Source: a virus (taxonomy: Duplodnaviria > Caudoviricetes). Taken from it: a DNA stretch of 64,000 nucleotides. The notes below the pieces were generated by a model. It did no database searches and was not told the origin of the DNA. It saw only the letters and a program-made list of their open reading frames with translations. How positions within the stretch are numbered: position 1 is the stretch's first letter; each line of letters starts with the position of its first letter. The position numbers were made by a program, and so were the translations under genes. Positions 1-64,000 of the stretch are shown piece after piece. The stretch covers positions 1 to 64,000 of the IMG/VR virus record IMGVR_UViG_3300005330_000014. One strand, written 5' to 3'.

Positions 1-52
1 AACACCCAAACGCCGTAAAAACTACTTTTTGCCCGACACTCTTACTAATCAT
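1..52 (-). CDS. 5' end of a gene running off the window (MISKSVGQKVVFTAFGC...)
   Basis: ATG at 52 on minus strand, open to window edge, same orientation as the late block. Confidence 0.4.
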   Translation of the reverse strand, partial: MISKSVGQKVVFTAFGC

Positions 53-131
53 CTTGAAAAATTAGCGTCAAAACTAGGTTATACTGAAACTGAATTAGTA
101 GTTATTGCTTTAGAAAGGTTAGTTAGGGAAA

Positions 132-1109
132 ATGAGTAGGATTTGTAAACATTGTGTTCAGGAATTATCGTTGGATAGCTTTTACTTCCATAATAGAAAG
201 CACGGTAAAGTTTATGATACTATTTGTAAAGAATGTCTTAGCGTGATATCCAAAGAAAAAAGAATCTCCACCGGACTATCGGTAAGACATTACGAGAAAC
301 TTCCTTGCGGCTTGAAAAGATGCAATCAATGTAAGCAGGTATTATCTACTGAACATTTTTGGAAAAATCCCAAAAGGAAAGACGGTTTTCATAGTAAATG
401 TTCTAATTGTGTCAGAGTTAATAACGGACAAACAACCAAAAGAAAACCCAAATGCTGTCCTGATGGATTTATGGAATGTTTTACTTGTGATATGATTCTA
501 TCTTTAGACAATTTTTACAAATCAAGAAAGTATAAATGCAAATCTTGCATTTCTATAAGTGATAAACTTTATCGTAAAAATAATCCTGAAAAAGTAAGAA
601 TTCAATTAGAAAAAAGCAAGAATAAACCAATAGATAAAGAAAAAAGAAGGGAGAGTCTCAAAAAGTTTTATCATAGCAACAAATTAGTCCCCGAATTTCA
701 TTTAGAATTGGTTTTGAGAACTAGAATACGAAATGGACTAAAATTCAATTCCAAGTCTAATAAAACAATAGAGTTATTGGGATGTAATACCGAATATTGT
801 AAAAATCATATCCAATCTCAATTCAAAGAAAGTATGACTTGGAGAAACCACGGGCAAACTTGGGAAATTGATCACATTGTACCAATAGGATTTTATGATT
901 TATCTATTCCAATATGTCAAAAATTAGCATTTAACTATAGAAATCTACAACCTTTATCCAAAAATAATAACGATAACAAATCTGATTTCCTACCAAACGG
1001 AATCCGCGCCCGTGATATTCCAAAAATCAAATCTAAACAAGAACTACTTGATTTGATTCAAACTTGGCCGAATCCTCAAGAATTTGAATGGGTTAAGGAT
1101 ATTACTTAA
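132..1109 (+). CDS. HNH-type (endonuclease VII-like) free-standing homing endonuclease with N-terminal CxxC zinc-ribbon repeats
   Basis: WEIDHIVPI...NYRNLQPL...NNDNK HNH-like core; three CxxC..FY..CKxC repeats; opposite strand to flanking structural genes. Confidence 0.8.
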   Translation: MSRICKHCVQELSLDSFYFHNRKHGKVYDTICKECLSVISKEKRISTGLSVRHYEKLPCGLKRCNQCKQVLSTEHFWKNPKRKDGFHSKCSNCVRVNNGQTTKRKPKCCPDGFMECFTCDMILSLDNFYKSRKYKCKSCISISDKLYRKNNPEKVRIQLEKSKNKPIDKEKRRESLKKFYHSNKLVPEFHLELVLRTRIRNGLKFNSKSNKTIELLGCNTEYCKNHIQSQFKESMTWRNHGQTWEIDHIVPIGFYDLSIPICQKLAFNYRNLQPLSKNNNDNKSDFLPNGIRARDIPKIKSKQELLDLIQTWPNPQEFEWVKDIT

Positions 1110-1111
1110 AT

Positions 1112-4100
1112 CTATTCTCCTGAATCTCCACCCTGATTATTAGGTGCTTTAGGTGGCAAAGCTTTAACAGGTTCGCCTTTCTTACTAGCTTCCTCTAGTG
1201 CAGCTACGCGCGCCTTTATATTTTCATTGGCTTTGGCTATTTCTTCATCAACAATGGATTTAATTTTATCATTATTCACATTAATCGTGCCATTAATTTG
1301 AACATTAATTTTTTGGTCAACGGTAATCGCTTCTCCCTGATTTTTATCTCCAGCTTTTTTAGCCTGAGACTCTGCAAAGGCTATTAATTTATCAGCAGCT
1401 TGACTTAATTTGTCGGCATTATTACCTGCAAAACTACCTGATTGAATTGTATCATTATATCGCTTATCGTTTCCTCTACGGTTTCTTCTATAAAAATCTT
1501 CATTTTCGTCAGCATTTCTAGCACGTAACGGAATACGATCTAATCCACCTGATCCCTGAATTGAAACATTTTTCAAACTTCCAGTGGATAACAAGCTAGG
1601 CCTTCTATTAATTTGATCCTTGATATCTAAATCTTCATAACCTGCTCCTCCTTGGAATTGAGAAGCAAATATTCTATTTCTTTGCAAGGTGGTATTATTA
1701 CCAAAAATAGATTGCCCTACATCAAAATTTCTTTTATTATTTTTATTATTTTGAAAAGTATCAATAGTTTTTTTGAAGTAATCGCTAACGCCACTAGGAA
1801 TTTGTGGCAAAGTAGGAACATAATTAGGTTTTGGCTGAAAAATATTAGAAGAAGGAGGCAAAGAATATGAATCGCTATTTATTGCAGGGTGAGGTAATTT
1901 TGAAATATCTACTAATTGATCAAATTTTTTCTGATATTTTTCCCCCAAAGTTGTAGGATATAAATTAGCAATATTTGGTGATTTATATTGATAAAACGAT
2001 TTGGGTAATTTAAATGGATCAGGGATTTCTCCATCAGCTTTATTGGCAATTAATTTATCAGAAATTTCTTTATCTTGATTTAAACATTTCTTAATTCCAG
2101 ATATGCCTTGAGTTTTATAAGCTTTGATAATTTTATCAAAATCGTCTTTAAAAACTAATTCTTCGCCATATCTTAAAGCTTTTTCTGGGATTTTTCCTAC
2201 GTCAATATTAGGGATTTCTCCATCCGCGTAGCTATTAATACCAAAAGCTTGTTTCATCTTTCGATTTAATACGGCATCCTTACCCGTTCCCGCAAAGTTT
2301 TTTACAATAGATTCACCAGTATTTACTACCGCTGGGCCAATACCAGTTACATTAGTTAAATAGGGTTTGTCGCTAGGAATTGCCCCGCCAACCCCCCGGA
2401 AAATATCTTGTTTTTCCTTATGTAATGAATTTAATAATCCCTTACTGTAAGTTGGCAATAATCCAGATGAATTAGTTCCCAACGAATTCAATTCGTCCTG
2501 TATTTTTTGGATTTTACTTTCTAATTCTTTAACGGAATCTGTAATTGTTCCATGCTCAGGACCATGTAAATTATCTATTTGCTTATTGAGTTGACCGGCT
2601 TGCTTTTTAGCTATCAGTCTCTGATTATCACTAGCTTTAGATAAATCCGGTGAAAACCCATTCAAATGGAATCGACCCTCCAAGGAAGATGCTAAATATT
2701 GCTGGGTAGTTAATTTATTTCTAATATCTCTGTCTGGAATAGTTGAAGATAATTCAGATAAGAAATCTGCCGGTTTATAGTTTTCTTGCGTTCTATATTT
2801 TTCCCCTAAATCGGTAAATTGTTCAACTAATTTAGGAGATATTTGTAGGGCGGAAGCAGTTTTCCCAATATCTAATTTTCTACCAAATACGCTTCTACTT
2901 GGGCCATTAGCATTGATTTTATCAATTGAATTTTGATCTAAGGTATCTTTTTCTAATAATCCTTGTTTGCGTTTCTCGTATTGAGCTTTTTGACTATTCA
3001 AATCAACAATTTTATCACTTAAGGATTGCTCTTTGTCTCCTTGTTTGAGTAATTTGGCAACGGAGGATAAATCAGAGAGAGCTTTCGCCGCCTCTTCCGA
3101 AGAGTCAATTAATTGCTTGAAATCGCCCTTAACTCCTTCATTAAAACTCTGAGAGAGATTGGTTAATTGAGAATTTAGTTCTTTGAATACACCATCTGGC
3201 CCGAGTTCATTTTCTAGACCTCGACGAGTTCCTTGTAACTGACCCTTTAAATCTGAAGGTAAATTTGATTTACTCAATAAACTATTAACTTTCTCTAATC
3301 TTTCTTCGAGTCCTTGCCGAGTTTTATCGTCCAAAGGAACTTGTTTTAGCGCACGTAAGTCAGCTATTTCTTTGACTTTATCAGGAGAAAAACTTCTTAA
3401 TTGATCGACTAATCCTAAATCGCCAGTATTGCGCCCGGACTTAATTAATTGATTAAGCTTTGTTTGAATTGTAGATTGTTCAGCTTTAGAAACAATTCCA
3501 CGAGTTTCATTAATTAATTGCGGATTGCCATCAAATAATCCAGCTTGGAATGCCTGTAACCGGCCTGATCCTAAAGTGGAATATACTCTAGAGCGCCGCG
3601 CCGTTTCTGCATCAGTATCTATCGGACGCCCACGGAAGAAATCATCAAAAGAATTATCTCGACTTTTATATAATCTACTATCGAAAGGATTTGTTAAGAC
3701 GTTTCTAATCGCGCGCCCTTGACCTAATCCTGCTCCAATTTTACTAAAATCTAAATTAGCAGTGTTTTCAAAGTTACCGCCACCGAGAAAGTTAGTTTTT
3801 TTATTTAAAGAAATATTTAATTCATTTAATCTATTTGTATTGTCTTGTAAAGCCTTACGTTGAGCCGCCCGTTCTTGCTCCAACTGGATAGGAATCGTAA
3901 TCTTATTATTGACAACATCTTGTATGCTTTGAGCTACTTTTCCATTTTCTTTACTGTCTGGGCCACCCAATTCTTTGATATATTTACCTAAATTAGCTAC
4001 AATAGTATTAGCAATATCCGATGGATTATCCCCTGCGCTCAAAGATTTAAGAATAATTTGATTCGTTCTTCCTTTGAATTTCTCTGAACGTCCAAATATA

Positions 4101-7100
4101 CCACCTCCCTCTGCTGGTTGATCCGATTCAAAAACTTTAAACGCTTTTTGAACAATCTCGGGTAAATCTTTAATACTATCAGCGAAATCGACGCTAATTT
4201 TATTAATATTATTTATTCTATCATTTTCTAATTCAAATTGTTTGATTCTATTTTCTTGGCGATTTCTGGATTCTGGAGATAGAAACTCTCCAATTGAACT
4301 TAATGATTGTTGAGCGCCTGTGATAGCTTGTGTCCGCGCACCCTGCGTTTTAATGTCAGCCACTCCTAATCTAAATGAAGTAGCTTGGGTTAATCTATCT
4401 AAAGTTCGCTGAATTGATAATAAAGAAGATGTATAAGTTTTTAAGCTTTGAGTTTCTTTTTCAATTGCCGCCGCTGATTGAGCCCGGCCAATAACATTTT
4501 TGATAATAGCTTCTTGTTCCACTGAAGCTAATTTCTTGAATTTATCAAGTGATTGATTATCAATATTTAATTTACCTAAAACTTTTTGTAGTCCGCCCAA
4601 ACTAACATCTCCGCTGGCAGATAAATCTTGTAATCCAGCGAGTTGTTTCTTTCTTTTGTTTTCATCTAAACTAAGAGGTAACGCGTTAGAAATAAATCCC
4701 CCAACATCATTCCGTTGTTCATTAGTTAATAAAACATTGCGTTTGTCTTGACTTAATAAGTTCCTATTTTTAGTAAATACTTCTTCCAGAATACCCTGTA
4801 AACCTTTTTGAGAAGTTGCTTTAATTTGCTGGGCAGCTAAATCTTGTAAAATGTCACTTTTTTGATCTGCCGTACTCGCGCCAATAAATCTATTTCTAAT
4901 TTTAGGATCGTCAATATTCTTAATTAAATCTTGAATCTGGTTGGATACGCGACTGATTTCTGATTTTGATCCGCCCGCTTCAATAATATCTTTAAGCTGT
5001 TCTTGGGCTTGAATTGCTCCTCCAACATTATTTCTATTCTGTTCAAATCTGCCCTTAGTATCTTCGATTTCTTTAGAATAATCTTCTAATGATTTGCGAC
5101 TAGCATTAACAATTCCAACAAATGCAGTTAATGAACCAATTGCCCCACCTGCTGCTAGTCCAACCGGACTAAAACCTAATACTGAAGCTGTACTTAATCC
5201 AGCCCCCAATCCCTCTCCAACTGCATTAAACTTCCGCGCGCCTACGCTACTTTGTGGAGCTAAAGAAGTCAATGTATTAGCTAAAATAGGAAGTGCTAAA
5301 GAGGCTCCAATACCTAACCCTGCCGCCCTTTGTCTACGTCTATCGGCTAGGGATATTGAAATATCATTTGTTCTCGACTTTAAGTTAAATTGGTGTTCCT
5401 CATCTAAATCTTTGAATGTTGATGATCCAAACAAACCGGACTGCAACTTATTAATTCTACTACCCCCGCGAAACAATCCATCTTTTTGCGCAGCACTATT
5501 AGCAAATTGATCTAATAGATGTTGTGCTGTTTCCGCCTGCTTTGCTGCGCGCTCCGCCGCTAATCTTGCTTTAGTTTCATTATCTAATTGAGTATAATAA
5601 CCTTGTTTTAATGAACCTCTATTTTGTCTAATTTGTAAATCAGCAATTTTCTCCAATCCAACCCCCTGAGAGGCTGTAATTGTTCTAGGGTCCAAATTCA
5701 GAGCATGAATTATAGTATTTTTAAGCGTTTGTTTTAATTGGTCTTTAGGCAATGCTAAATCTTGTTCACTAATTTTAGCATTCTTAATATAACCTAAAAT
5801 AACTTTTCTAACTAGATTTTCTCCACCTTCACTTCCAAAAGTTCCTAATTGCCCCGCTGTGAATCCCGGGTCAGCATAGTTAGGAATTAATCCATCTGCT
5901 ACCCCATAAGTTTTAGGATTTAATCCTTGTCTTTTCGCGCGGCTAATACCTTGATTAATTCCGCCGGGTTCGTCCCGCGTATTAGTTACCGCCAATCCTT
6001 GAGGATTTAATGAATCAATTAACTCGGCGGACTTCTCTATTTTGATTTGACTATAAGGAATCCCGGCGGAATGTTCGCGATTTACCGCACTACCTAATGA
6101 ACCACCTAATAACTCAGCAAGTAATTTAGCTTTTGAACCAACACTGGCACCTGATTTTAGTAAACTATGAGATAGGTTATTGTAGTTTGGGGTATAACCA
6201 GAAGCTAAGTTTAAAGGTCGATGTTCTATATCTGCCTTGGCTGCTTTTCTAGCTTCACTAGCAGTTTCAGCTTGAACTTGGAAGAGTCTTTTATTAGTTT
6301 TAACTAAGTAATATCCACTAGAATTAGTTCCAACTTTATTACGCTGAACATATTCTATTTTTTCTTTCCCACTTGGAACATATCCTTTAGCAAATCCTCC
6401 GTTATTATCAATTAAAGCTTGTGCGGCGGCGGTTAGAATCTCAGGCCGCGCAAAACTACCACTGGAGCCGGGCTGACCGCCATGCTTATTAGCAGTTTCT
6501 TCCCCTTGACTGAAATTGAATTCAGCAACTCCGCCCCCTTTGATATATCTTCCTAAACCAAGTAATTCGGCGGCTGCTTGCCCGAATTTCTTAATACCAG
6601 TATTACCAGTTTCTAAAACATCCAACCCCGCGACTCCGCCCGCCCGAATATTGGCAGGCAATGAATTGAATGCTCTTAACCCTTGTTTATTTGCAATATA
6701 TCTACTTAAGATATTTTCAAAACCTTCGCGGCTAAATAACTTATCTTTTTTGACGGCCCCGCCGATAAACTCATGATTCAACCGAGCAATTCCGTCATCG
6801 CCCGTTTGTGAGCGCAACAATGCCCCGCCCACGAGTCTTGAACGATTCCCAACCCCGGCGGCTGTAACTCTAAATTCTCTATTAGATATATTCTCAATAC
6901 CTTTTTGCAAATAGAAATCATCTTTTTTAGCTAGAATTTCATTAAGATAATAAGGAGCGACGCGACTATCGTAAACACTATCGCCCTGCGCGCCCTCTTT
7001 TCCTTTAATAAAGAAGTTATTTCCAAATTGTTTTCTTATTAAATCAAGTAATCTTCCTTGGTTTTTGCCGGTCGTTCTATTTTGTTTTAAGAATCCTTTT

Positions 7101-9343
7101 AAGTCCGCCGATTTGGGCAAGAATTTGGATAATTGAGCTTCCTGTAATTTATCTCCAATAAACGGTTTCGCGGCCAAAACATTAAAATGACTACCTTTAA
7201 AATCGTCTCTAAAAGATTCGGTTGGATCAATTACTTTTAAAGAATGTCCTTTAAGTATTTCTGAATTTGATTGTACGAATTGAGCATCTTCGTCAGTTAG
7301 TAATTCAAATCCTCTTTTCCGCGCGGCTAAACGTTTAGCTAAATCAACATTTCCATTATCATCATAAATATAACGATAACTTTTATCAATTAAAGCGCCG
7401 GAATAACCTAATTCGCTTTTAGAATATTTATTGAAATAGTTTGGAATTAATCCGCCTGCCGCATGGATTTTCTGAGCCCCCGGGGGTAATCCATAATTTT
7501 TTGCCATTTGCTGATTAAATATAGCACTACCATCTCCGCCCGCATAATTAGGTACTATATATTCATCAGTATTAGCGACTACAGTGCCACGCCGTCCACC
7601 CCCAAAATTAAAGTTAGGAATGATTTTAGGCCGCGCGCCTGCACTTGCCCCGCCTACTCCACGCTGAATATCTCTTTGTTCTTCTGCTACTGGCAAATAT
7701 CCCCCCGCTGCACGCACATTAAAAGAACCAGTATTAACATCTAAACTATTTTTAGCGGATGCAAGATTTTTAGTTGCCGCGTATAATCTAGTATCTCTTT
7801 GCAAGGATAATCCATTAATTTGTAGCATTATGCTTTTAATAGCTTCTTCTTCTTCTTTGATACTTTTAGCTGCCGCCAACCGTCTTATATAAGAACTATT
7901 TCCAGTGGCTAGAATTTGATTAATTGCGCCTTGTAAAACTGCTTGTTGTTTAGTTGAGTTAGTTAGAGAGGCATAACTAGTAAGAACGCCACCAGTATAT
8001 TGGCCCAATCCTTTTAAAATGTTAGCTAATAGAGATACCCCTACAATTAAACCCGGGCCAGATAAAGCCTGACCAATTCCCCTTAAAACTCCCTCACCAA
8101 TTTTTTGGCCCGCGCTCTTACTTTCATCTTCTTTCTGGGTCAATCCACCTAATGCAAAACTACTACCAGCAGCAGTGGCTAGATTTTTGATAACAGGCTG
8201 AAATACTAATTTGCCAGCAATTGAACTAAATTCAGTCGCATTACTTTTTAGCGCATTTAATTGAGTAGCTAATGTTTGATTTAATAGTTTATTTCTCTCA
8301 ATGGCCGCATTTGTATTCTCTCCTGCGGTAGCTAACGATCTACTATAAACTGAATTGGCATGCGCTAAATCTCCTAATAATGCTTTTAATTGGTTAATCT
8401 GTTGAATACCCGCAACTCGCTCTGAAATTGCAACTTGCTCGCTACGTGCCAGCGTTTTATAAGTATTAGCTAGATTTTGAAGAACTTTATCCGCGCTTAG
8501 TATGTTACCTTGTAAATCTCTGGTTTGTACATTAAATTGTTCTAATGCATCTAAAGTAGAAGAACGCTCTACTCGTGTAAAAATAGATTTTAAAGCATTG
8601 CCAATTACTGCTCCGCCCCGCGCCGTCGTTTGTTGCAATGACGTAGTAAAAGCAAGTAATTTATTAAAACTAACCCCTGCGTCTTGAGCAGCCGCGCCTG
8701 AACGACTAATGGCTTGTACTAAATCTTTAGAAGATACCGCAAAGTTAGCATCAACATTTGCCAACTTATTCAGAATATCAGTGGATGTTAACGCTTCTTT
8801 ATTAAATGTATTAATTGCCGAAGTTAATGCTGTAACTGATTCAGCGGCAGATAAACCAGATTGACGAGACAATTTTAAAGCATCACTAGTTCTACTTAAT
8901 ACTTCTTGTATTTTTAAACCCTGTCTAGCTAATTCATTTGCTGCATCAGACACTTCCCCAAATGATTTACCAGTATCTCTGCTGATAGCAAATAGAGCCC
9001 CCGTAAAATTTTGAAATTGAGCAATCGTTGGAGAAAGTAATACCTGAATACTTTTAAGTCTTTGCTCAGTATCAATGAAAGCTGAACTAACTTCTTTTGC
9101 TGCTCTAACTAATCCGTATAATACAGTTGTACCTGCTGTGAATGCCAAAATACGAGCTTGCGCGGACGCTAAACTTTTATCGAATTCCCGAACAGAAGAA
9201 GTTATCTGGCCTAACGCAAAGTTAGAATTAATTTTAAGATTTAAGCTTCTATCTTGAAGTAAAGTTTTAAGCCGCGCTTCTGTAGCCGATAGACTTTGTG
9301 GGTCTAGCTTTACTCCTGCTAAAATTTCAATATCTTGGGGCAT
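1112..9343 (-). CDS. Tape measure protein (2743 aa) with an internal RimK-like ATP-grasp domain
   Basis: N-terminal TP901-type tape-measure core (DTEQRLKSIQ...AISRDTGKSFGEVSDAANELARQG); long Ala/Gly/Leu helical runs; lies downstream of tail tube and chaperones. Confidence 0.9.
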   Translation of the reverse strand: MPQDIEILAGVKLDPQSLSATEARLKTLLQDRSLNLKINSNFALGQITSSVREFDKSLASAQARILAFTAGTTVLYGLVRAAKEVSSAFIDTEQRLKSIQVLLSPTIAQFQNFTGALFAISRDTGKSFGEVSDAANELARQGLKIQEVLSRTSDALKLSRQSGLSAAESVTALTSAINTFNKEALTSTDILNKLANVDANFAVSSKDLVQAISRSGAAAQDAGVSFNKLLAFTTSLQQTTARGGAVIGNALKSIFTRVERSSTLDALEQFNVQTRDLQGNILSADKVLQNLANTYKTLARSEQVAISERVAGIQQINQLKALLGDLAHANSVYSRSLATAGENTNAAIERNKLLNQTLATQLNALKSNATEFSSIAGKLVFQPVIKNLATAAGSSFALGGLTQKEDESKSAGQKIGEGVLRGIGQALSGPGLIVGVSLLANILKGLGQYTGGVLTSYASLTNSTKQQAVLQGAINQILATGNSSYIRRLAAAKSIKEEEEAIKSIMLQINGLSLQRDTRLYAATKNLASAKNSLDVNTGSFNVRAAGGYLPVAEEQRDIQRGVGGASAGARPKIIPNFNFGGGRRGTVVANTDEYIVPNYAGGDGSAIFNQQMAKNYGLPPGAQKIHAAGGLIPNYFNKYSKSELGYSGALIDKSYRYIYDDNGNVDLAKRLAARKRGFELLTDEDAQFVQSNSEILKGHSLKVIDPTESFRDDFKGSHFNVLAAKPFIGDKLQEAQLSKFLPKSADLKGFLKQNRTTGKNQGRLLDLIRKQFGNNFFIKGKEGAQGDSVYDSRVAPYYLNEILAKKDDFYLQKGIENISNREFRVTAAGVGNRSRLVGGALLRSQTGDDGIARLNHEFIGGAVKKDKLFSREGFENILSRYIANKQGLRAFNSLPANIRAGGVAGLDVLETGNTGIKKFGQAAAELLGLGRYIKGGGVAEFNFSQGEETANKHGGQPGSSGSFARPEILTAAAQALIDNNGGFAKGYVPSGKEKIEYVQRNKVGTNSSGYYLVKTNKRLFQVQAETASEARKAAKADIEHRPLNLASGYTPNYNNLSHSLLKSGASVGSKAKLLAELLGGSLGSAVNREHSAGIPYSQIKIEKSAELIDSLNPQGLAVTNTRDEPGGINQGISRAKRQGLNPKTYGVADGLIPNYADPGFTAGQLGTFGSEGGENLVRKVILGYIKNAKISEQDLALPKDQLKQTLKNTIIHALNLDPRTITASQGVGLEKIADLQIRQNRGSLKQGYYTQLDNETKARLAAERAAKQAETAQHLLDQFANSAAQKDGLFRGGSRINKLQSGLFGSSTFKDLDEEHQFNLKSRTNDISISLADRRRQRAAGLGIGASLALPILANTLTSLAPQSSVGARKFNAVGEGLGAGLSTASVLGFSPVGLAAGGAIGSLTAFVGIVNASRKSLEDYSKEIEDTKGRFEQNRNNVGGAIQAQEQLKDIIEAGGSKSEISRVSNQIQDLIKNIDDPKIRNRFIGASTADQKSDILQDLAAQQIKATSQKGLQGILEEVFTKNRNLLSQDKRNVLLTNEQRNDVGGFISNALPLSLDENKRKKQLAGLQDLSASGDVSLGGLQKVLGKLNIDNQSLDKFKKLASVEQEAIIKNVIGRAQSAAAIEKETQSLKTYTSSLLSIQRTLDRLTQATSFRLGVADIKTQGARTQAITGAQQSLSSIGEFLSPESRNRQENRIKQFELENDRINNINKISVDFADSIKDLPEIVQKAFKVFESDQPAEGGGIFGRSEKFKGRTNQIILKSLSAGDNPSDIANTIVANLGKYIKELGGPDSKENGKVAQSIQDVVNNKITIPIQLEQERAAQRKALQDNTNRLNELNISLNKKTNFLGGGNFENTANLDFSKIGAGLGQGRAIRNVLTNPFDSRLYKSRDNSFDDFFRGRPIDTDAETARRSRVYSTLGSGRLQAFQAGLFDGNPQLINETRGIVSKAEQSTIQTKLNQLIKSGRNTGDLGLVDQLRSFSPDKVKEIADLRALKQVPLDDKTRQGLEERLEKVNSLLSKSNLPSDLKGQLQGTRRGLENELGPDGVFKELNSQLTNLSQSFNEGVKGDFKQLIDSSEEAAKALSDLSSVAKLLKQGDKEQSLSDKIVDLNSQKAQYEKRKQGLLEKDTLDQNSIDKINANGPSRSVFGRKLDIGKTASALQISPKLVEQFTDLGEKYRTQENYKPADFLSELSSTIPDRDIRNKLTTQQYLASSLEGRFHLNGFSPDLSKASDNQRLIAKKQAGQLNKQIDNLHGPEHGTITDSVKELESKIQKIQDELNSLGTNSSGLLPTYSKGLLNSLHKEKQDIFRGVGGAIPSDKPYLTNVTGIGPAVVNTGESIVKNFAGTGKDAVLNRKMKQAFGINSYADGEIPNIDVGKIPEKALRYGEELVFKDDFDKIIKAYKTQGISGIKKCLNQDKEISDKLIANKADGEIPDPFKLPKSFYQYKSPNIANLYPTTLGEKYQKKFDQLVDISKLPHPAINSDSYSLPPSSNIFQPKPNYVPTLPQIPSGVSDYFKKTIDTFQNNKNNKRNFDVGQSIFGNNTTLQRNRIFASQFQGGAGYEDLDIKDQINRRPSLLSTGSLKNVSIQGSGGLDRIPLRARNADENEDFYRRNRRGNDKRYNDTIQSGSFAGNNADKLSQAADKLIAFAESQAKKAGDKNQGEAITVDQKINVQINGTINVNNDKIKSIVDEEIAKANENIKARVAALEEASKKGEPVKALPPKAPNNQGGDSGE

Positions 9344-9400
9344 TCCTTATTCCTAAAAAGTTAATAGTTAGTTTATCTATTATTTACACTTTTCAACAAG

Positions 9401-10387
9401 TTAACGTAAAACTCCTGCGCGAATAGCTTCTTCGATTGAGTCAACCTGTGTATTTCCTGCTTTCTCAGAGTAATTCTTGCTAACCGGGTCTTGCAATCCA
9501 TAGAAATCCAATTCTTTATTAGATATTCCACCAATACTAACCACTCCATGCTGATTTTCAGCTTTATCAAGAATGGCTTGTATGTTCGCGCGCCCGTGAT
9601 ACCATTCCTCAATACCTTCTGGATTATCTTGAATTTGGGCGGGCACGGTTGCCGACTGAAAAATTGATTTAAAATATCCTCCCCATGTGACTAATTTTAT
9701 TTGATAGTGGGTCAAAAGGGCCAAACATTGCCCAAACAAATCGGTTGGACTTTCTGATAAAAAATATAAATTAGTAAATAAGGAATGGATAGAGATTTTC
9801 TTAATATTAGAATCTGACAAATCATCTTGAAATTGTTTGTATAAATCAAAAACCGATTCGATTTCTCCAACTGTTAATGCACCAAATTCTTCATCAGAAT
9901 ATAATAAAGTTTTACATTCCTTATCTTGGAAAATATAATTAGTAACTATAAAAGAATCTGCTTCACGGTGCGCTAAACTTTCCACTGTCTCTCCAAGCTT
10001 TTCTCCCTTTTCTTGTAAAGTTTTAAGTAAAAATTCTTCTTCCGCTTTGATTTGGTCTTTGTAAGAATTAATATCATTAAAAGAAAAAACCTTACGTTTA
10101 TTTTCATATAGAACAACTAATGTGTCCTGTGCATTTTTAATTTGCTTTTCTTTTTTTTGATCCCACAAATTATTTTTAAGTAGGTAGTCTAATTTCTCTG
10201 CTTCCGTAAAAATCCCCCGCGAAACAAATCTATTATAAGCTGCCTCGTAACGGTAAGCAATTAGAAAATCGTCCAACGGCCCCAAATGTTTGATATAAAC
10301 ATCTTTATCTAAAAACTTATATATAGAGAAACCGGCAACGATTTCTCCGAATGTTTTTTTAAGTTTGAATGATTGTTTGGTGTCCAG
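9401..10387 (-). CDS. Probable tail assembly chaperone (second), likely starting at CTG 10387 rather than TTG 10285
   Basis: Position between chaperone and tape measure; frame stays open 34 codons upstream of the TTG (LDTKQSFKLKKTFGEIVAGF...) up to TGA at 10394-10396. Confidence 0.55.
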   Translation of the reverse strand: MDTKQSFKLKKTFGEIVAGFSIYKFLDKDVYIKHLGPLDDFLIAYRYEAAYNRFVSRGIFTEAEKLDYLLKNNLWDQKKEKQIKNAQDTLVVLYENKRKVFSFNDINSYKDQIKAEEEFLLKTLQEKGEKLGETVESLAHREADSFIVTNYIFQDKECKTLLYSDEEFGALTVGEIESVFDLYKQFQDDLSDSNIKKISIHSLFTNLYFLSESPTDLFGQCLALLTHYQIKLVTWGGYFKSIFQSATVPAQIQDNPEGIEEWYHGRANIQAILDKAENQHGVVSIGGISNKELDFYGLQDPVSKNYSEKAGNTQVDSIEEAIRAGVLR

Positions 10388-10424
10388 TAGTAGTCAAAAG
10401 TATTTTAATTTTATCTATTGCTAA

Positions 10425-11186
10425 TTATAAAACAATTTTTCCTTCATCCACCTGTTTATTCAATTCTTCCAATTGCGATGGGACAATTTGTCCATTAGCT
10501 AAATAATTAATATATTTACCATTACGATATAAAATAGTATTATATAAAGCCGCGCGAGTTTTTGCTTCTTCGGTCGATTGATTTTCAATAATCGCATCAA
10601 ATTTCTCTAACCGAACTTGAATAGTATCTCCGGGGACAACTGGCTCTATCTTGCCATCTTTTTCGATGTAACTTAAAAACAAGGTATTATAAGTAATTTG
10701 CTTATCGGCGGCAATTGTTTCTGCCGAATTACGATACAATATCTCAGATCGTCTTTCTAATTCATTAAATTTATCTTGAGTGGAACTAAATTCAGAAGAT
10801 AACTTTTCAATTTGTTCTTTTTGTTCAGCAGTTAGGTCTTCCTCTTTGATATCTTTGAATTTTGTATATTCTTCGCGGATTTCATTAATTTTCTCGATAG
10901 ATTCTTGTAAATCTTTTTTTTCTAATTCGGATAAAAAACCATCACTATTATCGTAAGTTTTATCTATAATAGCCCGAGTTAGAATCCCACGGCGCACTGC
11001 ATCTGCCCACGTTTCTTGGTAAACATTTTTAGCCGCTTCGATTTCTTTGCGCGATGGCTCTTTGATGATGACTTTAATCTCTTTTTCTATTTCTTGTAAG
11101 GTGGTTAATTCGCTACCGTCTTCCTGTATTTTGGTGACTTTTTCTTTTGTCGGATATTTTAATGTATAACTAAAAATTTGTTTCAT
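10425..11186 (-). CDS. Probable tail assembly chaperone
   Basis: Acidic coiled-coil protein between tail tube and tape measure. Confidence 0.55.
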   Translation of the reverse strand: MKQIFSYTLKYPTKEKVTKIQEDGSELTTLQEIEKEIKVIIKEPSRKEIEAAKNVYQETWADAVRRGILTRAIIDKTYDNSDGFLSELEKKDLQESIEKINEIREEYTKFKDIKEEDLTAEQKEQIEKLSSEFSSTQDKFNELERRSEILYRNSAETIAADKQITYNTLFLSYIEKDGKIEPVVPGDTIQVRLEKFDAIIENQSTEEAKTRAALYNTILYRNGKYINYLANGQIVPSQLEELNKQVDEGKIVL

Positions 11187-11194
11187 AATATTAA

Positions 11195-11461
11195 TTATTT
11201 TAAATTGCTGATGTAACGATTGATATCTCTAGCATACCCCCCAGCAAGACTACGTAAGAAATTTTTTTGTTTATTTTCATCCCACGAATGAAAAATTTGT
11301 GCAAATTCATAACTCTTAAAGTAGGACACGGTGTATTTTGGTAAATTGTACAATTCCACCGCGCGCCGCGTGGACTGCATTCCTAATCTTTCTCCAATTA
11401 GATCAAATAGTTGTTTCTCGTTTAATTGTTTCATATTTCTAATTCCTTTGTATTGTATCAT
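11195..11461 (-). CDS. Hypothetical protein
   Basis: ORF co-oriented in the late block. Confidence 0.6.
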   Translation of the reverse strand: MIQYKGIRNMKQLNEKQLFDLIGERLGMQSTRRAVELYNLPKYTVSYFKSYEFAQIFHSWDENKQKNFLRSLAGGYARDINRYISNLK

Positions 11462-11519
11462 AATTATTTGAATATTTCTATATATTATTAATTATATAAT
11501 TATTTATTCTTTACTTAAT

Positions 11520-11783
11520 TTATTCATTTATTATATTTTCCAAATCTCTTTTTGACTGCATAATTACATCTAAAATTCTTTTCCTAACCCATGCTGCTCT
11601 GTTCTCATCAAAATAATTGGCGAGGTCAACAGCGGTATGAAGTTCGGTCGGTAAGTTAGCATATAATTTATTGAAGTTATTGTCATGATTAGATTTAAGG
11701 TCTTCTAAAATATTTAAAACGTTACGACCTGTGGCCGCAAAAACCCGTTGAATTTGAAAGAGAATCTCTTCGTTGTTATCCAT
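11520..11783 (-). CDS. Hypothetical protein
   Basis: ORF preceded by late-promoter motif at 11816-11823. Confidence 0.65.
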   Translation of the reverse strand: MDNNEEILFQIQRVFAATGRNVLNILEDLKSNHDNNFNKLYANLPTELHTAVDLANYFDENRAAWVRKRILDVIMQSKRDLENIINE

Positions 11784-11849
11784 ATACCTATTTTAAATAC
11801 CTTTACCTATTAATCTTTACACTTTTAAAATTATAAACTATGTAAAAAA

Positions 11850-11882
11850 GTACAATAAAAAACCCAAAACTTGCGAATTGGG
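11850..11882 (-). terminator. Intrinsic terminator after tail tube gene (hairpin + 9 nt + GTAC)
   Basis: CCCAA...TTGGG stem, then TTTTTTATT, then GTAC on minus strand. Confidence 0.7.
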
Positions 11883-11908
11883 TGATTTATTTTTATTTAT
11901 GTGATTTT

Positions 11909-13009
11909 CTATACGAGATTTCCTGAAATAAATACGTTATGAACTGCATCAGTTGGTCCACCAATCGTTGTTACATATTGCAAACTAACTCTTTCGTTTT
12001 GTCCAAGAGCAGACTGAAAGTTTTGACTTTCAAGTTTAGCCCCCAGCACTTGATATTGAACGGCAATTGGACCAGAGCCACCACAAGCAGGTTTAGCTAG
12101 ATTAATTGTAATATTATTATTAGTATCATTGCAGAACAATGAACTCAAATCACCGCTAACTAAATCACCAACTTCGGCTTCAATACTAAGAGTCACTGTA
12201 ACAGGGAAGTTAATTTCACGAGAGAACGGGAAAGTAGAACCGAGTTTGCTAAGTGGCTGACGAGAAACTGGAACGCTTAAGTCATAACTTTGAATTTTTA
12301 AATCAGAAACTTTAGGGCCGAATACTGGATCAGCAAAACTGAGAGTAATATCGCCGGGACGAATCGCGGCAACTGCTCCAGCTTGACCAGAAGTAGCAGC
12401 AGGAAGAATGAATTGATTCGGGAAACTAACGCGTTGACCGCCCGATGGGATAATTGCTGGGCTAAGTCCACTGGTAGTACCAGTATAAGAAGCAAAGTTT
12501 AAACCTTCAATAGTTACAGCTTCGGTGGCGAAGTTACCTACAGAACCCCGAGCTTGGAAATTGCTAATGAATCCGTTACCAATAGCTTTCACTGCTTTAG
12601 TGGAATCTGGATCAAGATTACCAATAGCATCTGATCCTTGACGGACAGTTTCAATAAAGTAATTCTTTTCGTCCTGAGTTTTATTTAGGATGCCAGATAA
12701 CATACCTGCCGTACCATCAGTAGTAAACCCAAGAGTGTTGGCATTGTAGGTATTAGCTACGATATAATCTAAGTTTAAAGTGACAGTAGGTGCAGTAAGA
12801 ATAATACGATCTAACTCTGCTAATTGTCCATACTGGAAAATAGGAGTACGATTAATATTAGCACTGTTATTGGCGCTTTGAATACGATGTAACTGAGCAA
12901 CAGAATTGACTCCGCTTAGACCGCCCGAGGATAGCATGTATCCCGTTGCGCTTGGTCCAGTTGAGCAGAAAACGGCTTGCTGCTGAGTAATGATACGTGT
13001 AAATGGCAT
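11909..13009 (-). CDS. Major tail (tube) protein
   Basis: Beta-rich, G/S/T-rich 366 aa protein; biased codon usage of a highly expressed gene; own late promoter and terminator; position before chaperones and tape measure. Confidence 0.75.
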   Translation of the reverse strand: MPFTRIITQQQAVFCSTGPSATGYMLSSGGLSGVNSVAQLHRIQSANNSANINRTPIFQYGQLAELDRIILTAPTVTLNLDYIVANTYNANTLGFTTDGTAGMLSGILNKTQDEKNYFIETVRQGSDAIGNLDPDSTKAVKAIGNGFISNFQARGSVGNFATEAVTIEGLNFASYTGTTSGLSPAIIPSGGQRVSFPNQFILPAATSGQAGAVAAIRPGDITLSFADPVFGPKVSDLKIQSYDLSVPVSRQPLSKLGSTFPFSREINFPVTVTLSIEAEVGDLVSGDLSSLFCNDTNNNITINLAKPACGGSGPIAVQYQVLGAKLESQNFQSALGQNERVSLQYVTTIGGPTDAVHNVFISGNLV

Positions 13010-13119
13010 ATTAGTTTATTCTTTCTGTGAATTGATTAAAATCTTAATTAGTATCTTTATTTACACTAAATCGATTTTAAAAATGTTATTTTAGCTTATT
13101 TTTTCTATTTTATTTATGT

Positions 13120-13977
13120 TTAAGTGACTCTGTGATTAGGAAATCTAACATATTTTATCTGAAAATCAGCAAAAGCCGCGCGCAAATCAGGATATCGATT
13201 ACTAAAATCTCGATTACTTAATTTGTAAAAATCAGCATCCGCAATGTAGGCCAAATTATTAGAAAATTGGCTAACGTAATTCAGATAATTATAGTTCCCC
13301 AAAGCCGTCCGATAATCACCATAATAATTATACGGTATAAATCCCGATCCCATAATAGGAAAAGAACTATATTTTTCGTCAGCAAGCAAACACCCTACCG
13401 CATCTAACTGATCCTTGCTATTAGATAAAATTATACAATGGATATTTATTGTGCTTTCAATAAGTCCGCCTAAAGAGTAAGATTCGTTAGTGAAATTACT
13501 ATTTGTTATAAAAATGCCCGGTACAGTTAAATCATACTTAGATAATCCGCTAAGCGGTTTAGCATAGCTAGCCTGAATTTGGAAAGCAGTTTCATAAATC
13601 AATTCTTCATCTGTAGTAGTAGTTAAATAAACATTGAAATCTTTGATCGAGTAATTACCAGAAACAATCAAATTATTGTTACCCCCACTGAAAATAGCTC
13701 TATTATTTAAATAATCAAAAATTAATCCACTTTGCCCTTTATTACAAAAATTACCATTAACGTAAACTCCTGTAGGAATTTGTGCTCCCGATATTGAAAA
13801 GTCACTAATAGGCTGCTTAAACGGGGCGGCATATACTGAAAAACCCGGCAATTCAGGGTCATTTACCTTGTAAAATAAAGAGCTAACATTTTGGAAAGCA
13901 TGGCCTTTCTGTGCTATCTGATGGTCGATAAACAGCCCAAAAGAGTAATATAAGTCATTGATTGGACTAGTAATCAT
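13120..13977 (-). CDS. Probable tail completion/terminator-like structural protein
   Basis: Synteny immediately upstream of tail tube. Confidence 0.45.
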   Translation of the reverse strand: MITSPINDLYYSFGLFIDHQIAQKGHAFQNVSSLFYKVNDPELPGFSVYAAPFKQPISDFSISGAQIPTGVYVNGNFCNKGQSGLIFDYLNNRAIFSGGNNNLIVSGNYSIKDFNVYLTTTTDEELIYETAFQIQASYAKPLSGLSKYDLTVPGIFITNSNFTNESYSLGGLIESTINIHCIILSNSKDQLDAVGCLLADEKYSSFPIMGSGFIPYNYYGDYRTALGNYNYLNYVSQFSNNLAYIADADFYKLSNRDFSNRYPDLRAAFADFQIKYVRFPNHRVT

Positions 13978-13978
13978 T

Positions 13979-14617
13979 TTATTTTTTATTTAAAATTTTT
14001 AATAATTCAGAGACATATTTTCTAGCCTTGTATGCCGCCCCGGGATGTATTGCATTTGGACGTTGTAATCCAGTACCCGATCTGCTCTCGGAATTGGAAT
14101 TTTTTCCGTATAATATTTTAGGGTCTTTGCTAAATTTGTAACGATCTAGTCCCGGTATGCCTCGTTCAATGCTAATAGCCCAGCTTCTTCCTTCTCCCCA
14201 TCCATTATCATCACTAACATAATTTCCTAAATCAGTAACATCTTTAATATCATCAATAGTCGGATATGCCATTTTAAACTTAAATGTTTTACTAGTTTTA
14301 TCGTAATTAAAGGTTTTACTTAAAAAAATAGTTTTTTCAAAATACTTATATAAATCTTGTACAGGCTTAGACCCCGCATCGAAACCAATAAAACTAAATA
14401 GATTACCATTCTGTCCGCTTACCCCGTAATTAGCTTCTGGCCCTGCTAGTATTTCTTGAGTAATTTCATGCTCTATAAATTCTTGTAAAAATTCTTCTTT
14501 TTTCTTTTTTACAACTTCTTCTGCACGTTTTTGGGCAATAGGTTGCGCTTTCTTGAAAGTAGCATTTTCAATTTTCTCTCTGATTTGTTTAGAATTAATT
14601 GTAACTTTATAAGCCAT
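13979..14617 (-). CDS. Probable neck/tail completion protein
   Basis: Synteny in the head-tail joining cluster; basic N-terminal helix. Confidence 0.45.
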   Translation of the reverse strand: MAYKVTINSKQIREKIENATFKKAQPIAQKRAEEVVKKKKEEFLQEFIEHEITQEILAGPEANYGVSGQNGNLFSFIGFDAGSKPVQDLYKYFEKTIFLSKTFNYDKTSKTFKFKMAYPTIDDIKDVTDLGNYVSDDNGWGEGRSWAISIERGIPGLDRYKFSKDPKILYGKNSNSESRSGTGLQRPNAIHPGAAYKARKYVSELLKILNKK

Positions 14618-14618
14618 A

Positions 14619-15548
14619 TTAGTATTTTTCTAATTTATTTGTATCCATAGCGTTCAACCAACCTTTGAAGGACCAACCCTTATGCTTTTTGATACGCCCA
14701 TATATCAGATTTTTTAACCCATGAACCGCAATATTATTTAGTTTGGCGAAATAAGACATATAAACTCCCCGACCCACATATACAATTTCTCCCTTTTGGT
14801 TTTCAAATATTGCATGATTTGGATTATCGTAACGAGTCCAGCCGTTATTATAGTTTGTTTTCTTTACCCAAACTTCTAATAATCCTATATAATCGCGAGA
14901 ATGAAACCTTTTAGATCGGCAAAATTCCTTTAATTCATTTTTTTTGACTTTTAATAATTTACCGTCGGGAGAAATAAATTGATAATCATCGAAAAATTCA
15001 GGATCAAGTTTTGTCGTTGGGAGCCTCCAGCCTTTGAACTGTTTAATTTGACCATCCAGTACCTGAAAAATGCCCCATCTATCCAATTTATTTTTTTCAC
15101 AAAATCGTTTAAGGCCACGGTCTTCAACAAGTTCTCCAGCGGGAGTAAGTATAGAAAATTTGCGCCCCATTCTTTTGATGGCATTTGAACTCAATATTTG
15201 TCGATCATACTCATTTGGATAATGACCTGCTGTGGACCTTATATTATAACCTAACGCTGGATCACAACTAGAATAAAAATCGATCCAATATTGCTCCGCC
15301 TTGGATAAATTATCGCGATGCTCTACGCTAATAATGTCAAATATAAAATTATTCTCTCCGAATTTGATGAAATCATCTTGCAAATAACGATTATGATGTT
15401 TGTTTCTTTTCAAAGAACTAAAATGCACGCCTCTTCTTAAGGAAAATAGCTTAGTACCACCTATATAAATCTTATTATTGGTTAGACATTTAATCATATA
15501 AATGCCTGCCTTATTTTTGTGAATTATATAATCTTCAGATGTTAACAT
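14619..15548 (-). CDS. GIY-YIG homing endonuclease with C-terminal repeated DNA-binding modules
   Basis: AGIYMIKCLTNNKIYIGGT motif, conserved R, E(Q)YWI and YN; repeated 'FISPDGKL..V..LK.FC' modules. Confidence 0.9.
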   Translation of the reverse strand: MLTSEDYIIHKNKAGIYMIKCLTNNKIYIGGTKLFSLRRGVHFSSLKRNKHHNRYLQDDFIKFGENNFIFDIISVEHRDNLSKAEQYWIDFYSSCDPALGYNIRSTAGHYPNEYDRQILSSNAIKRMGRKFSILTPAGELVEDRGLKRFCEKNKLDRWGIFQVLDGQIKQFKGWRLPTTKLDPEFFDDYQFISPDGKLLKVKKNELKEFCRSKRFHSRDYIGLLEVWVKKTNYNNGWTRYDNPNHAIFENQKGEIVYVGRGVYMSYFAKLNNIAVHGLKNLIYGRIKKHKGWSFKGWLNAMDTNKLEKY

Positions 15549-15550
15549 GA

Positions 15551-16012
15551 CTAAAGTTGACGCGAAAGATAAAAAGTAACAAAATTTGTATTAAATAAAC
15601 TAATTGGATTATAATTCATTAATAATTGACAATCTTTTCCGTCCACGATTATTTTTGTTGAGCTTTTAACCAAATTAGTATATTGTTTTTCTACTTTGAT
15701 TCTAACTATCCCATAATCTTGTCTTAAAGCGGTAGATACAGCCTTACTGTCCCCGTGCCCGAAAAAGATAAGTTCTGTTTCTGAATCCGCCTTATCTAAA
15801 TATTTAATTCGAGCATTTATGGTAGTTTGATTGGCGGTGTAAGTAACTGTGGTATTATGGGTATCTGCTAACGGATTAAAACTATCTGGATCAACAACTG
15901 TAGCATTTGCTACTTCATCTACAATAATTATTGGACGTTTATGAGTATCGTGCAAATCATCAATTAATTGCGAAGCAGCATTTTTAATAGAATCTGGAAG
16001 CAAGCTAGGCAT
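15551..16012 (-). CDS. Probable head closure/adaptor protein
   Basis: Size and synteny between capsid and tail genes. Confidence 0.45.
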   Translation of the reverse strand: MPSLLPDSIKNAASQLIDDLHDTHKRPIIIVDEVANATVVDPDSFNPLADTHNTTVTYTANQTTINARIKYLDKADSETELIFFGHGDSKAVSTALRQDYGIVRIKVEKQYTNLVKSSTKIIVDGKDCQLLMNYNPISLFNTNFVTFYLSRQL

Positions 16013-16014
16013 AA

Positions 16015-16524
16015 TTAACTATAGCTAATTGGGGCAGAGGTATCTGGTAAACTAGGATCAACCGTTTTAGTATATAAAAATGACCAATATGGAATAAAGT
16101 ATGGGTTGTTTAAGGAAGCTGGCAGAGAACTATTTTGACGGTATTGGAGCGCCAATTTATTTAAATCAGATAATGTATCCGACGCTAATCCTCTAAATAC
16201 TTTAGCGACTTCATTACGATTAACCATTCTAACCGTGGAATCTCCTTCGGTAACTTCCAATACTGAGAATGCTCCTGCCGCGCCATGAATTTTTACTTGT
16301 CTCAGATAATAATTGTAAAGATATATTATACCAAAAATAATAGCTTGAGCATCAGTTAATTCAGGGGAACAATCATTTCCTAGTATTTGAATTTTGGTAG
16401 ATAGCCTAGTATTTAAATCGCCTAGATGTGCCATTAGCCAAGTTAAAATTTTAGCGACAGAAGTATCATCCGATTCTAAAAGATCATTGTACCATATATT
16501 AGAAGCTAAATCAATAAGATGCAT
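16015..16524 (-). CDS. Probable head-tail connector protein
   Basis: Helical 169 aa protein downstream of the capsid genes. Confidence 0.45.
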   Translation of the reverse strand: MHLIDLASNIWYNDLLESDDTSVAKILTWLMAHLGDLNTRLSTKIQILGNDCSPELTDAQAIIFGIIYLYNYYLRQVKIHGAAGAFSVLEVTEGDSTVRMVNRNEVAKVFRGLASDTLSDLNKLALQYRQNSSLPASLNNPYFIPYWSFLYTKTVDPSLPDTSAPISYS

Positions 16525-16526
16525 AA

Positions 16527-16859
16527 TTAAATAATAGTTGTAGGGTTCACATTGATATATCCGCCCATTAAGTTGATAAAACTTCCTGTAGTTTGAGCTT
16601 GTATAGTGTAAGGATAAGTGCCAACCGCCAAACCAGATGTTTGTAAATTATTCAAATAAATACTGAAAATTCCTGATTGTCCAGTTAACAAATTAATAAT
16701 AAATGATTCGATTCCAGTAATAGAGGAATATTTTTCCTTAACCGTGGAACTAAAAGTATACCCCGATAAATTAATCGGATTACCATTATCGTCCAATGCT
16801 TGCCAAATTAGCGAGTAATCTCCGCCCCGATATATATTAGTTATATTATAACCAGTCAT
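16527..16859 (-). CDS. BppU-N/Ig-like virion structural domain protein
   Basis: IYRGGDYSLIWQALDDNGNPINLSGYTFSSTVK pattern typical of Ig-like baseplate/fibre N-terminal domains. Confidence 0.55.
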   Translation of the reverse strand: MTGYNITNIYRGGDYSLIWQALDDNGNPINLSGYTFSSTVKEKYSSITGIESFIINLLTGQSGIFSIYLNNLQTSGLAVGTYPYTIQAQTTGSFINLMGGYINVNPTTII

Positions 16860-16910
16860 TAGTATAAATTAAAAGTTTTATTACCTTAATTTACACTAAT
16901 ATAATCTTTC

Positions 16911-17189
16911 TTACTTTCTTTCTTGGAACTTTTTAAGTAAATTATTAATTAAAGATTCTCTATTATCGCGCGGAATTTCTCCTACATCTGTAGCATGTTT
17001 CTGCAAATCTAAAGCATTCATGTTAGCTAATTGTGATTTGTATTCATCAAGACTCGCTACTGTATAACTAGCAAATCCATCCAATGCGGATAACTCAGTT
17101 TCTCCATCCCATATTTTCCCCGTGGTTGTTTTGTATTTTGATAATTTACTTCTCATATTACTGTGCGGTTGGATATACTTTTTGCTCAA
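16911..17189 (-). CDS. Hypothetical protein, paralog of 17158-17442 (helix-extension-helix-like C-terminus)
   Basis: YKSQLANMNALDLQKHA...DNRESLINNLLKKF aligns with the neighbour. Confidence 0.6.
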   Translation of the reverse strand: MSKKYIQPHSNMRSKLSKYKTTTGKIWDGETELSALDGFASYTVASLDEYKSQLANMNALDLQKHATDVGEIPRDNRESLINNLLKKFQERK

Positions 17190-17442
17190 ATTGATGTTTA
17201 TTAAAAGCTTTGAGCAAGCACTCTATATTAAAAGAACGGTTGTCCTCGTAAAAAGGAAGGTTTAATTCAGCACAATGAAATCGAATATCTGTGTTATTCA
17301 TTTCTGAAAGAAAAGCTTTATAAGAAGCTTCATCTTTTTGCTTATATTTGGAAGTTCTAATCCCCCAAATTTCATCCATCGTTTGTCTAACGACTGGTTT
17401 AATTTCGGCGGGTTGTGTTTTATTTTTTGCAGTTTTTGGCAT
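17158..17442 (-). CDS. Hypothetical protein, paralog of 16911-17189
   Basis: YKAFLSEMNNTDIRFHC...DNRSFNIECLLKAF; late promoter at 17470-17477. Confidence 0.65.
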   Translation of the reverse strand: MPKTAKNKTQPAEIKPVVRQTMDEIWGIRTSKYKQKDEASYKAFLSEMNNTDIRFHCAELNLPFYEDNRSFNIECLLKAFNKHQFEQKVYPTAQ

Positions 17443-17552
17443 ATTTTATATTTGTTATTGTTTCTATCCTTTACACTTTTATTTTTAAAATCATATAATT
17501 ATGAAGAATAAAATTTAAAAAGTGTAAATATAATAATAAAGCGATAATAATT

Positions 17553-18476
17553 ATGTCACAAACTAAACGAACAATAAATTACTGGTCTGTAGAGGAAGAT
17601 AGTATTTTACAACTTAATACTAATAAGATTTCTTATTTGAAAATGCAACAATTCCTACCCAATCGAACAATTTCAGCAATTAAGCAAAGAGCAAAAGGAT
17701 TAGGTCTAAAAAATAACTTTAGAAATTGCGAAACACGTTGTCACAATGAAAATTTTTGGGAAACCCCTAATTTAATTAACTCCTATTGGGCTGGATTTAT
17801 GTGTGCAGACGGTTCTGTAGGCAGGTATGGAGGCAATCGGGCAAGATTTGCCTGTGGACTTTCCGTAAACGATAAAAATCATTTACAATTATTTTTAGAT
17901 ACAGTGCAAAGTAATCATGTAATGATTAAGAAAAAACATCAATCCCCATCATCTAATAATATATGTGAAAGCGTTCATATTGCTATTAATAGTGCTCAAA
18001 AATGGCTGGAAGATTTGGAAATCAATTTTAATATAGTGCCAAATAAAACGCTAAGAATAGGGCCACCTAATATCTATAAAGATGAATTACTTTTTGCTTT
18101 TTTAGCAGGTTATACCGATGGAGATGGATGTATTTCTAAAATTAATGACGGTAGAGTTTCAATGGTTTGGGTATCATCGAGTCATAAAATGCTAGAATGG
18201 GTAGCCAACTTTATTGATCAAAAATTCTCATATCAAGTAGGCAAACAATCATTTCTACCCACTACATCTAGTGATATATGCGAACGCTGGGGAATAAACG
18301 GTTATAAATCAGCAATAGTTTTTAATTATATGCAAATGTTACCTATTCCTAAACTCGATAGAAAATGGAAACAAATATCTGTAATAGAAGCTGTTGATAA
18401 ATATAAACAAAAAAAACCTGCACTATTTGACTATAGTAACTTACCTACATTTGACGACTATCTTAAGTATATATAA
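17553..18476 (+). CDS. Double-motif LAGLIDADG homing endonuclease
   Basis: YWAGFMCADGSV and FLAGYTDGDGCI motifs; N-terminal Myb-like WSVEEDSIL; inverted relative to the block; own late promoter. Confidence 0.9.
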   Translation: MSQTKRTINYWSVEEDSILQLNTNKISYLKMQQFLPNRTISAIKQRAKGLGLKNNFRNCETRCHNENFWETPNLINSYWAGFMCADGSVGRYGGNRARFACGLSVNDKNHLQLFLDTVQSNHVMIKKKHQSPSSNNICESVHIAINSAQKWLEDLEINFNIVPNKTLRIGPPNIYKDELLFAFLAGYTDGDGCISKINDGRVSMVWVSSSHKMLEWVANFIDQKFSYQVGKQSFLPTTSSDICERWGINGYKSAIVFNYMQMLPIPKLDRKWKQISVIEAVDKYKQKKPALFDYSNLPTFDDYLKYI

Positions 18477-18515
18477 CAAAAAACCGCTATTTCTAGCGGC
18501 TTCTTGCTTTTTTAT
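18474..18515. terminator. Bidirectional terminator between endonuclease and major capsid gene
   Basis: CCGCTA-TTTC-TAGCGG stem flanked by A-run and T-rich run, between convergent genes. Confidence 0.7.
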
Positions 18516-18529
18516 TTTTTAGTTTAGAC

Positions 18530-19636
18530 TTAAACTATGCACGCAGTTATAAATCTATTATCAACTACCACACGAGATTCAACTAGCTTCATGAACCAGC
18601 CAATTTTCTCTGCGCGGCTAACCCATTGATCATCAGGCTTGACAAGTAATTGTCCACCATTTTTATCAATGCGAACTGGCCGTTTGCAAGATTGAGTACC
18701 TAAGTCCATACCTAAGACTAAATCTTGGGTAGCTACAGTATAAGAAGGAGTTCCGCTGTAGTAAGTATTAAAGATAGTATTTAACTTACGGTTTCCAGTA
18801 CCCAACTCTTTAAGTTGATGTAATTGAATGCCATAGATTTCCATAGCGCCCGCGCCGTCAAAAAGACGCTCACGAACTGAATCGGGAAGACCAAGAGCAG
18901 TTGCTCCGCTAGTTCCGGCGACAGAACCCGCACGAGTATTCATAGGTTGGTAAGCAAATGAGCGAACATCAGCCATACGCTCTGGAGATAGGAACATATC
19001 AGTCATTCCATAGTCACCAGCAACATTACCACCTGCAAAAGACTCATAAATTCTCGAATGACGAAGCATTAAGTTATTAAAATCGTCAATCTGGAAAATA
19101 CCAGCCGTAGTTGCTCCAATAGTGTTATTTAAACCATTAGGATTGCTAGTCGCGCCAGCCGCTAGAGCCGCGAGAATAGGAGCCCAACCGTTACGTTCTT
19201 GTTTCGCAAGAAATTCTTGAACAACACGATGAATATCATTAGTCATTAAGTCTAGACGAGCAAACTCCGCATAATCCTTATCAAAGGATACGGCGCTATC
19301 TAGCGAGTAAAATACGAAAGGATATTCAGTTAGACCTTCAGTGCTTTGGGTATGTAAGTTACCACCCTTAGTTACTGACCATACACGGAATTCGCCTTCT
19401 TTATAAGTCTGATAAGGATCGACAGGAACAGTTTGTGGCGCACCTTTTGGAATTAGAACGTCATCATAAATCGCGTTGACTGTGCCTTGCTGATCTAGCA
19501 AACGCTGAACCATAGGCCCAAGAAACGCGGCAAACGCAACCTGAGCTTGATATGCAACTTGCGGATTTTCGCTAGCCATTAGCTGCATAAGCTCTACCCG
19601 GCGTGGCGTTCTTTCGATTGATTTTCTTTTCTTCAT
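18530..19636 (-). CDS. Major capsid protein (HK97-fold expected)
   Basis: 368 aa; follows protease/scaffold and decoration genes; high-expression codon bias; C-terminal beta-rich segment (EKIGWFMKLVESRVVVDNRFITACIV). Confidence 0.8.
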   Translation of the reverse strand: MKKRKSIERTPRRVELMQLMASENPQVAYQAQVAFAAFLGPMVQRLLDQQGTVNAIYDDVLIPKGAPQTVPVDPYQTYKEGEFRVWSVTKGGNLHTQSTEGLTEYPFVFYSLDSAVSFDKDYAEFARLDLMTNDIHRVVQEFLAKQERNGWAPILAALAAGATSNPNGLNNTIGATTAGIFQIDDFNNLMLRHSRIYESFAGGNVAGDYGMTDMFLSPERMADVRSFAYQPMNTRAGSVAGTSGATALGLPDSVRERLFDGAGAMEIYGIQLHQLKELGTGNRKLNTIFNTYYSGTPSYTVATQDLVLGMDLGTQSCKRPVRIDKNGGQLLVKPDDQWVSRAEKIGWFMKLVESRVVVDNRFITACIV

Positions 19637-19690
19637 ATTATTTATTTTTCTAACTTAATTGCTAATTTTTTGTGTTAAATTTATTATAGA

Positions 19691-20287
19691 TTACCGAATA
19701 TCTAGCTTGATAAGTGAAGCACCATTCGATCCGCTAGAAGTCATGAAAGTGCCAATCCGAGGACGAGCAAAACCACCATAAGTAGCAGTGTCAATTGTAG
19801 TACTTTGGTTGCCAACAGCGATAAGACCTGCGCCACTATTAGAAACATAAGCTCCAGAACCGGGACCGGGATAACCGGCGGAGGTATCATAACCAGTGAT
19901 TTCAAAGAAACCGCGAGTTACATAAGGAACAGCACGACCAGAAGGAATAACTTGCTTTTCAGCTAACTTTTCCTCTGCAACGAAACGGGCATCTACCTGC
20001 CAAGGATCGAAAATATACTGAACAACTTCTTTTAGAAGCATACCAGCAACTTTAGTAGAGCCAGATACGGCAGCTTTTACTTTCCATTTTACTTCATAGT
20101 CAGCCGACCATGCATAGTTAGGAACACCAGCGAATCCGGGGCCGAAACCATTTTGGGTATCAGGAGCCGCAGATACGAATTCAACAATAGAGCCCTTAGT
20201 CAGAGCAGCTTCATTGGTTGAATATAGTTCAACTACATCATGTGCATTGAACTGACGAAACTTTTTTAAATCCATTACATTTGCCAT
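19691..20287 (-). CDS. Probable capsid decoration/cement protein
   Basis: Small G/A/V-rich beta protein between scaffold and MCP. Confidence 0.6.
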   Translation of the reverse strand: MANVMDLKKFRQFNAHDVVELYSTNEAALTKGSIVEFVSAAPDTQNGFGPGFAGVPNYAWSADYEVKWKVKAAVSGSTKVAGMLLKEVVQYIFDPWQVDARFVAEEKLAEKQVIPSGRAVPYVTRGFFEITGYDTSAGYPGPGSGAYVSNSGAGLIAVGNQSTTIDTATYGGFARPRIGTFMTSSGSNGASLIKLDIR

Positions 20288-20330
20288 ATTCTTATTTCTT
20301 TCTTATTATTTGATTTATATTTTGGTTAAA

Positions 20331-21008
20331 TTATTCGTTAGAAGCTAGTGATAGCTCTTTCTCCCAGCCCTTGAAGGCATCATTGATTTCTTCTTGGAGA
20401 TTGCGTTCTTTAGCTGAAGTATTAATTACTTTCTGATTTTTCTTAGCTATAATAGAATTGAAATCGAAATCTTCATCTTCTGTATTTTCAGAAGCTTTAG
20501 CAGCTTTCTTTTTCTTATTTTTGGCGTCCATAGCGTCATCTTCGTCGCTATCATCTTCGGAGGCCGCATCGTTGTCATCGTCTTTTTTGGCTGCAAAAGT
20601 AGATTCAGCAAATTCGAGCCATTCAGTATATTTAGCTTCATCTAAGCCCTTAATCTGTTTAGCGATTGCTTGAACGCCTTTTTCACTTAATTCAAAACGG
20701 GTATTTAAATCATTTAAACGAACTGTAAGATCATTTTTTTCTTTTTCAGCCGCACGAGCCTGTTCAGAAGCTTCTAATTTCGACTGAATCTCTTCAACTG
20801 ACTTAGTAGCTTTATCTAAAGATGCTTTAATATTTTTAATTTCATCTTCCTTAGCAACAACTTCTTGATTTTTCTTGTCTAAGTCCTGCGCGAACTTATC
20901 CATAAATTCATTTAGCTCATCCGCAACTAAGGCTGCCTGATCGCTTGCTAACCCGCAAGATTCAAACTTGGAGGCGGTGATGTCTTTGATATTTTTAAAT
21001 TTTACCAT
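20331..21008 (-). CDS. Nested scaffold protein (in-frame internal start MVKFKNIKD, 225 aa)
   Basis: In-frame ATG at 21008 preceded by an A-rich leader and a late-promoter motif at 21058-21065. Confidence 0.6.
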   Translation of the reverse strand: MVKFKNIKDITASKFESCGLASDQAALVADELNEFMDKFAQDLDKKNQEVVAKEDEIKNIKASLDKATKSVEEIQSKLEASEQARAAEKEKNDLTVRLNDLNTRFELSEKGVQAIAKQIKGLDEAKYTEWLEFAESTFAAKKDDDNDAASEDDSDEDDAMDAKNKKKKAAKASENTEDEDFDFNSIIAKKNQKVINTSAKERNLQEEINDAFKGWEKELSLASNE

Positions 21009-22037
21009 ATAGATATTTCTTTTCTTATTATTTTGATTATTTAAATCTGTATTGTTATTTACACATTTTTTTTCTGAAATAGTCGATTTTTCAATAATTT
21101 TTTCTAATTTATTACTTTTTTCTTCAATATTGGCTACAGAAATGTTATTTTGTTGATCTATAACATTAGTTATTTCATCTGTTTTGTTAGTTTGAGGAGC
21201 AATAACAATCGTTTCTCTTACATTAGATTGCTCAGAACTTTGATTTTCTTGTAATACAACTAACTCTTCCGCATCGGTAGGCTCATTATCTAAAATGGGC
21301 AGAATTCCCTTTACGCTTGCCGCTGGAGAATTTGTAATAGAAAACCCACCGGGTAACATATCCCCGACGATTAATCTATAAATAGGCTCTTTAGTTTCTT
21401 TGATTGTTCCATCTCCGCCATTAGATTTTAAATATTGAGATAATTTAGAAATTCGGATAGGATCAGAAATTATTTCTCCTTGTGAAATATCTGTACTACC
21501 AACTAATAATTGGTAATCCGTAAAAAATAACTCCCAAGATAAACTGGCAGCAAAAGCATTTTTAGAAGTTGCTTCGCTACATTCTATCAAGTAATTAACT
21601 AATCCGGGGTTCAAAACCTCCCAAATAAATCCACTAACCACCCAATTAAATGGTGTATTCAAATTTTGTGCTTCGAGACTAGAAATAATTTCATTAGAAC
21701 CATATTTAGAAAATCCCGAACCTAATATCGCTCCCACTGCACCATTATTTCTTTTATGCTCAATAGTAATATACTTATTAGTAGCTAACGGGGCGATCTT
21801 AACTACATCGCTACCTAATACTACATCAGAATTTTTATTAGCTAAATTAGCCACTGCCCCATTAGCTACAATATATAACAAATCAGGATTATCCTTGATA
21901 TTAATATCGCTTGGTAAAATAGGTTTTAAAGAATCTAAAGATGCTTCAGCTAAATTTTTTTCTATATTATTTGGGGAAACAACTTGAGCAGTTGACTCAA
22001 ATAGAGATTTATATTTAAATTTTTCTGAAATAGGCAT
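20331..22037 (-). CDS. Prohead protease-scaffold fusion
   Basis: N-terminal protease-like domain (ANKNSD, ITIEH, ASLSWELFF, GFSITNSPAA); C-terminal acidic coiled coil. Confidence 0.75.
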   Translation of the reverse strand: MPISEKFKYKSLFESTAQVVSPNNIEKNLAEASLDSLKPILPSDINIKDNPDLLYIVANGAVANLANKNSDVVLGSDVVKIAPLATNKYITIEHKRNNGAVGAILGSGFSKYGSNEIISSLEAQNLNTPFNWVVSGFIWEVLNPGLVNYLIECSEATSKNAFAASLSWELFFTDYQLLVGSTDISQGEIISDPIRISKLSQYLKSNGGDGTIKETKEPIYRLIVGDMLPGGFSITNSPAASVKGILPILDNEPTDAEELVVLQENQSSEQSNVRETIVIAPQTNKTDEITNVIDQQNNISVANIEEKSNKLEKIIEKSTISEKKCVNNNTDLNNQNNKKRNIYMVKFKNIKDITASKFESCGLASDQAALVADELNEFMDKFAQDLDKKNQEVVAKEDEIKNIKASLDKATKSVEEIQSKLEASEQARAAEKEKNDLTVRLNDLNTRFELSEKGVQAIAKQIKGLDEAKYTEWLEFAESTFAAKKDDDNDAASEDDSDEDDAMDAKNKKKKAAKASENTEDEDFDFNSIIAKKNQKVINTSAKERNLQEEINDAFKGWEKELSLASNE

Positions 22038-22067
22038 ATAATATATTTACACTTATTATTTTAAAAT

Positions 22068-22721
22068 TTATGCTAGAATACTGGCTGCATTTACTCTTTC
22101 ATAAATAATTTTGCCAAATGTTTGCGCTCCCAAATCGGTAAAATGGCCCGCCCCGGCCCCCGCTGCCGCTCCCCAATTCATGGTATTATTTGGAACTGTC
22201 CCAAAATATTCCATTGGATTTATTATTAAATCAACCGAATCTATACTATCAAATAACAAGTCATTGTAATCCAATCTATGATTATCATAATCCGTTCCCG
22301 GCGCACGAGAAGCATTAGGTAAATTAGGGATACAAATAACTTTTGCTCCACCAGCTCTAGCTTGCGCCCAAATAGTTTTTGTAACATTATAAATTGTTAG
22401 AGCATCTGTAGTGTCAAAGTCATTGTTTCCAATATATAATAGAAAAATTGCCGGTTGCCCTGTAGATATTGGAAGAAGTGGAGCGACATCTGTTGAAAAA
22501 TCATCTAATGTGTGCTGTACGGTTCTTCCCCCTTCAGCTACATTATAAATGGCATTAGCACTATCAGGTAATAAAGTTTGTAATGTAGTTGGAAATGCTG
22601 ACAAAGTACCTACTCCATCAAGTCCAGACACCATTGAATCTCCGTTGGCTATAAATTTACTTCTCCATGCGGTAGGATGGAGAACGCTTCTAACGGCAGA
22701 TATTCCAAAACCCATTGGCAT
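22068..22721 (-). CDS. SGNH/GDSL hydrolase (possibly virion-associated esterase)
   Basis: GDSM block I, NVAEGG block II, IGNND block III, C-terminal H. Confidence 0.8.
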   Translation of the reverse strand: MPMGFGISAVRSVLHPTAWRSKFIANGDSMVSGLDGVGTLSAFPTTLQTLLPDSANAIYNVAEGGRTVQHTLDDFSTDVAPLLPISTGQPAIFLLYIGNNDFDTTDALTIYNVTKTIWAQARAGGAKVICIPNLPNASRAPGTDYDNHRLDYNDLLFDSIDSVDLIINPMEYFGTVPNNTMNWGAAAGAGAGHFTDLGAQTFGKIIYERVNAASILA

Positions 22722-22722
22722 A

Positions 22723-23958
22723 TTAATAATTTGATGCCAGTTCTAAAACAATATAATTATAAAGACTGTTATCGCCAGCCGCTCCACTAGCTAAAAATCC
22801 AACAGAAGGACGCAACACAGTTAACGGAGAATAAAGTCCCGGAGTTCCTCCTCCACTTTTCAAAGAGCAAGATATGATGGAATTATTAGTTATTCCAGTA
22901 TTGGTAATTGTCGCAGAGCCATTTGACAATAGAAAAGTTCCACCCTTTGAATTTGCCCCTGTAATTACATTTAAAGTATTGCCGGGCGTAGCATATAATG
23001 GAACAAATGACTTAGTTCCACTTGTTTCCCATAACATTGTTGTAGCCATCAAGCTTACATTGTCAAAAACCCCCATTCCCACTCTGGGAAACCCCCCCGC
23101 TTCATGTAAGCCACACGCAAAAGATACGTCAAATCTTGCTGTGTCAGTTCGAGGAATGTCATTGAACGAAAAATGTGCTTGAGAACCAAAAGCTTGAACA
23201 TTACCCGGAAATACTGCTAATCCAACAGTTCCATTAGTTTGAAATTGATGAACCGAAATACTATCAGAAACGCTATTATGAATTACTCTACCCGCACTAT
23301 CTAAACTTAATGCATAATATTTATTTGCATCTCCGCTATATTGTACATATATTTGTGTGCCCGCATTACCTGTTAAATTTAATGATTGCCCACGAATAGT
23401 AGTTGCAGTAATTGGCCCTAAATTTTGAGTATCTAACGGAATACCTGCAACTAACCAAGAATCAATTGCTAGTTGAGATAAAGAAACCGACGAGTATCTA
23501 CTAATTAAATTAAATGTCCCCGGAAGCGAATTGATGGTAACTCCAGATGCGCCCGAAATTGTCACCGCACCATTTGACGATTGCGTGGCAAAAATTTGTG
23601 TCCCAACGGGAAAAGCTGTATTTGTATGGCTAGGAATAATTGCTGTGATAGGCGAAGAACCGCTTAATTGTACCATAGAATTATGGTCATTTAAGCCAAA
23701 AATATAACCCGTACCAGTTTGTAAAGTTACCCCTAAATTCATAGGCATGTAACCTGTCGCAGCATTATTAATATTATCAATTTGATTCTGTAAAACTCCG
23801 CTAGCTCCAGAAACTCCAGATTGAGCAAACAAATTAAAATTACCTACATTAATTTTAGCATCCCCTGACGTTCCTGAAGATGGTCTTACTACATATAATA
23901 AATCTGCATTTTGAACAGAAATTATATCATTTAATTGAGTTAGATTTTGATCGGACAT
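22723..23958 (-). CDS. Tail fibre/receptor-binding-like structural protein
   Basis: G/S/T-rich beta composition; lies next to tail-collar gene. Confidence 0.55.
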   Translation of the reverse strand: MSDQNLTQLNDIISVQNADLLYVVRPSSGTSGDAKINVGNFNLFAQSGVSGASGVLQNQIDNINNAATGYMPMNLGVTLQTGTGYIFGLNDHNSMVQLSGSSPITAIIPSHTNTAFPVGTQIFATQSSNGAVTISGASGVTINSLPGTFNLISRYSSVSLSQLAIDSWLVAGIPLDTQNLGPITATTIRGQSLNLTGNAGTQIYVQYSGDANKYYALSLDSAGRVIHNSVSDSISVHQFQTNGTVGLAVFPGNVQAFGSQAHFSFNDIPRTDTARFDVSFACGLHEAGGFPRVGMGVFDNVSLMATTMLWETSGTKSFVPLYATPGNTLNVITGANSKGGTFLLSNGSATITNTGITNNSIISCSLKSGGGTPGLYSPLTVLRPSVGFLASGAAGDNSLYNYIVLELASNY

Positions 23959-23963
23959 AAAAA

Positions 23964-24527
23964 TTAAATTTTAATAATATAATTCAATAGTATTGTAGGT
24001 TGAACGTTTTCATGAGATAAGTTGCCCCCCGTAGCAATAGTATCTGCTCCCAAAATGGCAGATACTACCGCTTGGTCTGCTCCTGCCGCCACCGTGACAA
24101 TGGCATCAGGGCTAGAATAATGGTGAGTATGACTAGCTAATTGATTTTCAGTTAAAGTCACAGTTAACGCTCCAACTGTTACACCTATTGTTGAGCCAAG
24201 TGTTCCACCTACACCGGCAGGAACATAATCAATCAAGTTAGGTAAAACGAAAGTGGTAGAACCATCTCCAGCCCCAAAAGTTTCTCCAACAATCGCAAAC
24301 AATGCGCTATAAGTTGTTCTGCTAACAATAGAACCGTCACATAATAACCATCCTGTAGGGGCGGATGGGCCAGCATAAGGAATTACTGTAGCTACAGGTA
24401 TCCCTAAAGTGGATCGAATTACAGATATTAAAGTTTGTATATTCGCTCCACCTTGTAATCCCACTATAATATCGGAGTCTGATAAACTAGAAGCGTTCGT
24501 AAAATCTGAAAATTTTTGATTTGACAT
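23964..24527 (-). CDS. Phage tail collar domain protein
   Basis: PVATVIPYAGPSAPTGWLLCDGSIVSRTTYSALFAIVG..FGAGDGSTTFVLPNL. Confidence 0.9.
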   Translation of the reverse strand: MSNQKFSDFTNASSLSDSDIIVGLQGGANIQTLISVIRSTLGIPVATVIPYAGPSAPTGWLLCDGSIVSRTTYSALFAIVGETFGAGDGSTTFVLPNLIDYVPAGVGGTLGSTIGVTVGALTVTLTENQLASHTHHYSSPDAIVTVAAGADQAVVSAILGADTIATGGNLSHENVQPTILLNYIIKI

Positions 24528-24556
24528 AATTATTAACTATTTACACTTTTAAAATT

Positions 24557-24943
24557 TTATTCTTGAATAATTGCGTCTCCATTTTCAGTTATTAAAATAT
24601 TTAGATTTTCTGTAATAATATTATTACTAGAACTAATTTGGTTCATCAAAGTTAGTTTACCTCCATTTACCAAATTGAAATAACCACCATTCTGTAAAAT
24701 AAAGAAGGATGACGATGGAGAAATACCTGAGCCGCCGGTAATTAGGAATGGAACAGGATGAGCGATTTTAGTTAATTCGTAATAAACGTGCTCTAACTCT
24801 CTATTCCATTTATTTAAATGAATTAAGTTAACTTGACTTAAATATCCAGACCCTTCTATGCAGAATGTATAAAAATCTCCTGTAGTGCGGATCAATTGAT
24901 GTATCCGATTCTCGTAAGTATATTGAGTTCCTGTAACGTACAT
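24557..24943 (-). CDS. Hypothetical (possibly structural) protein
   Basis: Co-oriented ORF; C-terminal ITEN repeats typical of phage fibre termini. Confidence 0.55.
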   Translation of the reverse strand: MYVTGTQYTYENRIHQLIRTTGDFYTFCIEGSGYLSQVNLIHLNKWNRELEHVYYELTKIAHPVPFLITGGSGISPSSSFFILQNGGYFNLVNGGKLTLMNQISSSNNIITENLNILITENGDAIIQE

Positions 24944-24945
24944 GG

Positions 24946-25557
24946 TTAATTTAATTTAAGATACGTTTTCAGATTTGTTATACGATTTATCCACCCTTTG
25001 AGATATTTCTGATTTTTAGGAACAGAATTAGCTAATCGACGATAGAAATTTTCTCGTTCTTTTAAAAATTGATTCACATCTTTTCCTGTTACCGCCAAAA
25101 TTTTTGCTGTACGACTAGCTCCAGCATTCACATTGCAATCAAATACACATTCCCCTAATGGATAAGTGTATTGTTCTTCTATATTAGCAGATTTCCATTC
25201 AGTAAAATATATATCTTTAGCTTGCTCCAAAGTTAAATGTTCAACATCAATATTTTTATGACTAGATTTATCAATTCCGTAACGAGTAGTCCCGCCTGAA
25301 TCATCAGGGTCATGTTCAGTTAAAACAAATTGGTCATCTCCATAATGTCCCTTTTTATAAACAGTCTCAGCCTCTATAATAAATGGTATAAATTGATCGA
25401 ACCTAAGAGAATATTTAGTGCTGACAACTGGGGGCGATTCTGACGACTCCACCGGAATTGTGATAACAGTAGGAGCAGTTTTCTGAACACTTGTAAAAAC
25501 GGGTGGATTAACCTTTGTAGGGAAAAATTTATTATATAAACTAATATACCAACGCAT
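24946..25557 (-). CDS. Endolysin, glycoside hydrolase family 108
   Basis: IEAE...HDPDDSGGTTRYGI catalytic region; C-terminal YLKGWINR peptidoglycan-binding-like segment. Confidence 0.85.
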   Translation of the reverse strand: MRWYISLYNKFFPTKVNPPVFTSVQKTAPTVITIPVESSESPPVVSTKYSLRFDQFIPFIIEAETVYKKGHYGDDQFVLTEHDPDDSGGTTRYGIDKSSHKNIDVEHLTLEQAKDIYFTEWKSANIEEQYTYPLGECVFDCNVNAGASRTAKILAVTGKDVNQFLKERENFYRRLANSVPKNQKYLKGWINRITNLKTYLKLN

Positions 25558-25562
25558 AAAAA

Positions 25563-25913
25563 TTATTCTATTTCTCCTGTATCGACATTTTTGGGCCTAA
25601 GTGTTTTTTCGATATATTCAGTTACGTTATGAATAGTTTCTGATTTAGAAATATTTTCCAAAGAAGTAACTGTTTTATAGTCAAGTACTGAAATACCAAG
25701 GACCGTGGCACTCATAACCCCAGCAATAAATTGTATTTCAGCACTACACAAATTAACAATAGCCGAGGCAGCTTCGGGAGTATGTAAAATAGCAAGCAAG
25801 CCAAGTATAAAAACTACTATAGAATTAGCTAAAGTAATTAACGCTAACATTGCTTTTTTACTTTTCCAAACACTGCGATTGGATTTATCTATTATATTCT
25901 GTTTAGTACCCAT
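25563..25913 (-). CDS. Probable holin (two TM helices)
   Basis: Two hydrophobic segments; adjacent to endolysin. Confidence 0.6.
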   Translation of the reverse strand: MGTKQNIIDKSNRSVWKSKKAMLALITLANSIVVFILGLLAILHTPEAASAIVNLCSAEIQFIAGVMSATVLGISVLDYKTVTSLENISKSETIHNVTEYIEKTLRPKNVDTGEIE

Positions 25914-25915
25914 AC

Positions 25916-26599
25916 TTATTTAAAATGATTTTTAATTGCTACGATAATAACATTTATTTCACTGATGCCTAAATTAATAATTTTGAAAACCAACCCCCAT
26001 AATAAAGATAAAATATTTAATACTAATGGAAGCCCACCCGGAATACAAAAGGCAACAATTCCAAGAATGATTATCGATCCCAGCACTCCTACCCCAGTCG
26101 CAATTTTTACCCACCCAAAAAATTTATAAAACCAGCCCCTACTATTCGCTTTTTGTAAAGCGGCGGTTTGTTCTATTAATATTTTATTAGTCTGGTTTTG
26201 GAAAGCTATCAAAGTATTGTGCTCTCCCGCCACCTGTTTTTGTAAATCTTGATTATTTTTGAGTAAATCCTGATATTCTTCAGAATCTTGCACAATAACT
26301 TCTTGTTTGTCTGAGCCCGCTGGAAGAATAATAACTTCTTTAGTTTTTTGTGCTGTGCCACCACCTAAAGTTTTATTAATTCCTTTAATTTTAATTTTTT
26401 CATTGTCTTTTAAAGGGGTAACTAATGTAAGTAAATTTTTTGAATAATTATCAGCCAAATCAAAACGTTTTACTTTAATAGAGTCATTTACAGCAAAAGC
26501 CGCGCGGCTCACCTGCTTATTATATCTAACTTGCAAAGATTCACAGCCATTTAATAATAGACTGAAACTCAAAATAACAAATATAAATACCTTATTCAT
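25916..26599 (-). CDS. Lipoprotein with C-terminal TM segments, candidate unimolecular spanin
   Basis: Lipobox LLLNG-C; soluble middle; long C-terminal hydrophobic region; in lysis cluster. Confidence 0.55.
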   Translation of the reverse strand: MNKVFIFVILSFSLLLNGCESLQVRYNKQVSRAAFAVNDSIKVKRFDLADNYSKNLLTLVTPLKDNEKIKIKGINKTLGGGTAQKTKEVIILPAGSDKQEVIVQDSEEYQDLLKNNQDLQKQVAGEHNTLIAFQNQTNKILIEQTAALQKANSRGWFYKFFGWVKIATGVGVLGSIIILGIVAFCIPGGLPLVLNILSLLWGLVFKIINLGISEINVIIVAIKNHFK

Positions 26600-26607
26600 A
26601 TCTTACT

Positions 26608-26985
26608 TTACACCTTATTCGCTTTACTTTGCAAAATTTTAATCAGAAAATAAACTACTAACCCAGTAATATTAATTACAGGAAAATAACGTAAACTATC
26701 TGATATAAATGATATGAATAATGATATCCACACCGACAGGCAAACCGAACAGCTTAATAATTGAATTAAAAACGATTTATCTATATTAGATAAAAAAGTT
26801 AAATATCCTATTTTCCCTCCCCCGTCAACAATATTTTTATATTCAGTATAATAAGGTAAAAATTTATCTAATCTTAATAATTTTAACCATAACAAAGGTC
26901 CATTTGTTTCAAACCAAAGAAATAAAAATAATGCAATAAATAGTCCTAAATGGATAAATTTATACTCCATAACCAAATAGCCCAA
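26608..26985 (-). CDS. Membrane protein
   Basis: Three hydrophobic segments. Confidence 0.6.
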   Translation of the reverse strand: MGYLVMEYKFIHLGLFIALFLFLWFETNGPLLWLKLLRLDKFLPYYTEYKNIVDGGGKIGYLTFLSNIDKSFLIQLLSCSVCLSVWISLFISFISDSLRYFPVINITGLVVYFLIKILQSKANKV

Positions 26986-28429
26986 TAGAAATTTTACTCA
27001 TTCCAGAAGATAAACTCAAAATATCAATTCCAATACTCCCCGGAGATTGAGCAAAAAAGAAATTATTAGAACAATTTATTGTCGAGAAATATTGTCCAGA
27101 ATTTAAATATAATCCCGTGAAGTTTGTTTGATTATTATTAGTATCAACTGTATAAATTGATCCGCTATACCATGCGCCACTCCCTGTTACACGACAACCT
27201 AAATTAATACCTGTAAGAACAAAATCTTGAGGTAGCTGCCATTCCCATAATGCTGCCCCAGTTAGTCCTGTTCTAAAATAAGTATTTAAAGTAATTGGAG
27301 TGATAGGAATTAAACTTGGTGCCCCTTGTGGCCCCTGCACTACATTTATAATACTACCCGTACCAGTGAATCCAAAATAACTTAATGAATACCCACTTGT
27401 CCCAACTGTATTTGAAAAAACAATATTAAATCCACTTGTAGAGCGCCCGGACACATAATATTCTAGTAATGGGTCGCCAGAATTATTTATTAACTGAGGA
27501 AAAACATGAGGAATTGCATTATAATTATATCCATAACCTATAAATTGGCTAGATATACCACTATTTATTTGTATAGACCCTAAAAATGATCCTGTATAAC
27601 CATCTAAGGTATGCCCGCTAACATTAAAAATATTGCCATTTTGAGTACATGTTACCGTGCCTCTACCTTGAGAAAAAATATTTCCTGACTGTGCATTAAA
27701 TGTTAATACTCCAGCAAATCCTGTTACACTGGCAAAAGCCGCCAGATTTAAAGCGTTAATTTGTGCTTGTAAATTAGACCCTGTAGCTGACAATAAAGCT
27801 AATATATTACTACCAGTAGTATTCAATTGAGTTAAGGGCACGACTCCGCTTGGAGTAGTAGCAATTGGTGCATATATTGTGCCTCCATTAAAAAATGAAA
27901 TTATACCACTAGCAGTTTGATTACCTGTGCTAGTTAATAAATTACCATTTAATAGATTAGAAATAGTATTTTGTAAGTAAATTAAAGGTACTGCATCCCC
28001 CGAACTAGTTGGAGTAGGAACAGTGAGTTGGCCCGTGATTTGTCCAGAATTGATAACTACTTGATCAAAATATTTATACCCTAGAAATCTTTCCGTACCT
28101 GTTAAATGGGCGGAGGCAGTTGTATAAGCATTTAGAGTTGTAATTTGGGACTGAACCCCAGAAATTTGATCGATAACAAATTGCTGAGATGGAGCCGAGC
28201 CTGTTGACCCGGAATATGGAACATTAGGACTAGTAAAAAATGATTTTGTCCCGTATATTGTTTGATTACCGCCACTTGAATAAACTATATACCCACCAAA
28301 GTACCCACTAGTTTGATAATAACTACCAAGCAATCCAGTAAAATTATTCTGGAAAATACCTAAAACATATCCACTTAAATCGTTGTTGCGAATTTGTTTT
28401 GTTGCAATTAAAAAAAGGTTGTCAGACAT
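26960..28429 (-). CDS. Virion structural protein (fibre/baseplate-like)
   Basis: G/S/T-rich; internal repeats; collagen-like QGPQGAP. Confidence 0.55.
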   Translation of the reverse strand: MSDNLFLIATKQIRNNDLSGYVLGIFQNNFTGLLGSYYQTSGYFGGYIVYSSGGNQTIYGTKSFFTSPNVPYSGSTGSAPSQQFVIDQISGVQSQITTLNAYTTASAHLTGTERFLGYKYFDQVVINSGQITGQLTVPTPTSSGDAVPLIYLQNTISNLLNGNLLTSTGNQTASGIISFFNGGTIYAPIATTPSGVVPLTQLNTTGSNILALLSATGSNLQAQINALNLAAFASVTGFAGVLTFNAQSGNIFSQGRGTVTCTQNGNIFNVSGHTLDGYTGSFLGSIQINSGISSQFIGYGYNYNAIPHVFPQLINNSGDPLLEYYVSGRSTSGFNIVFSNTVGTSGYSLSYFGFTGTGSIINVVQGPQGAPSLIPITPITLNTYFRTGLTGAALWEWQLPQDFVLTGINLGCRVTGSGAWYSGSIYTVDTNNNQTNFTGLYLNSGQYFSTINCSNNFFFAQSPGSIGIDILSLSSGMSKISIGLFGYGV

Positions 28430-28433
28430 AACT

Positions 28434-30365
28434 TTATTCTCTCTTGGACCACATTAACAAAGCGGCGCTTAAATCATCGTCTATTTTTTGATATTCTTTG
28501 ATTTCTACAATTTCAGCAATATTAGCTAGGTTAGGCTCTGGTAAAGTTTCTAAATAAGTAGCAATATTTTCTTTCCACTTGTCGGGAGCTTCATTAGACG
28601 TTAAATGATTAGCGATAACTTTAATTTGCTCTTTATCTTTTTTAGTTAATTTAGTTTTATTATACTTAACTTTAAAATCTTCAGTTATTTTATCTGTTAC
28701 TGCTGAAGCCAATAAAACATTTTTTCTGAACTTAATAACATCATATTGATACTCTGAAGCAGACGACCCTTTGAATCCCGGCTTACTTGTTTTCTTTGGG
28801 CCTTTTGATCCTGACGGTCTGCCACCTTGTCCGGGAGGCTCTTGAGTAGGATCGTTTCCTCCAATTAATGGAACGAATAAACCTTTATCTCGCGCGGCTT
28901 TGTAATCTTTTTGATTAAGAAGTAAATCTTCCCATTCGGGTAGTAATCCGCTCTCGATTGCATCTTTACCATCTTTCGGGGTTAGCACGCCTAATTGTAA
29001 TAAATTCGCCATAATTCGATCAGCATTAGCCGTATCGTCTACTCTGATGGGAGCAAACTTAGGTACAGGAATATCTTCTGGTTTATATCCCGCTAATTTA
29101 CCCACCCTTTTCATTTCAGGAATTAAAAATTCATTTAAAAAGATACTTTGAGCATGCTCTAACTTCTGAACGAAAACCCTCAACTTAACCATAATATTAG
29201 CGAATTTTTGTTCGCCAAAGAAAATATTCATTAATCCATCATTAATTTCTTGATCGATTTTTTCATATTTTTCTGGGCCAAGAACCTTTTGCAAATCAGG
29301 GATAACAAAATCAATAGTAGTATCAGTGGTGGTTACAATTGTCCGCCCGGTTTGTTTAGTTAAAAACATTTTTTGCAATGCTTGCGCCACTAATGGGTTG
29401 ACATGCATCTGACCATCTTTGTCAGGCACACCATGTTTTACTACAGTCATTACAGATTCAACCGTTTTAGCAACAATCATATCACACTTCTTGAACTCTA
29501 ATTTCATGTTTATATTATCCAATACGGGATAACCCATTGGTAATGCAAACGGTTCGTAATCTTGTTTACGATAAAATAAAGGATACAGCTTCTCTGAATC
29601 TAATTTTGTCTCAGAAACATTATTTGTTAAAATCTGTTTGGTTTCTTCACTTAAGTCTAAATCATGTCCTTCCTGCTGGAGTCTACGTAATTGGTCGCGA
29701 GTAGCAGTATCCACCATCCAATAATATACAGGGACATTGTTTAAATCTAACCCATTAAAAAGAGATACGAAAGCAGGATTAAGCACGACATATCTTACTG
29801 GAATATCAATGCTTTTAGCAGCATTTGCTTCTTTGTCGCGGCCAAACATAAATTTATTCAATTTATTAGATTTGATCGATCCATCATATCTATAAACAAA
29901 CATATTCCCAGAACGGTACGTCTCTCTAAAAAATTGTTCTTTGAAATTATTCAAATTAATAACATCAAACCAAGATTGGAAGAATTTTTTACCCTTGTCC
30001 GATCCTTTGTATAATTTAATATCTGTGCTACTCAAATCAGTCATTGTTTCAACGGTTTGATAGAACACGGGAACTTCCCGCCATGCAACTTGGCACAAAC
30101 GAATTGGCTCGCGCATATAGAGATAGCGACCAAATTCTTGATACGGGATACGAAACTCTAATAAATTATTAAATCTAAGATAATCTCTGAATGGAGTATG
30201 TAAATCAGTATCTTCTCTAATAGGATATAAAGAGTCATCCCAGCCATAGTTAGCTGCACTTAATTTATCATGACCTATACTTACAGGTTCAAATTGATAA
30301 TTGTTATTTGGCTTGATAATCGAAGTTTCAAGAGGAGAGATTGTTTTTTTCTTTGAACGGGCCAT
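28434..30365 (-). CDS. Portal protein
   Basis: 643 aa directly downstream of terminase; V..TIDTMTD and FFRETYRSGN-type portal segments. Confidence 0.8.
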   Translation of the reverse strand: MARSKKKTISPLETSIIKPNNNYQFEPVSIGHDKLSAANYGWDDSLYPIREDTDLHTPFRDYLRFNNLLEFRIPYQEFGRYLYMREPIRLCQVAWREVPVFYQTVETMTDLSSTDIKLYKGSDKGKKFFQSWFDVINLNNFKEQFFRETYRSGNMFVYRYDGSIKSNKLNKFMFGRDKEANAAKSIDIPVRYVVLNPAFVSLFNGLDLNNVPVYYWMVDTATRDQLRRLQQEGHDLDLSEETKQILTNNVSETKLDSEKLYPLFYRKQDYEPFALPMGYPVLDNINMKLEFKKCDMIVAKTVESVMTVVKHGVPDKDGQMHVNPLVAQALQKMFLTKQTGRTIVTTTDTTIDFVIPDLQKVLGPEKYEKIDQEINDGLMNIFFGEQKFANIMVKLRVFVQKLEHAQSIFLNEFLIPEMKRVGKLAGYKPEDIPVPKFAPIRVDDTANADRIMANLLQLGVLTPKDGKDAIESGLLPEWEDLLLNQKDYKAARDKGLFVPLIGGNDPTQEPPGQGGRPSGSKGPKKTSKPGFKGSSASEYQYDVIKFRKNVLLASAVTDKITEDFKVKYNKTKLTKKDKEQIKVIANHLTSNEAPDKWKENIATYLETLPEPNLANIAEIVEIKEYQKIDDDLSAALLMWSKRE

Positions 30366-30390
30366 AGATTTAATAATTTACACTTTATTG

Positions 30391-32298
30391 TTAATATTTA
30401 ATCATTTTGCCATCCCCAACAATAAATGGAACGAATGAAGTATTGTAATTAAATTTGTCACTAGTACTCATCATGTCAAAATAACGCTTTGCCATATAAT
30501 TACCTAAATAAAGATTGGTGTAACAATCCCGTCGAATTTGACCTTCGCCACGTATACGTCTAATATTACTAGGTAATTCAAACGTATGAGTGCCTTGACT
30601 TGATACTTGTAATTCGATCAAACTACACTGACTTTTTACATCTTTCATTAAAAACTGTTGATGTTCAATAAAATCAATACGTCTAGAAGCACTATCGTCG
30701 CCATTTTCTTCCCCAGAGTGAATTTTCAATTTATCAAAATTGGGAATAGTTAAATTTTGAAGTATTTCTGATTTCTCATCTCCGGGGATCGCAGCAAACC
30801 ACAATTTCTTATATTCTATTGACCACTGAAGATGCTCATTAGCTCTCCGTTTCCAGTCATTATTAAAATATTGAGAATAACAAATCTTCTTAGCTGTTAA
30901 ATTATAGCTCCGTCTAGCTCGATTCAATTCTCTAATATATTCTTTTTCATCTACATCAAAATCAGCATCAAAAAATTCAAGAATAATCCCACGATCTTTA
31001 AATATTTGAGAATCATTGCACATATTTATAAATTGTGCCCCGCTTCTATCAATAACAATACAAACAAGATTAAACTCAGTAAGTAAGTAAAGTAAATACC
31101 AGATATAATCAGTTATATTCAATTCGCAGGCGGCAAACTGATGGACGAGAGTAACCGTTTGATTTTTTTCATTTAATTTAAATAAACCCATACCAAAATG
31201 GTCAGCCGTGCTAGCATCACTCATTGAGTTAGGGTCAATAGACAAAAGATATTTGGCCCCCTTTTCTCCCACTAACTCCAAACAAGGTTCTTGTCCCATT
31301 GGTACAGTGCATTCTTCCATTTTCTTCATAGAAAAATAACTATCTGAATCGCTGGGAAATTGAGCACAATATTCTTTAGTAAATTCAGCTTTAGATAGAG
31401 AGTTTTTGGCATTTTCAGTGGCCGCCGTGTTCAATAGTCCCTCTGGAGCAGCTTCATAAGACATTTGAAATATACCATAAGAAGCATCTTGGTCTTTGGA
31501 AGGGTTTAAAATAGCTTCCTTATACTTCTTATACATAGTAAACAAATATTCAAATTGATAAGTCGCAGAACTAAAAGCTAAAAATTTATTGTTCTTGAAA
31601 ACGATTCGGTCGGCTTCAGTCATTAGCCCGCGCGCAATCAAATCATCTTCTCTTTTCTTAGTTTTTTGTCTTTCGATAGGATCAACGTTAGTAGATAAGA
31701 AAGGAATAATAACACTTGTAATAATTTTCTCTGGAACGAATCCCGCTTCGTCAAGAATAACAACATTAAAACGATAACCACGGATTTTATCGCCCGATGC
31801 TCCAAGAGGCAAAGCCACAATTTCACTAGTTCCAATTTTCATGAAACATAAATCAGGGGCTTGTCGCTCACTATTTAAGCAAGCTTTTAATAATTCCGCC
31901 CCTTTCATATTGGCTATATCTTGAATACCTTTGAACATTTCACGCGACCGTCTGAAAGTAGGAGTTAGAATACCAATCTTTGCCCCCGGGTAAAGTAAAG
32001 CATATAGAATAATAAACCAAACGGCAACTGTTGACTTACCTACACCGCGCCCCATTATACAAAGAACGTTATCTTTATTGAATAACATCTTAAGCAGTAT
32101 CTCTTGAAACGGATACATTTCGATACCTTTGCCCGCAGTACCCGTGAGCAACTTCATTGTATAAGCCAAGTTATTTTCCAAGAACTTGGCTAGATAATAT
32201 TTAGATTGTTCTTCGTCTATAGTTCCATTGACAGCACCAATTGCTTCATTAATATCTATAATGAATTGTGTTTTTTCGGCTGGTTCTATAAAACTCAT
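30391..32298 (-). CDS. terL: Terminase large subunit
   Basis: Walker A GRGVGKS; Walker B VILDEAG; nuclease LSIDPN and C-terminal RRD acidic residues. Confidence 0.92.
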   Translation of the reverse strand: MSFIEPAEKTQFIIDINEAIGAVNGTIDEEQSKYYLAKFLENNLAYTMKLLTGTAGKGIEMYPFQEILLKMLFNKDNVLCIMGRGVGKSTVAVWFIILYALLYPGAKIGILTPTFRRSREMFKGIQDIANMKGAELLKACLNSERQAPDLCFMKIGTSEIVALPLGASGDKIRGYRFNVVILDEAGFVPEKIITSVIIPFLSTNVDPIERQKTKKREDDLIARGLMTEADRIVFKNNKFLAFSSATYQFEYLFTMYKKYKEAILNPSKDQDASYGIFQMSYEAAPEGLLNTAATENAKNSLSKAEFTKEYCAQFPSDSDSYFSMKKMEECTVPMGQEPCLELVGEKGAKYLLSIDPNSMSDASTADHFGMGLFKLNEKNQTVTLVHQFAACELNITDYIWYLLYLLTEFNLVCIVIDRSGAQFINMCNDSQIFKDRGIILEFFDADFDVDEKEYIRELNRARRSYNLTAKKICYSQYFNNDWKRRANEHLQWSIEYKKLWFAAIPGDEKSEILQNLTIPNFDKLKIHSGEENGDDSASRRIDFIEHQQFLMKDVKSQCSLIELQVSSQGTHTFELPSNIRRIRGEGQIRRDCYTNLYLGNYMAKRYFDMMSTSDKFNYNTSFVPFIVGDGKMIKY

Positions 32299-32301
32299 AA
32301 A

Positions 32302-33210
32302 TTAAATTAGTTTCTTATTAACTAATAATTGTAAATCTGTTTTTTTAACTTTCTTTCCCAATTTTAAAATAAATTCAGCCGTTTTAGCTGCCGATTTCCG
32401 GCCATCAACAAACACTATTTGGAAAATATCAAATTGTTCGTATAGGTCGCGCGCCCGCTTCGCAAGATGGTCAAAAGTTGATTGTATATGTTTAGTCTGA
32501 GGAAGATACTCGATACTTTTGAAATCCGCCCAAGAACTTTCTACTAAAATAACTAAATATCCATGATCCTTTTTCGCACGCTGTAATTCTTTCTGAAATC
32601 GTTCGTATCCCGCTGACATTGTGCCCGCGAAATCACTAATACTCTTACGTTCTATAGAAATTTTCTCATTATTAGCTAAAGCATAGTCACCATAGTGTAA
32701 TTTATGCTTAACAATAGTAATATGTTTATCTAAATTTAATTCTTTTTGTTCACGAGTGTCGATAATTACTTCAATTGGGGCTGCCCAATCTATATCTAAT
32801 TTCGTATTATTGAATCTAATTTGGAAATCTAATTTCTTACAAATTTCATTAAAAGATAAATTAAATTGTTTTTCAAACCAGAGAATGCTAGGTAATCCAG
32901 CCAGCCGTAATTGTGTTTCCCCCGGCGCATACTTCCAATTCTTTTTCAACTTACGTTTAACTAGTAAATCAATAAACAATTCCTTCGCGGCCTCGGGATT
33001 TTTCTTAGCCCAAGCATTTCTATCATTTAAATCTAAAAATTGTGTCTCAAAATATTGTTCAATATCTTTCTTGAATACAACTGGATGACCCGTTAAAGTT
33101 TCGCGCGGCTCATGTCGTTCAAAGTAATCGGCAATTTTAATACTATGAAATTCCCAAAAGTGTTTATTACTTTCGATTTTCTGATTGCATAGTTTACAGA
33201 TATACTCCAT
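32302..33210 (-). CDS. ERCC4/XPF-family structure-specific nuclease with N-terminal zinc finger
   Basis: IIDTREQ, GDY and IERKS motifs; N-terminal CxxC...HxxxxH. Confidence 0.85.
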   Translation of the reverse strand: MEYICKLCNQKIESNKHFWEFHSIKIADYFERHEPRETLTGHPVVFKKDIEQYFETQFLDLNDRNAWAKKNPEAAKELFIDLLVKRKLKKNWKYAPGETQLRLAGLPSILWFEKQFNLSFNEICKKLDFQIRFNNTKLDIDWAAPIEVIIDTREQKELNLDKHITIVKHKLHYGDYALANNEKISIERKSISDFAGTMSAGYERFQKELQRAKKDHGYLVILVESSWADFKSIEYLPQTKHIQSTFDHLAKRARDLYEQFDIFQIVFVDGRKSAAKTAEFILKLGKKVKKTDLQLLVNKKLI

Positions 33211-33212
33211 AA

Positions 33213-34298
33213 TTAACTAATAGCTTCTTCAGTCGTCAATCCTAAACTCAATAAGATAGTATCATTTAACGTGTCTTGTCTTTTAATTTCCGTTTTTCTA
33301 TTTTCTTTTAACAGTGCTGCTTGCTTGAGCATTTTCTTACGATTTTCCTCTTCTCTGAAAAATTCGTAGAGTTGGGCAAGGTTAGCATTCTTATTTTGTT
33401 TATCTTCCGTACGTTTAGATCGTGCAGTATTTAAAATGCCGTAAATTCTTTCTTGGCGCTTAAGTACCTCGTTAAGATGCCCTGTAACTTTTCCGATTGT
33501 TTCAGCCAAAGCCATTGACGTTTTTCCACCTTCGTCATCGGTAATTCTATCTAACATCACATTTAACTTATCTAACTGTTTCTTTAAATCGGAAGCTTGA
33601 ATAATATCATTGCACCAGTTAATATATAAAGAAACTTCCTCGGGCATTAAATCAGGTTTATCGAATACCCCGCGCACGAATTCTGATTCAAAAGCCACCC
33701 GTTTTTCAACACTAGCATAGTTATTAATTTCTTGAATGAATCGCGGGGAATGTAAAAAGTTAATAGTATTCTCTAAGCATCTCTTCTGATATGCCGTCAT
33801 ACTCTGTAAACTTAATCCCGCATTAAGAAATAAATTAACTTTGGCAAGAATTTGATGAATAGTTTTGGGCGGCTCATATTTTTCATCCACTGGCGTTTCG
33901 TCCCCGCGTCGCACAACTTCTTCTCCAATTTCTTTTAAATAAGCATTGATCGCGCGCACTTCACGCCCTAATGGAGTAACTTTAGTATCAGGATTTAAAA
34001 CGCGGGCAATATCTATAACCCGTTGGTCTTTAATATTGTTTTTAATAAATAACTTGTCACTATCACTTAGAATAACAGGCTCTACTTTTTCCCACTCTTT
34101 AGTCTTGGCGCGAATCTTAGCATCCAAAAGAATTTGGCGAACTTTATGACCCGTTGCACTCCGAGGGTCTGATTCTGTTCCGTCAGTAAAAAAAGTAACA
34201 ATTTCATTAAGTCCCGGCGGAGTCCCTTTCTTGGAATTCCAAAAATTTAAAACCTTGGCTTTTTCTTCCTCTGTATAAGTTACATTTTGCACTGGCAT
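33213..34298 (-). CDS. Hypothetical coiled-coil protein (possible terminase small subunit)
   Basis: HTH-like segments and C-terminal coiled coil upstream of terL; function is inference only. Confidence 0.4.
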   Translation of the reverse strand: MPVQNVTYTEEEKAKVLNFWNSKKGTPPGLNEIVTFFTDGTESDPRSATGHKVRQILLDAKIRAKTKEWEKVEPVILSDSDKLFIKNNIKDQRVIDIARVLNPDTKVTPLGREVRAINAYLKEIGEEVVRRGDETPVDEKYEPPKTIHQILAKVNLFLNAGLSLQSMTAYQKRCLENTINFLHSPRFIQEINNYASVEKRVAFESEFVRGVFDKPDLMPEEVSLYINWCNDIIQASDLKKQLDKLNVMLDRITDDEGGKTSMALAETIGKVTGHLNEVLKRQERIYGILNTARSKRTEDKQNKNANLAQLYEFFREEENRKKMLKQAALLKENRKTEIKRQDTLNDTILLSLGLTTEEAIS

Positions 34299-34299
34299 A

Positions 34300-34572
34300 T
34301 TACTTTAATTCTAAATAAGATTCTTTATCTACTTTGACTAACTCTAACCCAAAAGGTTTAGTGTGTAATTCTTCAATATATTTCTTGTGCCTAGCATTTT
34401 CTTTATCATAACTTCCGCCTCGATTGGGATTGTAATACTCGTAAGCCCATCCCTGAATATCTTCGTACTCTTTTGATCCAATCACTAACTGAGTAGGGTC
34501 TGATTTATAAGTCCGCCGGAATTTAGTCCAAAGCTCATTTAAATCTTCTATTTTAAAGTAATCATCGTTCAT
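34300..34572 (-). CDS. Hypothetical protein
   Basis: Co-oriented ORF tightly packed between neighbours. Confidence 0.6.
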   Translation of the reverse strand: MNDDYFKIEDLNELWTKFRRTYKSDPTQLVIGSKEYEDIQGWAYEYYNPNRGGSYDKENARHKKYIEELHTKPFGLELVKVDKESYLELK

Positions 34573-34581
34573 ATTTTAAAA

Positions 34582-35253
34582 TTAAATCATTTCTTCCTCA
34601 ATTAGTATGCTTTTAACTAAATCAACTATCATATCTTTTAATTGCTTAATTGCCCTCATTCCCTGCGCCCGGCTCGAAAACTTTAAATCATTAATTATTT
34701 CAAGATCAGTTTTGTCTTCCAAGTAAATTGCATTAAAAATATAAAATTCATTATAGTTAAGTTTTTCCCTTAACTTATCTTTTAATTCCTCTAACTCTTC
34801 AAAAATATTTGATTCATCCCACGGCTTTTCACTTACTTCTTGGGTATGATGATCTAAAGCTACCGGGAGATTTATATCACACTGCGTTTTTTTTTCGGCT
34901 ACCCAATTCTTGTATATTTTGCAATTTAACGATTCGGTTTGTCCAAATAATTTGCATTGCCCGCCCGTTAGATTGGCAGGACACCCGGCGCAAGGAGAAC
35001 TAAATTTATAATAATGATTTCGTAAATGAGTTTTAATAGCATTACTACAAACTGTAGATAACCACTGAGGTAGTGGTCCCTTATCTGGATCGTATAAATG
35101 CCATTTATTCCATAATCTCATTCTTAATTCCTGCTCAATGTCTTCTTTGGAAATACTGGGAATTGCACCTTGGAGCTTCCACTTCCCAATATTAATAGAA
35201 ATAATCCTATTTATCTCAGGCAAACTTTCTTCAAAATCTAAAGTATTAGCCAT
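34582..35253 (-). CDS. Phage RNA polymerase sigma factor (sigma70 family, probable late sigma)
   Basis: Region 2 (EDIEQELRMRLW...YDPDKG.L..WL..V..N.IK..LR); region 4-like HTH; Cys-rich insert. Confidence 0.8.
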   Translation of the reverse strand: MANTLDFEESLPEINRIISINIGKWKLQGAIPSISKEDIEQELRMRLWNKWHLYDPDKGPLPQWLSTVCSNAIKTHLRNHYYKFSSPCAGCPANLTGGQCKLFGQTESLNCKIYKNWVAEKKTQCDINLPVALDHHTQEVSEKPWDESNIFEELEELKDKLREKLNYNEFYIFNAIYLEDKTDLEIINDLKFSSRAQGMRAIKQLKDMIVDLVKSILIEEEMI

Positions 35254-35255
35254 AC

Positions 35256-36083
35256 TTACTTTTTAGAAGGAGAATACTCTTCAATTTCCCCGAGAGATGT
35301 TGGATACCCTCTCCCCGGCGGATAATTATGTTTTGAATGACTTACATTCTGATTATGATTATTTTGATTATTTAATTCACGGAATTTCTTCGTAATAAAC
35401 TTGCATAAATCGGAACGCATAACATCCTCCTCTGTAAATTCCCAGCAATAGATGCCTTGATCGCGGGACTCTTGATTGTTAAACAAATTATATACAATAT
35501 CGAATCCGCTATTCTTAATATCAGCTTGTTCTGGATCGCCGCATACGAAAGTCTTGCAATATCTACCAATTCTACTTAAAAAAGTCAAAATCTCTTTAAC
35601 TGAACTATTTTGAGCTTCATCTAAACAGAGTGCTTTAACTTGATAATCTAGGCCGCGCAGAAACCCTAATGGCTGGCATACCAAACGATTTTCACTTTCT
35701 AATTTTTTAATTTCGGCTGGAGATAAGAACATATCTAACTTATCCAAGAAAGGCATCATGAAAGGTTGAATTTTCTCAGAGCTATTACCGGGCAGATAAC
35801 CCATTTTAGAATCTGCGCTCTCAACATTGCCGCGCACTAATATTAAATCAGATACTTTCTTTTGATTAAGTAACTGTAACATTGTAAAAATAGAAATACT
35901 TGTTTTGGAAGTGCCCGCGCACCCCTTAACAATCATAATTTGAGTATGAGGATCAAGTGCTAAATCTAAAAATGCTCTCTGATTTTCAGTCCAATTCAGT
36001 TCTTTGATTCTTAATTCAAAATCTATCTTATTCTTTTGAACTACTTTAGGGGACCGATCCTGCTTATTTTTATTTTGTGCCAT
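35256..36083 (-). CDS. phoH: PhoH family ATPase
   Basis: GCAGTSKT Walker A; MGYLPG; LGFLRG; LDEAQN; GDPEQAD. Confidence 0.92.
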   Translation of the reverse strand: MAQNKNKQDRSPKVVQKNKIDFELRIKELNWTENQRAFLDLALDPHTQIMIVKGCAGTSKTSISIFTMLQLLNQKKVSDLILVRGNVESADSKMGYLPGNSSEKIQPFMMPFLDKLDMFLSPAEIKKLESENRLVCQPLGFLRGLDYQVKALCLDEAQNSSVKEILTFLSRIGRYCKTFVCGDPEQADIKNSGFDIVYNLFNNQESRDQGIYCWEFTEEDVMRSDLCKFITKKFRELNNQNNHNQNVSHSKHNYPPGRGYPTSLGEIEEYSPSKK

Positions 36084-36150
36084 ATATTATTGATTATTTA
36101 ATTATATAATTTTGTTTTAACTATTTACTGTGTAAATTATTGACTCCATT

Positions 36151-36423
36151 ATGAATATCGATATGATTAAAAGTTTAGAACATATAGAACCTACCCAACT
36201 TAACAAAATACTTATTATTTACCATACTTTTGAAATATTCGCGAAATTATATAAAAATTTATTAGAATCTAAAAAAATTTCACATTACTCTGTAGAAACT
36301 CAAATTGCATTATCTAAATTAGATAAATGGTGGGAGAACAGAAAGAAAATCCAATATTTTGAACCCAACCAAGATAAACAAGCATTACTTAAATTATTAG
36401 AACTTTGGGAATACTTAGGTTAG
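36151..36423 (+). CDS. Hypothetical protein
   Basis: Preceded by plus-strand late motif TGTGTAAA at 36129-36136. Confidence 0.6.
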   Translation: MNIDMIKSLEHIEPTQLNKILIIYHTFEIFAKLYKNLLESKKISHYSVETQIALSKLDKWWENRKKIQYFEPNQDKQALLKLLELWEYLG

Positions 36424-36998
36424 TATTTAATAATATAATTTAGAATAATTGTTGGCTGTAATTTACTAACAGGATTATTACTTCCTGTATCCCCGGTAGC
36501 CACACTACTACTAGCAGTAGCAACAACAGCATCGCCACCAGAAGCTACTGAAGCTGTGCCACCGTCAATAGGTGAAACTGAATGATGATGAATAGGCAAT
36601 TCACTAATATCAAATACATGACTTTCTTCACCATTTGATGCCCCTAACGTTGTTCCTCCAATATAAGTTGTAGTTAAACGGCCAGCAGCAACGCCACCCA
36701 TATTATCCTTACCCGCCGGGATATTACCTCTTAAATCAGGTAAAACGAACGTGCTAACGCCATCCCCCGCCCCAAAAGTTGTTCCTATAATACCAAATAA
36801 ACTAGAATAAGTAACTCTACTTACTGTCTGACCATAAGAAAGTAGCCAACCAGTCGGAGCAGTAGCTCCCGCATAAGGTAAAACAATACCGGGTGGCAAT
36901 AAAGCAGTTAAACTATTCAAGAAAAGATTTTGCCCGTCAGTGGATAAAGTTGCTGTTCCTAAGAGGATTGAATTCGCGGCAAGTGCTGGAGTAGACAT
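36420..36998 (-). CDS. Second phage tail collar domain protein
   Basis: PPGIVLPYAGATAPTGWLL...VSRVTYSSLFGIIG..FGAGDG..TFVLPDLRG; own late promoter at 37039-37046. Confidence 0.88.
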   Translation of the reverse strand: MSTPALAANSILLGTATLSTDGQNLFLNSLTALLPPGIVLPYAGATAPTGWLLSYGQTVSRVTYSSLFGIIGTTFGAGDGVSTFVLPDLRGNIPAGKDNMGGVAAGRLTTTYIGGTTLGASNGEESHVFDISELPIHHHSVSPIDGGTASVASGGDAVVATASSSVATGDTGSNNPVSKLQPTIILNYIIKY

Positions 36999-37090
36999 TA
37001 TTTAAAAAATGAAATAAATTAACAAAGTTTCGTTAATCTTTACACTTTTCTGAGATTTTCTCTGTATTCACCGAATAAATTTATCAAAAG

Positions 37091-37118
37091 TTGACTTCCT
37101 TAATCTGAGTGATACACT
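37091..37118 (+). promoter_or_regulatory. Sigma70-type promoter for the plus-strand block
   Basis: TTGACT-16 nt-TG-extended TACACT. Confidence 0.6.
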
Positions 37119-37162
37119 GGTAGAATCATATAGGAAGGAAAGCAAATCAAAAGACGAGGAAA

Positions 37163-37720
37163 ATGAACAATATCAAATTACCCTTTTCAGTAGTAAAAAT
37201 TTTAAGTGAGTCCGATGCCATTGATTTAGTAAATAAAGAGCCGAAGAAATGGAATGTTGTTTCTATTTGGTCGGGAGGCGGCGGAAAACACGGCAATACC
37301 CGGCCTGAACACCGCGCGGCCAAAACCTTATGTCAGCATCGTTTTCATGACATAACTTGTACGGAATGGGAAGCACAAGCGGGCGGCTGGATTTTATGTA
37401 GTAAATGGCATATTTTAACTATTTTAAACTATGCAAAAACTAAATACGATGAACCATTATTGGTGCATTGTCACGCGGGAGTTTCTAGAAGTAGCGCAAT
37501 CACTTTCTTAATTCTATTAGATTATTTTAAAGATAAATCAGAAAATCCAATTGACGATACTTTAACTTATTTAAATCAAATCAAACATTGGAGCATGATT
37601 ATTCCCAACAAACATATTTTAAGTTTGGGTATGCACATTCTGGCAAAAGATGCGGGACAAGAGATGGAATGGAATCGCATACTTTACAATCATAATATAT
37701 TTGCTAAATACTACAACTAA
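37163..37720 (+). CDS. Cys-based protein tyrosine/dual-specificity phosphatase
   Basis: VHCHAGVSRSSA (HCxxGxxR) P-loop; FHD acid loop. Confidence 0.88.
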   Translation: MNNIKLPFSVVKILSESDAIDLVNKEPKKWNVVSIWSGGGGKHGNTRPEHRAAKTLCQHRFHDITCTEWEAQAGGWILCSKWHILTILNYAKTKYDEPLLVHCHAGVSRSSAITFLILLDYFKDKSENPIDDTLTYLNQIKHWSMIIPNKHILSLGMHILAKDAGQEMEWNRILYNHNIFAKYYN

Positions 37721-37729
37721 CTAATTTAC

Positions 37730-37803
37730 GCGGTGCTGGTGTTTAATGGCTAGCACGGGAGTTTTCCAAACTTTAGGAAAGGATTCGAGTTCCTTGCGCC
37801 GCA
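37730..37803 (+). tRNA. trnG: tRNA-Gly(TCC)
   Basis: Cloverleaf GCGGTGC/GCGCCGC; anticodon loop TT-TCC-AA; T arm AAGGA-TTCGAGT-TCCTT; CCA not encoded. Confidence 0.88.
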
Positions 37804-37818
37804 CTTTTTAAACAATTT

Positions 37819-38040
37819 ATGTCAACATTTTTATCTGAAAAAAGAGAGTTATTGAATTCACTTTTGAAACAAAGAGAAATTGAATATAATAAATTAGTGC
37901 AAGCCTGTCAGTCGGGCGCTTACAAAGCTTGGAAAAAACGCAGAAAGAATTTAGACAAACTAAATGAACAATTACGAAATTTAAATTGTGGATATGGCGA
38001 TGAAAAATTTTATCAGAATACAAATTCCAAATCACAATGA
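37819..38040 (+). CDS. Hypothetical protein
   Basis: Overlapping ATGA junction with RNA ligase gene. Confidence 0.6.
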   Translation: MSTFLSEKRELLNSLLKQREIEYNKLVQACQSGAYKAWKKRRKNLDKLNEQLRNLNCGYGDEKFYQNTNSKSQ

Positions 38041-38669
38041 TAGAATATCCTTCAATACCTAATTCCAGCAAAGCTCCGCGAAAACATTGCGTAGCTTTTA
38101 ATAAATACGATGGGTCAAATTTCCGAGCTAAATGGACACAAAAACAAGGATTTAATCTATTTGGCACGCGGACCCAATTAATAGATGTTAATACTGAATT
38201 TTGGGGAGAAATGGTAGCAATCTTCCAAGATAAGTATGCAAAAATCTTAGATAAATATTTTAAATCCGAGAAGGATTATAGGAACGAAAGAGAAATAATA
38301 GTCTATGGAGAATTTTTCGGAGAACATTCATTCGCAGGCAGACATGAAAATGAGCCACACGATTTAGTTTTCTTTGATATTTTAGTTGGACATAAAAATC
38401 GCAAATTCATCTCCCCTTTAGAGTATGTAAAAGAATTTCAAGAGATAATTCCCGTTCCTGAGATTATATACGTAGGAAATCTAAACAACGACTTGATTCA
38501 AGACGTAAGAGATAATAAGTATAATTTAAAAGAAGGGGTAATTTGCAAAGGCACCGAAAAATCCGGGGCTTATGTTGGCGGTATTTGGAATTGCAAAATT
38601 AAAACGACCGATTATTTTAATAAATTAAAAGAATTACACGCAGAAGATTGGCAAAAATATTGGGAATAA
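38037..38669 (+). CDS. ATP-dependent RNA ligase (compact Rnl2-like nucleotidyltransferase domain)
   Basis: Motif I KYDGSN; III VYGEF; IIIa FFDI; IV EGVI; V KIK. Confidence 0.85.
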   Translation: MIEYPSIPNSSKAPRKHCVAFNKYDGSNFRAKWTQKQGFNLFGTRTQLIDVNTEFWGEMVAIFQDKYAKILDKYFKSEKDYRNEREIIVYGEFFGEHSFAGRHENEPHDLVFFDILVGHKNRKFISPLEYVKEFQEIIPVPEIIYVGNLNNDLIQDVRDNKYNLKEGVICKGTEKSGAYVGGIWNCKIKTTDYFNKLKELHAEDWQKYWE

Positions 38670-38673
38670 ATCT

Positions 38674-38880
38674 ATGAACGATAGATCAGAACGGCAAGGA
38701 TGTTATATTAGCGTAGAGGAAGCTAGAAAAATAATTACAGAGTTTATCAAAAGTAAATATAATAGAACAGTTGATTACATAGATGAAGATTACGAAATGG
38801 CAACTTATGATTTAGAAACTGGGCAAACTCTTTCTGAAGTGCTGGCGGGATTTAACGTCAAATTTAAAAAACAACATTAA
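38674..38880 (+). CDS. Hypothetical protein
   Basis: Operonic ORF. Confidence 0.55.
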   Translation: MNDRSERQGCYISVEEARKIITEFIKSKYNRTVDYIDEDYEMATYDLETGQTLSEVLAGFNVKFKKQH

Positions 38881-38889
38881 AAAATAACA

Positions 38890-39291
38890 ATGAATACTAT
38901 AATCAACCTCTTAATTCAACATGACTTTTTAGTTTTACTAATTAGTTCAATTTGGGTATCGGCAATGATTTCCCTTGCGGCAAAAGAGGAAGGAATATTT
39001 ATTCCCTTAATCGTATTGTCGTTTCTTGTATTATTTGTAATAACAAATTTACTCCCGCCTTATGGCAATTGGGAAACTGCAACTGTTACCGGAATAATTC
39101 CAGCCGCCGAGTTACAATCAATAGAAATGCCCGACCATACTATTGAAATTTGGCATGGCGAAAAGAAAATATGGGTTTTGAGTCAACTGAAAGATTATTT
39201 AAAGAAAGATAAAATAGATCATATGGAATATAGGCATAAGGATTTGTTTGGAATTGATTATGATAGCAATAGATTGATATTTGAAGACTAA
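38890..39291 (+). CDS. Membrane protein (two N-terminal TM helices)
   Basis: Hydrophobic N-terminal half. Confidence 0.6.
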   Translation: MNTIINLLIQHDFLVLLISSIWVSAMISLAAKEEGIFIPLIVLSFLVLFVITNLLPPYGNWETATVTGIIPAAELQSIEMPDHTIEIWHGEKKIWVLSQLKDYLKKDKIDHMEYRHKDLFGIDYDSNRLIFED

Positions 39292-39682
39292 GTTTATGAG
39301 CAATACTTATAAAGACGCTAAATTACAACGTAAACGACGTTTAGTTAAAGAAATTAGAAAACGTAAAAAAGAATTAGGCTTGTCTGATGTTTTATATTTT
39401 GAATGTGTTGATTCTGAATTGAATGGAATGATGAAAGAATTAAAGAATATTCAAATTGAACTTGGAATTAAGAAAGGATTTAAACAAGAGCGCCGACATT
39501 CTGCCGCGCATCGCCACGCCGCCATGAAAAATTCTAAGAAATGCGCCCGAATTAATAAACATGTTAAAAATCGAAAAGAATTACAAGCTACGTTGAAAGA
39601 AGATTTTTGTCATAATTGCAATTGTATTCCTTGTTGTTGTCAAATCGGGGGATACTCTGGCGATGAAGAATGCGGCTACTAA
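39281..39682 (+). CDS. Hypothetical basic protein with C-terminal Cys cluster
   Basis: Operonic ORF; CHNCNCIPCCC. Confidence 0.55.
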   Translation: MKTKFMSNTYKDAKLQRKRRLVKEIRKRKKELGLSDVLYFECVDSELNGMMKELKNIQIELGIKKGFKQERRHSAAHRHAAMKNSKKCARINKHVKNRKELQATLKEDFCHNCNCIPCCCQIGGYSGDEECGY

Positions 39683-39685
39683 ATT

Positions 39686-39973
39686 ATGAAACTTTTTAAA
39701 TTAAAACAACAATTGTTAAAACGAATTTCCAAACTAGAAAATAGATATGGAAAAGGTTATCCTATAAAACGTTTAGAGTATGCTCAAGAAGCAGTAATTA
39801 ACGTTCTTTTAAATTATCTAAAATCTTTAGAGTATCATTATCGAGATGACATATTTTTGAAGCCGCGCGGCCATAAAAACCATCCAGAATATAACGAAGC
39901 AATGAACTTTCTCAAATTACATGGAGAACAAATAGATGACGATGTATTCTCAGAATATAGATTAAAAAAATGA
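39686..39973 (+). CDS. Hypothetical protein
   Basis: Operonic ORF. Confidence 0.55.
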   Translation: MKLFKLKQQLLKRISKLENRYGKGYPIKRLEYAQEAVINVLLNYLKSLEYHYRDDIFLKPRGHKNHPEYNEAMNFLKLHGEQIDDDVFSEYRLKK

Positions 39974-40176
39974 ATATCCCAAAACATTTAGTTCCATTTA
40001 CAGATGGAGATTTAGTATGTTATAGGCAATTACACCCACCCGGGGAAGATGAACACTATGAAATAGTTGACAGATTGGATACTAACGCGGGATTCGCTAG
40101 AAGTTTACAAACAGCCAAATTTATAGTAGATTCAATTAACTTAGCTTATAAAATAAGCAAAATACACGGAGAATGA
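39970..40176 (+). CDS. Hypothetical protein
   Basis: ATGA overlap with upstream ORF. Confidence 0.55.
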   Translation: MNIPKHLVPFTDGDLVCYRQLHPPGEDEHYEIVDRLDTNAGFARSLQTAKFIVDSINLAYKISKIHGE

Positions 40177-40187
40177 ATCCGCGCTGC

Positions 40188-40361
40188 TTACTTATGAAGC
40201 AATCCACCAATTAAAGGAATAGCAAAGTAAAGTAATTGAACCAAAGCAACTAAGCCTAAAACAATATCAACAACTTTCTTAAACCACTCTGGAGTGACTG
40301 GGATTGCGTGATTGATAAGGTATAAACCAAGTAAAACAACTAATAGTATTAATAGTGACAT
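40188..40361 (-). CDS. Small two-TM membrane protein not in ORF track (MSLLILLVVLLGLYLINHAIPVTPEWFKKVVDIVLGLVALVQLLYFAIPLIGGLLHK)
   Basis: 57 aa; two hydrophobic helices; late motif AGTGTAAA ends 9 nt upstream of the ATG. Confidence 0.7.
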   Translation of the reverse strand: MSLLILLVVLLGLYLINHAIPVTPEWFKKVVDIVLGLVALVQLLYFAIPLIGGLLHK

Positions 40362-40394
40362 ATATAGAGTTTACACTAAATGACTGAATAATTT

Positions 40395-40616
40395 ATGAAA
40401 ATACATTTTCCTTTCGTTTATCCGCCGATTTCTTGGGGCGACGTAATCTATCTTATTAACATACGATTTCTTTTTTGGCATTTCCAAATACTTGAAGAAA
40501 CTAGAAAAAGAGGATATTGGATTTGTTTGAAATTCAATAAAACTCAATTGTGGCTATTCTTAATCGCTTTAAGATATAAGAAACAGTATTGGACAGCTTT
40601 TAAAAACCATCAATAA
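40395..40616 (+). CDS. Hypothetical protein
   Basis: Operonic ORF. Confidence 0.45.
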   Translation: MKIHFPFVYPPISWGDVIYLINIRFLFWHFQILEETRKRGYWICLKFNKTQLWLFLIALRYKKQYWTAFKNHQ

Positions 40617-40634
40617 ACAATTTAACTTTCAAAT

Positions 40635-40718
40635 TCTTGGGTGGCGAAATTGGTAGACGCACTTTCCTGTTAAGAAAGAGTCGAAAGACACTTGCTGGTT
40701 CGAGGCCAGCCCCAAGAG
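40635..40718 (+). tRNA. trnN: tRNA-Asn(GTT) with long (class II-like) variable arm
   Basis: TCTTGGG/CCCAAGA acceptor; G73; CTTTC-CTGTTAA-GAAAG anticodon arm; 15-nt variable region with GTC-GAAA-GAC; GCTGG-TTCGAGG-CCAGC T arm. Confidence 0.85.
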
Positions 40719-40945
40719 TTACTTTAAAATTATGAACAAACGAACAAAACTTAAATCAATAACAAAAAGGATAGGCTCTTGTGATTTTGCTGCGCGGATA
40801 ACGTTGAAATCGAATTTATAAATAACCGTACGATGGCGGGATTCGCTTTTTGTAAAGATACAGAAGCTTGTCATAAAAGGGATAAATCAAAATAGAAAAT
40901 ATGACTAAATCACAAGAATTTTTATCTCAACATTGTAATTAAATA

Positions 40946-41473
40946 ATGAAAACTAAAGAAATCAACGGCTCTCCATATCATTCAAGTTATTCCATGTCTC
41001 AAAAGTATATAGATCATCTTGTTTTAGAAAGAGATAGATACTTGCACCGCGCGCAAACCGCCGCTTTACAATACTGCGAAACAGGAAATGAAAAATACAA
41101 ACGCAGTGCTTTAGGTTTAAAACAACAATATCAGAAAAGAGCTAATAAGATTGATAATATCAGTCAACATTTGTACGGCTCAATTTGGTGTGTTGCGGCA
41201 TCTTTCGGTAAAGAAAAAGTAGAAGAAAGAAGGCGACAAGAATTAGCCGCACGGATTAAATGGATGATTGAGAATAATCAGTTGCCAAACAATATAGGAT
41301 TTGGTGGATTAGACCCTATTGAATACTATCACTCGAAAGGGATATGGAGGTTCTATACTGGTAATAGCATGGATGGTCATGCTTTTGTTTACGGACCTAT
41401 TAAAGCTCCTAATTTGGAAGTCCGCCCAGAATACAATTACAATTCATCAACTTGGTATTGGGTAAAAAGATAA
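40946..41473 (+). CDS. Hypothetical protein
   Basis: Operonic ORF. Confidence 0.6.
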   Translation: MKTKEINGSPYHSSYSMSQKYIDHLVLERDRYLHRAQTAALQYCETGNEKYKRSALGLKQQYQKRANKIDNISQHLYGSIWCVAASFGKEKVEERRRQELAARIKWMIENNQLPNNIGFGGLDPIEYYHSKGIWRFYTGNSMDGHAFVYGPIKAPNLEVRPEYNYNSSTWYWVKR

Positions 41474-41475
41474 AT

Positions 41476-41991
41476 ATGAATAATAACCTAGAAATCGAAC
41501 GAAAATTCTTACTTAAAGAATTACCAAAACTTGAACAATGCCGTCCAACTTCAATTGGCGCAACTCAAGGATATATATGTGTAACCCCGGATAAATCCGC
41601 AAGACTTACTCATAAAGATGGTAAATACAAACTTACTTATAAAGGTGGAACAGACCCATTAGAAAGAGTAGAAATAGAACAAGAAATAAGCAAAGAAATG
41701 TATGATATTTTGTGGCCTAAAACTGAAGGCGCGCGAATTGAAAAAACTAGATATTATTATAAATACGAATTTAAAAGTAAGCCGATAATTATGAGTGATG
41801 GTCGGTCTGGATTTTATTCTAGCATTTTTCTAATTGAAGTAGATGTATTCCACGGCAAGCATGAAGGATTGATTGTTGCTGAAATTGAATTTGCTAGCCG
41901 CGCGGAAGCACTTAATTTTGAGCCGCCCGATTGGTTTGGAGAAGAAGTAACTAATGATCCTAAGTATTTAAATGCTAACTTAGCAAGTTAA
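41476..41991 (+). CDS. CYTH (triphosphate tunnel) domain protein
   Basis: EIERKFLL; QGY; EIE; IEKTRY; IEVD; VAEIEF; PDWFGEEVT. Confidence 0.9.
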   Translation: MNNNLEIERKFLLKELPKLEQCRPTSIGATQGYICVTPDKSARLTHKDGKYKLTYKGGTDPLERVEIEQEISKEMYDILWPKTEGARIEKTRYYYKYEFKSKPIIMSDGRSGFYSSIFLIEVDVFHGKHEGLIVAEIEFASRAEALNFEPPDWFGEEVTNDPKYLNANLAS

Positions 41992-41993
41992 TT

Positions 41994-42197
41994 ATGAATA
42001 AAACTAAATATCGAATAATTTTAAGAGAAGGTTGGTTCTATCCTCAATACAAAGGATGGATTTTATGGCATGATATTCAATACATAGGATTAGCTAGATA
42101 TTGTTTTGATAAATTAGAAGATGCCGAACGATTTATAGAAAGTCGTCGCGACTACAAACAAGAAAACGGATTTGAAATAGTAAAAGAATATGAATAA
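41994..42197 (+). CDS. Hypothetical protein
   Basis: Operonic ORF; WFYPQYKGW pattern. Confidence 0.55.
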   Translation: MNKTKYRIILREGWFYPQYKGWILWHDIQYIGLARYCFDKLEDAERFIESRRDYKQENGFEIVKEYE

Positions 42198-42396
42198 ACT
42201 AGACGAATTCCTATTTGTAGAAAACCATAACGGGAATAGTATTGATAAAGAGTCCGCCGAGAAGGGTTGGAATGCAGCGATTGAAGCCGTTTCAAGATTC
42301 TTAAAAAGTAAATGCAGAAGTAGTTATGATATTTATTGGTGTAAAAGTTATGACCACTTACCTTTATCAGTAATAGAAGAAATCAAGAAACTATGA
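42190..42396 (+). CDS. Hypothetical protein
   Basis: Operonic ORF. Confidence 0.5.
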   Translation: MNKLDEFLFVENHNGNSIDKESAEKGWNAAIEAVSRFLKSKCRSSYDIYWCKSYDHLPLSVIEEIKKL

Positions 42397-42593
42397 AATG
42401 TACAAATTGCAAACTATTTGGAAAATGTCGTGAAATCCGCGCAGCTACCCGCGAGCATTTCCGCTGGAGTTTTCATAATCTTATAGCTCATCCTTTAAGT
42501 GAAATAGTATTTCTATTAGGGTTTGAAGAGTTAAGTAATAAGATTCATGATAAGAGTATTCCTGAACATGAAGTAAATCAAGGAAGAGGATAA
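42393..42593 (+). CDS. Hypothetical protein
   Basis: Operonic ORF; WxxHNLIAHPLSE pattern. Confidence 0.55.
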   Translation: MKCTNCKLFGKCREIRAATREHFRWSFHNLIAHPLSEIVFLLGFEELSNKIHDKSIPEHEVNQGRG

Positions 42594-42597
42594 ACTA

Positions 42598-42849
42598 ATG
42601 ACTAATCTAACTATGATGCTAAAAGCCGGATACGTCCCGCCGCCCGCGTGGATGGATAAGAAAACTGCACAATTTTTTGTTTGTGTGGCTTATTTAGGAT
42701 ATAGAAAGTCTAGAGAGTTATACTATCGTCTTAAAAACTTTCAACCCAACGATAAATTACCAATAACAGAACAATACTTAGTTATGCTAGAAAATTGGAA
42801 TAACCTTCAATTAATTAAAGGGTACTATTATGATATCCCCCGAAACTAA
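42598..42849 (+). CDS. Hypothetical protein
   Basis: Operonic ORF. Confidence 0.5.
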   Translation: MTNLTMMLKAGYVPPPAWMDKKTAQFFVCVAYLGYRKSRELYYRLKNFQPNDKLPITEQYLVMLENWNNLQLIKGYYYDIPRN

Positions 42850-43045
42850 ACATTTGTTATATTGGTGGAAAGAATGGGCCGCGCGCCTACTTCGCACCAC
42901 CTACCATTTATTTAATCGGAAAGCTTATCGGCGATGGAAAACTGAATTTTATAAGAAAAGACTTAAAAGAAAGTTTGATTTATATAAAAGTTTAAGCAAA
43001 GAGGATTATAAACTATTTTTTGAATTGGATGAAAAGGAATTTTAA
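42830..43045 (+). CDS. Hypothetical protein
   Basis: Operonic ORF. Confidence 0.5.
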   Translation: MISPETKHLLYWWKEWAARLLRTTYHLFNRKAYRRWKTEFYKKRLKRKFDLYKSLSKEDYKLFFELDEKEF

Positions 43046-43056
43046 GGATTGACGGT

Positions 43057-43608
43057 ATGATTAAGTATTATAAACAAAAGTTCAAAACAGATTGTCTATT
43101 AGCCGCCGCTGAGAACTTCACCCAACAACCACGTAATCACTTTGGTAAATTAGAATGGCGAGAGCATAATGGGGACAAATATTTAAAATATCATAGTTTT
43201 GCTAAAGCTCTATGTAAATGGGGTGGCGCTCAAATTGTATTTCAAGGAACTGTCCATTTAAATGATAAACCTGCGATTTTAGGGTCGGTGGCTAAATTAA
43301 GCGGGCACTATATTTGTCATGCGCTGTTTTGGGATGGGCGACACGCCTATTGTCCCCAACGAGATTCCTTTGTTGATTTAAATGAATTGGATATATCGTA
43401 CGTAATATTACATCCACACTATAATCATCCATTAGCTTACAAGAATATCAAACATGTTTGCCATGATTGGGACCGATATATATCAGAATATAAAAACGAA
43501 GATACAAAGGAACCCGAGAGAAAAGAATTAATTACTTTATTTTATAATGGCCGCGCATATCCCGGGGATTTAGTTCGAGCAAACACTAATAGAGAATATC
43601 CTAAATAG
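43057..43608 (+). CDS. Peptidase C39-like (papain-fold) protein
   Basis: Q....DC at N-terminus; CHALFWDG catalytic His/Asp region. Confidence 0.6.
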   Translation: MIKYYKQKFKTDCLLAAAENFTQQPRNHFGKLEWREHNGDKYLKYHSFAKALCKWGGAQIVFQGTVHLNDKPAILGSVAKLSGHYICHALFWDGRHAYCPQRDSFVDLNELDISYVILHPHYNHPLAYKNIKHVCHDWDRYISEYKNEDTKEPERKELITLFYNGRAYPGDLVRANTNREYPK

Positions 43609-43619
43609 AAATTACTGGT

Positions 43620-43907
43620 ATGAATACTTTTAATAAAATCTGCGCGTGGTTTATGGTTTTAATGATGGTAGTAATAAGTAATGTAGTGACGTATCGCTGG
43701 ACAACTTACCACGACGAATGCGCGGCCATCGAACATGACTTCGCTAAATATAACCAGTATTTAGATTTTGAATGGAAATCCACCCATGATTTAGGCATAG
43801 AAGAAATTAATAAACAATATAGATTATTTCAGATAAAAAAGGCTATTGAAGATGCTAACGCCCACGCCACCCCACTTGTCCCGCCCGAATCCAAGAGATT
43901 TTTTTGA
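43620..43907 (+). CDS. Hypothetical protein with N-terminal TM/signal segment
   Basis: Hydrophobic N-terminus. Confidence 0.55.
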   Translation: MNTFNKICAWFMVLMMVVISNVVTYRWTTYHDECAAIEHDFAKYNQYLDFEWKSTHDLGIEEINKQYRLFQIKKAIEDANAHATPLVPPESKRFF

Positions 43908-43910
43908 ATT

Positions 43911-44219
43911 ATGAAACAAACAAATAAAATAAAACCTAAACAATACGAACAAAATTTAAATACTTTACGAAAAAACTCTCCGCATACTCTTTCTATTTCT
44001 AATCAACAGGTAGATAAAAGGTCTAAAATGAAATGTTCTACATGCGGTAATAGCGGCATTGTATATCCTAAATATAGATCAACTGTAGGATATGGCGGCT
44101 CAGGCGGAGAAGATAACGCATCTATGTGTCCCAAATGCTATGGGCTATCTTGCGCCCAATTTTTTCTAGTTGAATCGGGCGGCGGCTATTTTGCCTATAA
44201 AGCCAAACCACTTTGGTAA
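43911..44219 (+). CDS. Hypothetical zinc-ribbon protein
   Basis: CxxCxxxG ... CxxC. Confidence 0.5.
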   Translation: MKQTNKIKPKQYEQNLNTLRKNSPHTLSISNQQVDKRSKMKCSTCGNSGIVYPKYRSTVGYGGSGGEDNASMCPKCYGLSCAQFFLVESGGGYFAYKAKPLW

Positions 44220-44322
44220 TTAATTAATTAAATAATTAAAATGGTTTCAGCCAAATCGCTCCCGAATTTTTTTTGAGAATCGGAGATCAAATAAATAAAC
44301 AAACTTCAAAAAATTTAGACTT

Positions 44323-44670
44323 TTGCCAATGACTCCAGAACAACTTATTAAAGATTTAGAATCGCGCGGTTACAAACCCACCCGACAACGTAATAAAACA
44401 AACGCGGACAATACAACTTTATTAGAATATATTGAACTACCTTTCAATTCGGGCGGCTGCATTGATATTTATCCAATATTACCAGATGGATCGGGCGGAG
44501 AAGTAATAATTATCTACACAGAGAATTATAGAGATATAAAGAATCGCGTGGATAATGTATTTGAGTTATCTCTCAATGATAGTGACCCTAATTTTAATTT
44601 AGTCAATTGGATAGTAGAATTATTTGATAAAGGACTAGAGAATTTACCGAAATACGAAAAACCTTCCTAA
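44323..44670 (+). CDS. Hypothetical protein (last gene of plus block)
   Basis: ORF; start uncertain. Confidence 0.55.
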   Translation: MPMTPEQLIKDLESRGYKPTRQRNKTNADNTTLLEYIELPFNSGGCIDIYPILPDGSGGEVIIIYTENYRDIKNRVDNVFELSLNDSDPNFNLVNWIVELFDKGLENLPKYEKPS

Positions 44671-44947
44671 ACTAGAAGAACTAAGTAAGTATATAACTGG
44701 TGAAAATTTAACGAATTTATTAAATTAAATATTATATTTATTGAATTTATTGAATTACTCTGTAAAATTGCTTTTCGATTTTTATTTTAAGTTTAAAACA
44801 TGCACCCCGTGCGGGCAAAAAAATTTTTGGCACCCCCCGCATTTTCCAAAAACCGTAGGGCACCTATGTTACTAACTATCTTATTAGTTCTCATGTTATA
44901 GTTATCTATGCTATATGTTATCTAGTTAGTTAGTTATCTCTATGTTA

Positions 44948-45010
44948 GTACAAAACAAAAGCCGCGCAACCTAGCTAGTTAGCAGTTATGCTGTAGCATA
45001 GGCGCGCGGC
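44948..45010 (-). terminator. Terminator ending the 45.0-47.8 kb operon (hairpin + 9 nt + GTAC)
   Basis: GCCGCGC/GCGCGGC stem, TTTTGTTTT, GTAC. Confidence 0.7.
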
Positions 45011-45024
45011 TCTTAGTTAGTTAA

Positions 45025-45393
45025 TTACTCTCCGCTGATTACAGCTTGGCAACCGTCAGCGAACGCTTGCGCATATCGCGTGTCATGTTTGCGGTTATGC
45101 TCAATATAACGCTTGGCTTTATTCACCATTGCGTTGCGTTCATCCGCTAGCCTTGCTATCAGTAGTAATTCATCCCTCGCCGCTAGCGAACTTTTTTCTC
45201 CGTATTCGACCGCATGTATCAGCACGACGCTTTCCCATGTTGGCGTACAATCAATACTCCCCACTGGTGTCTTATTCTCCGCTTGTTGCGCTCTAAACGC
45301 GTCTACTTGCTCGCCCTTGCCTTGCCAGTGTTTGCGTTGGCGTTCGTTTCCCTTGTTGGATTGTTTGATTAGGTCAGTCTGCTTTTGTTTCAT
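45025..45393 (-). CDS. Hypothetical protein
   Basis: Preceded by (AACT)n leader. Confidence 0.65.
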   Translation of the reverse strand: MKQKQTDLIKQSNKGNERQRKHWQGKGEQVDAFRAQQAENKTPVGSIDCTPTWESVVLIHAVEYGEKSSLAARDELLLIARLADERNAMVNKAKRYIEHNRKHDTRYAQAFADGCQAVISGE

Positions 45394-45411
45394 AGGTAAT
45401 AGGTTAGTTAG

Positions 45412-45561
45412 TTAGTTGTTAAGGAGTTGAATGATTGAGTTGATAGGTTGCGCGTGGGAATAGATGGCAAGCTTAAGCTCGCGACCAATGCCAGCGATGA
45501 AGAAAGCCGCGCGACTAGGGCGGCGAATGATGCACACGAGATGGAGGGCGATGTTTCGCAT
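45412..45561 (-). CDS. Small hypothetical protein (MRNIALHLVC...)
   Basis: ATG adjacent to upstream stop; C-terminal part of the tracked 45412-45678 ORF. Confidence 0.4.
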   Translation of the reverse strand: MRNIALHLVCIIRRPSRAAFFIAGIGRELKLAIYSHAQPINSIIQLLNN

Positions 45562-45562
45562 A

Positions 45563-45835
45563 CTAGCCTTTCTTCGCTTGCTGTGCGCACCGATACGCTG
45601 GCGTATGGTGGGGCCAAGCTTCATGTCCGCTAAGGGTAAGGCGGAAATGAGACAACGCATATACAGCCATAGGGCCACAAGCTGACAGTCCGCCTTGCGC
45701 GTTTATCCATCCTTCTGCATAGCCTATATAATACGCCATTTCTACGGGGGACAATTCCCCGTTAGCGTTGTATTTAGGTTGCTCAATTATCTCTGTCAGC
45801 TTTGCTAGCAGTACTTGATACGGTGTTTTTGGCAT
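45563..45835 (-). CDS. Hypothetical protein
   Basis: (AACT)n leader. Confidence 0.6.
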   Translation of the reverse strand: MPKTPYQVLLAKLTEIIEQPKYNANGELSPVEMAYYIGYAEGWINAQGGLSACGPMAVYALSHFRLTLSGHEAWPHHTPAYRCAQQAKKG

Positions 45836-45919
45836 ATGATTGAATTAGTTAGTTAGTTGATTAGTGAGGCTAGGCAAACGGATGGAACGTCACGCTTTAG
45901 CGGCTTTAGCCATTATGGG

Positions 45920-46474
45920 TTACACACACTCTTCAGGGTCAATCTCTGTTAGTCCCTCAGTGTCCACGCTAGGCGCATCGCCCGCACTGCTAGCGCCATT
46001 TCCGCCCTCCCCTGCTAGCTTGTTGAGATTTTGACCGTTGAGCCAATAAACGTTATTCACGTCCTTGGTTAGCATGCCGCTATCGCGCAAAGCGAGTACC
46101 TTGCCTATCTGCTCCTCACGCGTGAGGCCGTTGATACCAAGCGCAATTTCCTTTGCCGGGGTGAACGTCCTAAACGTCCCATAACGCGCGTTAAAGGCTG
46201 CTTCGTTCGCTCCCCGCGTAGGCTGCATTACTGGCGATGATGCGCGCGCTACGCTAGCCATGTCGCTCACTTGTCGCACGCTAGCCGCAATGCGTTGCGG
46301 ATTCACTCCCGCTGCAACAAGCCCATCATATATCTCCAGAGCGTGTTTCACGTCACCTGCCACTAGCATAATTGCAAAGCTAATTGGCGCGTTAATTGGC
46401 GTTTCACGCGGCTCGATAGTTTCCGCTTGCGCGGCTTTTGCCGCTTTCTTCTTTTGAGTCGTTTTCTTTTTCAT
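45920..46474 (-). CDS. Hypothetical protein with basic N-tail, RuvA-domain-III-like segment and acidic C-tail
   Basis: LVAAGVNPQRIAASVRQV resembles RuvA C-terminal [18 protein letters not shown] (by eye). Confidence 0.55.
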   Translation of the reverse strand: MKKKTTQKKKAAKAAQAETIEPRETPINAPISFAIMLVAGDVKHALEIYDGLVAAGVNPQRIAASVRQVSDMASVARASSPVMQPTRGANEAAFNARYGTFRTFTPAKEIALGINGLTREEQIGKVLALRDSGMLTKDVNNVYWLNGQNLNKLAGEGGNGASSAGDAPSVDTEGLTEIDPEECV

Positions 46475-46483
46475 CGAAATTGA

Positions 46484-46711
46484 TTAGTTAAGGGTTTCCA
46501 TTTGATTTGCCCATTTCCAGAAAACACTTTGTTTCGCCTTGTCGTTTGTGGCGTCAATTTCCTTGTCGCGGGTTATGTAACCCTGCCAGTAAGAAATTGT
46601 TGAATGAATTAGACGCGAACGAGAAACGGGAGAATCTGCCAATTGCAAAATAGCCGTTTGTGTGTCGCGGAATTGATCATCTAGCTTTGCTTTGATTTCC
46701 AAGGTAGTCAT
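46484..46711 (-). CDS. Hypothetical protein
   Basis: (AACT)n leader; operonic. Confidence 0.6.
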   Translation of the reverse strand: MTTLEIKAKLDDQFRDTQTAILQLADSPVSRSRLIHSTISYWQGYITRDKEIDATNDKAKQSVFWKWANQMETLN

Positions 46712-46794
46712 ATACTTATACTCAGTTAATTAGTTAGTTAGTTAAATTGACGGGAAAGGGGACGGATGGAACGTCTAACCTTGCCCTTTGTTAA

Positions 46795-47772
46795 TTACTT
46801 GCGCGCGGCTTTCGCGGCTTTTTGCTTGGTCGCAATCATTTCCATATAATCCGCCCCCCCTTTGGCAAGCTGCCATCCTCCGCGCACAGGTTCTACCATT
46901 CCTTCGCTCGCGAGCCAGTTAACGCGGTCAAGCGTGCTCTTTTTCTTTTCGTCGCGTACTTTGAAGCGGAGAACATCTGCCGTAACGTGTTTCTCTTTTA
47001 CGATAGTGTTGAGGATCGTAATGTCTTCCCTCCGCAATCCCTTGGGGAAAAATCCCTTTGACCTAAGCAATTCCGTTACGTCGTCGCCTTTCAGTTTGCG
47101 AATGTCTTTCGCCTTCGCGCGATTGACGATAGGTCCAACTACTTCCTCCAAATCCCCCGGGAATGGCTTAACGCGGTCAAGTAACGCGTTCATGCCATCC
47201 TCCGTAAGCGCAACATCCTCACGGGCCAGAAATAGCTCGGCAATTTTCTCCATCTCGTTGCGCTTGTAAGCGCCAGTGATGAAGGAGCGACAACGGCGTT
47301 GCATCGCCTTATCGAGTGGCATGTTGCTGGCGAAAATATGAATATGATTTGTTGGGTCGAAATGGAAACAGTTTCCTTGCTTCCAAATCGTATGAGCCTC
47401 CGTTACTTGCGTCGTCAGTGCTTTAATCAAATCCAGTCCCTGCTTTTGCGCGTGGAATTCATCCCACAGAATTACGTAGGGGATTGCGCTCACTTGTTGC
47501 GTGTCAGGGTCAAACGACGCGATTTTATTCGCCATTTGATACAACTCCTTCATGCCAGCGTTTGGGGGCACTTCGTGATAATTGAATCCGAAATTGACCA
47601 ATTGCTCGGCCAACGCACGGGCGAGATTGCTTTTCCCCGTTCCTGTGTAGCCTCCCAAAAAGATTGGACGCCATTTGTACACCTCATTTTTCTTTGCGCT
47701 ATTGGCATGCGCCAAAAGCATTTCATTCAATTCCCCGACAATTTCAGTCTGTCCGATATACTTAGTAATCAT
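46795..47772 (-). CDS. RuvB-like AAA+ ATPase
   Basis: Walker A GYTGTGKS; Walker B ILWDEFH; sensor/arginine finger (ASN...MQRRC); GLRREDITIL and C-terminal winged helix as in RuvB. Confidence 0.8.
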   Translation of the reverse strand: MITKYIGQTEIVGELNEMLLAHANSAKKNEVYKWRPIFLGGYTGTGKSNLARALAEQLVNFGFNYHEVPPNAGMKELYQMANKIASFDPDTQQVSAIPYVILWDEFHAQKQGLDLIKALTTQVTEAHTIWKQGNCFHFDPTNHIHIFASNMPLDKAMQRRCRSFITGAYKRNEMEKIAELFLAREDVALTEDGMNALLDRVKPFPGDLEEVVGPIVNRAKAKDIRKLKGDDVTELLRSKGFFPKGLRREDITILNTIVKEKHVTADVLRFKVRDEKKKSTLDRVNWLASEGMVEPVRGGWQLAKGGADYMEMIATKQKAAKAARK

Positions 47773-47804
47773 AATCAGTTTTCTAGTTAGTTAGTTAATT
47801 TGTT

Positions 47805-48141
47805 TCCTCTGCATTTGCTTATCAGCTTTCCCGCCTTGGAACGGTTTAGAGTCTAGCGGATATGCCAGATTGTCTAAGGTGCATTAAACCGGCAAATCGC
47901 TTGTCTTGAATCGGCATCGTAATGGATGCCTAAACGACTAAGGTTTGCCAACGATGCCAGCGTGACTGTGAGGCTAATACTCGCCAGTCCTAACGTGCCC
48001 ATGCTGTCCAATCGTATCTAGTCGGCAATTCCCGCGTTTCGCAACGCGTTCTCTGCTCTGCATTCTCTCTCTTTATCCGCGCCGAGCACTGAGTTTGTGT
48101 CCTCTCGGCATCCCCATTTCCACACTGCATAGAGAGAATAA
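47805..48141 (-). ncRNA. Candidate ~340-nt structured RNA upstream of the RuvB-like gene
   Basis: At least seven 6-9 bp helices incl. CGCGTT-GCGA-AACGCG GNRA hairpin and crossing helices; GC-rich; no ORF of 60 aa or more. Confidence 0.5.
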
Positions 48142-48576
48142 CCCGTACCCATATAAGGAGCAACATTTAAATACTTAATTTCAGTCAATTTTTAAAATAA
48201 TTCCGCGCGGCAATGTGATGATTGGCATAAAACTTGTTTTCGATTGTTTTGTTTAATCGAAAGTTTGGCACGCTTCTTTTCTATAATCTTTAGAAAATCT
48301 TTAAATAAGTCAAATAAGTCAATTTAATTAATTAGTTATTTACTTTAGCCAATCTAATCAACCCTGCCAAATAATCAATATCCCTAGATAATCAATACGT
48401 CTTAACTATTTAGTTTACTTAAGTTAATAGTTAACCTATCTGAAGTATCCGCCGCGTAGCCGCGCGGCCAAATTGCCGGGTGCCCCTTATTACGTTCCTC
48501 ATACGTTCAAACGGAGGGTCTGTTTTCGCCGCTAGGCATTATTAAGAGTTTAATTGTTTAAAACTGAGGGCCAGCC

Positions 48577-48611
48577 GTACAGCAAGAATGCCGCCCATAT
48601 TAAAGAGCGGC
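48577..48611 (-). terminator. Terminator-like hairpin + 9 nt + GTAC
   Basis: GCCGCTC/GGGCGGC stem, ATTCTTGCT, GTAC. Confidence 0.6.
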
Positions 48612-48644
48612 AATCTTGAAAAGTGAGATTTATTATTTAGTTAC

Positions 48645-49097
48645 TTAATACTCTTCGGGTTCGATGGGTTCATCCATGTCGCTTTCATCGTAACCACTCA
48701 AAACGCAAGGGCGATAACGGCTCATTTTCTCGGCGTGGCAAGACTTACAGGTGCGGCAAAGATAAATTCCGCGCGCATCGCTGTTTGAATGGGAGGGCAA
48801 ACCACTGCCACAATTGCAAAGGCGGGTGACAACGGAGAAAGCCATTACCTCGATACTTTCCCACTCTTGCGCGATTGCCTTTTCATAATTTGGCCGCGCG
48901 CATTCATTCAAGCTTTCCACGTCCACCTTGCCCATCGAATCGCAGGAGAAACTATACCCGCCGTTCTTGGTAGTGAAGTGCAACGAGAAAGTTGTCTCGA
49001 TGATTTCGTGATCATCACGTTCAATATGTTTAGTTAAACCGGCAGCCACTTCATGAGTGTCAAACCAGCGGGAGAAGGAGATGGATGGATATTTCAT
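48645..49097 (-). CDS. Hypothetical protein with C-terminal zinc finger (CxC...DARGIY.CRTCxxC)
   Basis: Likely start MKYPS at 49097, 8 nt after the -10 box of promoter 49106-49134. Confidence 0.65.
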   Translation of the reverse strand: MKYPSISFSRWFDTHEVAAGLTKHIERDDHEIIETTFSLHFTTKNGGYSFSCDSMGKVDVESLNECARPNYEKAIAQEWESIEVMAFSVVTRLCNCGSGLPSHSNSDARGIYLCRTCKSCHAEKMSRYRPCVLSGYDESDMDEPIEPEEY

Positions 49098-49191
49098 ATA
49101 TTCCTTTTTTAATCCACTCAATCAATTCGTGCAACAAAAATTTTTAAATTCTTTCTTAATTACTTATTTACTCTGGAAAATAGTCTAATCA

Positions 49192-49235
49192 GTACAAAAG
49201 GAAACCCCCACTGCCGCGCGGACAATGAGGGTTTC
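49192..49235 (-). terminator. Terminator of candidate sRNA A (hairpin + 9 nt + GTAC)
   Basis: GAAACCC/GGGTTTC stem enclosing CCGCGCGG, T-rich tail, GTAC. Confidence 0.7.
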
Positions 49236-49470
49236 AAGGTGCTTTGCCTTGCGGCCTATCTTTGAGTTTTAAGCCATCGGCATTTCAGGCGGGCTGTCCG
49301 TTAGGACTTTTATTTGTTTACTTAGTTATTTGTCAGAGACTATTTCCGCCTTCACTGCCCATTACATATCTGCTAGCTAGACAGACTCGGGGACTCGACC
49401 GACGGTTTATTTCAATTTGAGTTTTTCACTTTTCAACATCGCTCTTATTATTGAGCAGGTTATTTCTAAC
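49196..49470 (-). ncRNA. Candidate sRNA A (~275 nt)
   Basis: Promoter-to-terminator unit whose longest ATG ORF is 10 codons; AGGCGG/CCGCCT and CCGTCGG/CCGATGG helices; GTCC-TAAC-GGAC and GCC-GCAA-GGC hairpins. Confidence 0.55.
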
Positions 49471-49476
49471 GAGTCC

Positions 49477-49505
49477 ATTTTACCATACCAATCCAAACGC
49501 GTCAA
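49477..49505 (-). promoter_or_regulatory. Sigma70 promoter of sRNA A
   Basis: TTGACG-17-TAAAAT with extended TG and upstream A/T tract. Confidence 0.75.
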
Positions 49506-49665
49506 CAAAAATTTTCAACTATTTTCAAAAATCTTTTTCCATCTTAATTATCCGCCCGAATTGATAGTTTGTTTTAATCTGTTTTAATCCGATTGTTTAG
49601 TTAATTAGTAATTAGGTTATTTGTTTTCTTCATTTAATTATTTAGTTGTTTAGTTATTTGAATCA

Positions 49666-49706
49666 GTACAAGAAAAAACCCGCCACCCTCTTTCGAGAGT
49701 GACGGG
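49666..49706 (-). terminator. Intrinsic terminator (hairpin + 9 nt + GTAC)
   Basis: CCCGTCACTCTC-GAAA-GAGGGTGGCGGG, TTTTTTCTT, GTAC. Confidence 0.8.
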
Positions 49707-49721
49707 CTTCCGTAGGCGATA

Positions 49722-50132
49722 TTACTTCGCGGGCGTCAAAACAGCCTTTGCCGTCTTCACGTTTTTCTTTGCGACGGGCTTCGCGGCCTTTGCCTTCGAC
49801 TCCGCCGCCTTCTTTGGCTTGTTCGTGCTGCCGACGGGACGACCCGACTTCGCGGCTGCCATCTTGATGCCGCTCTCGATAGGGTACGGGATTTTCGCGT
49901 TGCCCTTGGAAGGCTCCTCGGTGAGAAACACGCGAACGAATTCCTTGCCACCCTTGTGCGTTTCATGCCGCGCGGACACGGTTGCATCCATTTGCTTCGC
50001 TCCCGTGTGAGCCATCGCGTAAATATTCGCGATTTTCTGACCGTTCACGGGAACGACGAACGATTGACCCTTCCGCATAAGGCGGAGCGTGGCGGAGATG
50101 CTGAACTTGTTTTTATTGGAGTTGTTTTTCAT
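49722..50132 (-). CDS. Basic DNA-binding protein with AT-hook and Lys/Ala-rich tail
   Basis: GRPVGSTNKPK AT-hook-like motif; N-terminal MRKGQSFVVP...VRVF small beta domain; GC-rich codons. Confidence 0.7.
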   Translation of the reverse strand: MKNNSNKNKFSISATLRLMRKGQSFVVPVNGQKIANIYAMAHTGAKQMDATVSARHETHKGGKEFVRVFLTEEPSKGNAKIPYPIESGIKMAAAKSGRPVGSTNKPKKAAESKAKAAKPVAKKNVKTAKAVLTPAK

Positions 50133-50216
50133 ACTGTTATTTAGTTTTTTAGTTTAGTTGTTTGTTTCGAGTTTTTCTAGTCTTTCAAGCTAAGGGATTG
50201 AACCTTTTCTGTCACT

Positions 50217-50244
50217 ACTTTAGCACATATTGAGATTCTGTCAA
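50217..50244 (-). promoter_or_regulatory. Sigma70 promoter
   Basis: TTGACA-16-TG-extended TAAAGT. Confidence 0.7.
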
Positions 50245-50297
50245 CAATTATTTTAGGAAATTTTTTGGTTATGTAATTTTCTCTGTATTTGAATTGT

Positions 50298-50522
50298 TTA
50301 AATTGTTTGTTTACTTACTTTCCAAACGGGTGCCCGCAAACAATTCTGTTTCCGAAATTTCCGCAATTCTTTCCGCTTGGCTTTCAGTCCCGCCGCAATC
50401 TTTTCATTCAAAATTCCCGTGCATGTTCCCGCTTTCAAATCTTTATAATGTTTTTGTGCAATATCCGCCGCCACAGTTCCCATGATCAAATCGTTTACCG
50501 TTGGAAGATTCTTTTTGTTCAT
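50298..50522 (-). CDS. Hypothetical protein
   Basis: A/AACT-rich leader. Confidence 0.55.
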   Translation of the reverse strand: MNKKNLPTVNDLIMGTVAADIAQKHYKDLKAGTCTGILNEKIAAGLKAKRKELRKFRKQNCLRAPVWKVSKQTI

Positions 50523-50558
50523 ATTTTTAGTTTTTTTAGTGTTTGGTTTAGTTAATTA

Positions 50559-50810
50559 TTAGTTTTTAATTAAGCTGTGCCACGTTCCCTTGCCACGTCC
50601 CCGGATTTTTACCTCCAGTATTTCGGCGGGCTCAAAATTCCTCTCAATCCTCCGCATGATTTCATAAAGGTGAAAAGAATGATCCGCGCGAATCCAGAGA
50701 ATGTGCCCGCGTCCCTCGCCATCAGTAACGCGGAAAGAATAATCCCGGCATTTGTTGGCGGAACTACCGAAAACGAAAGGCAAACCTTGGGGAATAAAAG
50801 TAGTGATCAT
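50559..50810 (-). CDS. Hypothetical protein
   Basis: A-rich leader; operonic. Confidence 0.55.
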   Translation of the reverse strand: MITTFIPQGLPFVFGSSANKCRDYSFRVTDGEGRGHILWIRADHSFHLYEIMRRIERNFEPAEILEVKIRGRGKGTWHSLIKN

Positions 50811-50862
50811 ATTATTTATGTATTTATGTTGATTGTTTATTTAGTTTAAGTTAGTTAATTGT

Positions 50863-51069
50863 TTAGTCTTGAAAATCGCCGTAGGGGAAACCCATATCCA
50901 TTTCTTCATCGCTGCCACGTTCCAAACATCCAGAGCAGATTGAGAAACGCGAGCCTCGGGGCACTTTCGCCCCACAAGTGCATTTCATATTGAGTTGTTC
51001 TCCAGTTTCCGCATCGAAATCGGGGCAGCAACCGGATTCATGACCGCAGCAAGGGAAATCTTCGCACAT
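50863..51069 (-). CDS. Cys-rich hypothetical protein (CEDFPCCGH...)
   Basis: Eight Cys; follows promoter 51113-51141. Confidence 0.65.
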   Translation of the reverse strand: MCEDFPCCGHESGCCPDFDAETGEQLNMKCTCGAKVPRGSRFSICSGCLERGSDEEMDMGFPYGDFQD

Positions 51070-51112
51070 AATTTTGTTTATTTTTAAGGTTAAAGGTTAA
51101 TCTGACACAGCC

Positions 51113-51141
51113 AATTTATCAGCTATTCAATCATCCGTCAA
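51113..51141 (-). promoter_or_regulatory. Sigma70 promoter
   Basis: TTGACG-17-TG-extended TAAATT. Confidence 0.7.
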
Positions 51142-51174
51142 TAGAAAAATTTAGAATTTTTTTAGCTTAGATTT

Positions 51175-51223
51175 GTACAGCAAAAAAGCCGCGCGCCTTA
51201 ACCCTGACGGGTGGACACGCGGC
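51175..51223 (-). terminator. Intrinsic terminator (hairpin + 9 nt + GTAC)
   Basis: GCCGCG/CGCGGC stem, TTTTTTGCT, GTAC. Confidence 0.75.
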
Positions 51224-51250
51224 CTTTGTATTTATTTATTTAATTAAATT

Positions 51251-51394
51251 TTACATTCCTTGTTTCCGCGCCCATTTCTCGAATGCCTTATCGATACTCA
51301 ACTCCGCCACCTTTTCTTTTCGGTCCATCCGTTCATTTTGATTCGGGCGCGTATATTCGAGTTTTGTATTTTTGCGGGAGGTATGTTTTTTCAT
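51251..51394 (-). CDS. Small protein not in track (MKKHTSRKNTKLEYTRP..., 47 aa)
   Basis: AACTAA leader; clean ATG-TAA. Confidence 0.5.
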   Translation of the reverse strand: MKKHTSRKNTKLEYTRPNQNERMDRKEKVAELSIDKAFEKWARKQGM

Positions 51395-51432
51395 GAGTTA
51401 TTTTAGTTAGTAGTTATTTGTTTGTGGGAGAG

Positions 51433-51516
51433 TGGTGGCCCGCCTCGGACTCGAACCGAGAAACCTTTCGGTCAGGGATTTTAAGTCCCCCGTGTTTGCC
51501 ATTTCACCAGCGGGCC
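51433..51516 (-). tRNA. trnL: tRNA-Leu(TAA)
   Basis: GGCCCGC/GCGGGCC acceptor; loop CT-TAA-AA; long variable arm; TTCGAGT T loop; encoded ACCA. Confidence 0.92.
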
Positions 51517-51535
51517 AAAGTGTTTATTTAGTTAA

Positions 51536-51697
51536 TTAAATATATGATTCTGCCCGCTGCTCCCACGCCTGCTGCTCCCACATATCATTTGCGGCTGCCA
51601 TCGTAATTGCAAGGGCTCGATCAGCTTTGCTCATGCGTCGGATTTGTTCATGCGTAAATCCCGCGCGGCTCAATTGTTTAAGTATGTAGATATTCAT
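51536..51697 (-). CDS. Small protein not in track (MNIYILKQLSRAGF..., 53 aa)
   Basis: AACTAA leader; clean ORF. Confidence 0.5.
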   Translation of the reverse strand: MNIYILKQLSRAGFTHEQIRRMSKADRALAITMAAANDMWEQQAWEQRAESYI

Positions 51698-51791
51698 TAG
51701 TTTTTAGTTATAATTGATTAAACCGTTTTGAAAATCACAACGATTCCGATTGCAAGGAAGATTACAAATGGGTCCATGAGTTATTTATTAG

Positions 51792-52067
51792 TTAGTCAAT
51801 GAAAACGTGTGCATAATCCCCGTTAGGTAGTGATCCCGTAACAAAGTTCTTATTCCAAGAATTGCCCGCTTGTGGATTGCCAAATTTCTCAACATCTTCC
51901 GCCGCAAATTTTTCGCATAACTTTTGTGCCCCGTAAATATGTGCGGCATCGTGCCCGTCTACCTCCACCGGAATTGAAAGGGTAATTGAGCCGCGCGTAC
52001 AAAACGCTTTAATACGTGTTGGCTTTGTGTTTGTCCAAGGCAGGATTTTTGTTTGGATAGCTTGCAT
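51792..52067 (-). CDS. Hypothetical phage protein (MQAIQTK..P.TNTKPTRIKA)
   Basis: (AACT)n leader. Confidence 0.65.
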   Translation of the reverse strand: MQAIQTKILPWTNTKPTRIKAFCTRGSITLSIPVEVDGHDAAHIYGAQKLCEKFAAEDVEKFGNPQAGNSWNKNFVTGSLPNGDYAHVFID

Positions 52068-52104
52068 ATTAGTATTTAGTTAAGTAGTTAAGTTAGTTAA
52101 TTGA

Positions 52105-52341
52105 TTACTTTGATTCTTCCGTACTCCATTCAATATGATTGTTATGTTCAGTTTCGATATTGCTGATATATCCGTACTCATACAATCCGCGTTTCACGGG
52201 AATTTTGAAGTCATTTGGGCGGGTTTTCCACGTTTTCACTTTCCCGTTAACGCGGACGCGCCCGGCCAAATTGTTAATGTGATAAAGGTATTGACCGTGC
52301 TTAAGAGTGAGGGCGATTTCTTTTGTAATGTGTGGCTTCAT
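52105..52341 (-). CDS. Hypothetical phage protein (RVNGKVKTWKTRP.DF.IPVK.GLYEYGY)
   Basis: Clean ORF. Confidence 0.65.
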   Translation of the reverse strand: MKPHITKEIALTLKHGQYLYHINNLAGRVRVNGKVKTWKTRPNDFKIPVKRGLYEYGYISNIETEHNNHIEWSTEESK

Positions 52342-52811
52342 ATTTCCAATTTAAATCAGATTTTGTGCCGTAACAAGGATTATTTCTAAAAATGTTTTTA
52401 CAGAGAAAAATGCGGTTTTTGAATGGTTTTAAAGTCTTTTGAATCCGCGCGGCCAAGTTCTGTTTACTTTCAGGCGGATTTTTTAAGTTTTTCGCGGCTT
52501 TTATTAGTACTTTTACCAAAACTGATTACTTTTTTCTGATTTTTTAGTATAGTATTTAACCCAACAAGCGCCAACGTAACCAAGATACTATCCCAGAATA
52601 TCCAGAGGATTAAAGAAATCATATAGTTATATTAAGAATTATTAAGAGTTATATTAAAGTTAATTAGTTATTACCTTTAATCGCGGGGATTCTCGAATTT
52701 TGTTCACACCGATGATACGCGCGCATACATGCAGAACGAAAAACATCATTAGGTGCCCGCTTTGCCAAATCCAAATATTTTGCCGCGAGAATTTTCTGCT
52801 CGTTGCGGAAT

Positions 52812-52841
52812 ATATTAAATCCGCCCGGCTAATCTTGTCAA
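52812..52841 (-). promoter_or_regulatory. Sigma70 promoter
   Basis: TTGACA-18-TAATAT with upstream A/T tract. Confidence 0.55.
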
Positions 52842-53386
52842 TAGGATTTTTCAAGAAAAAGATTTAGGAAAAATTATTCATTTTTATTGTTTAAATCGCG
52901 CGGCTTTACGTTTTAAATGTGTAAATATAATAGTTAAAGTTAATTATTTAAGTAGTATTGTTATTAGTATTGGATTCGCTCCGTCGCCCTAACGCTAATT
53001 AACCCTAAACGAAAAAGTAGATAACCTAAACAAAGATATATTAAACTGTTAGTATAAGCCAGCTTTTAAAAGCAATTACGACTTATATTAAATTTTTTTT
53101 GTTTATTAAGTAGCTACACTTAGACAAAATGAACATGCCAAAATAATAATAATACAGAAAACTACAAACCAAAATGTTTCTTCATTATTCATATAATTGT
53201 TGAATTATCAGAGTAAAATAGTTAATTGGAAAATTATTAAATAGTATCCGTAAGGATGATTATTAAGAAAAGGAATAAAATAAGAAGGGGAAGACTATAA
53301 TTTTTATTACAAATTTTGTTTAAATCTTAGTTAATTAGCTTGTTTTTCTATTATCTTTTTTATTATCTATATCTATCCTAGTTATT

Positions 53387-53617
53387 CTAGTTTATTTCTA
53401 ATTTAATATGCATTGTATCCGCCATACTTTGATCAAACCTATTTCTTCTCATAAAGACTTTTAATGTTTGAACTTTAAAGGCATCATCTGGGATTGTAAG
53501 ATCACTAAATGGTTTGTCCGCCGAGATTGTTTCTGCTCCTACTGTAAAAACTATTTTAGTGGCCCCGCATTCTGATTGCGCGCGTTTCAGTAATTTAATA
53601 AGTTTATTGATTTCCAT
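53387..53617 (-). CDS. Hypothetical protein
   Basis: A-rich leader. Confidence 0.55.
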   Translation of the reverse strand: MEINKLIKLLKRAQSECGATKIVFTVGAETISADKPFSDLTIPDDAFKVQTLKVFMRRNRFDQSMADTMHIKLEIN

Positions 53618-53822
53618 ATTCTTTATTTTTATTTATTTCTTCTTATTCTTCTTAATTACTTTTGTTATTTCTCTCTTTACCTTAATATCACAAACCACTT
53701 TCTTATTATTACTTACCTCGATTAATTCCTTATTAATCCATTTATAAGTAAACTTAGGGAATATTCTTTTTAACTCGTCCACCAGAGTAATTTGAGCGCG
53801 CGGCTTCATATTATTTTAGTTT

Positions 53823-54026
53823 TTACTCTGGTTTATTAATTAGTTTTTTAATTCCATATTCTATCCCATCATAACATCCTACGATAACTTTTTCCATTAA
53901 TTCTCCAGTTATATTATTCCAGTAAACTGAGCCGCCCGTAGTTTCGCCCACAAATTCCCATTCTTCTTTCTCTAATAGTTTATCGCCTTCTTCTTTAGAA
54001 ATAATTTGTTCTTCAGAGTAATTCAT
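53823..54026 (-). CDS. Hypothetical protein
   Basis: A-rich leader. Confidence 0.55.
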   Translation of the reverse strand: MNYSEEQIISKEEGDKLLEKEEWEFVGETTGGSVYWNNITGELMEKVIVGCYDGIEYGIKKLINKPE

Positions 54027-54055
54027 AAAATTTATTGTTTTTCCTTAGTTATTTC

Positions 54056-54286
54056 TTACTTATTTAAATCTTTAAATCCTTCAAGGGCGAAACCAAATCC
54101 AAGTATTGAAATTCCAAAACCATAATAGTTATCTTTTATATCTGTAGCCGCGCGAATTACAGTGTCCAACTTAATATAATTGTCCGCGCGGCTTATTAAG
54201 AATGAAGGATAAAGTAATTGGAATTTTATTTTGATATTGCGGGGACTTCTGAGGTAGAAAGTCTTATGACCAGTTGAATGAATCAT
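54056..54286 (-). CDS. Hypothetical protein
   Basis: Operonic ORF. Confidence 0.5.
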   Translation of the reverse strand: MIHSTGHKTFYLRSPRNIKIKFQLLYPSFLISRADNYIKLDTVIRAATDIKDNYYGFGISILGFGFALEGFKDLNK

Positions 54287-54529
54287 ATCATTTTTTCTCT
54301 GTAATATACCATTTACTTAGTTTGTTTAATTCTCTAATTGATTTGATTGCCTTTTTATATCTTTTAACTTTAAGATTAAAAATCCAATTATTCCAAATTG
54401 TTATGAATATGTCAATCATATTGTATTGTTTATTAGTTAAAACACCATCTATCTAAAATATCATTTTGATACTCGCCACGAATCCAACCGCCCAAATTAT
54501 CAGAGTAATTAGTATGTCTAGTCTCATGA

Positions 54530-54763
54530 TTATTTTTTTAAACTATCCCAAATACGCGCGGCCTCTTCATGATTTTCAGCAACCATATCAGCATAGAAAT
54601 CTACGTCGCAATTTTCTAAGCAATAATAAGTTAATTGTTTCCCGTTGTATTGCGGTTTATAAATCACTTTCTCAATCCTAGACTGAATAATTGATTGATC
54701 CCAAATACCAAAAACTACATCGCCAACTTGGAATCGGGCGCGTTGAAGTACTGTCATTTTCAT
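54530..54763 (-). CDS. Hypothetical protein
   Basis: A-rich leader. Confidence 0.55.
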   Translation of the reverse strand: MKMTVLQRARFQVGDVVFGIWDQSIIQSRIEKVIYKPQYNGKQLTYYCLENCDVDFYADMVAENHEEAARIWDSLKK

Positions 54764-54893
54764 AATTTTTATTGATTTTTTTGTTTAGTTATTTTCTTCT
54801 GCCGTTAGGCTATCTCTGTAATCCGCCGCCGCGTGGCTTTATATATGTCCACCAATTCTCTTATTGTTTAGTTATTTGGAGTTTGTAATGAGG

Positions 54894-55202
54894 TTAATCA
54901 ATGTGCTGATTAATTATTGCTGCGATGTCGCCCAAGGATGCCCTGACTGAATTAGGTCCATGTCCATGCTCGCAAATTATAAAACTGTCTTGCAGATGTT
55001 GAGCGAGCGTGGCCACGTTTGGTCTTTCACTTTCTTCTTTAACTTTATCTTCCAAGTCTTTATTATACTTGTTTATTGAATTTACAATTTCATTATGAAT
55101 TGGTAATGTAACTCTATAGAAAATCGATGGAATCGCAAACCATATTAGCCGCGCGATTAATCCTAGTATCTTCAATAACAATTGAAATTGAGTATTATTC
55201 AT
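54894..55202 (-). CDS. Hypothetical protein
   Basis: AACT leader. Confidence 0.55.
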   Translation of the reverse strand: MNNTQFQLLLKILGLIARLIWFAIPSIFYRVTLPIHNEIVNSINKYNKDLEDKVKEESERPNVATLAQHLQDSFIICEHGHGPNSVRASLGDIAAIINQHID

Positions 55203-55237
55203 AATAGTTTTTAATTAGCTAGTTTTTAAATATTTTA

Positions 55238-55576
55238 TTATCGTTCGTCAATCATATGGGCTGAATATGTAGCTTTTGCAGTAAAGCCGCGCGGCGGCAA
55301 TTGTACCCGCTTACCTTTACAACAATGACTTTCGCAGAAGTAACCCGTTTTCTTTGCGCGGCTCAAATCTTTTTTATCCACAAAGTTTCGTATGTATACT
55401 TGTTTAGTTTTTAAATTAATTTGAATGCGAGCCATTTCTCCACAACTCCCATATTCAACAATCGCAAAATGAGTAAATCCTGATTGTTTCCAGTCAGGAG
55501 ATACAATCTCACATATTAGCAATACTTTTAAATTGTCGCCACCGATTCCGCGCGGATTACTAAGTTTGATATTCAT
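55238..55576 (-). CDS. Hypothetical protein
   Basis: Operonic ORF. Confidence 0.55.
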   Translation of the reverse strand: MNIKLSNPRGIGGDNLKVLLICEIVSPDWKQSGFTHFAIVEYGSCGEMARIQINLKTKQVYIRNFVDKKDLSRAKKTGYFCESHCCKGKRVQLPPRGFTAKATYSAHMIDER

Positions 55577-55610
55577 ATCATTATATAAGTAGTATAATAT
55601 AGTTTGTTAG

Positions 55611-55805
55611 TCAGTCAGTTAATTTATGGATATCAGGGATTTTAGAATGCAGTTTTAAGTACGAGTTGTGACTATTAACGCGGAATTCAATCATTGAATC
55701 GTCAGTAAAGTAAATACCTACCCAATCGCCGTCTAGCCCAACTTGGGCAGTATCCGCACGGACTTCTTTAATTGTTTTACCTTTAAGCTGATCAAATAAA
55801 TGCAT
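55611..55805 (-). CDS. Hypothetical protein
   Basis: (AACT)n leader. Confidence 0.55.
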   Translation of the reverse strand: MHLFDQLKGKTIKEVRADTAQVGLDGDWVGIYFTDDSMIEFRVNSHNSYLKLHSKIPDIHKLTD

Positions 55806-55822
55806 ATGATTAGTTAGTTTAA

Positions 55823-56614
55823 TTACTTAGCCAAATACAGCCATTGGCACCCGGGGGACTTCAATTGTTTCAATACTTTAACTGCACATTCAGCAATTTT
55901 ACTTAGTAGTTTATCAGTAATTTTGAAACAGTCGGGAATATTTTCAATTAGTTCGGTAGGGTAAGGATATTTATTAATCAAGTTATGCTGTAGCTGATCA
56001 AATTCATCATTATAACCACCCAAATCACGCAAATAATTATTCAGTTTAACTACTTGTTTGGATTTGATTTTAGGAGATTTCATCGATTTCAATCCAAGCA
56101 GTGTTTTAACTTGTTTTAATAATCTTTGATACTCGCTAAATTCATCATTTTCCATTCTATCCCAGCCCTTATTTTTCTTTTTCAATTCTTTATCAACTAC
56201 TTCTTTAATTTTTGGCAGCAAAATTTCTGTAAATAGCAGTTTAGATAGTAATTCATTAAAATCATCTCCATCAAGCATATCACTGCCCAATTGCGCGATT
56301 GCCACCCGTTTCAAGCCTTGGGCGCGGGCCTGTTTAGATGACCATTTCAAATCATTTAATTGTATTTTAAAATCCCTAACGTCTGGATGCACGCAATCAG
56401 GTTTATCATTATGAGGCAAACCCATTGCGTAATTAACGGCGGCTTCAACGCACATTTGACCCTTGCGCGGGCGACCTAATCCACAGGACAAACCAAAAGA
56501 TAATACTTTAACTACTCGTTGAGCAGTATCTTTAGTGGGCGTTTCCACTTCTTCACTCGGGCGCAAGTCAGAGAATTTAACGTTAGTGTGAGTCTTGGTA
56601 TTGGATGTTTTCAT
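55823..56614 (-). CDS. Hypothetical phage protein (GQMCVEAAV...PH.D.P.CV.P.VR.F.I.LND..WSS..ARA.GL)
   Basis: 263 aa ORF with a conserved-looking Cys/His/Asp segment; function unknown. Confidence 0.65.
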   Translation of the reverse strand: MKTSNTKTHTNVKFSDLRPSEEVETPTKDTAQRVVKVLSFGLSCGLGRPRKGQMCVEAAVNYAMGLPHNDKPDCVHPDVRDFKIQLNDLKWSSKQARAQGLKRVAIAQLGSDMLDGDDFNELLSKLLFTEILLPKIKEVVDKELKKKNKGWDRMENDEFSEYQRLLKQVKTLLGLKSMKSPKIKSKQVVKLNNYLRDLGGYNDEFDQLQHNLINKYPYPTELIENIPDCFKITDKLLSKIAECAVKVLKQLKSPGCQWLYLAK

Positions 56615-56854
56615 TGATTTGTTTGTTTTTATTTATTGCGGTTAATTAGTTAGGTTTAGTTAATTAATTCTTTTCACTTCAACTTCAATATCCCAAACGG
56701 GCGCGAGTTCGTTAAGGATATAAGCATAACCAATTCGTCGGAGGCGCGCGGGCTTAGATTCGCGCGGATTCGTGATGATGAAAAACCAAATTAGGAAAAG
56801 AATTTCACCGAATAGATAGAATAGAATGAATGAGAGCATAGTTAAGTTAGTGAA

Positions 56855-57127
56855 TTAGTTAATATTTGTAGTAATATATCCCCAAACATCCGTTTTGGGT
56901 GAGTGTCCATCGCCCGATTTCAAATAGCACAAATCCAAATATTTGTTTGGCGTGCCATTTCGCTGATTAAATACTTGAATGGTTGCTAATTGTTTGCCTA
57001 TTGAGTCTAACCAAGCTTTTTCATTTAGTTTTTTAACTTCAAAGGCCGCGCGGGCCTCTTCCATCGAAACAAACATAACGCTGGCGGGATATTTTTCAGG
57101 GTAAACGATTGCTTTATCTTTATCCAT
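56855..57127 (-). CDS. Hypothetical protein
   Basis: AACT leader. Confidence 0.55.
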   Translation of the reverse strand: MDKDKAIVYPEKYPASVMFVSMEEARAAFEVKKLNEKAWLDSIGKQLATIQVFNQRNGTPNKYLDLCYLKSGDGHSPKTDVWGYITTNIN

Positions 57128-57154
57128 AAAACAAAATTAGTTATTTATTGAATC

Positions 57155-57397
57155 TTATTGAATCAACCATTTGAAAGCTGCTTCGTCGCCCGGCTGCGCG
57201 GACAATTTCAGAGAATGAGATTCTCCAAAACACTTAATTACTGATTTATAACCCGGAGTTATTTCGATAAATCCCGCACTAATGGGCGTCCAACCTTGGA
57301 ATTTCCGCGCGAAGTCCGCGTGTTCAATCCACTTGGGGAAAATGAAACCGTCAAAGCCCGTTGTTCCTTCAAATATGATATATTTACCTGATTGCAT
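57155..57397 (-). CDS. Hypothetical phage protein (KYIIF...H...SAGF...C.GES.SL.L...D)
   Basis: Clean ORF. Confidence 0.6.
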   Translation of the reverse strand: MQSGKYIIFEGTTGFDGFIFPKWIEHADFARKFQGWTPISAGFIEITPGYKSVIKCFGESHSLKLSAQPGDEAAFKWLIQ

Positions 57398-57419
57398 GAT
57401 TTTTAATGATTTAATTTAT

Positions 57420-57608
57420 TTAGCGTTCAGCGTCAACAAGCTCCCCATATTCCCTTGCCAACAAGACAAGAGTTTCTCCCATCTTTTTATGATCGTACGC
57501 CCGAAATGCGGCAGTATATTTCATAGCTGGAAATTTAATTGTTATTTCCGTGGGGTTTTTGGAGTCGATTAGTATTTCAGCTTTGAGAGTAATGATAGAG
57601 CGAGCCAT
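57420..57608 (-). CDS. Hypothetical protein
   Basis: Operonic ORF. Confidence 0.5.
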   Translation of the reverse strand: MARSIITLKAEILIDSKNPTEITIKFPAMKYTAAFRAYDHKKMGETLVLLAREYGELVDAER

Positions 57609-57644
57609 AGAATTTAGTTAATTAAAGTTATTTGAATTGTTTAG

Positions 57645-58055
57645 TTATTCAGCACGATCATTAATTTTAATTGGATTACTAAAGAATCGACTGTCACCCG
57701 TCCAAACGAAATTACCGCCGAACATCGTCCATTTACCAGAGACAATCAAAGAAACAGGAATCGCGCGGAGTCGAATGCCGTAGCACATATCTTGTACAAT
57801 AATGAAATCGTCATTAAATCCTTGTTTAGCTAAATCATTAGCTAGATTCCTAGCCTCTATTTGAGAGTAACCAAGAGCTTCGCAGCCGCGCGTGTTCAAG
57901 CTAAGTGAATCCGGGGCGGAAGTCCGTTCAGCTTTATAATGACAATCAACCGTTTTAGAGCGTTTAGATACTCCATTTTTGCTACCATCACCATAATCAG
58001 AGCGATAGATATCAGCGGGCAGGCAAGGAGTTTTAGAAGAGAAACGAATTTTCAT
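57645..58055 (-). CDS. Hypothetical phage protein (MFGGNF..T.DSRF...PI.I.DR.E), probably leaderless
   Basis: ATG 6 nt after the -10 box of promoter 58062-58090. Confidence 0.7.
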   Translation of the reverse strand: MKIRFSSKTPCLPADIYRSDYGDGSKNGVSKRSKTVDCHYKAERTSAPDSLSLNTRGCEALGYSQIEARNLANDLAKQGFNDDFIIVQDMCYGIRLRAIPVSLIVSGKWTMFGGNFVWTGDSRFFSNPIKINDRAE

Positions 58056-58061
58056 ACCTTT

Positions 58062-58090
58062 ATCTTAAATTGTTTGGCGGAATCAGTCAA
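58062..58090 (-). promoter_or_regulatory. Sigma70 promoter (leaderless transcript)
   Basis: TTGACT-17-TAAGAT-6 nt-ATG. Confidence 0.75.
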
Positions 58091-58124
58091 GGATTAATTT
58101 TCTTTAAATTCGTCTTTGATTTTC

Positions 58125-58487
58125 TTAATAATTTGAATCTTGTCCGTTAGTTTTCTTAATTTGTTTAGTTACTTTCTTGGCTTTAGCCGCCGTTTTAATG
58201 ACACTTTCGCGCGGCTCAAATTCATAAGTTACTTTATCAATAGTTATTTGTTTAATACCGTCAACAGAGATATTCCGATAGTCTTGAACTGAAGTATCAA
58301 AAACAGTAATTAACTTATAATCTTTTGGTTTATAAGGTTGTTGCCCGCCTTGTAAATGAGCAGTGACATGACGCCTGCATACCATCTTTCTTTCTTCCCC
58401 CGTGCTGCGTTTGATAAATACAACTGAAAAGATACGATTGCCCGCCGCATCAATTGCCGCTTTGATATTTTCGTAATTTGGTTTCAT
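58125..58487 (-). CDS. SH3-fold/WYL-like nucleic-acid-binding protein
   Basis: FSVVFIKRSTGEERKM...LITVFD....YRNI pattern. Confidence 0.6.
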   Translation of the reverse strand: MKPNYENIKAAIDAAGNRIFSVVFIKRSTGEERKMVCRRHVTAHLQGGQQPYKPKDYKLITVFDTSVQDYRNISVDGIKQITIDKVTYEFEPRESVIKTAAKAKKVTKQIKKTNGQDSNY

Positions 58488-58535
58488 AACTTACTTATTA
58501 TTTTAATTATTTTAATTGTTTAGTTAGTTAATTAG

Positions 58536-58621
58536 TGAGAAGCGGGACTACCACCCCGTTTATTGCTCTTGGGCTTTCAGGCTGATTTCTCGAAGTTCTA
58601 GCCTTTTCATCCCGCTTCTCA
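58536..58621 (-). ncRNA. Intercistronic structured RNA (12-bp closing stem, three-way junction)
   Basis: TGAGAAGCGGGA/TCCCGCTTCTCA perfect stem enclosing two hairpins. Confidence 0.5.
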
Positions 58622-58624
58622 AAT

Positions 58625-58942
58625 CTAGTCTAGACTATCGGGCGCGTTAGTCAAGCACTTTTTATTTCGGCAAATATATCTATTTTTCTTTTTGTTAAAG
58701 TTACCTTCACGGTGACAGTCGGGGCATTCATCTTCAAACAAAGCAATTTTAATAGAAGTACCTGAAATATTCCGCAATGCTTCCATAAATTGACTCCGGT
58801 AAATCGCGCGGCTTTCAATGTCCATGAAGGGGAAATGCGTTTCAATTTCCACACCAGTAGCTTCCAATCCAACGCTTCTGTCCCCATCATTTGCTTCAAT
58901 AAATAGTTTAAATGAAGTGTTGGAACGTTTATTTGTTTTCAT
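58625..58942 (-). CDS. Hypothetical protein with C-terminal zinc ribbon
   Basis: CPDC...CRNKKC. Confidence 0.6.
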   Translation of the reverse strand: MKTNKRSNTSFKLFIEANDGDRSVGLEATGVEIETHFPFMDIESRAIYRSQFMEALRNISGTSIKIALFEDECPDCHREGNFNKKKNRYICRNKKCLTNAPDSLD

Positions 58943-58953
58943 TTGTGTGTTAT

Positions 58954-59205
58954 TTAGTTCTTAAAATAGTTATTCATATAAGTCTTAAGATGATCGTCAT
59001 TGCAAGTTCGATATACTTCATCCATTAGTTTTTTGTTCGGCCACAATTTATTTTGAGCCGCGCATTTTGGACTCGTTAAAGCAAGGTGAAGAATCCTCCA
59101 ACGGACGCTCGGGGGAATCACTTTGATTTTATGAGGATTGCAGAGCGCAACCGCTTTATCCATCGCCTTATCTAACTTCTCTTTTAATTGTCCTTGAATT
59201 TTCAT
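58954..59205 (-). CDS. Hypothetical protein
   Basis: Operonic ORF. Confidence 0.55.
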   Translation of the reverse strand: MKIQGQLKEKLDKAMDKAVALCNPHKIKVIPPSVRWRILHLALTSPKCAAQNKLWPNKKLMDEVYRTCNDDHLKTYMNNYFKN

Positions 59206-59226
59206 AATATTTAAAGAATTAATTAG

Positions 59227-59544
59227 TTAAACTATTTCACTTTCCAATTTGATTAACTTTTTAAGCAATTCTCCGCCGATGCATGAGTAAAGAGAGTGAC
59301 TGTCTTCTTCGCGTTGCTGACTGATTGCCCAAGCTTTATTTTCGGGGATATTATAAGTATATTCACAATCTTTTAAATGATGAACATTAGCCGTGCCAAC
59401 AAATTGTTCTTCATCCAACCTTTCTTGCTCGGCGCTTTCAACCGTCATTGTCATTGCGTCCAATGTTTCCTTGGGGAAGTAGCCACGCGCGGCTGCCCAT
59501 TGGAGAGTTTCCATTTCGGCATTTGAAAGAGTGATTTGATACAT
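59227..59544 (-). CDS. Hypothetical acidic protein
   Basis: AACTAA leader. Confidence 0.6.
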   Translation of the reverse strand: MYQITLSNAEMETLQWAAARGYFPKETLDAMTMTVESAEQERLDEEQFVGTANVHHLKDCEYTYNIPENKAWAISQQREEDSHSLYSCIGGELLKKLIKLESEIV

Positions 59545-59569
59545 TGTATTATTTAGTTAATTATTTAGA

Positions 59570-59749
59570 TTAAGCAGAAAGTGTCATTTCATCAGAATTA
59601 AGATATTTAATATATTCACGTTCTGTATAAATAGAAGCTAGTTTTTGTTCATGATGTTTTAACCGCGCAGCCAAACGTTTTGCGTCGCGAGTATTTTTTA
59701 CCGTGAAAATTTCGGGGCGGGTATGCGCGGAGTAGGCAATAACTTTCAT
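59570..59749 (-). CDS. Small protein not in track (MKVIAYSAHTRPEIF..., 59 aa), probably leaderless
   Basis: ATG 6 nt after the -10 box of promoter 59756-59784. Confidence 0.6.
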   Translation of the reverse strand: MKVIAYSAHTRPEIFTVKNTRDAKRLAARLKHHEQKLASIYTEREYIKYLNSDEMTLSA

Positions 59750-59755
59750 ACCTTA

Positions 59756-59784
59756 AATTTAATCCCTTTTGTTTAATCCGTCAA
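59756..59784 (-). promoter_or_regulatory. Sigma70 promoter (leaderless transcript)
   Basis: TTGACG-17-TAAATT-6 nt-ATG. Confidence 0.75.
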
Positions 59785-59821
59785 GAGAAATCTTGTGGAT
59801 TTTACCTTGTATATTTGACCA

Positions 59822-59859
59822 GTACAAACAGCAAGCCCGGCGCTTTTCGGGCACCGGGC
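59822..59859 (-). terminator. Terminator of candidate sRNA B (hairpin + 9 nt + GTAC)
   Basis: GCCCGGTGCCC-GAAA-AGCGCCGGGC, TTGCTGTTT, GTAC. Confidence 0.65.
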
Positions 59860-60055
59860 TCTATTGTTTCCGCGTTTCCTTGCTATATTTAACTCTAAGT
59901 TAACTAATTATTTTTCGGCTCAGGAGGCGGGGAGCGTCTTTCGACTCACGTATACTTCATTATAGTTTCCTTATTTAGTTTAATGGTTAATGGTTAATGG
60001 TTTAGTTACTTACTTTATTGCCGCCTAACTGCATGACACGCGGCCCATCCTTGGC
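59826..60055 (-). ncRNA. Candidate sRNA B (~230 nt), apparent paralog of sRNA A
   Basis: Promoter-to-terminator unit with only minigenes; shares GCAGT..AGGCGG.AATA and GTC-loop-GAC..CCCGCCT-N5-GCCGA blocks with A. Confidence 0.55.
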
Positions 60056-60061
60056 AAATCC

Positions 60062-60090
60062 ATTTTACCACTTCAAATCCAATCAGTCAA
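60062..60090 (-). promoter_or_regulatory. Sigma70 promoter of sRNA B
   Basis: TTGACT-17-TAAAAT; TGGTAAAATGGA identical to the sRNA A promoter. Confidence 0.75.
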
Positions 60091-60119
60091 GAACTATTTT
60101 CAAAAATTTTTAATGCTCC

Positions 60120-60386
60120 TTAATCTTTCAAATCCTCGAATTGTTTAATTTCTTTAAATGTTAAAGTCGTGATACTTCTTTTTTGACCATGTAAATGTTT
60201 AATTATTGGGTGCATCGCGCGGCCACACAGCTTTAACCCAGCTTCGACTCCAGCAATAAAATCTTGTTCAATAGCCCATGATTGGGCGTTCGGTTTCTTA
60301 GCTATTCCTTTACATTTAAATCGGGCGCATATTCCTAATGCTAAAACGAATACTTCAATTGCCAGCATTCTATTATTTGTGCTCAT
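60120..60386 (-). CDS. Hypothetical protein
   Basis: Clean ORF immediately downstream of hairpin 60420-60480. Confidence 0.6.
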   Translation of the reverse strand: MSTNNRMLAIEVFVLALGICARFKCKGIAKKPNAQSWAIEQDFIAGVEAGLKLCGRAMHPIIKHLHGQKRSITTLTFKEIKQFEDLKD

Positions 60387-60419
60387 TTATTACAGTTAAT
60401 TATTAATTAAAATTCTAAA

Positions 60420-60480
60420 GTACAGCAATCCGCCCGATTCGCTGCTCCTAGTCCATAGGCGGGGCAGTCAAATCGGGCGG
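60420..60480 (-). terminator. Terminator/attenuator-like long hairpin with weak U tract + GTAC
   Basis: CCGCCCGATT/AATCGGGCGG outer stem, ATTGCT, GTAC. Confidence 0.55.
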
Positions 60481-60732
60481 GCGTCTTTATTCCGTGTTTT
60501 AGCGTTAAGTTCTAATTATATTTAATCTAGTATAACAATAACAAGTTTTTATTTAGTTATTTAAGGCGGTGAGCGGATTTTCATAAATTATTTAAGCGAG
60601 TTTCGCGTTTAGTTTTCGTATCCTCAGATACACAGTATGTCACTATTTAGTTAACTTGGCGGATTGGTGGCACTCTTCAATTAGTTATTTAGCTACATAT
60701 ATGAGGGATTTAGATTCCCTGAGTCGATTTAC

Positions 60733-60760
60733 AGTCTAGCATATCCGCCGGGACTGTCAA
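60733..60760 (-). promoter_or_regulatory. Sigma70 promoter
   Basis: TTGACA-16-TG-extended TAGACT. Confidence 0.65.
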
Positions 60761-60830
60761 CGAAAATCTTTGATTTTTATTTTTGAAAAACTTTTGGGAG
60801 TTAGTTTCTTCCTCCCATTTAGTTAATTAT

Positions 60831-61235
60831 TTACTTGCGAGACTTCTTAGGCGCGGAAGGCTTTGCCTTTTTAACCGCCTTAGCGACGGGCTTTGCCTTG
60901 GTCTTGCTCTTAGGCGCGGTTTTAACCTTGCGCTTGGCAGGGGCAGCTTTAGCCTTACTCTTAGCCTTAGCTTTGGCGCGCACAAAGCGCGGCTTATTGC
61001 TCAGGGTTGGCTTTGCAGCTTTTTCGCGCGGCGGCTTATTTGTCTTAATTGCCTTATCGGAGATTTCCACGGGAGCAGAAACAGCAACAGGAGGCGCGGC
61101 TTTCGGCTTAGGTTCGGGCGGTTGAATCTTGGGCATCGTGCGATAGGAAGCGCGCGGATTATTTTGTTTTGCAGCATCACGACGGGCTTTGAGACGGGCA
61201 AAACGATCATGGCGGAGAATTGCATTTTTAGTCAT
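60831..61235 (-). CDS. Histone H1-like Lys/Ala/Pro-rich basic protein
   Basis: KAKAKSKAKAAPAKRKVKTAPKSKTKAKPVAKAVKK low-complexity tail; AACTAA leader. Confidence 0.7.
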   Translation of the reverse strand: MTKNAILRHDRFARLKARRDAAKQNNPRASYRTMPKIQPPEPKPKAAPPVAVSAPVEISDKAIKTNKPPREKAAKPTLSNKPRFVRAKAKAKSKAKAAPAKRKVKTAPKSKTKAKPVAKAVKKAKPSAPKKSRK

Positions 61236-61277
61236 ATTTTTAGTTATTTTAGTTGTTTTATATAGCGATACTATTAA

Positions 61278-61457
61278 TTAATTACGGGGATGTTGCTTCC
61301 AGCGAAGCAGCCAACCGTAAGCGTGGGACGTTTTCGCCGCGTGCAATCCACTGCCACCCTTTGCTTTTGCCGCGTCATTCAATTCTTTAATCGCTTCATC
61401 CGCTGAAATTTCGCCTGACTTCACGCGTTCTTTCAGCATCATTTGAGAGATGTTCAT
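61278..61457 (-). CDS. Small protein not in track (MNISQMMLKERVKSGEISADEAI..., 59 aa)
   Basis: (AACT)n leader; clean ORF. Confidence 0.55.
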   Translation of the reverse strand: MNISQMMLKERVKSGEISADEAIKELNDAAKAKGGSGLHAAKTSHAYGWLLRWKQHPRN

Positions 61458-61552
61458 ATGTTTTAGTTAGTTAATTAGGTTACTAAGTACTGAGTTGTTT
61501 TGTTTGTTTTTAGTTACTGATTATTTAGTTGTTTAATATGTAATATGTTTAG

Positions 61553-61747
61553 TTATTCCGCCGCTGCATTGACTGGGGCGCGGAAACGATTGGAGATTGC
61601 CCGGCGAAAAACCGCTTTCGGCAAGCAATCGTACTTCTTTTGAAAGTGCCGCGTTCCACCCGTCAGAGCTTGCGCGGTGTCATGGCGCAAAGTCCCAAGT
61701 TGTTCGTTGTAGTCGGCGGCGCTTTTGGCATGGATGATGTTGTTCAT
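61553..61747 (-). CDS. Hypothetical protein, probably leaderless
   Basis: ATG 6 nt after a weak -10 (GAAACT) of promoter 61754-61781. Confidence 0.55.
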   Translation of the reverse strand: MNNIIHAKSAADYNEQLGTLRHDTAQALTGGTRHFQKKYDCLPKAVFRRAISNRFRAPVNAAAE

Positions 61748-62018
61748 GGATGCAGTTTCGCAGGATTTTAAAAACAGTCAACAACTTTTTTCGTTTATTT
61801 TTGCTAAAGGAAATTACCGGGATTTGTTTATTTCTTAAACCCAACCAAAGCATCTTTTACTTTTTCAACTAAAATTTGAGGCAATCCATGATATATATAT
61901 TTCCCTATATAATAGGGAATTAATTCCCCTACCATCAATTGCACATGGTTATCAGTTAAATATTTGTCTTCTTCTTTAGTTAAGGAAACGGTCGAAGTAA
62001 TTTGCATAAGTTTATAAT

Positions 62019-62213
62019 TTATTCTTTAAAATTCTTTAAGGCCGCGCGGACTTCATTTAATAGTTTATCTGAAATATTGCCAATTAGAATATCATTCATT
62101 CCGGGGCAAGGTTCAAATCTAAGTAATCTTTCCCACAAACTTCTTTTGTTTTTATATATATAATCCCATTCTTTTTGAGTTAAAGTCAAATTAGTAATTG
62201 TCGAAACTTTCAT
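62019..62213 (-). CDS. Hypothetical protein
   Basis: Clean ORF downstream of tRNA-Cys. Confidence 0.55.
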   Translation of the reverse strand: MKVSTITNLTLTQKEWDYIYKNKRSLWERLLRFEPCPGMNDILIGNISDKLLNEVRAALKNFKE

Positions 62214-62239
62214 GATTAATTATCTAGTTTCAAATTAAG

Positions 62240-62311
62240 ACTCCCGTGGCTGAATCGAACAGCCGAATATCTGGATTGCAAACAGATGCCTTCCCACTTG
62301 GCGAACGGGAG
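62240..62311 (-). tRNA. trnC: tRNA-Cys(GCA)
   Basis: CTCCCGT/ACGGGAG acceptor; U73; loop TT-GCA-AT (31-39 mismatch); GGCTG-TTCGATT-CAGCC T arm. Confidence 0.82.
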
Positions 62312-62330
62312 ATTGAAATTGATTAGTTAA

Positions 62331-62693
62331 TTAACCCCAATCAAACATTTCATCAGCTTTCTCAATCTTTTTCTTAATTGCTTCTTCCTTAAATCCAAAG
62401 AGTTTATAATAATTAATGATATCCTTGTCAGGCATTCCTTGATAAATCATTTCCCTAATATCTTTTAGTTTAATTACTCGTTTAGTGGCGCGCGGCTTTT
62501 CATTCAGCATTGTCAATCGCCGCCAGAAATGCCCGCCTTCCAAGGCAATATTCCCAATACGATTTGCATCATACGATTTAATTACTACTAAATACTTGCG
62601 CCCGGTTTCTGAATTTTCCGCGCCAAGATAAACAATCCCATGATTTTTATAGTTTGTATATTTGCGGCCCTTAATGATATCGGAAGAATCCAT
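62331..62693 (-). CDS. Hypothetical protein
   Basis: Clean ORF. Confidence 0.55.
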   Translation of the reverse strand: MDSSDIIKGRKYTNYKNHGIVYLGAENSETGRKYLVVIKSYDANRIGNIALEGGHFWRRLTMLNEKPRATKRVIKLKDIREMIYQGMPDKDIINYYKLFGFKEEAIKKKIEKADEMFDWG

Positions 62694-62825
62694 GAACTTT
62701 ATTACTTATTTACTTATGAATATTAAACTTAAAATAAGACTTGGAATCCAGTATTAGAACTATAGCTGCAACTACGAGCACGATGAACACGCAGCCACAA
62801 GCAAAGCCAAGAGCAAACATATTGA

Positions 62826-63152
62826 TTAATTAGCTAAATTATTGAATGACACTTGGACATTTTCATTCGGCGGCAATTGAATAAATCTATAATTACGATC
62901 TGGGTCTGCCCAATGATTATTATTAATATCAATTTGCTCGCATCGATTAGGAGAAATCATAATTAGAAGCTTAAATCCCACCACAATTCTGATATCTGCT
63001 TCTTCACGATTTGCTGATGTACGTAAAGGCGTTCCATCTGAATGAACTACTCTATATACTCCATGCCGAAGATTCCTTGGGTGAATAGCATCCCAAGTTA
63101 GCAATTCGGGCTCAACGGGAAAAGCTTGACGATTAGTAGTAATGTTTAACAT
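62826..63152 (-). CDS. Hypothetical protein
   Basis: AACT leader. Confidence 0.55.
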   Translation of the reverse strand: MLNITTNRQAFPVEPELLTWDAIHPRNLRHGVYRVVHSDGTPLRTSANREEADIRIVVGFKLLIMISPNRCEQIDINNNHWADPDRNYRFIQLPPNENVQVSFNNLAN

Positions 63153-63200
63153 ATTGAATTATTGATTAGTGATTTAGTTGTTTAGTTAAAACAGTTGGCA

Positions 63201-63237
63201 AACAAAGAAAGCCGCGCGGCCAAGCAACTCGGCGGAC
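63201..63237 (-). terminator. Probable terminator containing GCCGCGCGGC
   Basis: GC-rich hairpin followed by TTTCTTTGTT; no GTAC. Confidence 0.5.
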
Positions 63238-63303
63238 TTCATTATAAAAGTATTTAATTTAGGAAATTGGATAGTCATGTTTTTTTTGAATTATTTAAGT
63301 TAG

Positions 63304-63558
63304 TTAGTTAACTGTTTGCGTATTCGTTACCGGCAAAATTACATATTCCATACAATCCCCGGCTTTTTCGATTTGCTCCAAACAATCGCGTTCGGTTAAG
63401 CCATCATCATACTTTTCAATATTTCTGCCATATTGATTTCGTGTAGGCTTTTTAAGTAAACCATTTTCGTCAACATAATAGATACGATATCTAAAATCGA
63501 CTTTTACTTTTCTTTCAATCGGTTTTTGAACAATTTTATGAATTCCACAGTTAGCCAT
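63304..63558 (-). CDS. Hypothetical protein
   Basis: Clean ORF. Confidence 0.55.
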   Translation of the reverse strand: MANCGIHKIVQKPIERKVKVDFRYRIYYVDENGLLKKPTRNQYGRNIEKYDDGLTERDCLEQIEKAGDCMEYVILPVTNTQTVN

Positions 63559-63614
63559 ATAATAATAATTAGTAATTAAATTAGATAATTAGGTATTAAA
63601 TAAATATTGTTATG

Positions 63615-63797
63615 TTAACAGTTATTAACGGAATAACTCCACTCTTGGGGCAGCGTATTACAAATGCTTTGGACTTGTTGAACAGTATAGTTAATATAGT
63701 AACCGTATGTCTGCATTTCGCCGCGCGGCGTCGTTTTAACGCAAACCCGGAATTTTCCCTCGATTTCGGGCGCGTAAATAATATTTTGTTTTTTCAT
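63615..63797 (-). CDS. Hypothetical protein
   Basis: AACT leader. Confidence 0.5.
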   Translation of the reverse strand: MKKQNIIYAPEIEGKFRVCVKTTPRGEMQTYGYYINYTVQQVQSICNTLPQEWSYSVNNC

Positions 63798-64000
63798 GTA
63801 GTTTAAAGTTAATTTTTATTATTTATTTATTTCGCTTCTGACGGTATGGGAATAACTCGGGATATTTTGCACGATACCTGCAAACTATATTATTTATCTC
63901 TTTTATTTTCCATTTGGCTGACAGTTCTTGTACGCTTAAGCCATTTTTCCAATCAATAGAACGCTGTAAAGCTAATTCTTTAGACTGTTTTCTTATTCCG

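Follow-up and report, generated by a model that had tools for sequence, protein, structure and literature searches.

CCGCGCGG heads a wider population of G/C-only clusters in an AT-rich soil phage genome

The window analyzed here is a 64-kb stretch of a 208,233 bp soil phage genome, and window and genome alike have a GC content of 34.8%, close to the one third assumed in the initial annotation. G/C-only clusters are dispersed over the whole window (1..64000), with CCGCGCGG as the commonest word among them. An exact count gave 18 perfect copies, all within 7319-63728, where at least 17 had been claimed over the same span. Thirteen of them lie in ORFs (phases 0/1/2 = 3/3/7), in agreement with the three-frame placement first described, and 5 lie between genes.

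The first copy (7319..7326; phase 1, LAARK) is located in a tape-measure-like ORF encoding 2743 aa (1112-9343, minus strand), and is one of two copies retained at the identical alignment column in a relative, G001. The copy at 26500..26507 (ORF 25916-26599, minus strand; phase 2) encodes VSRAAF, where the G001 orthologue has TSILS. Three copies are found in plus-strand ORFs: 37312..37319 (ORF 37163-37720; phase 2, EHRAAK), 39863..39870 (ORF 39686-39973; phase 0, KPRGHK), and 41898..41905 (ORF 41452-41991; phase 2, ASRAEA). Further along, minus-strand ORFs harbor copies at 49968..49975 (ORF 49722-50132, encoding the Lys/Ala-rich basic protein P0121; phase 1, VSARHE), 51661..51668 (small ORF 51536-51697; phase 2), 54184..54191 (ORF 54056-54286; phase 2, ISRADN), 57046..57053 (ORF 56855-57127; phase 2, EARAAF), and 62042..62049 (small ORF 62019-62213; phase 2), and ORF 55238-55576 carries two, at 55287..55294 (phase 0, PPRGFT) and 55548..55555 (phase 0, NPRGIG). 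The last copy, 63721..63728, lies in a small plus-strand ORF (63612-63806; phase 1). The peptides LAARK, VSRAAF, KPRGH, ASRAE, ISRAD, PPRGF, NPRGI, and EARAA named in the initial annotation were all recovered.

The intergenic copies are at 48203..48210, 48460..48467 (with more G/C clusters on its flanks), 49214..49221, 52445..52452, and 63212..63219. The proposed siting in terminators and intergenic DNA holds for the latter; the copy at 49214 is the only one within a convincing terminator hairpin, at the apex of the one strong terminator-like structure (49201-49235, minus strand), and terminator-like hits showed no excess over shuffles. The stretch 45000..64000, made up of small genes mainly on the minus strand and reaching 45% GC at 44-52 kb, is the densest, as had been noted: it holds 13 of the 18 window copies, where 5.2 of the genome's 57 would be expected (P = 0.003), with 8-12 CGCGCG per 5 kb vs ~4 genome-wide (0.8 per kb).

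Our counts confirmed that CCGCGCGG is far over-represented in this AT-rich 208-kb soil phage. Dinucleotide-preserving shuffles of the window contained a mean of 0.28 copies (maximum 2) vs the 18 observed. For the 57 copies of the whole genome, Markov observed/expected ratios at orders 0 to 6 were 328, 80, 19.5, 5.8, 4.1, 1.2, and 1.0. The enrichment withstands a codon-aware null in which synonymous codons are shuffled inside each gene (3.2 +/- 1.5 expected in genes vs 37 observed), but vanishes under Markov orders 5 and 6, because the sub-words of CCGCGCGG are equally enriched. The 7-mers CCGCGCG and CGCGCGG give 74 strand-matches in the window vs 2.7 expected; beyond the 18 full sites there are 38 such half-matches, which bears out the dozens of near-matches reported earlier.

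CCGCGCGG is not a stand-alone 8-mer unit but the most frequent member of a broader G/C-cluster habit. G/C-only runs of at least 8 nt number 515 in the genome (~110 expected) and 164 in the window (~40 expected under a geometric run-length model), and 426 were observed vs 143 expected under the codon-aware null. Run lengths show a shoulder at 6-8 nt and a halving at 9, in non-coding DNA too. The vocabulary is broad, with 97 of the 136 G/C-only octamer classes present, a breadth that mutation or repair biased by context would explain as readily as a reader of these words would. The outer bases of CCGCGCGG are chosen independently (57 = 168 x 0.58 x 0.58), its one-letter deviants, counted inward from the outermost position, number 84, 28, 9, and 25, and those to A or T comprise 75 transitions vs 13 transversions. 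Given the independent flanks and the ratios of 1.0-1.2 at orders 5 and 6, a dimeric protein reading the full palindrome is not indicated. The clusters arise by substitution (18 of 273 touch an alignment gap), share no flanking sequence, have Poisson-like spacing (CV 1.09), and revealed neither positional conservation nor periodicity.

These data support a force acting on double-stranded DNA and not on protein or RNA, since the clusters use every codon phase, are equally dense in genes (2.2-2.7 runs of at least 8 nt per kb) and spacers (2.1 per kb), are symmetric between sense and antisense (36:36, 15:15, 14:14), and survive the codon-aware null; both the DNA-level action and the lack of strand bias had been anticipated in the initial annotation. 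Cluster density drops barely in conserved genes. The habit distorts codon choice and replaces amino acids at non-conserved positions: G/C-only codons account for 17-32% of Ala, Arg, Pro, and Gly codons when these residues are isolated and 45-61% when such residues adjoin, and the motif encodes 26% of [SAPT]AR, 70% of PRG, and 22% of RA[GAVDE] peptides. In orthologous genes, G001 has unrelated residues at 11 of 13 copies, and where a dipeptide is conserved, its being G/C-only in one lineage does not predict the same in another (odds ratio 1.34, p = 0.31). This independence, together with the lack of positional conservation, fits neutral drive and selection equally well.

The cluster habit is inherited in one small phage clade, being common to four diverged relatives, and ~70 more distant relatives have almost no CGCGCG. 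CCGCGCGG is the top outlier word in G000, G001, and L093, and in L091 that rank goes to CCGCGG, which occurs 29 times in 17.9 kb. G001, with a TerL 65% identical, contains 25 copies of CCGCGCGG (4.4 expected) and 27 of CCGCGG. Other assemblies of this phage are all identical, with one SNP. The methyltransferase search proposed in the initial annotation yielded a single N6_N4-family gene with an SPPY motif (genome 166,658-167,893), probably of the N4-cytosine type judging from that motif, which is present in all four lineages and sits between Mre11-like and RecB-like nuclease genes. No C5 methylase, Vsr, or DUF559 was detected in this phage, the adjoining nuclease has RecB/Cas4-type motifs (GTxxH, D, DxK, QxxxY) and not those of Vsr, and homologues of ~50% identity occur in unrelated phages lacking the habit, one of them with 36% GC.

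A second pattern is a purge of palindromes. The genome has no copy of 20 of the 64 hexamer palindromes, at expectations of 5-74 copies, and five of the eight G/C-only ones (CCGCGG, CGGCCG, GCCGGC, GGCGCC, GGGCCC) are among those missing; 10 of the 16 G/C-only octamer palindromes contain an absent hexamer, and the five permitted ones other than CCGCGCGG have 0-4 copies each. GATC, GGCC, and GTAC are depleted, and the depletion of GGCC together with the absent hexamers explains the polarity of the clusters, which start C-rich and end G-rich. With its missing hexamers and sets that vary among relatives, the purge looks like restriction-site avoidance as described for phages (e.g., Rusinov et al., 2018, PMC6286503); avoidance deletes words, however, whereas here there is a three- to five-fold excess of G/C runs and a further five-fold excess of CCGC-based words. 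The latter was seen in simulations that kept the G/C-vs-A/T pattern fixed, drew C and G from Markov models of order 0-3, preserving 4-mer frequencies, and forbade the absent hexamers: 6-11 copies of CCGCGCGG were expected vs 57 observed (z = 13-16), 20-22 of CGCGCGGC vs 106, and 63 of CCGCGCG vs 198, with z = 9.8 for CCGC. The purge shapes the vocabulary, yet it leaves a ~five-fold excess of specific CCGC-based words, which recurs in lineages with saturated synonymous sites.

A process acting on double-stranded DNA thus builds pure G/C clusters of ~6-11 bp, with a shoulder at 7-8 bp, in a genome whose remainder has 31.6% GC; they form around CCGC/GCGG, with CCGCGCGG arising where CCGC is directly followed by GCGG. 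Clusters lie anywhere at ~2.5 per kb (runs of at least 8 nt); where Ala, Arg, Pro, or Gly adjoin, G/C-only codons are picked, and poorly conserved residues are overwritten. The near-total purge of other GC palindromes, which we take for restriction avoidance, is a second force that selects the surviving words. The explanation we favor, though with less than even confidence, is a single factor, inherited within the clade, that reads ~8 bp of G/C-only duplex with a preference for CCGC, in the manner of HIP1, and of which the clusters would be the footprint. For such a factor, density and not position would count. It may require sites at a set density, as a HIP1-type tag, or may bias repair towards them. 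Since the vocabulary is the same in relatives whose purge sets, and hence probably hosts, differ, the phage probably encodes it, although a repair system of the host family is a possible alternative; the leading, as yet unproven, candidate is the SPPY-type (probably N4-cytosine) methyltransferase of the clade.

HIP1 (GCGATCGC) occurs, with alternate highly iterated palindromes, in cyanobacteria (Elhai, 2015, PMC4390886; Xu et al., 2018, PMC5861425), and the analogy drawn initially holds in several respects. Both are GC-rich palindromic octamers, tens to hundreds of times over-represented, located in genes (all phases) and spacers near 1 site per kb (in the phage, the 0.8 CGCGCG per kb given above), with an alternate word in sister lineages and a DNA methyltransferase in the genome; one-letter deviants fall mostly at the two outer positions, so that a hexamer core stands out. 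In contrast to HIP1, the phage word resides in a phage genome and not a cyanobacterial chromosome, belongs to a far wider set of G/C-only clusters, has statistically independent flanks, and lacks positional conservation and periodicity; the methyltransferase is of the N6_N4 (SPPY) type, a candidate rather than a proven cognate, and the HIP1 core CGATCG is absent from the phage genome.

A possible but less likely explanation is a neutral, context-dependent mutation or repair bias that, as this clade replicates and repairs its DNA, favors A/T-to-G/C changes, or suppresses G/C-to-A/T changes, beside existing G/C; clusters would then nucleate and grow without function, CCGCGCGG being the most reachable restriction-safe word. 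Cooperative codon use, the piling up of deviants at cluster edges with their excess of transitions, the broad vocabulary, the Poisson-like spacing, positional conservation no greater than amino acids dictate, and the clade's own DnaE, primase, RecA, and dNTP-pool enzymes all agree with such a bias. However, spacers are not denser than genes and conserved genes are barely lower, simple nearest-neighbour bias predicts no abrupt halving past 8 nt, the CCGC-based excess persists at synonymous saturation, and the habit is missing from distant relatives that are just as AT-rich. In E. coli, Dcm/Vsr very-short-patch repair reportedly drives oligonucleotide excess, in 1992 work attributed to Bhagwat and McClelland and to Merkl et al. 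Such methylase-linked repair can enrich, in DNA and independently of coding, both a word and the variants one letter away from it, but no Vsr, DUF559, or C5 methylase that could drive this was detected in the phage.

It is unlikely that G/C clusters have some separate cause and CCGCGCGG stands out merely as a by-product of restriction avoidance, as one of the few GC palindromes left unpurged. The missing hexamers, the cluster polarity, and the shift to CCGCGG as dominant palindrome in L091, where this word is unpurged, point that way, but the purge-aware simulations fall far short of the observed counts, the five other permitted octamers stay rare, and G001 tolerates CCGCGG while remaining enriched in CCGCGCGG. 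Slightly less likely still is that the phage mirrors an oligonucleotide bias present in the chromosome of its host, by way of shared repair or an uptake/self-recognition word. Cyanophages and their hosts share HIP1, and CTCCGCGCGGAG, reported to saturate a rumen bacterium, has the same core as CCGCGCGG. Nevertheless, among 406 Bacteroidota genomes (401 evenly sampled plus 5 soil genera), a phylum to which only the missing Shine-Dalgarno motifs point, there was none in which GCCGCGCGGC clearly outnumbered its reversed control word, and the host sharing raised in the initial annotation found no match there. The maximum was 0.04 per kb, in GC-rich genomes where the control word is commoner still, vs 0.082 per kb in the phage, which has no copy of the control word; moreover, the vocabulary is shared by relatives whose purge sets differ and whose hosts therefore probably differ as well. 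Finally, the suggestion that CCGCGCGG provides binding sites for the proteins encoded at 49722 and 60831 as nucleoid or packaging proteins is very improbable: both are strongly basic, with Lys/Ala/Pro-rich, histone-H1-like tails, and lie in the motif-dense region, but neither matches any family, nothing links either to the GC word, the independent flanks speak against a palindrome-reading dimer, and tails of the histone-H1/AlgP type are sequence-nonspecific DNA binders.

The clusters also resemble those of yeast mitochondria in being short GC-rich islands, sometimes within genes, of a very AT-rich genome; the yeast clusters are mobile palindromic insertions of 30-50 bp (PMC9154068, PMC7846184), unlike the substitution-born phage clusters of 6-11 bp, which have no flanks in common.

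The CCGCGCGG octamer, a GC palindrome with a CGCGCG core, was found 18 times in the window, compared with 0.28 times in dinucleotide-preserving shuffles, and 57 times in the whole phage genome (G000). At an additional 38 sites of the window, one of the two 7-mers CCGCGCG and CGCGCGG is present (74 strand-matches versus 2.7 expected). Within genes, 37 copies were present versus 3.2 +/- 1.5 under a within-gene synonymous-codon shuffle, which preserves every protein and the codon usage of each gene. The enrichment claimed in the initial annotation thus stands, because refutation by a codon- or dinucleotide-aware null, the test put forward there, fails; the R-A, P-R and A-A-R/A-R-A peptides read at these sites were likewise reproduced. 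Genome-wide, 7, 15 and 15 copies fall in codon phases 0, 1 and 2, with another 20 located in non-coding DNA or at gene edges; in the window, 13 copies lie within ORFs (3, 3 and 7 in phases 0, 1 and 2) and five are intergenic. The 57 copies have unrelated flanks, save for a symmetric preference for G/T before and C/A after the octamer. The word GCCGCGCGGC has 17 copies and its control word, i.e., the same word reversed, has none (GGCGCGCC is an example of a scrambled G/C octamer).

G000 is a single contig of 208,233 bp with a GC content of 34.8%, identified as a phage by a large terminase (TerL; 30391-32298, minus strand), a tape-measure-like ORF of 2743 amino acids (1112-9343, minus strand), tail genes and seven tRNAs. 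Assembly artefacts are excluded because two other JGI samples independently yielded a 100% identical sequence, which is present in at least 3-5 rhizosphere metagenomes; contigs of this phage from public runs carry one SNP. When the terminase region was compared at the nucleotide level with 50,697 phage records, no match was obtained, and all matches in a protein search against known phages were below 30% identity.

The outer bases of the octamer do not co-occur beyond chance, as they would if it were one unit. CGCGCG is present at 168 sites, with a C to the left in 58% and a G to the right in 58%, and both bases are found at 57 of the 168, which is the product of the two frequencies (odds ratio 0.87). 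The observed/expected ratio (O/E) of CCGCGCGG under Markov models of orders 0-6 was 328, 80, 19.5, 5.8, 4.1, 1.2 and 1.0 (0.98 at maximum order), and that of CCGCGC at maximum order was 1.73. Since the flanks are independent and the O/E of the octamer falls to 1.0 at order 6, the excess sits in shorter words, and the palindrome arises from both strands carrying one shared preference. One-letter deviants of CCGCGCGG at positions 1/8, 2/7, 3/6 and 4/5 number 84, 28, 9 and 25, respectively.

The phage packs G and C into clusters, i.e., runs composed of these two bases only. Runs of 2-5 nt are depleted and those of 6-13 nt strongly over-represented, with 515 runs of at least 8 nt versus ~110 expected under a geometric model and 143 after codon shuffling. 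Runs of at least 6 nt make up 4.6% of the genome and hold 13% of its G+C, leaving the rest at 31.6% GC. The length distribution has a shoulder at 6-8 nt and is halved at 9; non-coding DNA has the same shoulder, which rejects coding constraint as the origin of its 7-8-nt part. Cluster density is equal in genes and spacers and nearly independent of protein conservation (1.95-2.67 per kb), and spacing is Poisson-like (CV 1.09-1.23), with no periodicity found for clusters or sites. Clusters occur in all codon phases, and non-palindromic cluster words are balanced between sense and antisense (36:36, 15:15 and 14:14); this strand symmetry and spread over phases reject an RNA- or translation-level role. 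A role as terminators was also discarded, as a single copy lies in a convincing hairpin and terminator-like matches are not above shuffles. The habit overrides coding: G/C-only codons account for 17-32% of isolated Ala/Arg/Pro/Gly residues versus 45-61% when two or three adjoin, and among the peptides [SAPT]AR, PRG and RA[GAVDE], about one quarter, 70% and 22%, respectively, are encoded by the motif. The tape-measure-like ORF harbors 33 runs of at least 8 nt (4.0 per kb, versus 0-2 per kb in other large virion genes). A local GC island at 44000-52000 (42-45% GC versus 35% genome-wide), covering an AAA+ (RuvB/clamp-loader-like) gene (46795-47772) and small ORFs, coincides with the peak of CGCGCG density.

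The closest relative, G001 (IMG/VR UViG 3300014208_000031; 167,664 bp; TerL 65% identical), carries 25 copies of CCGCGCGG, shows the same run excess, and has a vocabulary correlated with that of G000 (Spearman 0.67). We compared 87 orthologue pairs of the two phages, with a median amino-acid identity of 42%. Among the 13 motif copies in orthologues, 11 face unrelated G001 residues (e.g., VSRAA versus TSILS, EDRAD versus ENDKV), and the alignment column is shared by two of 13 octamers and five of 46 hexamers. The G/C-only state of conserved A/R/P/G dipeptides is independent between the two phages (odds ratio 1.34, p = 0.31), and amino-acid identity within runs equals that elsewhere (0.43). Neither positional conservation beyond neutral expectation nor quasi-periodic spacing was found; individual positions therefore do not matter, which points to action on density or to a stationary drive. 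Two further lineages with run excess, L091 and L093, were found via a methyltransferase described below, and the conserved DNA of all four lineages is ~68-71% identical. In ~70 more distant contigs (TerL ~40% identity), CGCGCG is practically missing and runs show no dispersed excess, so the trait is specific to a small clade; where some distant relatives have a mild run excess, it is confined to a local patch of 3 kb. AT-richness as a general physical cause was rejected, since relatives with a GC content of 31-34% do not show the habit.

Of the phenomena described so far, HIP1 with its alternates (PMC4390886) and restriction avoidance by phages (PMC6286503) come nearest. Like HIP1-type elements, CCGCGCGG is a GC-rich palindromic octamer well above composition-aware expectation, occurs in all three coding phases and in non-coding DNA, and has deviants at the outer positions that leave the inner hexamer core; unlike them, it lacks positional conservation or quasi-periodicity and is not a unit as an octamer. 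As for a cognate methylase, the phage has a clade-conserved candidate of the N6_N4 family, whose homologues are also found in phages without the habit. Mobile GC clusters of yeast mitochondria are 30-50-bp insertions with shared flanks or sequence, whereas the phage clusters are runs of 6-13 bp with unrelated flanks, and 18 of 273 alone touch alignment gaps, which rejects an insertion origin. Oriented words (Chi, DUS/USS, KOPS) are strand-biased, unlike the balanced cluster words of the phage. A Z-DNA role is unlikely because (CG)4 is nearly absent, with one copy each of the longer alternating tracts CGCGCGCG and GCGCGCGC versus 168 of CGCGCG. To our knowledge, hyper-abundant short palindromes such as HIP1, known for 30 years, have no agreed function. 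A literature search covering the word itself and GC clusters of phages returned nothing describing such a pattern.

Among candidate agents, the N6_N4-family methyltransferase (genome 166,658-167,893) harbors SPPY as motif IV and a Cys-rich insert. Its N-terminal region is nearest to solved N4-cytosine enzymes, M.PvuII among them, and the JGI annotation of one orthologue is cytosine-N4-specific. The gene is present in all four lineages (59-63% identity). Homologues at ~50% identity are encoded by four unrelated phages of 36-66% GC without cluster excess, which rejects the enzyme as a sufficient cause and leaves its link to the motif an unproven candidate. It lies in the middle of a clade-conserved three-gene module (genome 165,245-168,957; L081:19-3731), flanked by a 468 amino acid protein with metallophosphoesterase motifs (DxH, GD and GNH) and, as last gene, a 245 amino acid PD-(D/E)XK protein bearing motifs of the RecB/Cas4 type. 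Judging from their sequences, these neighbours look Mre11/SbcD-like and RecB/Cas4-like, respectively; the one Pfam match for them is a faint PDDEXK_1. Two small and basic proteins encoded on the minus strand (49722-50132 and 60831-61235), put forward in the initial annotation as candidate binders of the sites, have a histone-H1-like C-terminal tail rich in Lys/Ala/Pro and match no Pfam family. In one metagenome the former gene carries in-frame insertions of 27 and 3 nt at 49761/49801, resembling repeat-number variation. It should be noted that two unrelated phage contigs with methyltransferase homologues (L099 and L101; 57-58% GC) have zero CGCGCG and 0-2 GCGCGC in 18-21 kb, an opposite trend of strong avoidance.

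Our analysis shows a clade-inherited process working on double-stranded DNA, strand-symmetric and indifferent to position, with an effective footprint of ~8 bp and a CCGC-based vocabulary filtered by palindrome avoidance. One factor would read G/C-only octamers, and this factor is probably phage-encoded, since lineages with different sets of purged palindromes keep the same vocabulary. It would either keep up a given density of sites that serve as a tag, or bias repair towards them. Because density is flat over spacers, variable and conserved genes, and the length cut-off is sharp, we tentatively favor the footprint of such a reader, with the methyltransferase as leading candidate, and give this reading slightly less than an even chance. 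A mutation or repair bias that depends on sequence context and has no function, a serious but rather unlikely source of the clusters, fits three observations equally well: the vocabulary is broad, decay is concentrated at the edges, and lineages are independent of each other. Dcm/Vsr-type repair was rejected as such a driver, as the 208-kb genome has no match to a C5 methylase, Vsr or DUF559 (PF00145, PF03852 and PF04480); TGT/DpdA was not found in the genome either.

A reader footprint could take a more specific form, which we consider doubtful: that a clade of AT-rich soil jumbo phages encodes its own writer and reader of CCGC-centred G/C-only octamer tags. For example, the methyltransferase would put N4-cytosine methylation on the islands, and the neighbouring Mre11-like and RecB-like recombination/repair nucleases would read the methylated islands as a self mark or repair guide. 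If true, no HIP-type genomic tag before this one would have had both its maker and its reader in a virus, and the system could be a tractable model for the still-unexplained HIP1.

What likelihood is left is shared by a by-product of the purge, mirroring of the host, and other causes. In G000, 20 of the 64 hexamer palindromes are missing from all 208 kb, a depletion relative to Markov expectation that includes CCGCGG (74 expected), TTCGAA (38), GCCGGC (31), GGCGCC (27), CGGCCG (24), AGATCT, GGATCC, TCCGGA and CTGCAG, and the tetramers GATC, GTAC and GGCC are at 0.54, 0.55 and 0.65 of expectation. This pattern suggests that the hosts have many restriction systems of Type II. The absent sets vary among relatives: CCGCGG has no copies in G000 and L093, 27 in G001 and 29 in L091, and CCCGGG has 27 in G000 and none in the other lineages. 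The purge explains why 10 of 16 G/C-only octamer palindromes are absent in G000, why clusters are C-rich at their start and G-rich at their end (CCG...CGG 72-74 times versus CGG...CCG 7-9 times; GGG...CCC never), and why the dominant palindrome switches among lineages. Avoidance alone was rejected as the cause of the prominence of CCGCGCGG by simulations in which the G/C versus A/T pattern was fixed, C and G were drawn by Markov models (order 0-3) that had been trained with the runs, and absent hexamers were rejected: these gave 6.3-10.9 copies versus 57 observed, and ~20-22 versus 106 for CGCGCGGC. Each of the other five G/C-only octamer palindromes that the purge permits is present in 0-4 copies. 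In G000, G001 (25 versus 4.4 expected) and L093 (5 versus 0.4), the top outlier is CCGCGCGG. With the run pattern fixed, the common building block CCGC is over-represented (z = 9.8 in G000 and 8.3 in G001), as are CCGCGCG (198 versus 63 expected), GCCGCGC (156 versus 58) and CCGCCGG (72 versus 26). In L091, a 17.9-kb Logan contig (SRR29078117) with merely two copies of CCGCGCGG, the top outlier is CCGCGG (29 versus 7.8 expected from its runs; 1.6 per kb), an alternate hyper-abundant palindrome in the clade.

Shine-Dalgarno sites are scarce, with GGAGG upstream of one of 225 genes (ORFs of at least 100 amino acids, whole genome) and A-rich upstream regions. Judging from these regions, the host most plausibly belongs to a phylum that makes little use of such sites, namely rhizosphere Bacteroidota, with the caveat of five sigma-70-like extended -10 promoters (TTGAC-N-TGnTAAAAT) in spacers, two of them within the window (49477 and 60062) and three outside (65506, 86379 and 96883). 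Five soil Bacteroidota genomes (3.4-7.2 Mb) contain 0-41 copies of CCGCGCGG, and in 401 evenly sampled Bacteroidota genomes GCCGCGCGGC was never clearly above its reversed control word, its highest density being 0.04 per kb versus 0.082 in the phage. Host mirroring was thus not found in the Bacteroidota genomes searched (401 plus the five from soil).

A HIP1-like signal in a 208-kb phage leaves few genes that could cause it, and it splits into three measurable layers: pure G/C clustering, a CCGC-based word preference and a restriction-avoidance filter. If the cause is phage-encoded, testable candidates are the methyltransferase and a handful of clade-specific replication/repair genes. DNA-level forces rewrite the codon choice of phage proteins and some of their amino acids, with consequences for predicting hosts from codon usage and for binning viral contigs by k-mers. 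Finally, 172-176 kb of the genome (L095 and L096) and the syntenic parts of L089, L091 and L093 hold a clade-conserved nucleotide-pool gene set, comprising dGTP_diPhyd_N (PF18909), nucleoside deoxyribosyltransferase-like, NT5C-like and NUDIX members, which adjoins DnaB and primase.

Follow-up and report, generated by a model that had tools for sequence, protein, structure and literature searches.

The window analysed here, a stretch of 64,000 nucleotides that forms the first 64 kb of a 208,233-bp soil-phage record (CheckV completeness 95%), carries at 40635-40718 on the plus strand an 84-nt gene for tRNA-Asn(GUU) whose body has a class II shape. We think that the product of this gene is a functional phage tRNA on which the host loads asparagine and that it belongs to a family widespread in phages and mobile tRNA arrays, and we put the probability of this reading at about 0.72. 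Textbooks and reviews describe long variable arms in bacteria as limited to the Leu, Ser, Tyr and Sec tRNAs. Judged from the sequences of its members, the family is a real and recurrent exception to this class II rule, large and covarying, with the arm placed on a tRNA-Asn that has kept its Asn marks. In the openly available full-text literature we found no description of a long-arm (class II) tRNA-Asn.

Anatomy and fold of the gene

The gene has the general features of a cloverleaf, namely a 7-bp acceptor stem, G18 G19, a 7-nt anticodon loop with U33, a 5-bp T stem and a TTCRA loop, and every stem of the window's copy is free of mismatches. Its extent (positions 1-73 of the tRNA) follows from ARAGORN, from segmentation of the sequence and from a covariance model, R1, described below. 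The acceptor stem (TCTTGGG/CCCAAGA; 40635-40641 with 40711-40717) starts with U1-A72 and C2-G71, and U8 G9 (TG) stands between it and a Leu-type D arm (40644-40660) composed of a 3-bp stem, GCG/CGC, and an 11-nt loop, AAATTGGTAGA, that contains G18 G19; this arm is near-identical in native Planctomycete tRNA-Leu. After A26 comes the anticodon arm CTTTC-CTGTTAA-GAAAG (40662-40678), with the anticodon GTT at 40669-40671. The variable region of 15 nt (40679-40693) consists of an A, the hairpin GTC-GAAA-GAC with its 3-bp stem, and ACTT, the final T of which is the partner of A15 in the 15-48 pair. The T arm is GCTGG-TTCGAGG-CCAGC (40694-40710) and the discriminator is G73 (40718), which is followed directly by TTAC, the CCA end not being encoded. 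All of these elements are on the plus strand. The preliminary description had listed a GTT anticodon in a CT-GTT-AA loop, U1-A72, G73, a Leu-like D arm and a 15-nt region with GTC-GAAA-GAC, and its anatomy is correct in every detail by sequence, ARAGORN and fold.

ARAGORN calls the gene tRNA-Asn(gtt), in agreement with the isotype proposed earlier, at 40634-40719, with an extra T.G pair that gives an acceptor stem of 8 bp. This 8-bp reading was dropped, since many relatives encode CCA directly after G73, which leaves the T.G pair outside the mature ends; the 7/5 reading of acceptor and T stems with G73 is right because these relatives encode G-CCA. We also considered an allo-tRNA or tRNA-Sec-like body, with stems of 8/4, 9/3 or 8/5, and found 7/5 here. 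The minimum-energy fold from ViennaRNA is the same cloverleaf with its extra hairpin, at -26.3 kcal/mol. Taken alone this energy is unremarkable (z -1.78; 13/200 shuffles fold as well), and support for the fold stems from the relatives, not from energy. The Rfam tRNA model RF00005 matches the gene only in part (40635-40689) and at 19.3 bits, below its gathering cut-off of 29 bits; the phage's own tRNA-Leu passes the same model with 54.1 bits.

With canonical class I tRNA-Asn(GUU) the gene shares the CU-GUU-AA loop, G73 and the same slot in phage tRNA sets, and U1-A72 is common to it and to the stand-alone tRNA-Asn genes of Gaiellales and Planctomycetes; the bacterial Asn identity marks (G34 U35 U36, G73, U1-A72) are all present. 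The class I body with a variable loop of 4-5 nt that is usual for tRNA-Asn is absent: in canonical tRNA-Asn the D stem is of 4 bp, position 9 is A (A9) and the variable loop is of 5 nt, whereas the window's tRNA has U8-G9, a 3-bp D stem, an 11-nt D loop and a 15-nt hairpin region. The tRNA-Asn of phage T5 (AY543070 33952-34029) differs from it further in having G1-C72 in place of U1-A72. The resemblance to bacterial tRNA-Leu lies in a near-identical D arm (TGGCGRAAYTGGYAGACGC), in A15 pairing with U48 and in a variable arm that is short, its stem measuring 3-4 bp under a GNRA loop. However, bacterial tRNA-Leu has A73 and G1-C72, and the long-arm Asn family has G73, U1-A72 and an Asn anticodon; the combination of A73 and a Leu anticodon that defines tRNA-Leu is thus replaced here by G73 and GTT. 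The long arm and G73 of a tRNA-Ser are present, but together with C2-G71 and U1-A72. The phage's own tRNA-Leu(UAA), at 51436-51516 on the minus strand, has CCA encoded and an arm, ACC-GAAA-GGT, much like that of the tRNA-Asn, and is the second-best match to R1 in the genome (57.2 bits).

Another published likeness is with the allo-tRNAs and irregular class II tRNAs of bacteria and phages, in which long arms occur with anticodons beyond those of Leu, Ser and Tyr (Mukai et al., 2017; accessible text of PMC5389517). Allo-tRNAs as described there have 8/4 or 9/3 stems and carry Ser or Ala whatever the anticodon, whereas the long-arm Asn family has 7/5 stems and keeps the Asn marks. GUU is absent from the main text of that paper, and its two mentions of Asn there concern the amino acid at amber codons, not tRNA-Asn (PMC5389517).

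A covarying family in phages and tRNA arrays

Relatives were collected by exact-pattern scans of IMG/VR, which returned 2 loci for the D arm with the anticodon loop, 9 for the anticodon loop with the GAAA arm and the T loop, and 66 for a looser D-arm pattern with the anticodon loop. In these loci ARAGORN called 31 distinct tRNA-Asn(gtt) of 80-89 nt. The covariance model R1 was built from 40 distinct sequences, comprising the window's own, 30 viral ones and 9 from bacterial genomes. The invariance of the anticodon in the family is by construction, since CTGTTAA was part of each pattern used for retrieval. Members were defined by an R1 score of at least 65 bits in phage loci or at least 75 bits in Planctomycetes, with tRNA-Leu reaching at most 71 bits, together with U1-A72, G73 and a Leu-type D arm. 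The window's tRNA has all of these marks and scores 96.2 bits, a figure that is partly by construction as its sequence was in the training set of R1. When R1 was run on 63 of the 66 looser-pattern loci (the other three lie on contigs already covered), it found a member in 61/63, one of them cut by a contig end, and left two blank; run on 8 of the 9 GAAA-arm loci it found a member in 5/8, and the ninth shares a contig with locus L007, which has one. The family-only alignment holds 79 matches, 59 of them distinct, from about 66 viral contigs, prophage-like sites and Planctomycetes tRNA arrays.

Across the 59 distinct sequences, standard pairs fill 98.3% of cells and changes on both sides occur at 22/23 pairs, in an alignment that was fitted to R1 and is in that respect biased toward the structure. 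None of 500 shuffles reaches the observed pairing or covariation, and sliding the partners lowers pairing to 39-50%. All five helices change on both sides among these phage and bacterial sequences, including the acceptor stem (7/7 pairs) and the extra arm (3/3 pairs, 91.2% paired), and the T stem is fully paired in 59/59. The Levitt 15-48 pair lies outside the R1 model and is A-T in 55 members, G-C in 3 and another combination in 1 (n=59). Because the effect is large and this unmodelled pair covaries, we regard the long-arm tRNA fold as secure across the family.

Several marks outside the search patterns are also conserved: U1-A72 in 57/59 members, G73 in 59/59, C2-G71 in 46/59, U8-G9 in 54/59 and a TTCGA T loop in 54/59. 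G18 G19 and the 7-nt anticodon loop are kept, and CCA is encoded in many copies. The arm itself is usually short: of the 42 members whose variable region is at most 17 nt, 41 have a stem of 2-4 bp. A GNRA cap is present in 28 of the 59. A subgroup with longer arms accounts for 33 of the looser-pattern loci (in the range L017-L082; 17 distinct sequences; for example L018:284-381), with variable regions of 28-34 nt and stems of 8-12 bp. ARAGORN leaves most of this subgroup uncalled; six receive a call in a shifted register, Ile(aat) at three loci and Gly(acc) at three. With Rfam missing the tRNA-Asn at 40635-40718 and ARAGORN missing or misnaming the longer-arm subgroup, counts of phage tRNAs and analyses of codon supply will undercount Asn tRNAs. 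On a 164.7-kb IMG/VR contig, three tRNA-Asn(gtt) genes of 74, 84 and 72 nt stand in tandem (L007:203-450); the middle one is long-armed and its D arm is identical to that of the window's tRNA.

The same D-arm pattern, scanned against one genome per prokaryote species, matched 87 loci, at 21 of which ARAGORN called tRNA-Asn and at 66 no tRNA. Ten of the 21 are ordinary Asn genes of 74-77 nt in Gaiellales and similar groups. The other 11 are long-armed: four in Planctomycetes, five in Burkholderiales, Piscinibacter, Bradyrhizobium and Mesorhizobium, one of which is identical to an IMG/VR provirus copy, and two that are G1-C72 variants (L102, L136). In the four Planctomycetes (G001-G004; L197, L181, L183 and L176) the long-arm gene lies within arrays of 15-23 tRNA genes per 3 kb, and in all four genomes there is, besides, a canonical tRNA-Asn that stands alone. 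Array-borne long-arm Asn genes occur in 10/101 sampled genomes of that Planctomycete order, at 75-86 bits, and their arm sequences differ and still pair; the next 20 R1 loci in the order (at most 71.4 bits) are all native tRNA-Leu, ending in ...GCA or ...GTA. So the long-arm Asn design travels with phages and mobile tRNA arrays, on a body very close to that of bacterial tRNA-Leu.

The arrays in those 10 genomes (L349-L355 among them), with 11-24 tRNA genes per 3 kb, also hold Leu(cag) and Leu(gag) genes of only 75-76 nt, which lack the long arm. The ordinary tRNA-Asn and tRNA-Leu genes of array-bearing Planctomycetes stand alone elsewhere in the genome.

The preliminary description had looked to a survey of phage tRNA-Asn with long arms, which has now retrieved 59 distinct members, and had held that its reading would be refuted if such tRNAs proved common and were charged normally with Asn. 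The first half of that proviso describes what the scans and R1 return, long-arm tRNA-Asn being common in phages and mobile tRNA arrays; the other half, normal charging with asparagine, is a matter of probability that we consider next.

Amino acid identity and alternative readings

The accessible text of PMC9976931 places bacterial Asn identity in the anticodon and G73, which can be transplanted into tRNA-Lys, and assigns to U1-A72 the direction of GatCAB to Asp-tRNA-Asn; the same source lists two antideterminants, G73 for both LeuRS and TyrRS and C2-G71 for E. coli SerRS. Because U1-A72, G73 and, mostly, C2-G71 are kept, the family has all the positive Asn marks and a negative mark against each of the synthetases that serve class II arms. 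Class II normally comprises the tRNAs for Leu, Ser and Tyr, and recognition by SerRS relies on the long arm together with G73, according to the part of PMC7609411 that is accessible, which bears out what the preliminary description had said on both counts. Within the phage loci that carry the family, the arms of Leu tRNAs have stems of 4 bp in 5/5 cases, and those of Ser tRNAs stems of 3-7 bp, with 5-7 bp in 5/7.

The gene content of phage tRNA clusters and codon usage are in keeping with Asn as well. Among 19 phage loci with at least 10 tRNAs in 4 kb, the long-arm form is the sole Asn tRNA in 15, one of which has 18 tRNAs of 18 isotypes; two of the other four have the family's short-loop form, and two have short and long Asn tRNAs together. 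The phage studied here has seven tRNAs (Gly-UCC, Asn-GUU, Leu-UAA, Cys-GCA, Lys-UUU, Arg-UCU and Met), with no second Asn. In a crude set of 221 ORFs, AAA is its commonest codon (64.0 per 1000) and AAT the second (55.2), TTA stands at 42.8, and Asn makes up 6.9% of codons; TTA is the most used codon for Leu, as GGA is for Gly and AGA for Arg, and the phage's tRNAs match its top codons. When TerL was compared with 19 distinct relatives at conserved columns, 14 of 30 AAY codons faced N and 3 faced S, in a comparison limited to one protein and a shallow clade and hence a weak check. Ser codons in the same comparison faced S in 14/37 cases, much like AAY facing N, as is usual for codons with their standard meaning.

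We infer that the window's tRNA probably decodes AAU and AAC as asparagine. The host would charge it with Asn, either through AsnRS or through a non-discriminating AspRS followed by GatCAB, which would read Asn marks (GUU, G73, U1-A72) set on a leucine-type class II body with a 3-bp D stem, a large D loop, A15-U48 and a short arm, often with a GNRA cap. G73 and C2-G71 would repel LeuRS, TyrRS and SerRS, and the tRNA would supply the phage's second most used codon. Class IIb synthetases approach the tRNA from the side of the variable loop, and an extra arm could therefore hinder AsnRS or AspRS. If the tRNA is indeed charged with Asn, it would follow that a class II body is no obstacle to class IIb synthetases or to GatCAB, and this would be useful for tRNA engineering. 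Three effects of the arm had been suggested in the preliminary description: evasion of host anticodon nucleases, a change in the route of aminoacylation between AsnRS and GatCAB, and mischarging at AAY codons. We consider the last the least likely of the three, because the Asn marks and antideterminants are kept (U1-A72, G73 and mostly C2-G71) and the tRNA serves the phage's second commonest codon. To read 6.9% of codons as Ser or Leu would be ruinous.

Mischarging with serine would require SerRS to accept the tRNA through its long arm and G73, with AAY codons then read partly as Ser, by design or as a tolerated ambiguity. This reading draws on the fact that these two features are SerRS marks (accessible part of PMC7609411) and that G73 allo-tRNAs insert Ser whatever their anticodon (accessible text of PMC5389517); we nevertheless consider it highly improbable, given that the E. 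coli SerRS antideterminant C2-G71 (as listed in the accessible text of PMC9976931) is present in 46/59 members. U1-A72, which is not a Ser feature, is present in 57/59, and the arm is shorter (2-4-bp stems in 41/42 of the members with variable regions of at most 17 nt) than those of Ser tRNAs from the same loci, which span 3-7 bp and reach 5-7 bp in 5/7. The rank of AAT as second commonest codon, the 6.9% share of Asn and the 14 N to 3 S among 30 AAY codons of TerL also count against serine.

A leucine-accepting tRNA with a changed anticodon, which would have AAY read as Leu, has a counterpart in nematodes, where class II tRNAs carry anticodons for Gly or Ile. The D arm, A15-U48 and the size of the arm are all Leu-like, and R1 scores native tRNA-Leu at 57-71 bits, yet such a reading is scarcely credible when G73 is found in 59/59 members, as against A73 in five Leu tRNAs from the same loci and the ...GCA or ...GTA ends of 20 native Leu genes, and when G73 is an antideterminant for LeuRS (accessible text of PMC9976931). 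The chance that the gene is a decaying or chimeric pseudogene, a functionless product of recombination between neighbouring tRNA genes, is likewise very small. The Rfam score below cut-off would fit such an origin, as would the lack of a clear promoter in the tRNA region (2 promoter-like sites against 4.5 expected from shuffles) and the state of the nearest TerL relative (65% identity; record 100% complete), whose sole tRNA is a tRNA-Leu, from which we conclude that the long-arm Asn gene is dispensable in that lineage. However, changes on both sides in all five helices among 59 distinct sequences, and the absence of any stem mismatch in the window's copy, are not what decay would leave. An RNA with no part in decoding, which soaks up or blocks a host tRNA nuclease as a decoy or serves a phage enzyme, is a less remote alternative, though still an unlikely one. 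It finds some encouragement in the view of the authors of a study of the PARIS nuclease AriB, discussed below, that overexpressed viral tRNAs possibly inhibit AriB by competition (accessible text of PMC12409363). Against it, the features needed for translation are all kept (7/5 stems, TTCGA in 54/59, G18 G19, the 7-nt anticodon loop, CCA in many copies), the long-arm type stands in for the ordinary Asn tRNA where a phage tRNA set is nearly complete, and the 95%-complete phage record yields no match to an AsnRS-like gene (PF00152).

Genome surroundings and a possible role for the arm

The record is that of a tailed phage and encodes a large terminase, tail fibre proteins and PhoH. The DNA runs containing it carry a rhizosphere metagenome label; three of them yielded contig pieces only, and no variants. 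Positions 36000-46000 of the window had no match among GenBank phages by megablast, and blastn with the tRNA as query gave just one Ruegeria phage tRNA-Leu and one 24-nt match. The matches of TerL are distant only, at no more than 28% identity, to phages of Bacillus, Clostridium and Synechococcus. In a synteny check, 0/71 TerL relatives had a tRNA within 10 kb. A more distant phage relative (G006) has an ordinary 75-nt Asn tRNA, in a set (Asn, Lys, Met, Ile, Leu, Arg and Gln) that resembles that of the phage studied here. No match to a CCA-adding enzyme (PF01743) was found in the phage genome. Amid the tRNA-Gly and tRNA-Asn genes lie those for a PTP/dual-specificity-phosphatase-like protein (37163-37720, plus strand) and a CYTH-domain protein (41452-41991, plus strand), and an RNA ligase gene (38037-38669, plus strand; PF09414, 52 bits) is found 2 kb upstream of the tRNA-Asn. 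All three are within 3.5 kb of the tRNA-Asn, and together they may make up a set for RNA repair or end healing beside the phage tRNAs.

Anticodon-loop variants of phage tRNAs reportedly resist tRNA-targeting defences. A parallel for the present gene is the set of T5 tRNA-Lys, tRNA-Thr and tRNA-Asn that acts against PARIS AriB, where the phage likewise brings a copy of a nuclease-targeted tRNA species (accessible text of PMC12409363). According to that text, AriB cuts the E. coli tRNAs for Lys (UUU), for Thr (UGU) and for Asn (GUU) at 40/41, next to the base of the variable region; the AlphaFold 3 model made by the authors has a second AriB subunit in contact with D-loop U16-U17; and growth is restored when all three tRNAs are supplied in their T5 versions. 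The phage escapes described there (PMC12409363, accessible text) consist of point substitutions, placed close to the cut site or within the D loop, whereas the window's tRNA has a wholly exchanged body and an added arm.

An exchanged D arm and a hairpin next to position 44 would alter exactly the side of the tRNA that faces AriB. Host defences that deplete tRNA-Asn could act poorly on such a tRNA, and translation would then continue once the host tRNA had been cut. Escape from tRNA-cutting host defences is a plausible purpose for the arm, and is our leading guess. More specifically, it is possible, and we put it forward tentatively, that the exchanged body and arm make a defence-proof Asn tRNA that would still be a substrate of AsnRS or GatCAB and would go unrecognised by tRNA-Asn-depleting nucleases, whether of the PARIS type or others.

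This defence idea fits the sequence around the AriB site, which is UAAGA instead of UAAUC in the window's copy, the RNA ligase, phosphatase-like and CYTH neighbours, and the occurrence of other long-arm isotypes. Counting against it, UAAUC is kept in 31/59 members, pyrimidines at 16-17 are kept in most, and the tRNA-Asn with which T5 counters AriB has a short variable loop (and G1-C72). Because of that short loop, the PARIS rescue data are silent on the arm itself. If the tRNA is charged with Asn, the family would provide a natural test case for the hardening of phage tRNAs against tRNA-cutting immunity.

In the same phage clusters, taken to 4 kb either side of the family members (L280-L345), the other long-arm isotypes are Lys(CUU), with four copies, Lys(UUU) and Ile(UAU), with two each, and Thr(tgt), Met(cat), Gln(ttg), Trp(cca) and Pro(tgg), with one each. 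Were the defence reading true, the same trick would explain the neighbouring long-arm Lys, Thr, Ile, Met and Gln tRNAs. In these clusters ARAGORN also called 11 Leu tRNAs shorter than 80 nt. In the long-arm Gln copy (L344), the D arm is of the same Leu type and the acceptor stem likewise has U1-A72.

Follow-up and report, generated by a model that had tools for sequence, protein, structure and literature searches.

A RuvB-type AAA+ motor and a previously undescribed partner family encoded at one locus of an uncultured 208-kb phage

RuvB is the motor of Holliday junction branch migration in bacteria and depends on RuvA, whose domain III, a UBA-like bundle of three helices, docks on a hairpin of the motor. 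UvsW of phage T4 and RecG of bacteria are branch-migration helicases of the SF2 type that are used with UvsX and endonuclease VII, and acidic tails serve as tethers in other systems, such as the C-terminal tip of SSB and the tails of gp2.5 and gp4 of phage T7. In RuvAB the site where RuvA domain III docks is the presensor-1 hairpin, and four arginines of the RuvB head domain bind DNA (PMC9477746).

The locus described here is found at positions 45,920–47,772 in a window of 64,000 nt, which is the whole stretch of DNA analysed, of the 208-kb record of an uncultured phage (IMGVR_UViG_3300005330_000014). A RuvB-like AAA+ ATPase is encoded by a gene present in a single copy in the 208-kb genome, and the second gene downstream of it encodes a protein of 184 amino acids, our ORF calls agreeing here with the initial annotation (Table 1). 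The 75-aa ORF located between these two genes has no match in Pfam or PHROG, and is probably a lineage-specific insertion since in relatives the partner gene follows directly after the motor gene with a gap of 25–88 nt. The Pfam models RuvA_N, RuvA_C and RuvC find no match at E ≤ 10 in the whole 208-kb record, and control genomes did match in these searches; the earlier observation that no RuvA OB or HhH domains and no RuvC appear thus holds across the record. PADLOC shows only generic P-loop matches and no defence system. A cluster with a UvsX-like recombinase, a DnaB-like protein and an exonuclease is located about 110 kb away from the RuvB-like gene, and the genome also encodes an endonuclease VII-like protein.

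Table 1. Features of the locus, with positions in the 64,000-nt window.
Feature	Position	Strand	Basis
RuvB-like AAA+ ATPase, 325 aa	46795..47772	(-)	ORF, motifs, AF2 model, Foldseek, VIA, hhalign
184-aa partner protein	45920..46474	(-)	family alignment, AF2 model, gene adjacency
25-residue segment earlier read as RuvA-domain-III-like (residues 45–69 of the 184-aa protein)	46268..46342	(-)	
75-aa ORF between motor and partner genes	46484..46711	(-)	ORF call
136-aa AT-hook-like/H1-like-tail protein	49722..50132	(-)	homologues upstream of the motor gene in L003 and G001
Non-coding leader of ~870 nt ahead of the motor ATG	47773..48644	(-)	
GC-rich stretch	45001..48000	.	1-kb GC, GC3

The AF2 model of the motor (pLDDT 91) consists of a large ATPase domain, a lid and a winged-helix head at about residues 243–302, which is the domain order of bacterial RuvB (1hqc, 7pbl, 8efy). 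The top ~40 Foldseek matches of the model are all RuvB, with E 1e-16 and TM 0.77 over ~320 columns, and the next family is RFC at 4e-10. In VIA the motor aligns to 1hqc with a Z score of 22.6 and an rmsd of 2.6 Å over 286 residues, and RFC, next best at Z 15.5, aligns to residues 1–239 only. Residues 243–325 match MarR-type winged helices (Z 12.7, rmsd 1.5). As in bacterial RuvB, the large domain contains a presensor-1 beta-hairpin, predicted with strands at residues 127–131 and 134–138 between the strands 99–104 and 143–149, and thereby placed between the strands of Walker B and sensor 1; in this hairpin G133 is invariant and R131 nearly so. In BFVD no viral protein gives as good a match to the motor as bacterial RuvB; the best is an unnamed protein of 684 amino acids (E 3.5e-12), followed by clamp loaders and further proteins of the AAA+ class. 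A clamp loader identity (gamma/RFC/gp44) was rejected for the motor, which has a winged helix in place of the helical collar.

The motor contains the motifs GTGKS (Walker A), WDEFH (Walker B) and FASN (sensor 1), and a conserved RR pair at residues 159/160. The Walker A lysine, the Walker B DE, sensor 1 and the arginine finger, all shared with bacterial RuvB, are invariant within the clade of the window motor (K47, D104, E105, N150, R159 and R160 in 12 sequences), and G44, G46, K47, D104, E105, N150 and R160 are still invariant in alignment A6, to which the two most distant members were added. The GL..D start is also common to the motor and bacterial RuvB, as is the P-x-R-G wing of the head, where the motor keeps K276 and P-x-R-G-G. 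The full RuvB architecture ascribed to this gene in the initial annotation, from the Walker A and Walker B (DEFH) motifs, the arginine finger and the winged helix, is thus confirmed by full-length matches to RuvB in AF2/Foldseek/VIA, and it is also supported that the RuvB-type motor stands alone, the phage genome being devoid of RuvA and RuvC according to Pfam. Unlike in bacterial RuvB, the sensor-2 GTPR is replaced in the clade of the window, where its arginine aligns to G206 and the sequence is KPFPGD instead, but the homologue in G001 retains RGTAR. Of the four DNA-binding head arginines, one or two at most have basic counterparts, and a short basic tail (KAAKAA) is added at the C-terminus.

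The identity to bacterial RuvB is ~16%, Pfam RuvB_N and RuvB_C have no match in the genome at E ≤ 10, and in NCBIfam, where RuvB is represented by TIGR00635/PRK00080, the best match of the motor is PRK00080, yet its score of 21 bits falls short of the cut-off of 282. The NCBIfam RuvB model also ranks top for three divergent members of the motor family, and hhalign of the family to E. coli RuvB gives a probability of 92% (E 5e-7) over 271 columns that include the head domain; PHROG 168, a "clamp loader", matches with E 3.7e-7. The motor belongs to the RuvB family as a remote and strongly diverged member, and since its sequence is rejected by the Pfam and NCBIfam RuvB models it is not a RuvB orthologue. 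Deposited phages yielded no match to the locus in megablast, and with tblastn neither the motor nor the partner family turned up in 50,697 deposited phage genomes, so that both seem confined to one small group of uncultured phages. When viral contigs were searched for related loci, the window motor found only an unrelated pair of a MoxR/CobS-like AAA protein and a vWA protein (L002), and the queries partner, A1 and P0037 found nothing; A1 found nothing among genome contigs either. In a separate tblastn of E. coli RuvB against phage records, most of the matches were genes with ~60–70% identity, several of them on short or unannotated records, and these may be bacterial DNA instead of phage genes.

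The partner is a new, previously undescribed protein family that includes 19 sequences obtained in a profile search of 1.8 billion proteins and the copy in G001, at least 20 members altogether. The 184-aa protein begins with a basic tail (residues 1–30), followed by a module of a strand and a helix (31–57), a variable linker, a VARxASP motif (75–81), a domain of three helices and a hairpin (89–153) and a disordered acidic tail that ends in EIDPEECV, with EIDxDExV as the family form. The basic N-tail and acidic C-tail described earlier are real, the net charge being +5 over the 25 N-terminal and -7 over the 25 C-terminal residues. VARxASP, an R-E pair and the acidic tail are conserved across the family. 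The AF2 model has a pLDDT of 79, and above 90 for residues 89–153; fold searches with it gave no significant match, and the weak neighbours are winged-helix proteins, from which residues 89–153 are predicted to form, probably, a winged-helix domain. The disordered acidic tail with its short conserved hydrophobic tip resembles the SSB tip and the tails of T7 gp2.5 and gp4, but the partner has neither an OB fold nor homology to these proteins.

The partner gene is located directly downstream of the motor gene in all four readable contexts, namely L003, L004, G001 and the window, which is counted here although the 75-aa ORF separates the two genes, and the adjacency is retained in G001 where the motor is only ~22% identical to that of the window. 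The 184-aa gene is thus a conserved neighbour of the motor gene, contrary to the possibility raised earlier that the two do not co-occur in relatives. The members P0007 and P0019 come from contigs of equal size (8538 bp) and source, and so do P0010 and P0018 (3471 bp), which suggests two more contigs shared by motor and partner. The position of the locus relative to the terminase gene is the same in G000 and G001. A mirror-tree comparison of six motor/partner pairs gave a Spearman correlation of 0.33, which is not significant, and the L003 partner is closest to that of G001 while the L003 motor is closest to that of the window. A candidate third member of the module is the 136-aa protein, in which a globular domain at the N-terminus is followed by an AT-hook-like GRP core and by an H1-like tail rich in Lys and Ala; its homologues are encoded upstream of the motor gene, at a distance of 1.8–2.8 kb, in L003 (173–733) and G001 (L079 7576–8115).

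The locus is a compositional island, as the GC-rich stretch is the only one in the 208-kb genome where the 1-kb GC reaches 0.45, and the GC3 of its genes is 0.43–0.57 compared to 0.23–0.33 in typical genes of this phage. In the window and in G001 both genes of the pair are GC-rich, and in L003 the partner is too. The leader lies between a terminator-like hairpin upstream of it (48612–48589) and the motor ATG, its AT-rich part (48460–48180) preceding a GC-rich one (48180–47800); a promoter scan showed no enrichment over shuffles.

The initial annotation read the segment at ~46265–46345 as RuvA-domain-III-like, and proposed that the phage may have repurposed the coupling between this domain and RuvB. 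Residues ~45–69 of the partner would then form a module docking onto the presensor-1 hairpin of either the phage RuvB-like motor or host RuvB and regulating the ATPase cycle, and the motor does keep the conserved hairpin; in addition, when the partner family is aligned locally to E. coli RuvA, the top-scoring match indeed lands on residues 164–190 in domain III, and pairs L52 with L167, G56 with G171 and P59 with P174. Comparisons with the Pfam RuvA_C model (PF07499) and E. coli RuvA place this likeness at chance level, however. The E-values of the match are 0.15–0.20, with BLASTP of the partner to E. coli RuvA giving 0.20 as a single comparison, and the Smith-Waterman score of 35, against 25.6 +/- 4.4 for shuffles, is reached by 4% of the shuffles; of the 245 ORFs in this genome that encode 100 aa or more, 9 score as high. 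The HHpred-type comparison proposed earlier gave no better result, hhalign of the partner family to RuvA having a probability of 0.4% and RuvA_C finding nothing on the partner (E ≤ 1) or in a six-frame search of the genome (E ≤ 10). Among PDB sequences the partner-family profile picks up no RuvA chain, and there is none among the fold matches listed. All that is shared with domain III is a short helix-Gly-hydrophobic-x-Pro string, and the helix-Gly-x-x-Pro pattern matches equally weakly to PPR repeats, found with the profile in PDB sequences, and to domain III of DNA polymerase III delta (holA), below any threshold. Instead of a UBA-like three-helix bundle the model of residues 31–70 has a strand, one helix (42–54) and a 3-residue turn. 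The first half of the segment is the end of a conserved amphipathic helix and a Gly, and the second half is a lineage-specific variable linker, the part aligned to RuvA helix 2 not being conserved; since the next conserved motif follows the conserved Gly after only 5–14 residues in 14 of the 19 scored members, there is too little room for helices 2 and 3 of domain III. On these grounds a RuvA-domain-III module in the partner is not supported, and docking of this kind is very improbable.

The AAA+ protein might also be a loader or initiator, similar to clamp loaders or to Orc1/Cdc6, with the partner assisting as a cofactor at an origin or a primer junction. The PHROG 168 match would agree with such a role, and so would RFC and gamma subunits as second-best folds (Z 14–15.5), the weak holA/delta matches of the partner, and Cdc6/Orc1, which have the AAA+ and winged-helix layout too (Z 12.9). 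The match to RuvB is better than any of them, however, by 7 Z units and by 6 orders of magnitude in E-value, with its 2.6 Å over 286 residues to be compared to 4–9 Å, the C-terminal domain is no clamp-loader collar, and the delta matches are sub-threshold and lie on a generic helix-Gly-Pro pattern, so that we regard a loader as distinctly improbable. Winged-helix proteins with acidic tails commonly act as stand-alone regulators, and the 184-aa protein could accordingly be a DNA-binding regulator of the winged-helix type, or a DNA mimic, with a target of its own, the genes being co-regulated but their products not forming a complex, and the motor working alone or with host RuvA. Such an arrangement fits the shuffling of partner and motor lineages against each other, and the 75-aa ORF that interrupts the pair in the window. 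Against it stand the immediate adjacency and the same order in every readable context, at motor identities down to ~22%, and the failure to find either family in the deposited phage genomes, and we consider separate action of the two proteins rather unlikely.

The explanation that we favour, with moderate confidence, is a ring dsDNA translocase of the RuvB type with a dedicated adaptor other than RuvA, namely the 184-aa protein. The motor would hydrolyse ATP and most likely form a hexameric ring around double-stranded DNA and, in the manner of RuvB, use its winged-helix head domains to translocate that DNA. The 184-aa protein is probably the adaptor of the motor, and like RuvA domain III it may be a small tethered module beside a RuvB-type motor. 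Coupling of the two is supported by the conserved adjacency of their genes, by the two further contigs that they probably share, by the constant position relative to the terminase gene and by their common GC richness. Its elements are the strand-helix module, the VARxASP linear motif, the probable winged helix and the acidic tail with a hydrophobic tip; VARxASP and the acidic tail would tether it to the motor by physical contact, the winged-helix domain would select a DNA or protein target, and the variable basic tails, on one or the other subunit, would add to the targeting. The upstream protein with the AT-hook and H1-like tail may be part of the same machine. As substrate we would guess at phage DNA that is branched or coated with protein, which the motor would remodel. 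A branch-migration motor would fit a T4-style recombination pathway, as UvsX-like and endonuclease VII-like proteins are present, but here it would be an AAA+ ring in place of an SF2 helicase, and the location of its gene outside the replication and recombination cluster, at ~110 kb, argues against a routine role in recombination. Further points against the explanation are the lack of co-divergence between partner and motor types, the replaced sensor-2 arginine, the few head arginines kept, and the weakness of the fold matches behind the partner winged helix. A more specific proposal, which we regard as improbable, is that the GC-rich operon encodes a DNA-remodelling machine of the phage that is expressed first and acts on the incoming AT-rich genome. 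The RuvB-derived ring translocase, the non-RuvA adaptor and the AT-hook/H1-like DNA binder might then, for example, clear host nucleoid or silencing proteins or help to pull the DNA in, and the odd base composition would reflect expression needed before the remaining genome is competent.

The partner family has not been described before, and neither family turned up in the deposited phage genomes searched. The motor and its partner would offer a compact two-protein system for studies of motor recruitment and regulation, and a RuvB-type ring motor with an unrelated adaptor in a phage would show how an AAA+ DNA translocase is re-targeted.

Fold comparison and profile alignment point to the RuvB family for the 325-aa AAA+ motor of the operon, for which sequence libraries yield nothing beyond generic signals. 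Pfam reports AAA at 22 bits with RuvB_N unmatched, PHROGs a 'clamp loader' (E 3.7e-7), and sequence and profile searches of the PDB return ClpC D2, RFC and Msp1, with RuvB at E 0.2 only. For the motor and its homologues in metagenome contig L004 and the related phage genome G001, NCBIfam RuvB is the best match, in a different part of each protein and always far under the cut-off. The AF2 model (pLDDT 91, pTM 0.78) retrieves RuvB chains at roughly the first 40 Foldseek ranks against the PDB, the best with E 1.1e-16 and, across 323 columns, TM 0.77; other families begin with RFC at 4e-10. A Foldseek-independent search places Thermus thermophilus RuvB at Z 22.6 (rmsd 2.6 Å, 286 residues across 1–314), compared to RFC at Z 15.5 and Cdc6/Orc1 at Z 12.9 with an rmsd of 8.6, and hhalign aligns the motor family with E. 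coli RuvB over 271 columns into the head domain (probability 92%, E 5e-7). The fold, hhalign and motif evidence thus bears out the RuvB architecture proposed in the initial annotation, which had also noted no RuvA OB/HhH domains or RuvC in the window; RuvA_N, RuvA_C, RuvC, RuvB_N and RuvB_C have no Pfam match in the whole genome, whereas control genomes do match.

The motor is encoded in a single copy and has 11 homologues of 44–55% identity among 5.8 billion protein clusters, all metagenomic and without a name, and a profile including two distant members gained six more. Invariant in the 12-sequence clade of the window are the Walker A Lys, the Walker B D-E (WDEFH), the sensor-1 Asn, R-R at 159/160, and, of the C-terminal domain, G-L-R, D-x-K and P-x-R-x-G. 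Invariance survives the inclusion of the two most distant members for the Walker A Gly and Lys, the Walker B D-E, the sensor-1 Asn and R160, and is lost for R159 and the C-terminal R247, D274, K276 and R297. The model predicts a β-hairpin (127–131/134–138) between the Walker B and sensor-1 strands, which corresponds to the presensor-1 insert, the defining trait of the RuvB clade and the docking site for RuvA domain III (PMC9477746). Unlike RuvB, the clade has KPFPGD in place of the sensor-2 GTPR, it is basic at only two (K276, R297) of the four head-domain positions where arginines of RuvB contact DNA (PMC9477746), and the motor carries an extra short Lys/Ala tail. The motor is a remote member of the RuvB family and not a RuvB orthologue. 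The G001 homologue, in contrast to the clade, keeps a RuvB-like sensor-2 string (RGTAR) and has an N-terminal extension of roughly 100 residues; it connects the clade with canonical RuvB. Literature searches for phage RuvB homologues gave nothing relevant, and in BFVD no viral protein matches the motor as well as bacterial RuvB does.

Coordinates of features in the window, in the rest of the genome and in related sequences
Feature	Sequence	Position	Strand
Structural genes and large terminase	window	1–36 kb	minus
Endonuclease VII-like gene	window	132–1109	plus
Block of small ORFs	window	37–44.7 kb	plus
Gene block holding motor and partner	window	45 kb onward	minus
Partner, 184 aa	window	45920–46474	minus
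RuvB-like motor, 325 aa	window	46795–47772	minus
AT-hook/H1-like protein gene	window	49722–50132	minus
AT-hook/H1-like protein gene	L003	173–733	
AT-hook/H1-like protein gene	L079 (G001)	7576–8115	
Motor homologue	L003	3565–4743	
Motor homologue	L004	472–1425	
Motor homologue	L078 (G001)	847–2097	
TAACTAACTAA, examples	window	47787–47797, 46730–46744, 45845–45855, 45404–45414	minus
ACGTTCCATCCGT	window	45878–45890, 46762–46774	minus
Leader of the RuvB-like gene	window	47773–48644	minus
Terminator-like hairpin of the leader	window	48612–48589	
UvsX-like recombinase	genome, outside window	158084–159268	
DnaB-like helicase	genome, outside window	160638–162074	
Exonuclease	genome, outside window	165173–166651	
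483-aa AAA+ and 679-aa proteins	L002	4293–7793	

The partner belongs to a family that has not been described before, with no assignment in Pfam, PHROG, NCBIfam or PADLOC. A word-indexed search found one homologue; with a profile run against 1.84 billion representatives, 20 proteins pass at E ≤ 0.001. The family plan starts with a hydrophobic strand-like stretch and an amphipathic helix ending in Gly-[VI], after which a linker that differs in length leads to the conserved motif [VI]-A-R-x-A-S-P and to a domain in which an R-E pair is invariant. The C-terminal tail is acidic, with a net charge of -3 to -11 over the final 25 residues, and terminates in [EI]-D-x-[DE]-x-x-[VF]; at the N-terminus, five members, that of the window included, carry an extra basic tail. 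Residues 89–153 of the AF2 model (pLDDT 79 overall) form three helices and a hairpin (pLDDT 91–97). No fold search gave a significant match (Foldseek E > 1; VIA Z < 3). The weakly matching neighbours are winged-helix proteins, such as SelB, MarR/ArsR types, and Rpa2, Cdc6 and ORC2 through their winged-helix domains, as are the ESM Atlas neighbours (TM about 0.3), and residues 89–153 are probably a winged helix.

A segment of the partner, indeed located at 46268–46342, had been likened to RuvA domain III, the module docking RuvB, and this reading is not upheld. BLASTP against E. coli RuvA alone aligns 19 residues at E 0.20, and the Smith-Waterman score against RuvA 156–203 (35) is equalled by 4% of shuffles and reached by 9 of 245 other ORFs of the genome. 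In hhalign the family selects the same spot with a probability of 0.4%, Pfam RuvA_C matches neither the partner nor anything else in the genome, and the family profile does not find RuvA among PDB sequences. It does sum weak PPR-repeat matches on the pattern A-L-x5-L-x3-G-V-x-P, and DNA polymerase III delta domain III matches at similarly insignificant levels, and the pattern is therefore a generic helix-turn signature. The model shows here one helix (42–54) and a 3-residue turn only, conservation in the family is lacking for the half matched to RuvA helix 2, NPQRIAASVRQV, and the spacer from the conserved Gly to the VAR motif is 5–14 residues in 14 of 19 scorable members, a length that cannot accommodate helices 2 and 3 of a UBA/RuvA-domain-III bundle. 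The partner may dock on the same presensor-1 hairpin in another mode.

The two genes do co-occur in relatives, as scans of contigs and genomes show, and the pair is present in every context that could be read. A 157-aa partner homologue follows the motor after 88 nt in metagenome contig L003, and a 121-aa one after 72 nt in L004, where the motor is 32% identical. G001 is the complete phage most closely related to that of the window (167.7 kb, with a terminase of 65% identity), and in it a 416-aa motor homologue of about 22% identity (profile match E 1.4e-8) is followed after 25 nt by a 139-aa partner (profile E 1.3e-33). In both phages some 16 kb separate the pair from the terminase gene, which is on the same strand, and flanking genes are shared. 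For two more pairs, motor and partner come from the same source and from contigs of identical length (8538 bp for one pair, 3471 bp for the other). Both genes are absent from ten terminase relatives at a greater distance, but the records of these are only 20–45% complete. Partner and motor subtypes occur in shuffled combinations, an observation that counts against tight co-evolution. The pair on IMG/VR contig L002, which the first scan also returned, reads as a MoxR/CobS-like ATPase with a vWA/CobT-like protein and is unrelated.

In each of the three contexts whose upstream sequence extends far enough, a third, conserved gene lies upstream of the RuvB-like one; its product combines a globular domain with an AT-hook-like G-R-P core and a tail rich in Lys/Ala like that of histone H1. 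Basic tails occur at the N-terminus of the partner in the window and the 8538-bp contig, and at that of the motor in L003 and G001; in this small sample, tails moving between subunits would fit a shared DNA-bound assembly.

Positions 45001–48000 are the only GC-rich island of the genome (an uncultured virus of 208,233 bp, estimated 95% complete, with the window as its first 64 kb) and the sole place where 1-kb GC reaches 0.45; a weaker enrichment extends across 44–52 kb. The motor gene has a GC3 of 0.57, the partner gene 0.54 and the AT-hook gene 0.74, compared to 0.23–0.33 for the terminase, UvsX, DnaB and RNR genes, about a twofold difference. The homologous genes have a GC excess also in G001 (52% and 50.5%, locally 38.6%), and a weaker one in L003 (49% and 57%, against 43.7%). 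The excess could stem from replacement of the cassette by one from GC-richer phages, or from selection, either on codon usage or on DNA properties, in an operon that is expressed early. The period-4 repeat TAACTAACTAA, with TAA in all three frames, has 10 copies between 44926 and 63310, all on the minus strand (0.13 expected), and in the four cases read is located 10–30 nt upstream of a gene ATG, where no Shine-Dalgarno sequence can be seen; for this gene block it may serve both as an all-frame stop and as an unstructured leader signal. The exact 13-mer ACGTTCCATCCGT lies within hairpin-like sequence directly downstream of two stop codons, those of the partner and RuvB-like genes, and may mark terminators or processing sites. 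The leader of about 870 nt, without ORFs and GC-rich in its last 340 nt, ends at the RuvB-like start codon, and its other boundary is a terminator-like hairpin followed by TGTAC.

The endonuclease VII-like, UvsX-like, DnaB-like and exonuclease genes point to a T4-style recombination and replication toolkit apart from the RuvB-like operon; ribonucleotide reductase and NAD-salvage enzymes are also encoded. We favour, with moderate confidence, a ring translocase of the RuvB type that has its own adaptor, distinct from RuvA; here the motor would be the translocase and the 184-aa protein its adaptor. Branched recombination intermediates are a plausible substrate, given the UvsX-like recombinase and endonuclease VII-like protein that the phage encodes. 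However, the motor gene is separated by 110 kb from the cluster of recombination and replication genes, in a compositionally distinct operon with neighbours of DNA-architectural appearance, and for these reasons displacement of proteins or handling of the incoming genome are live options for the work of such a translocase.
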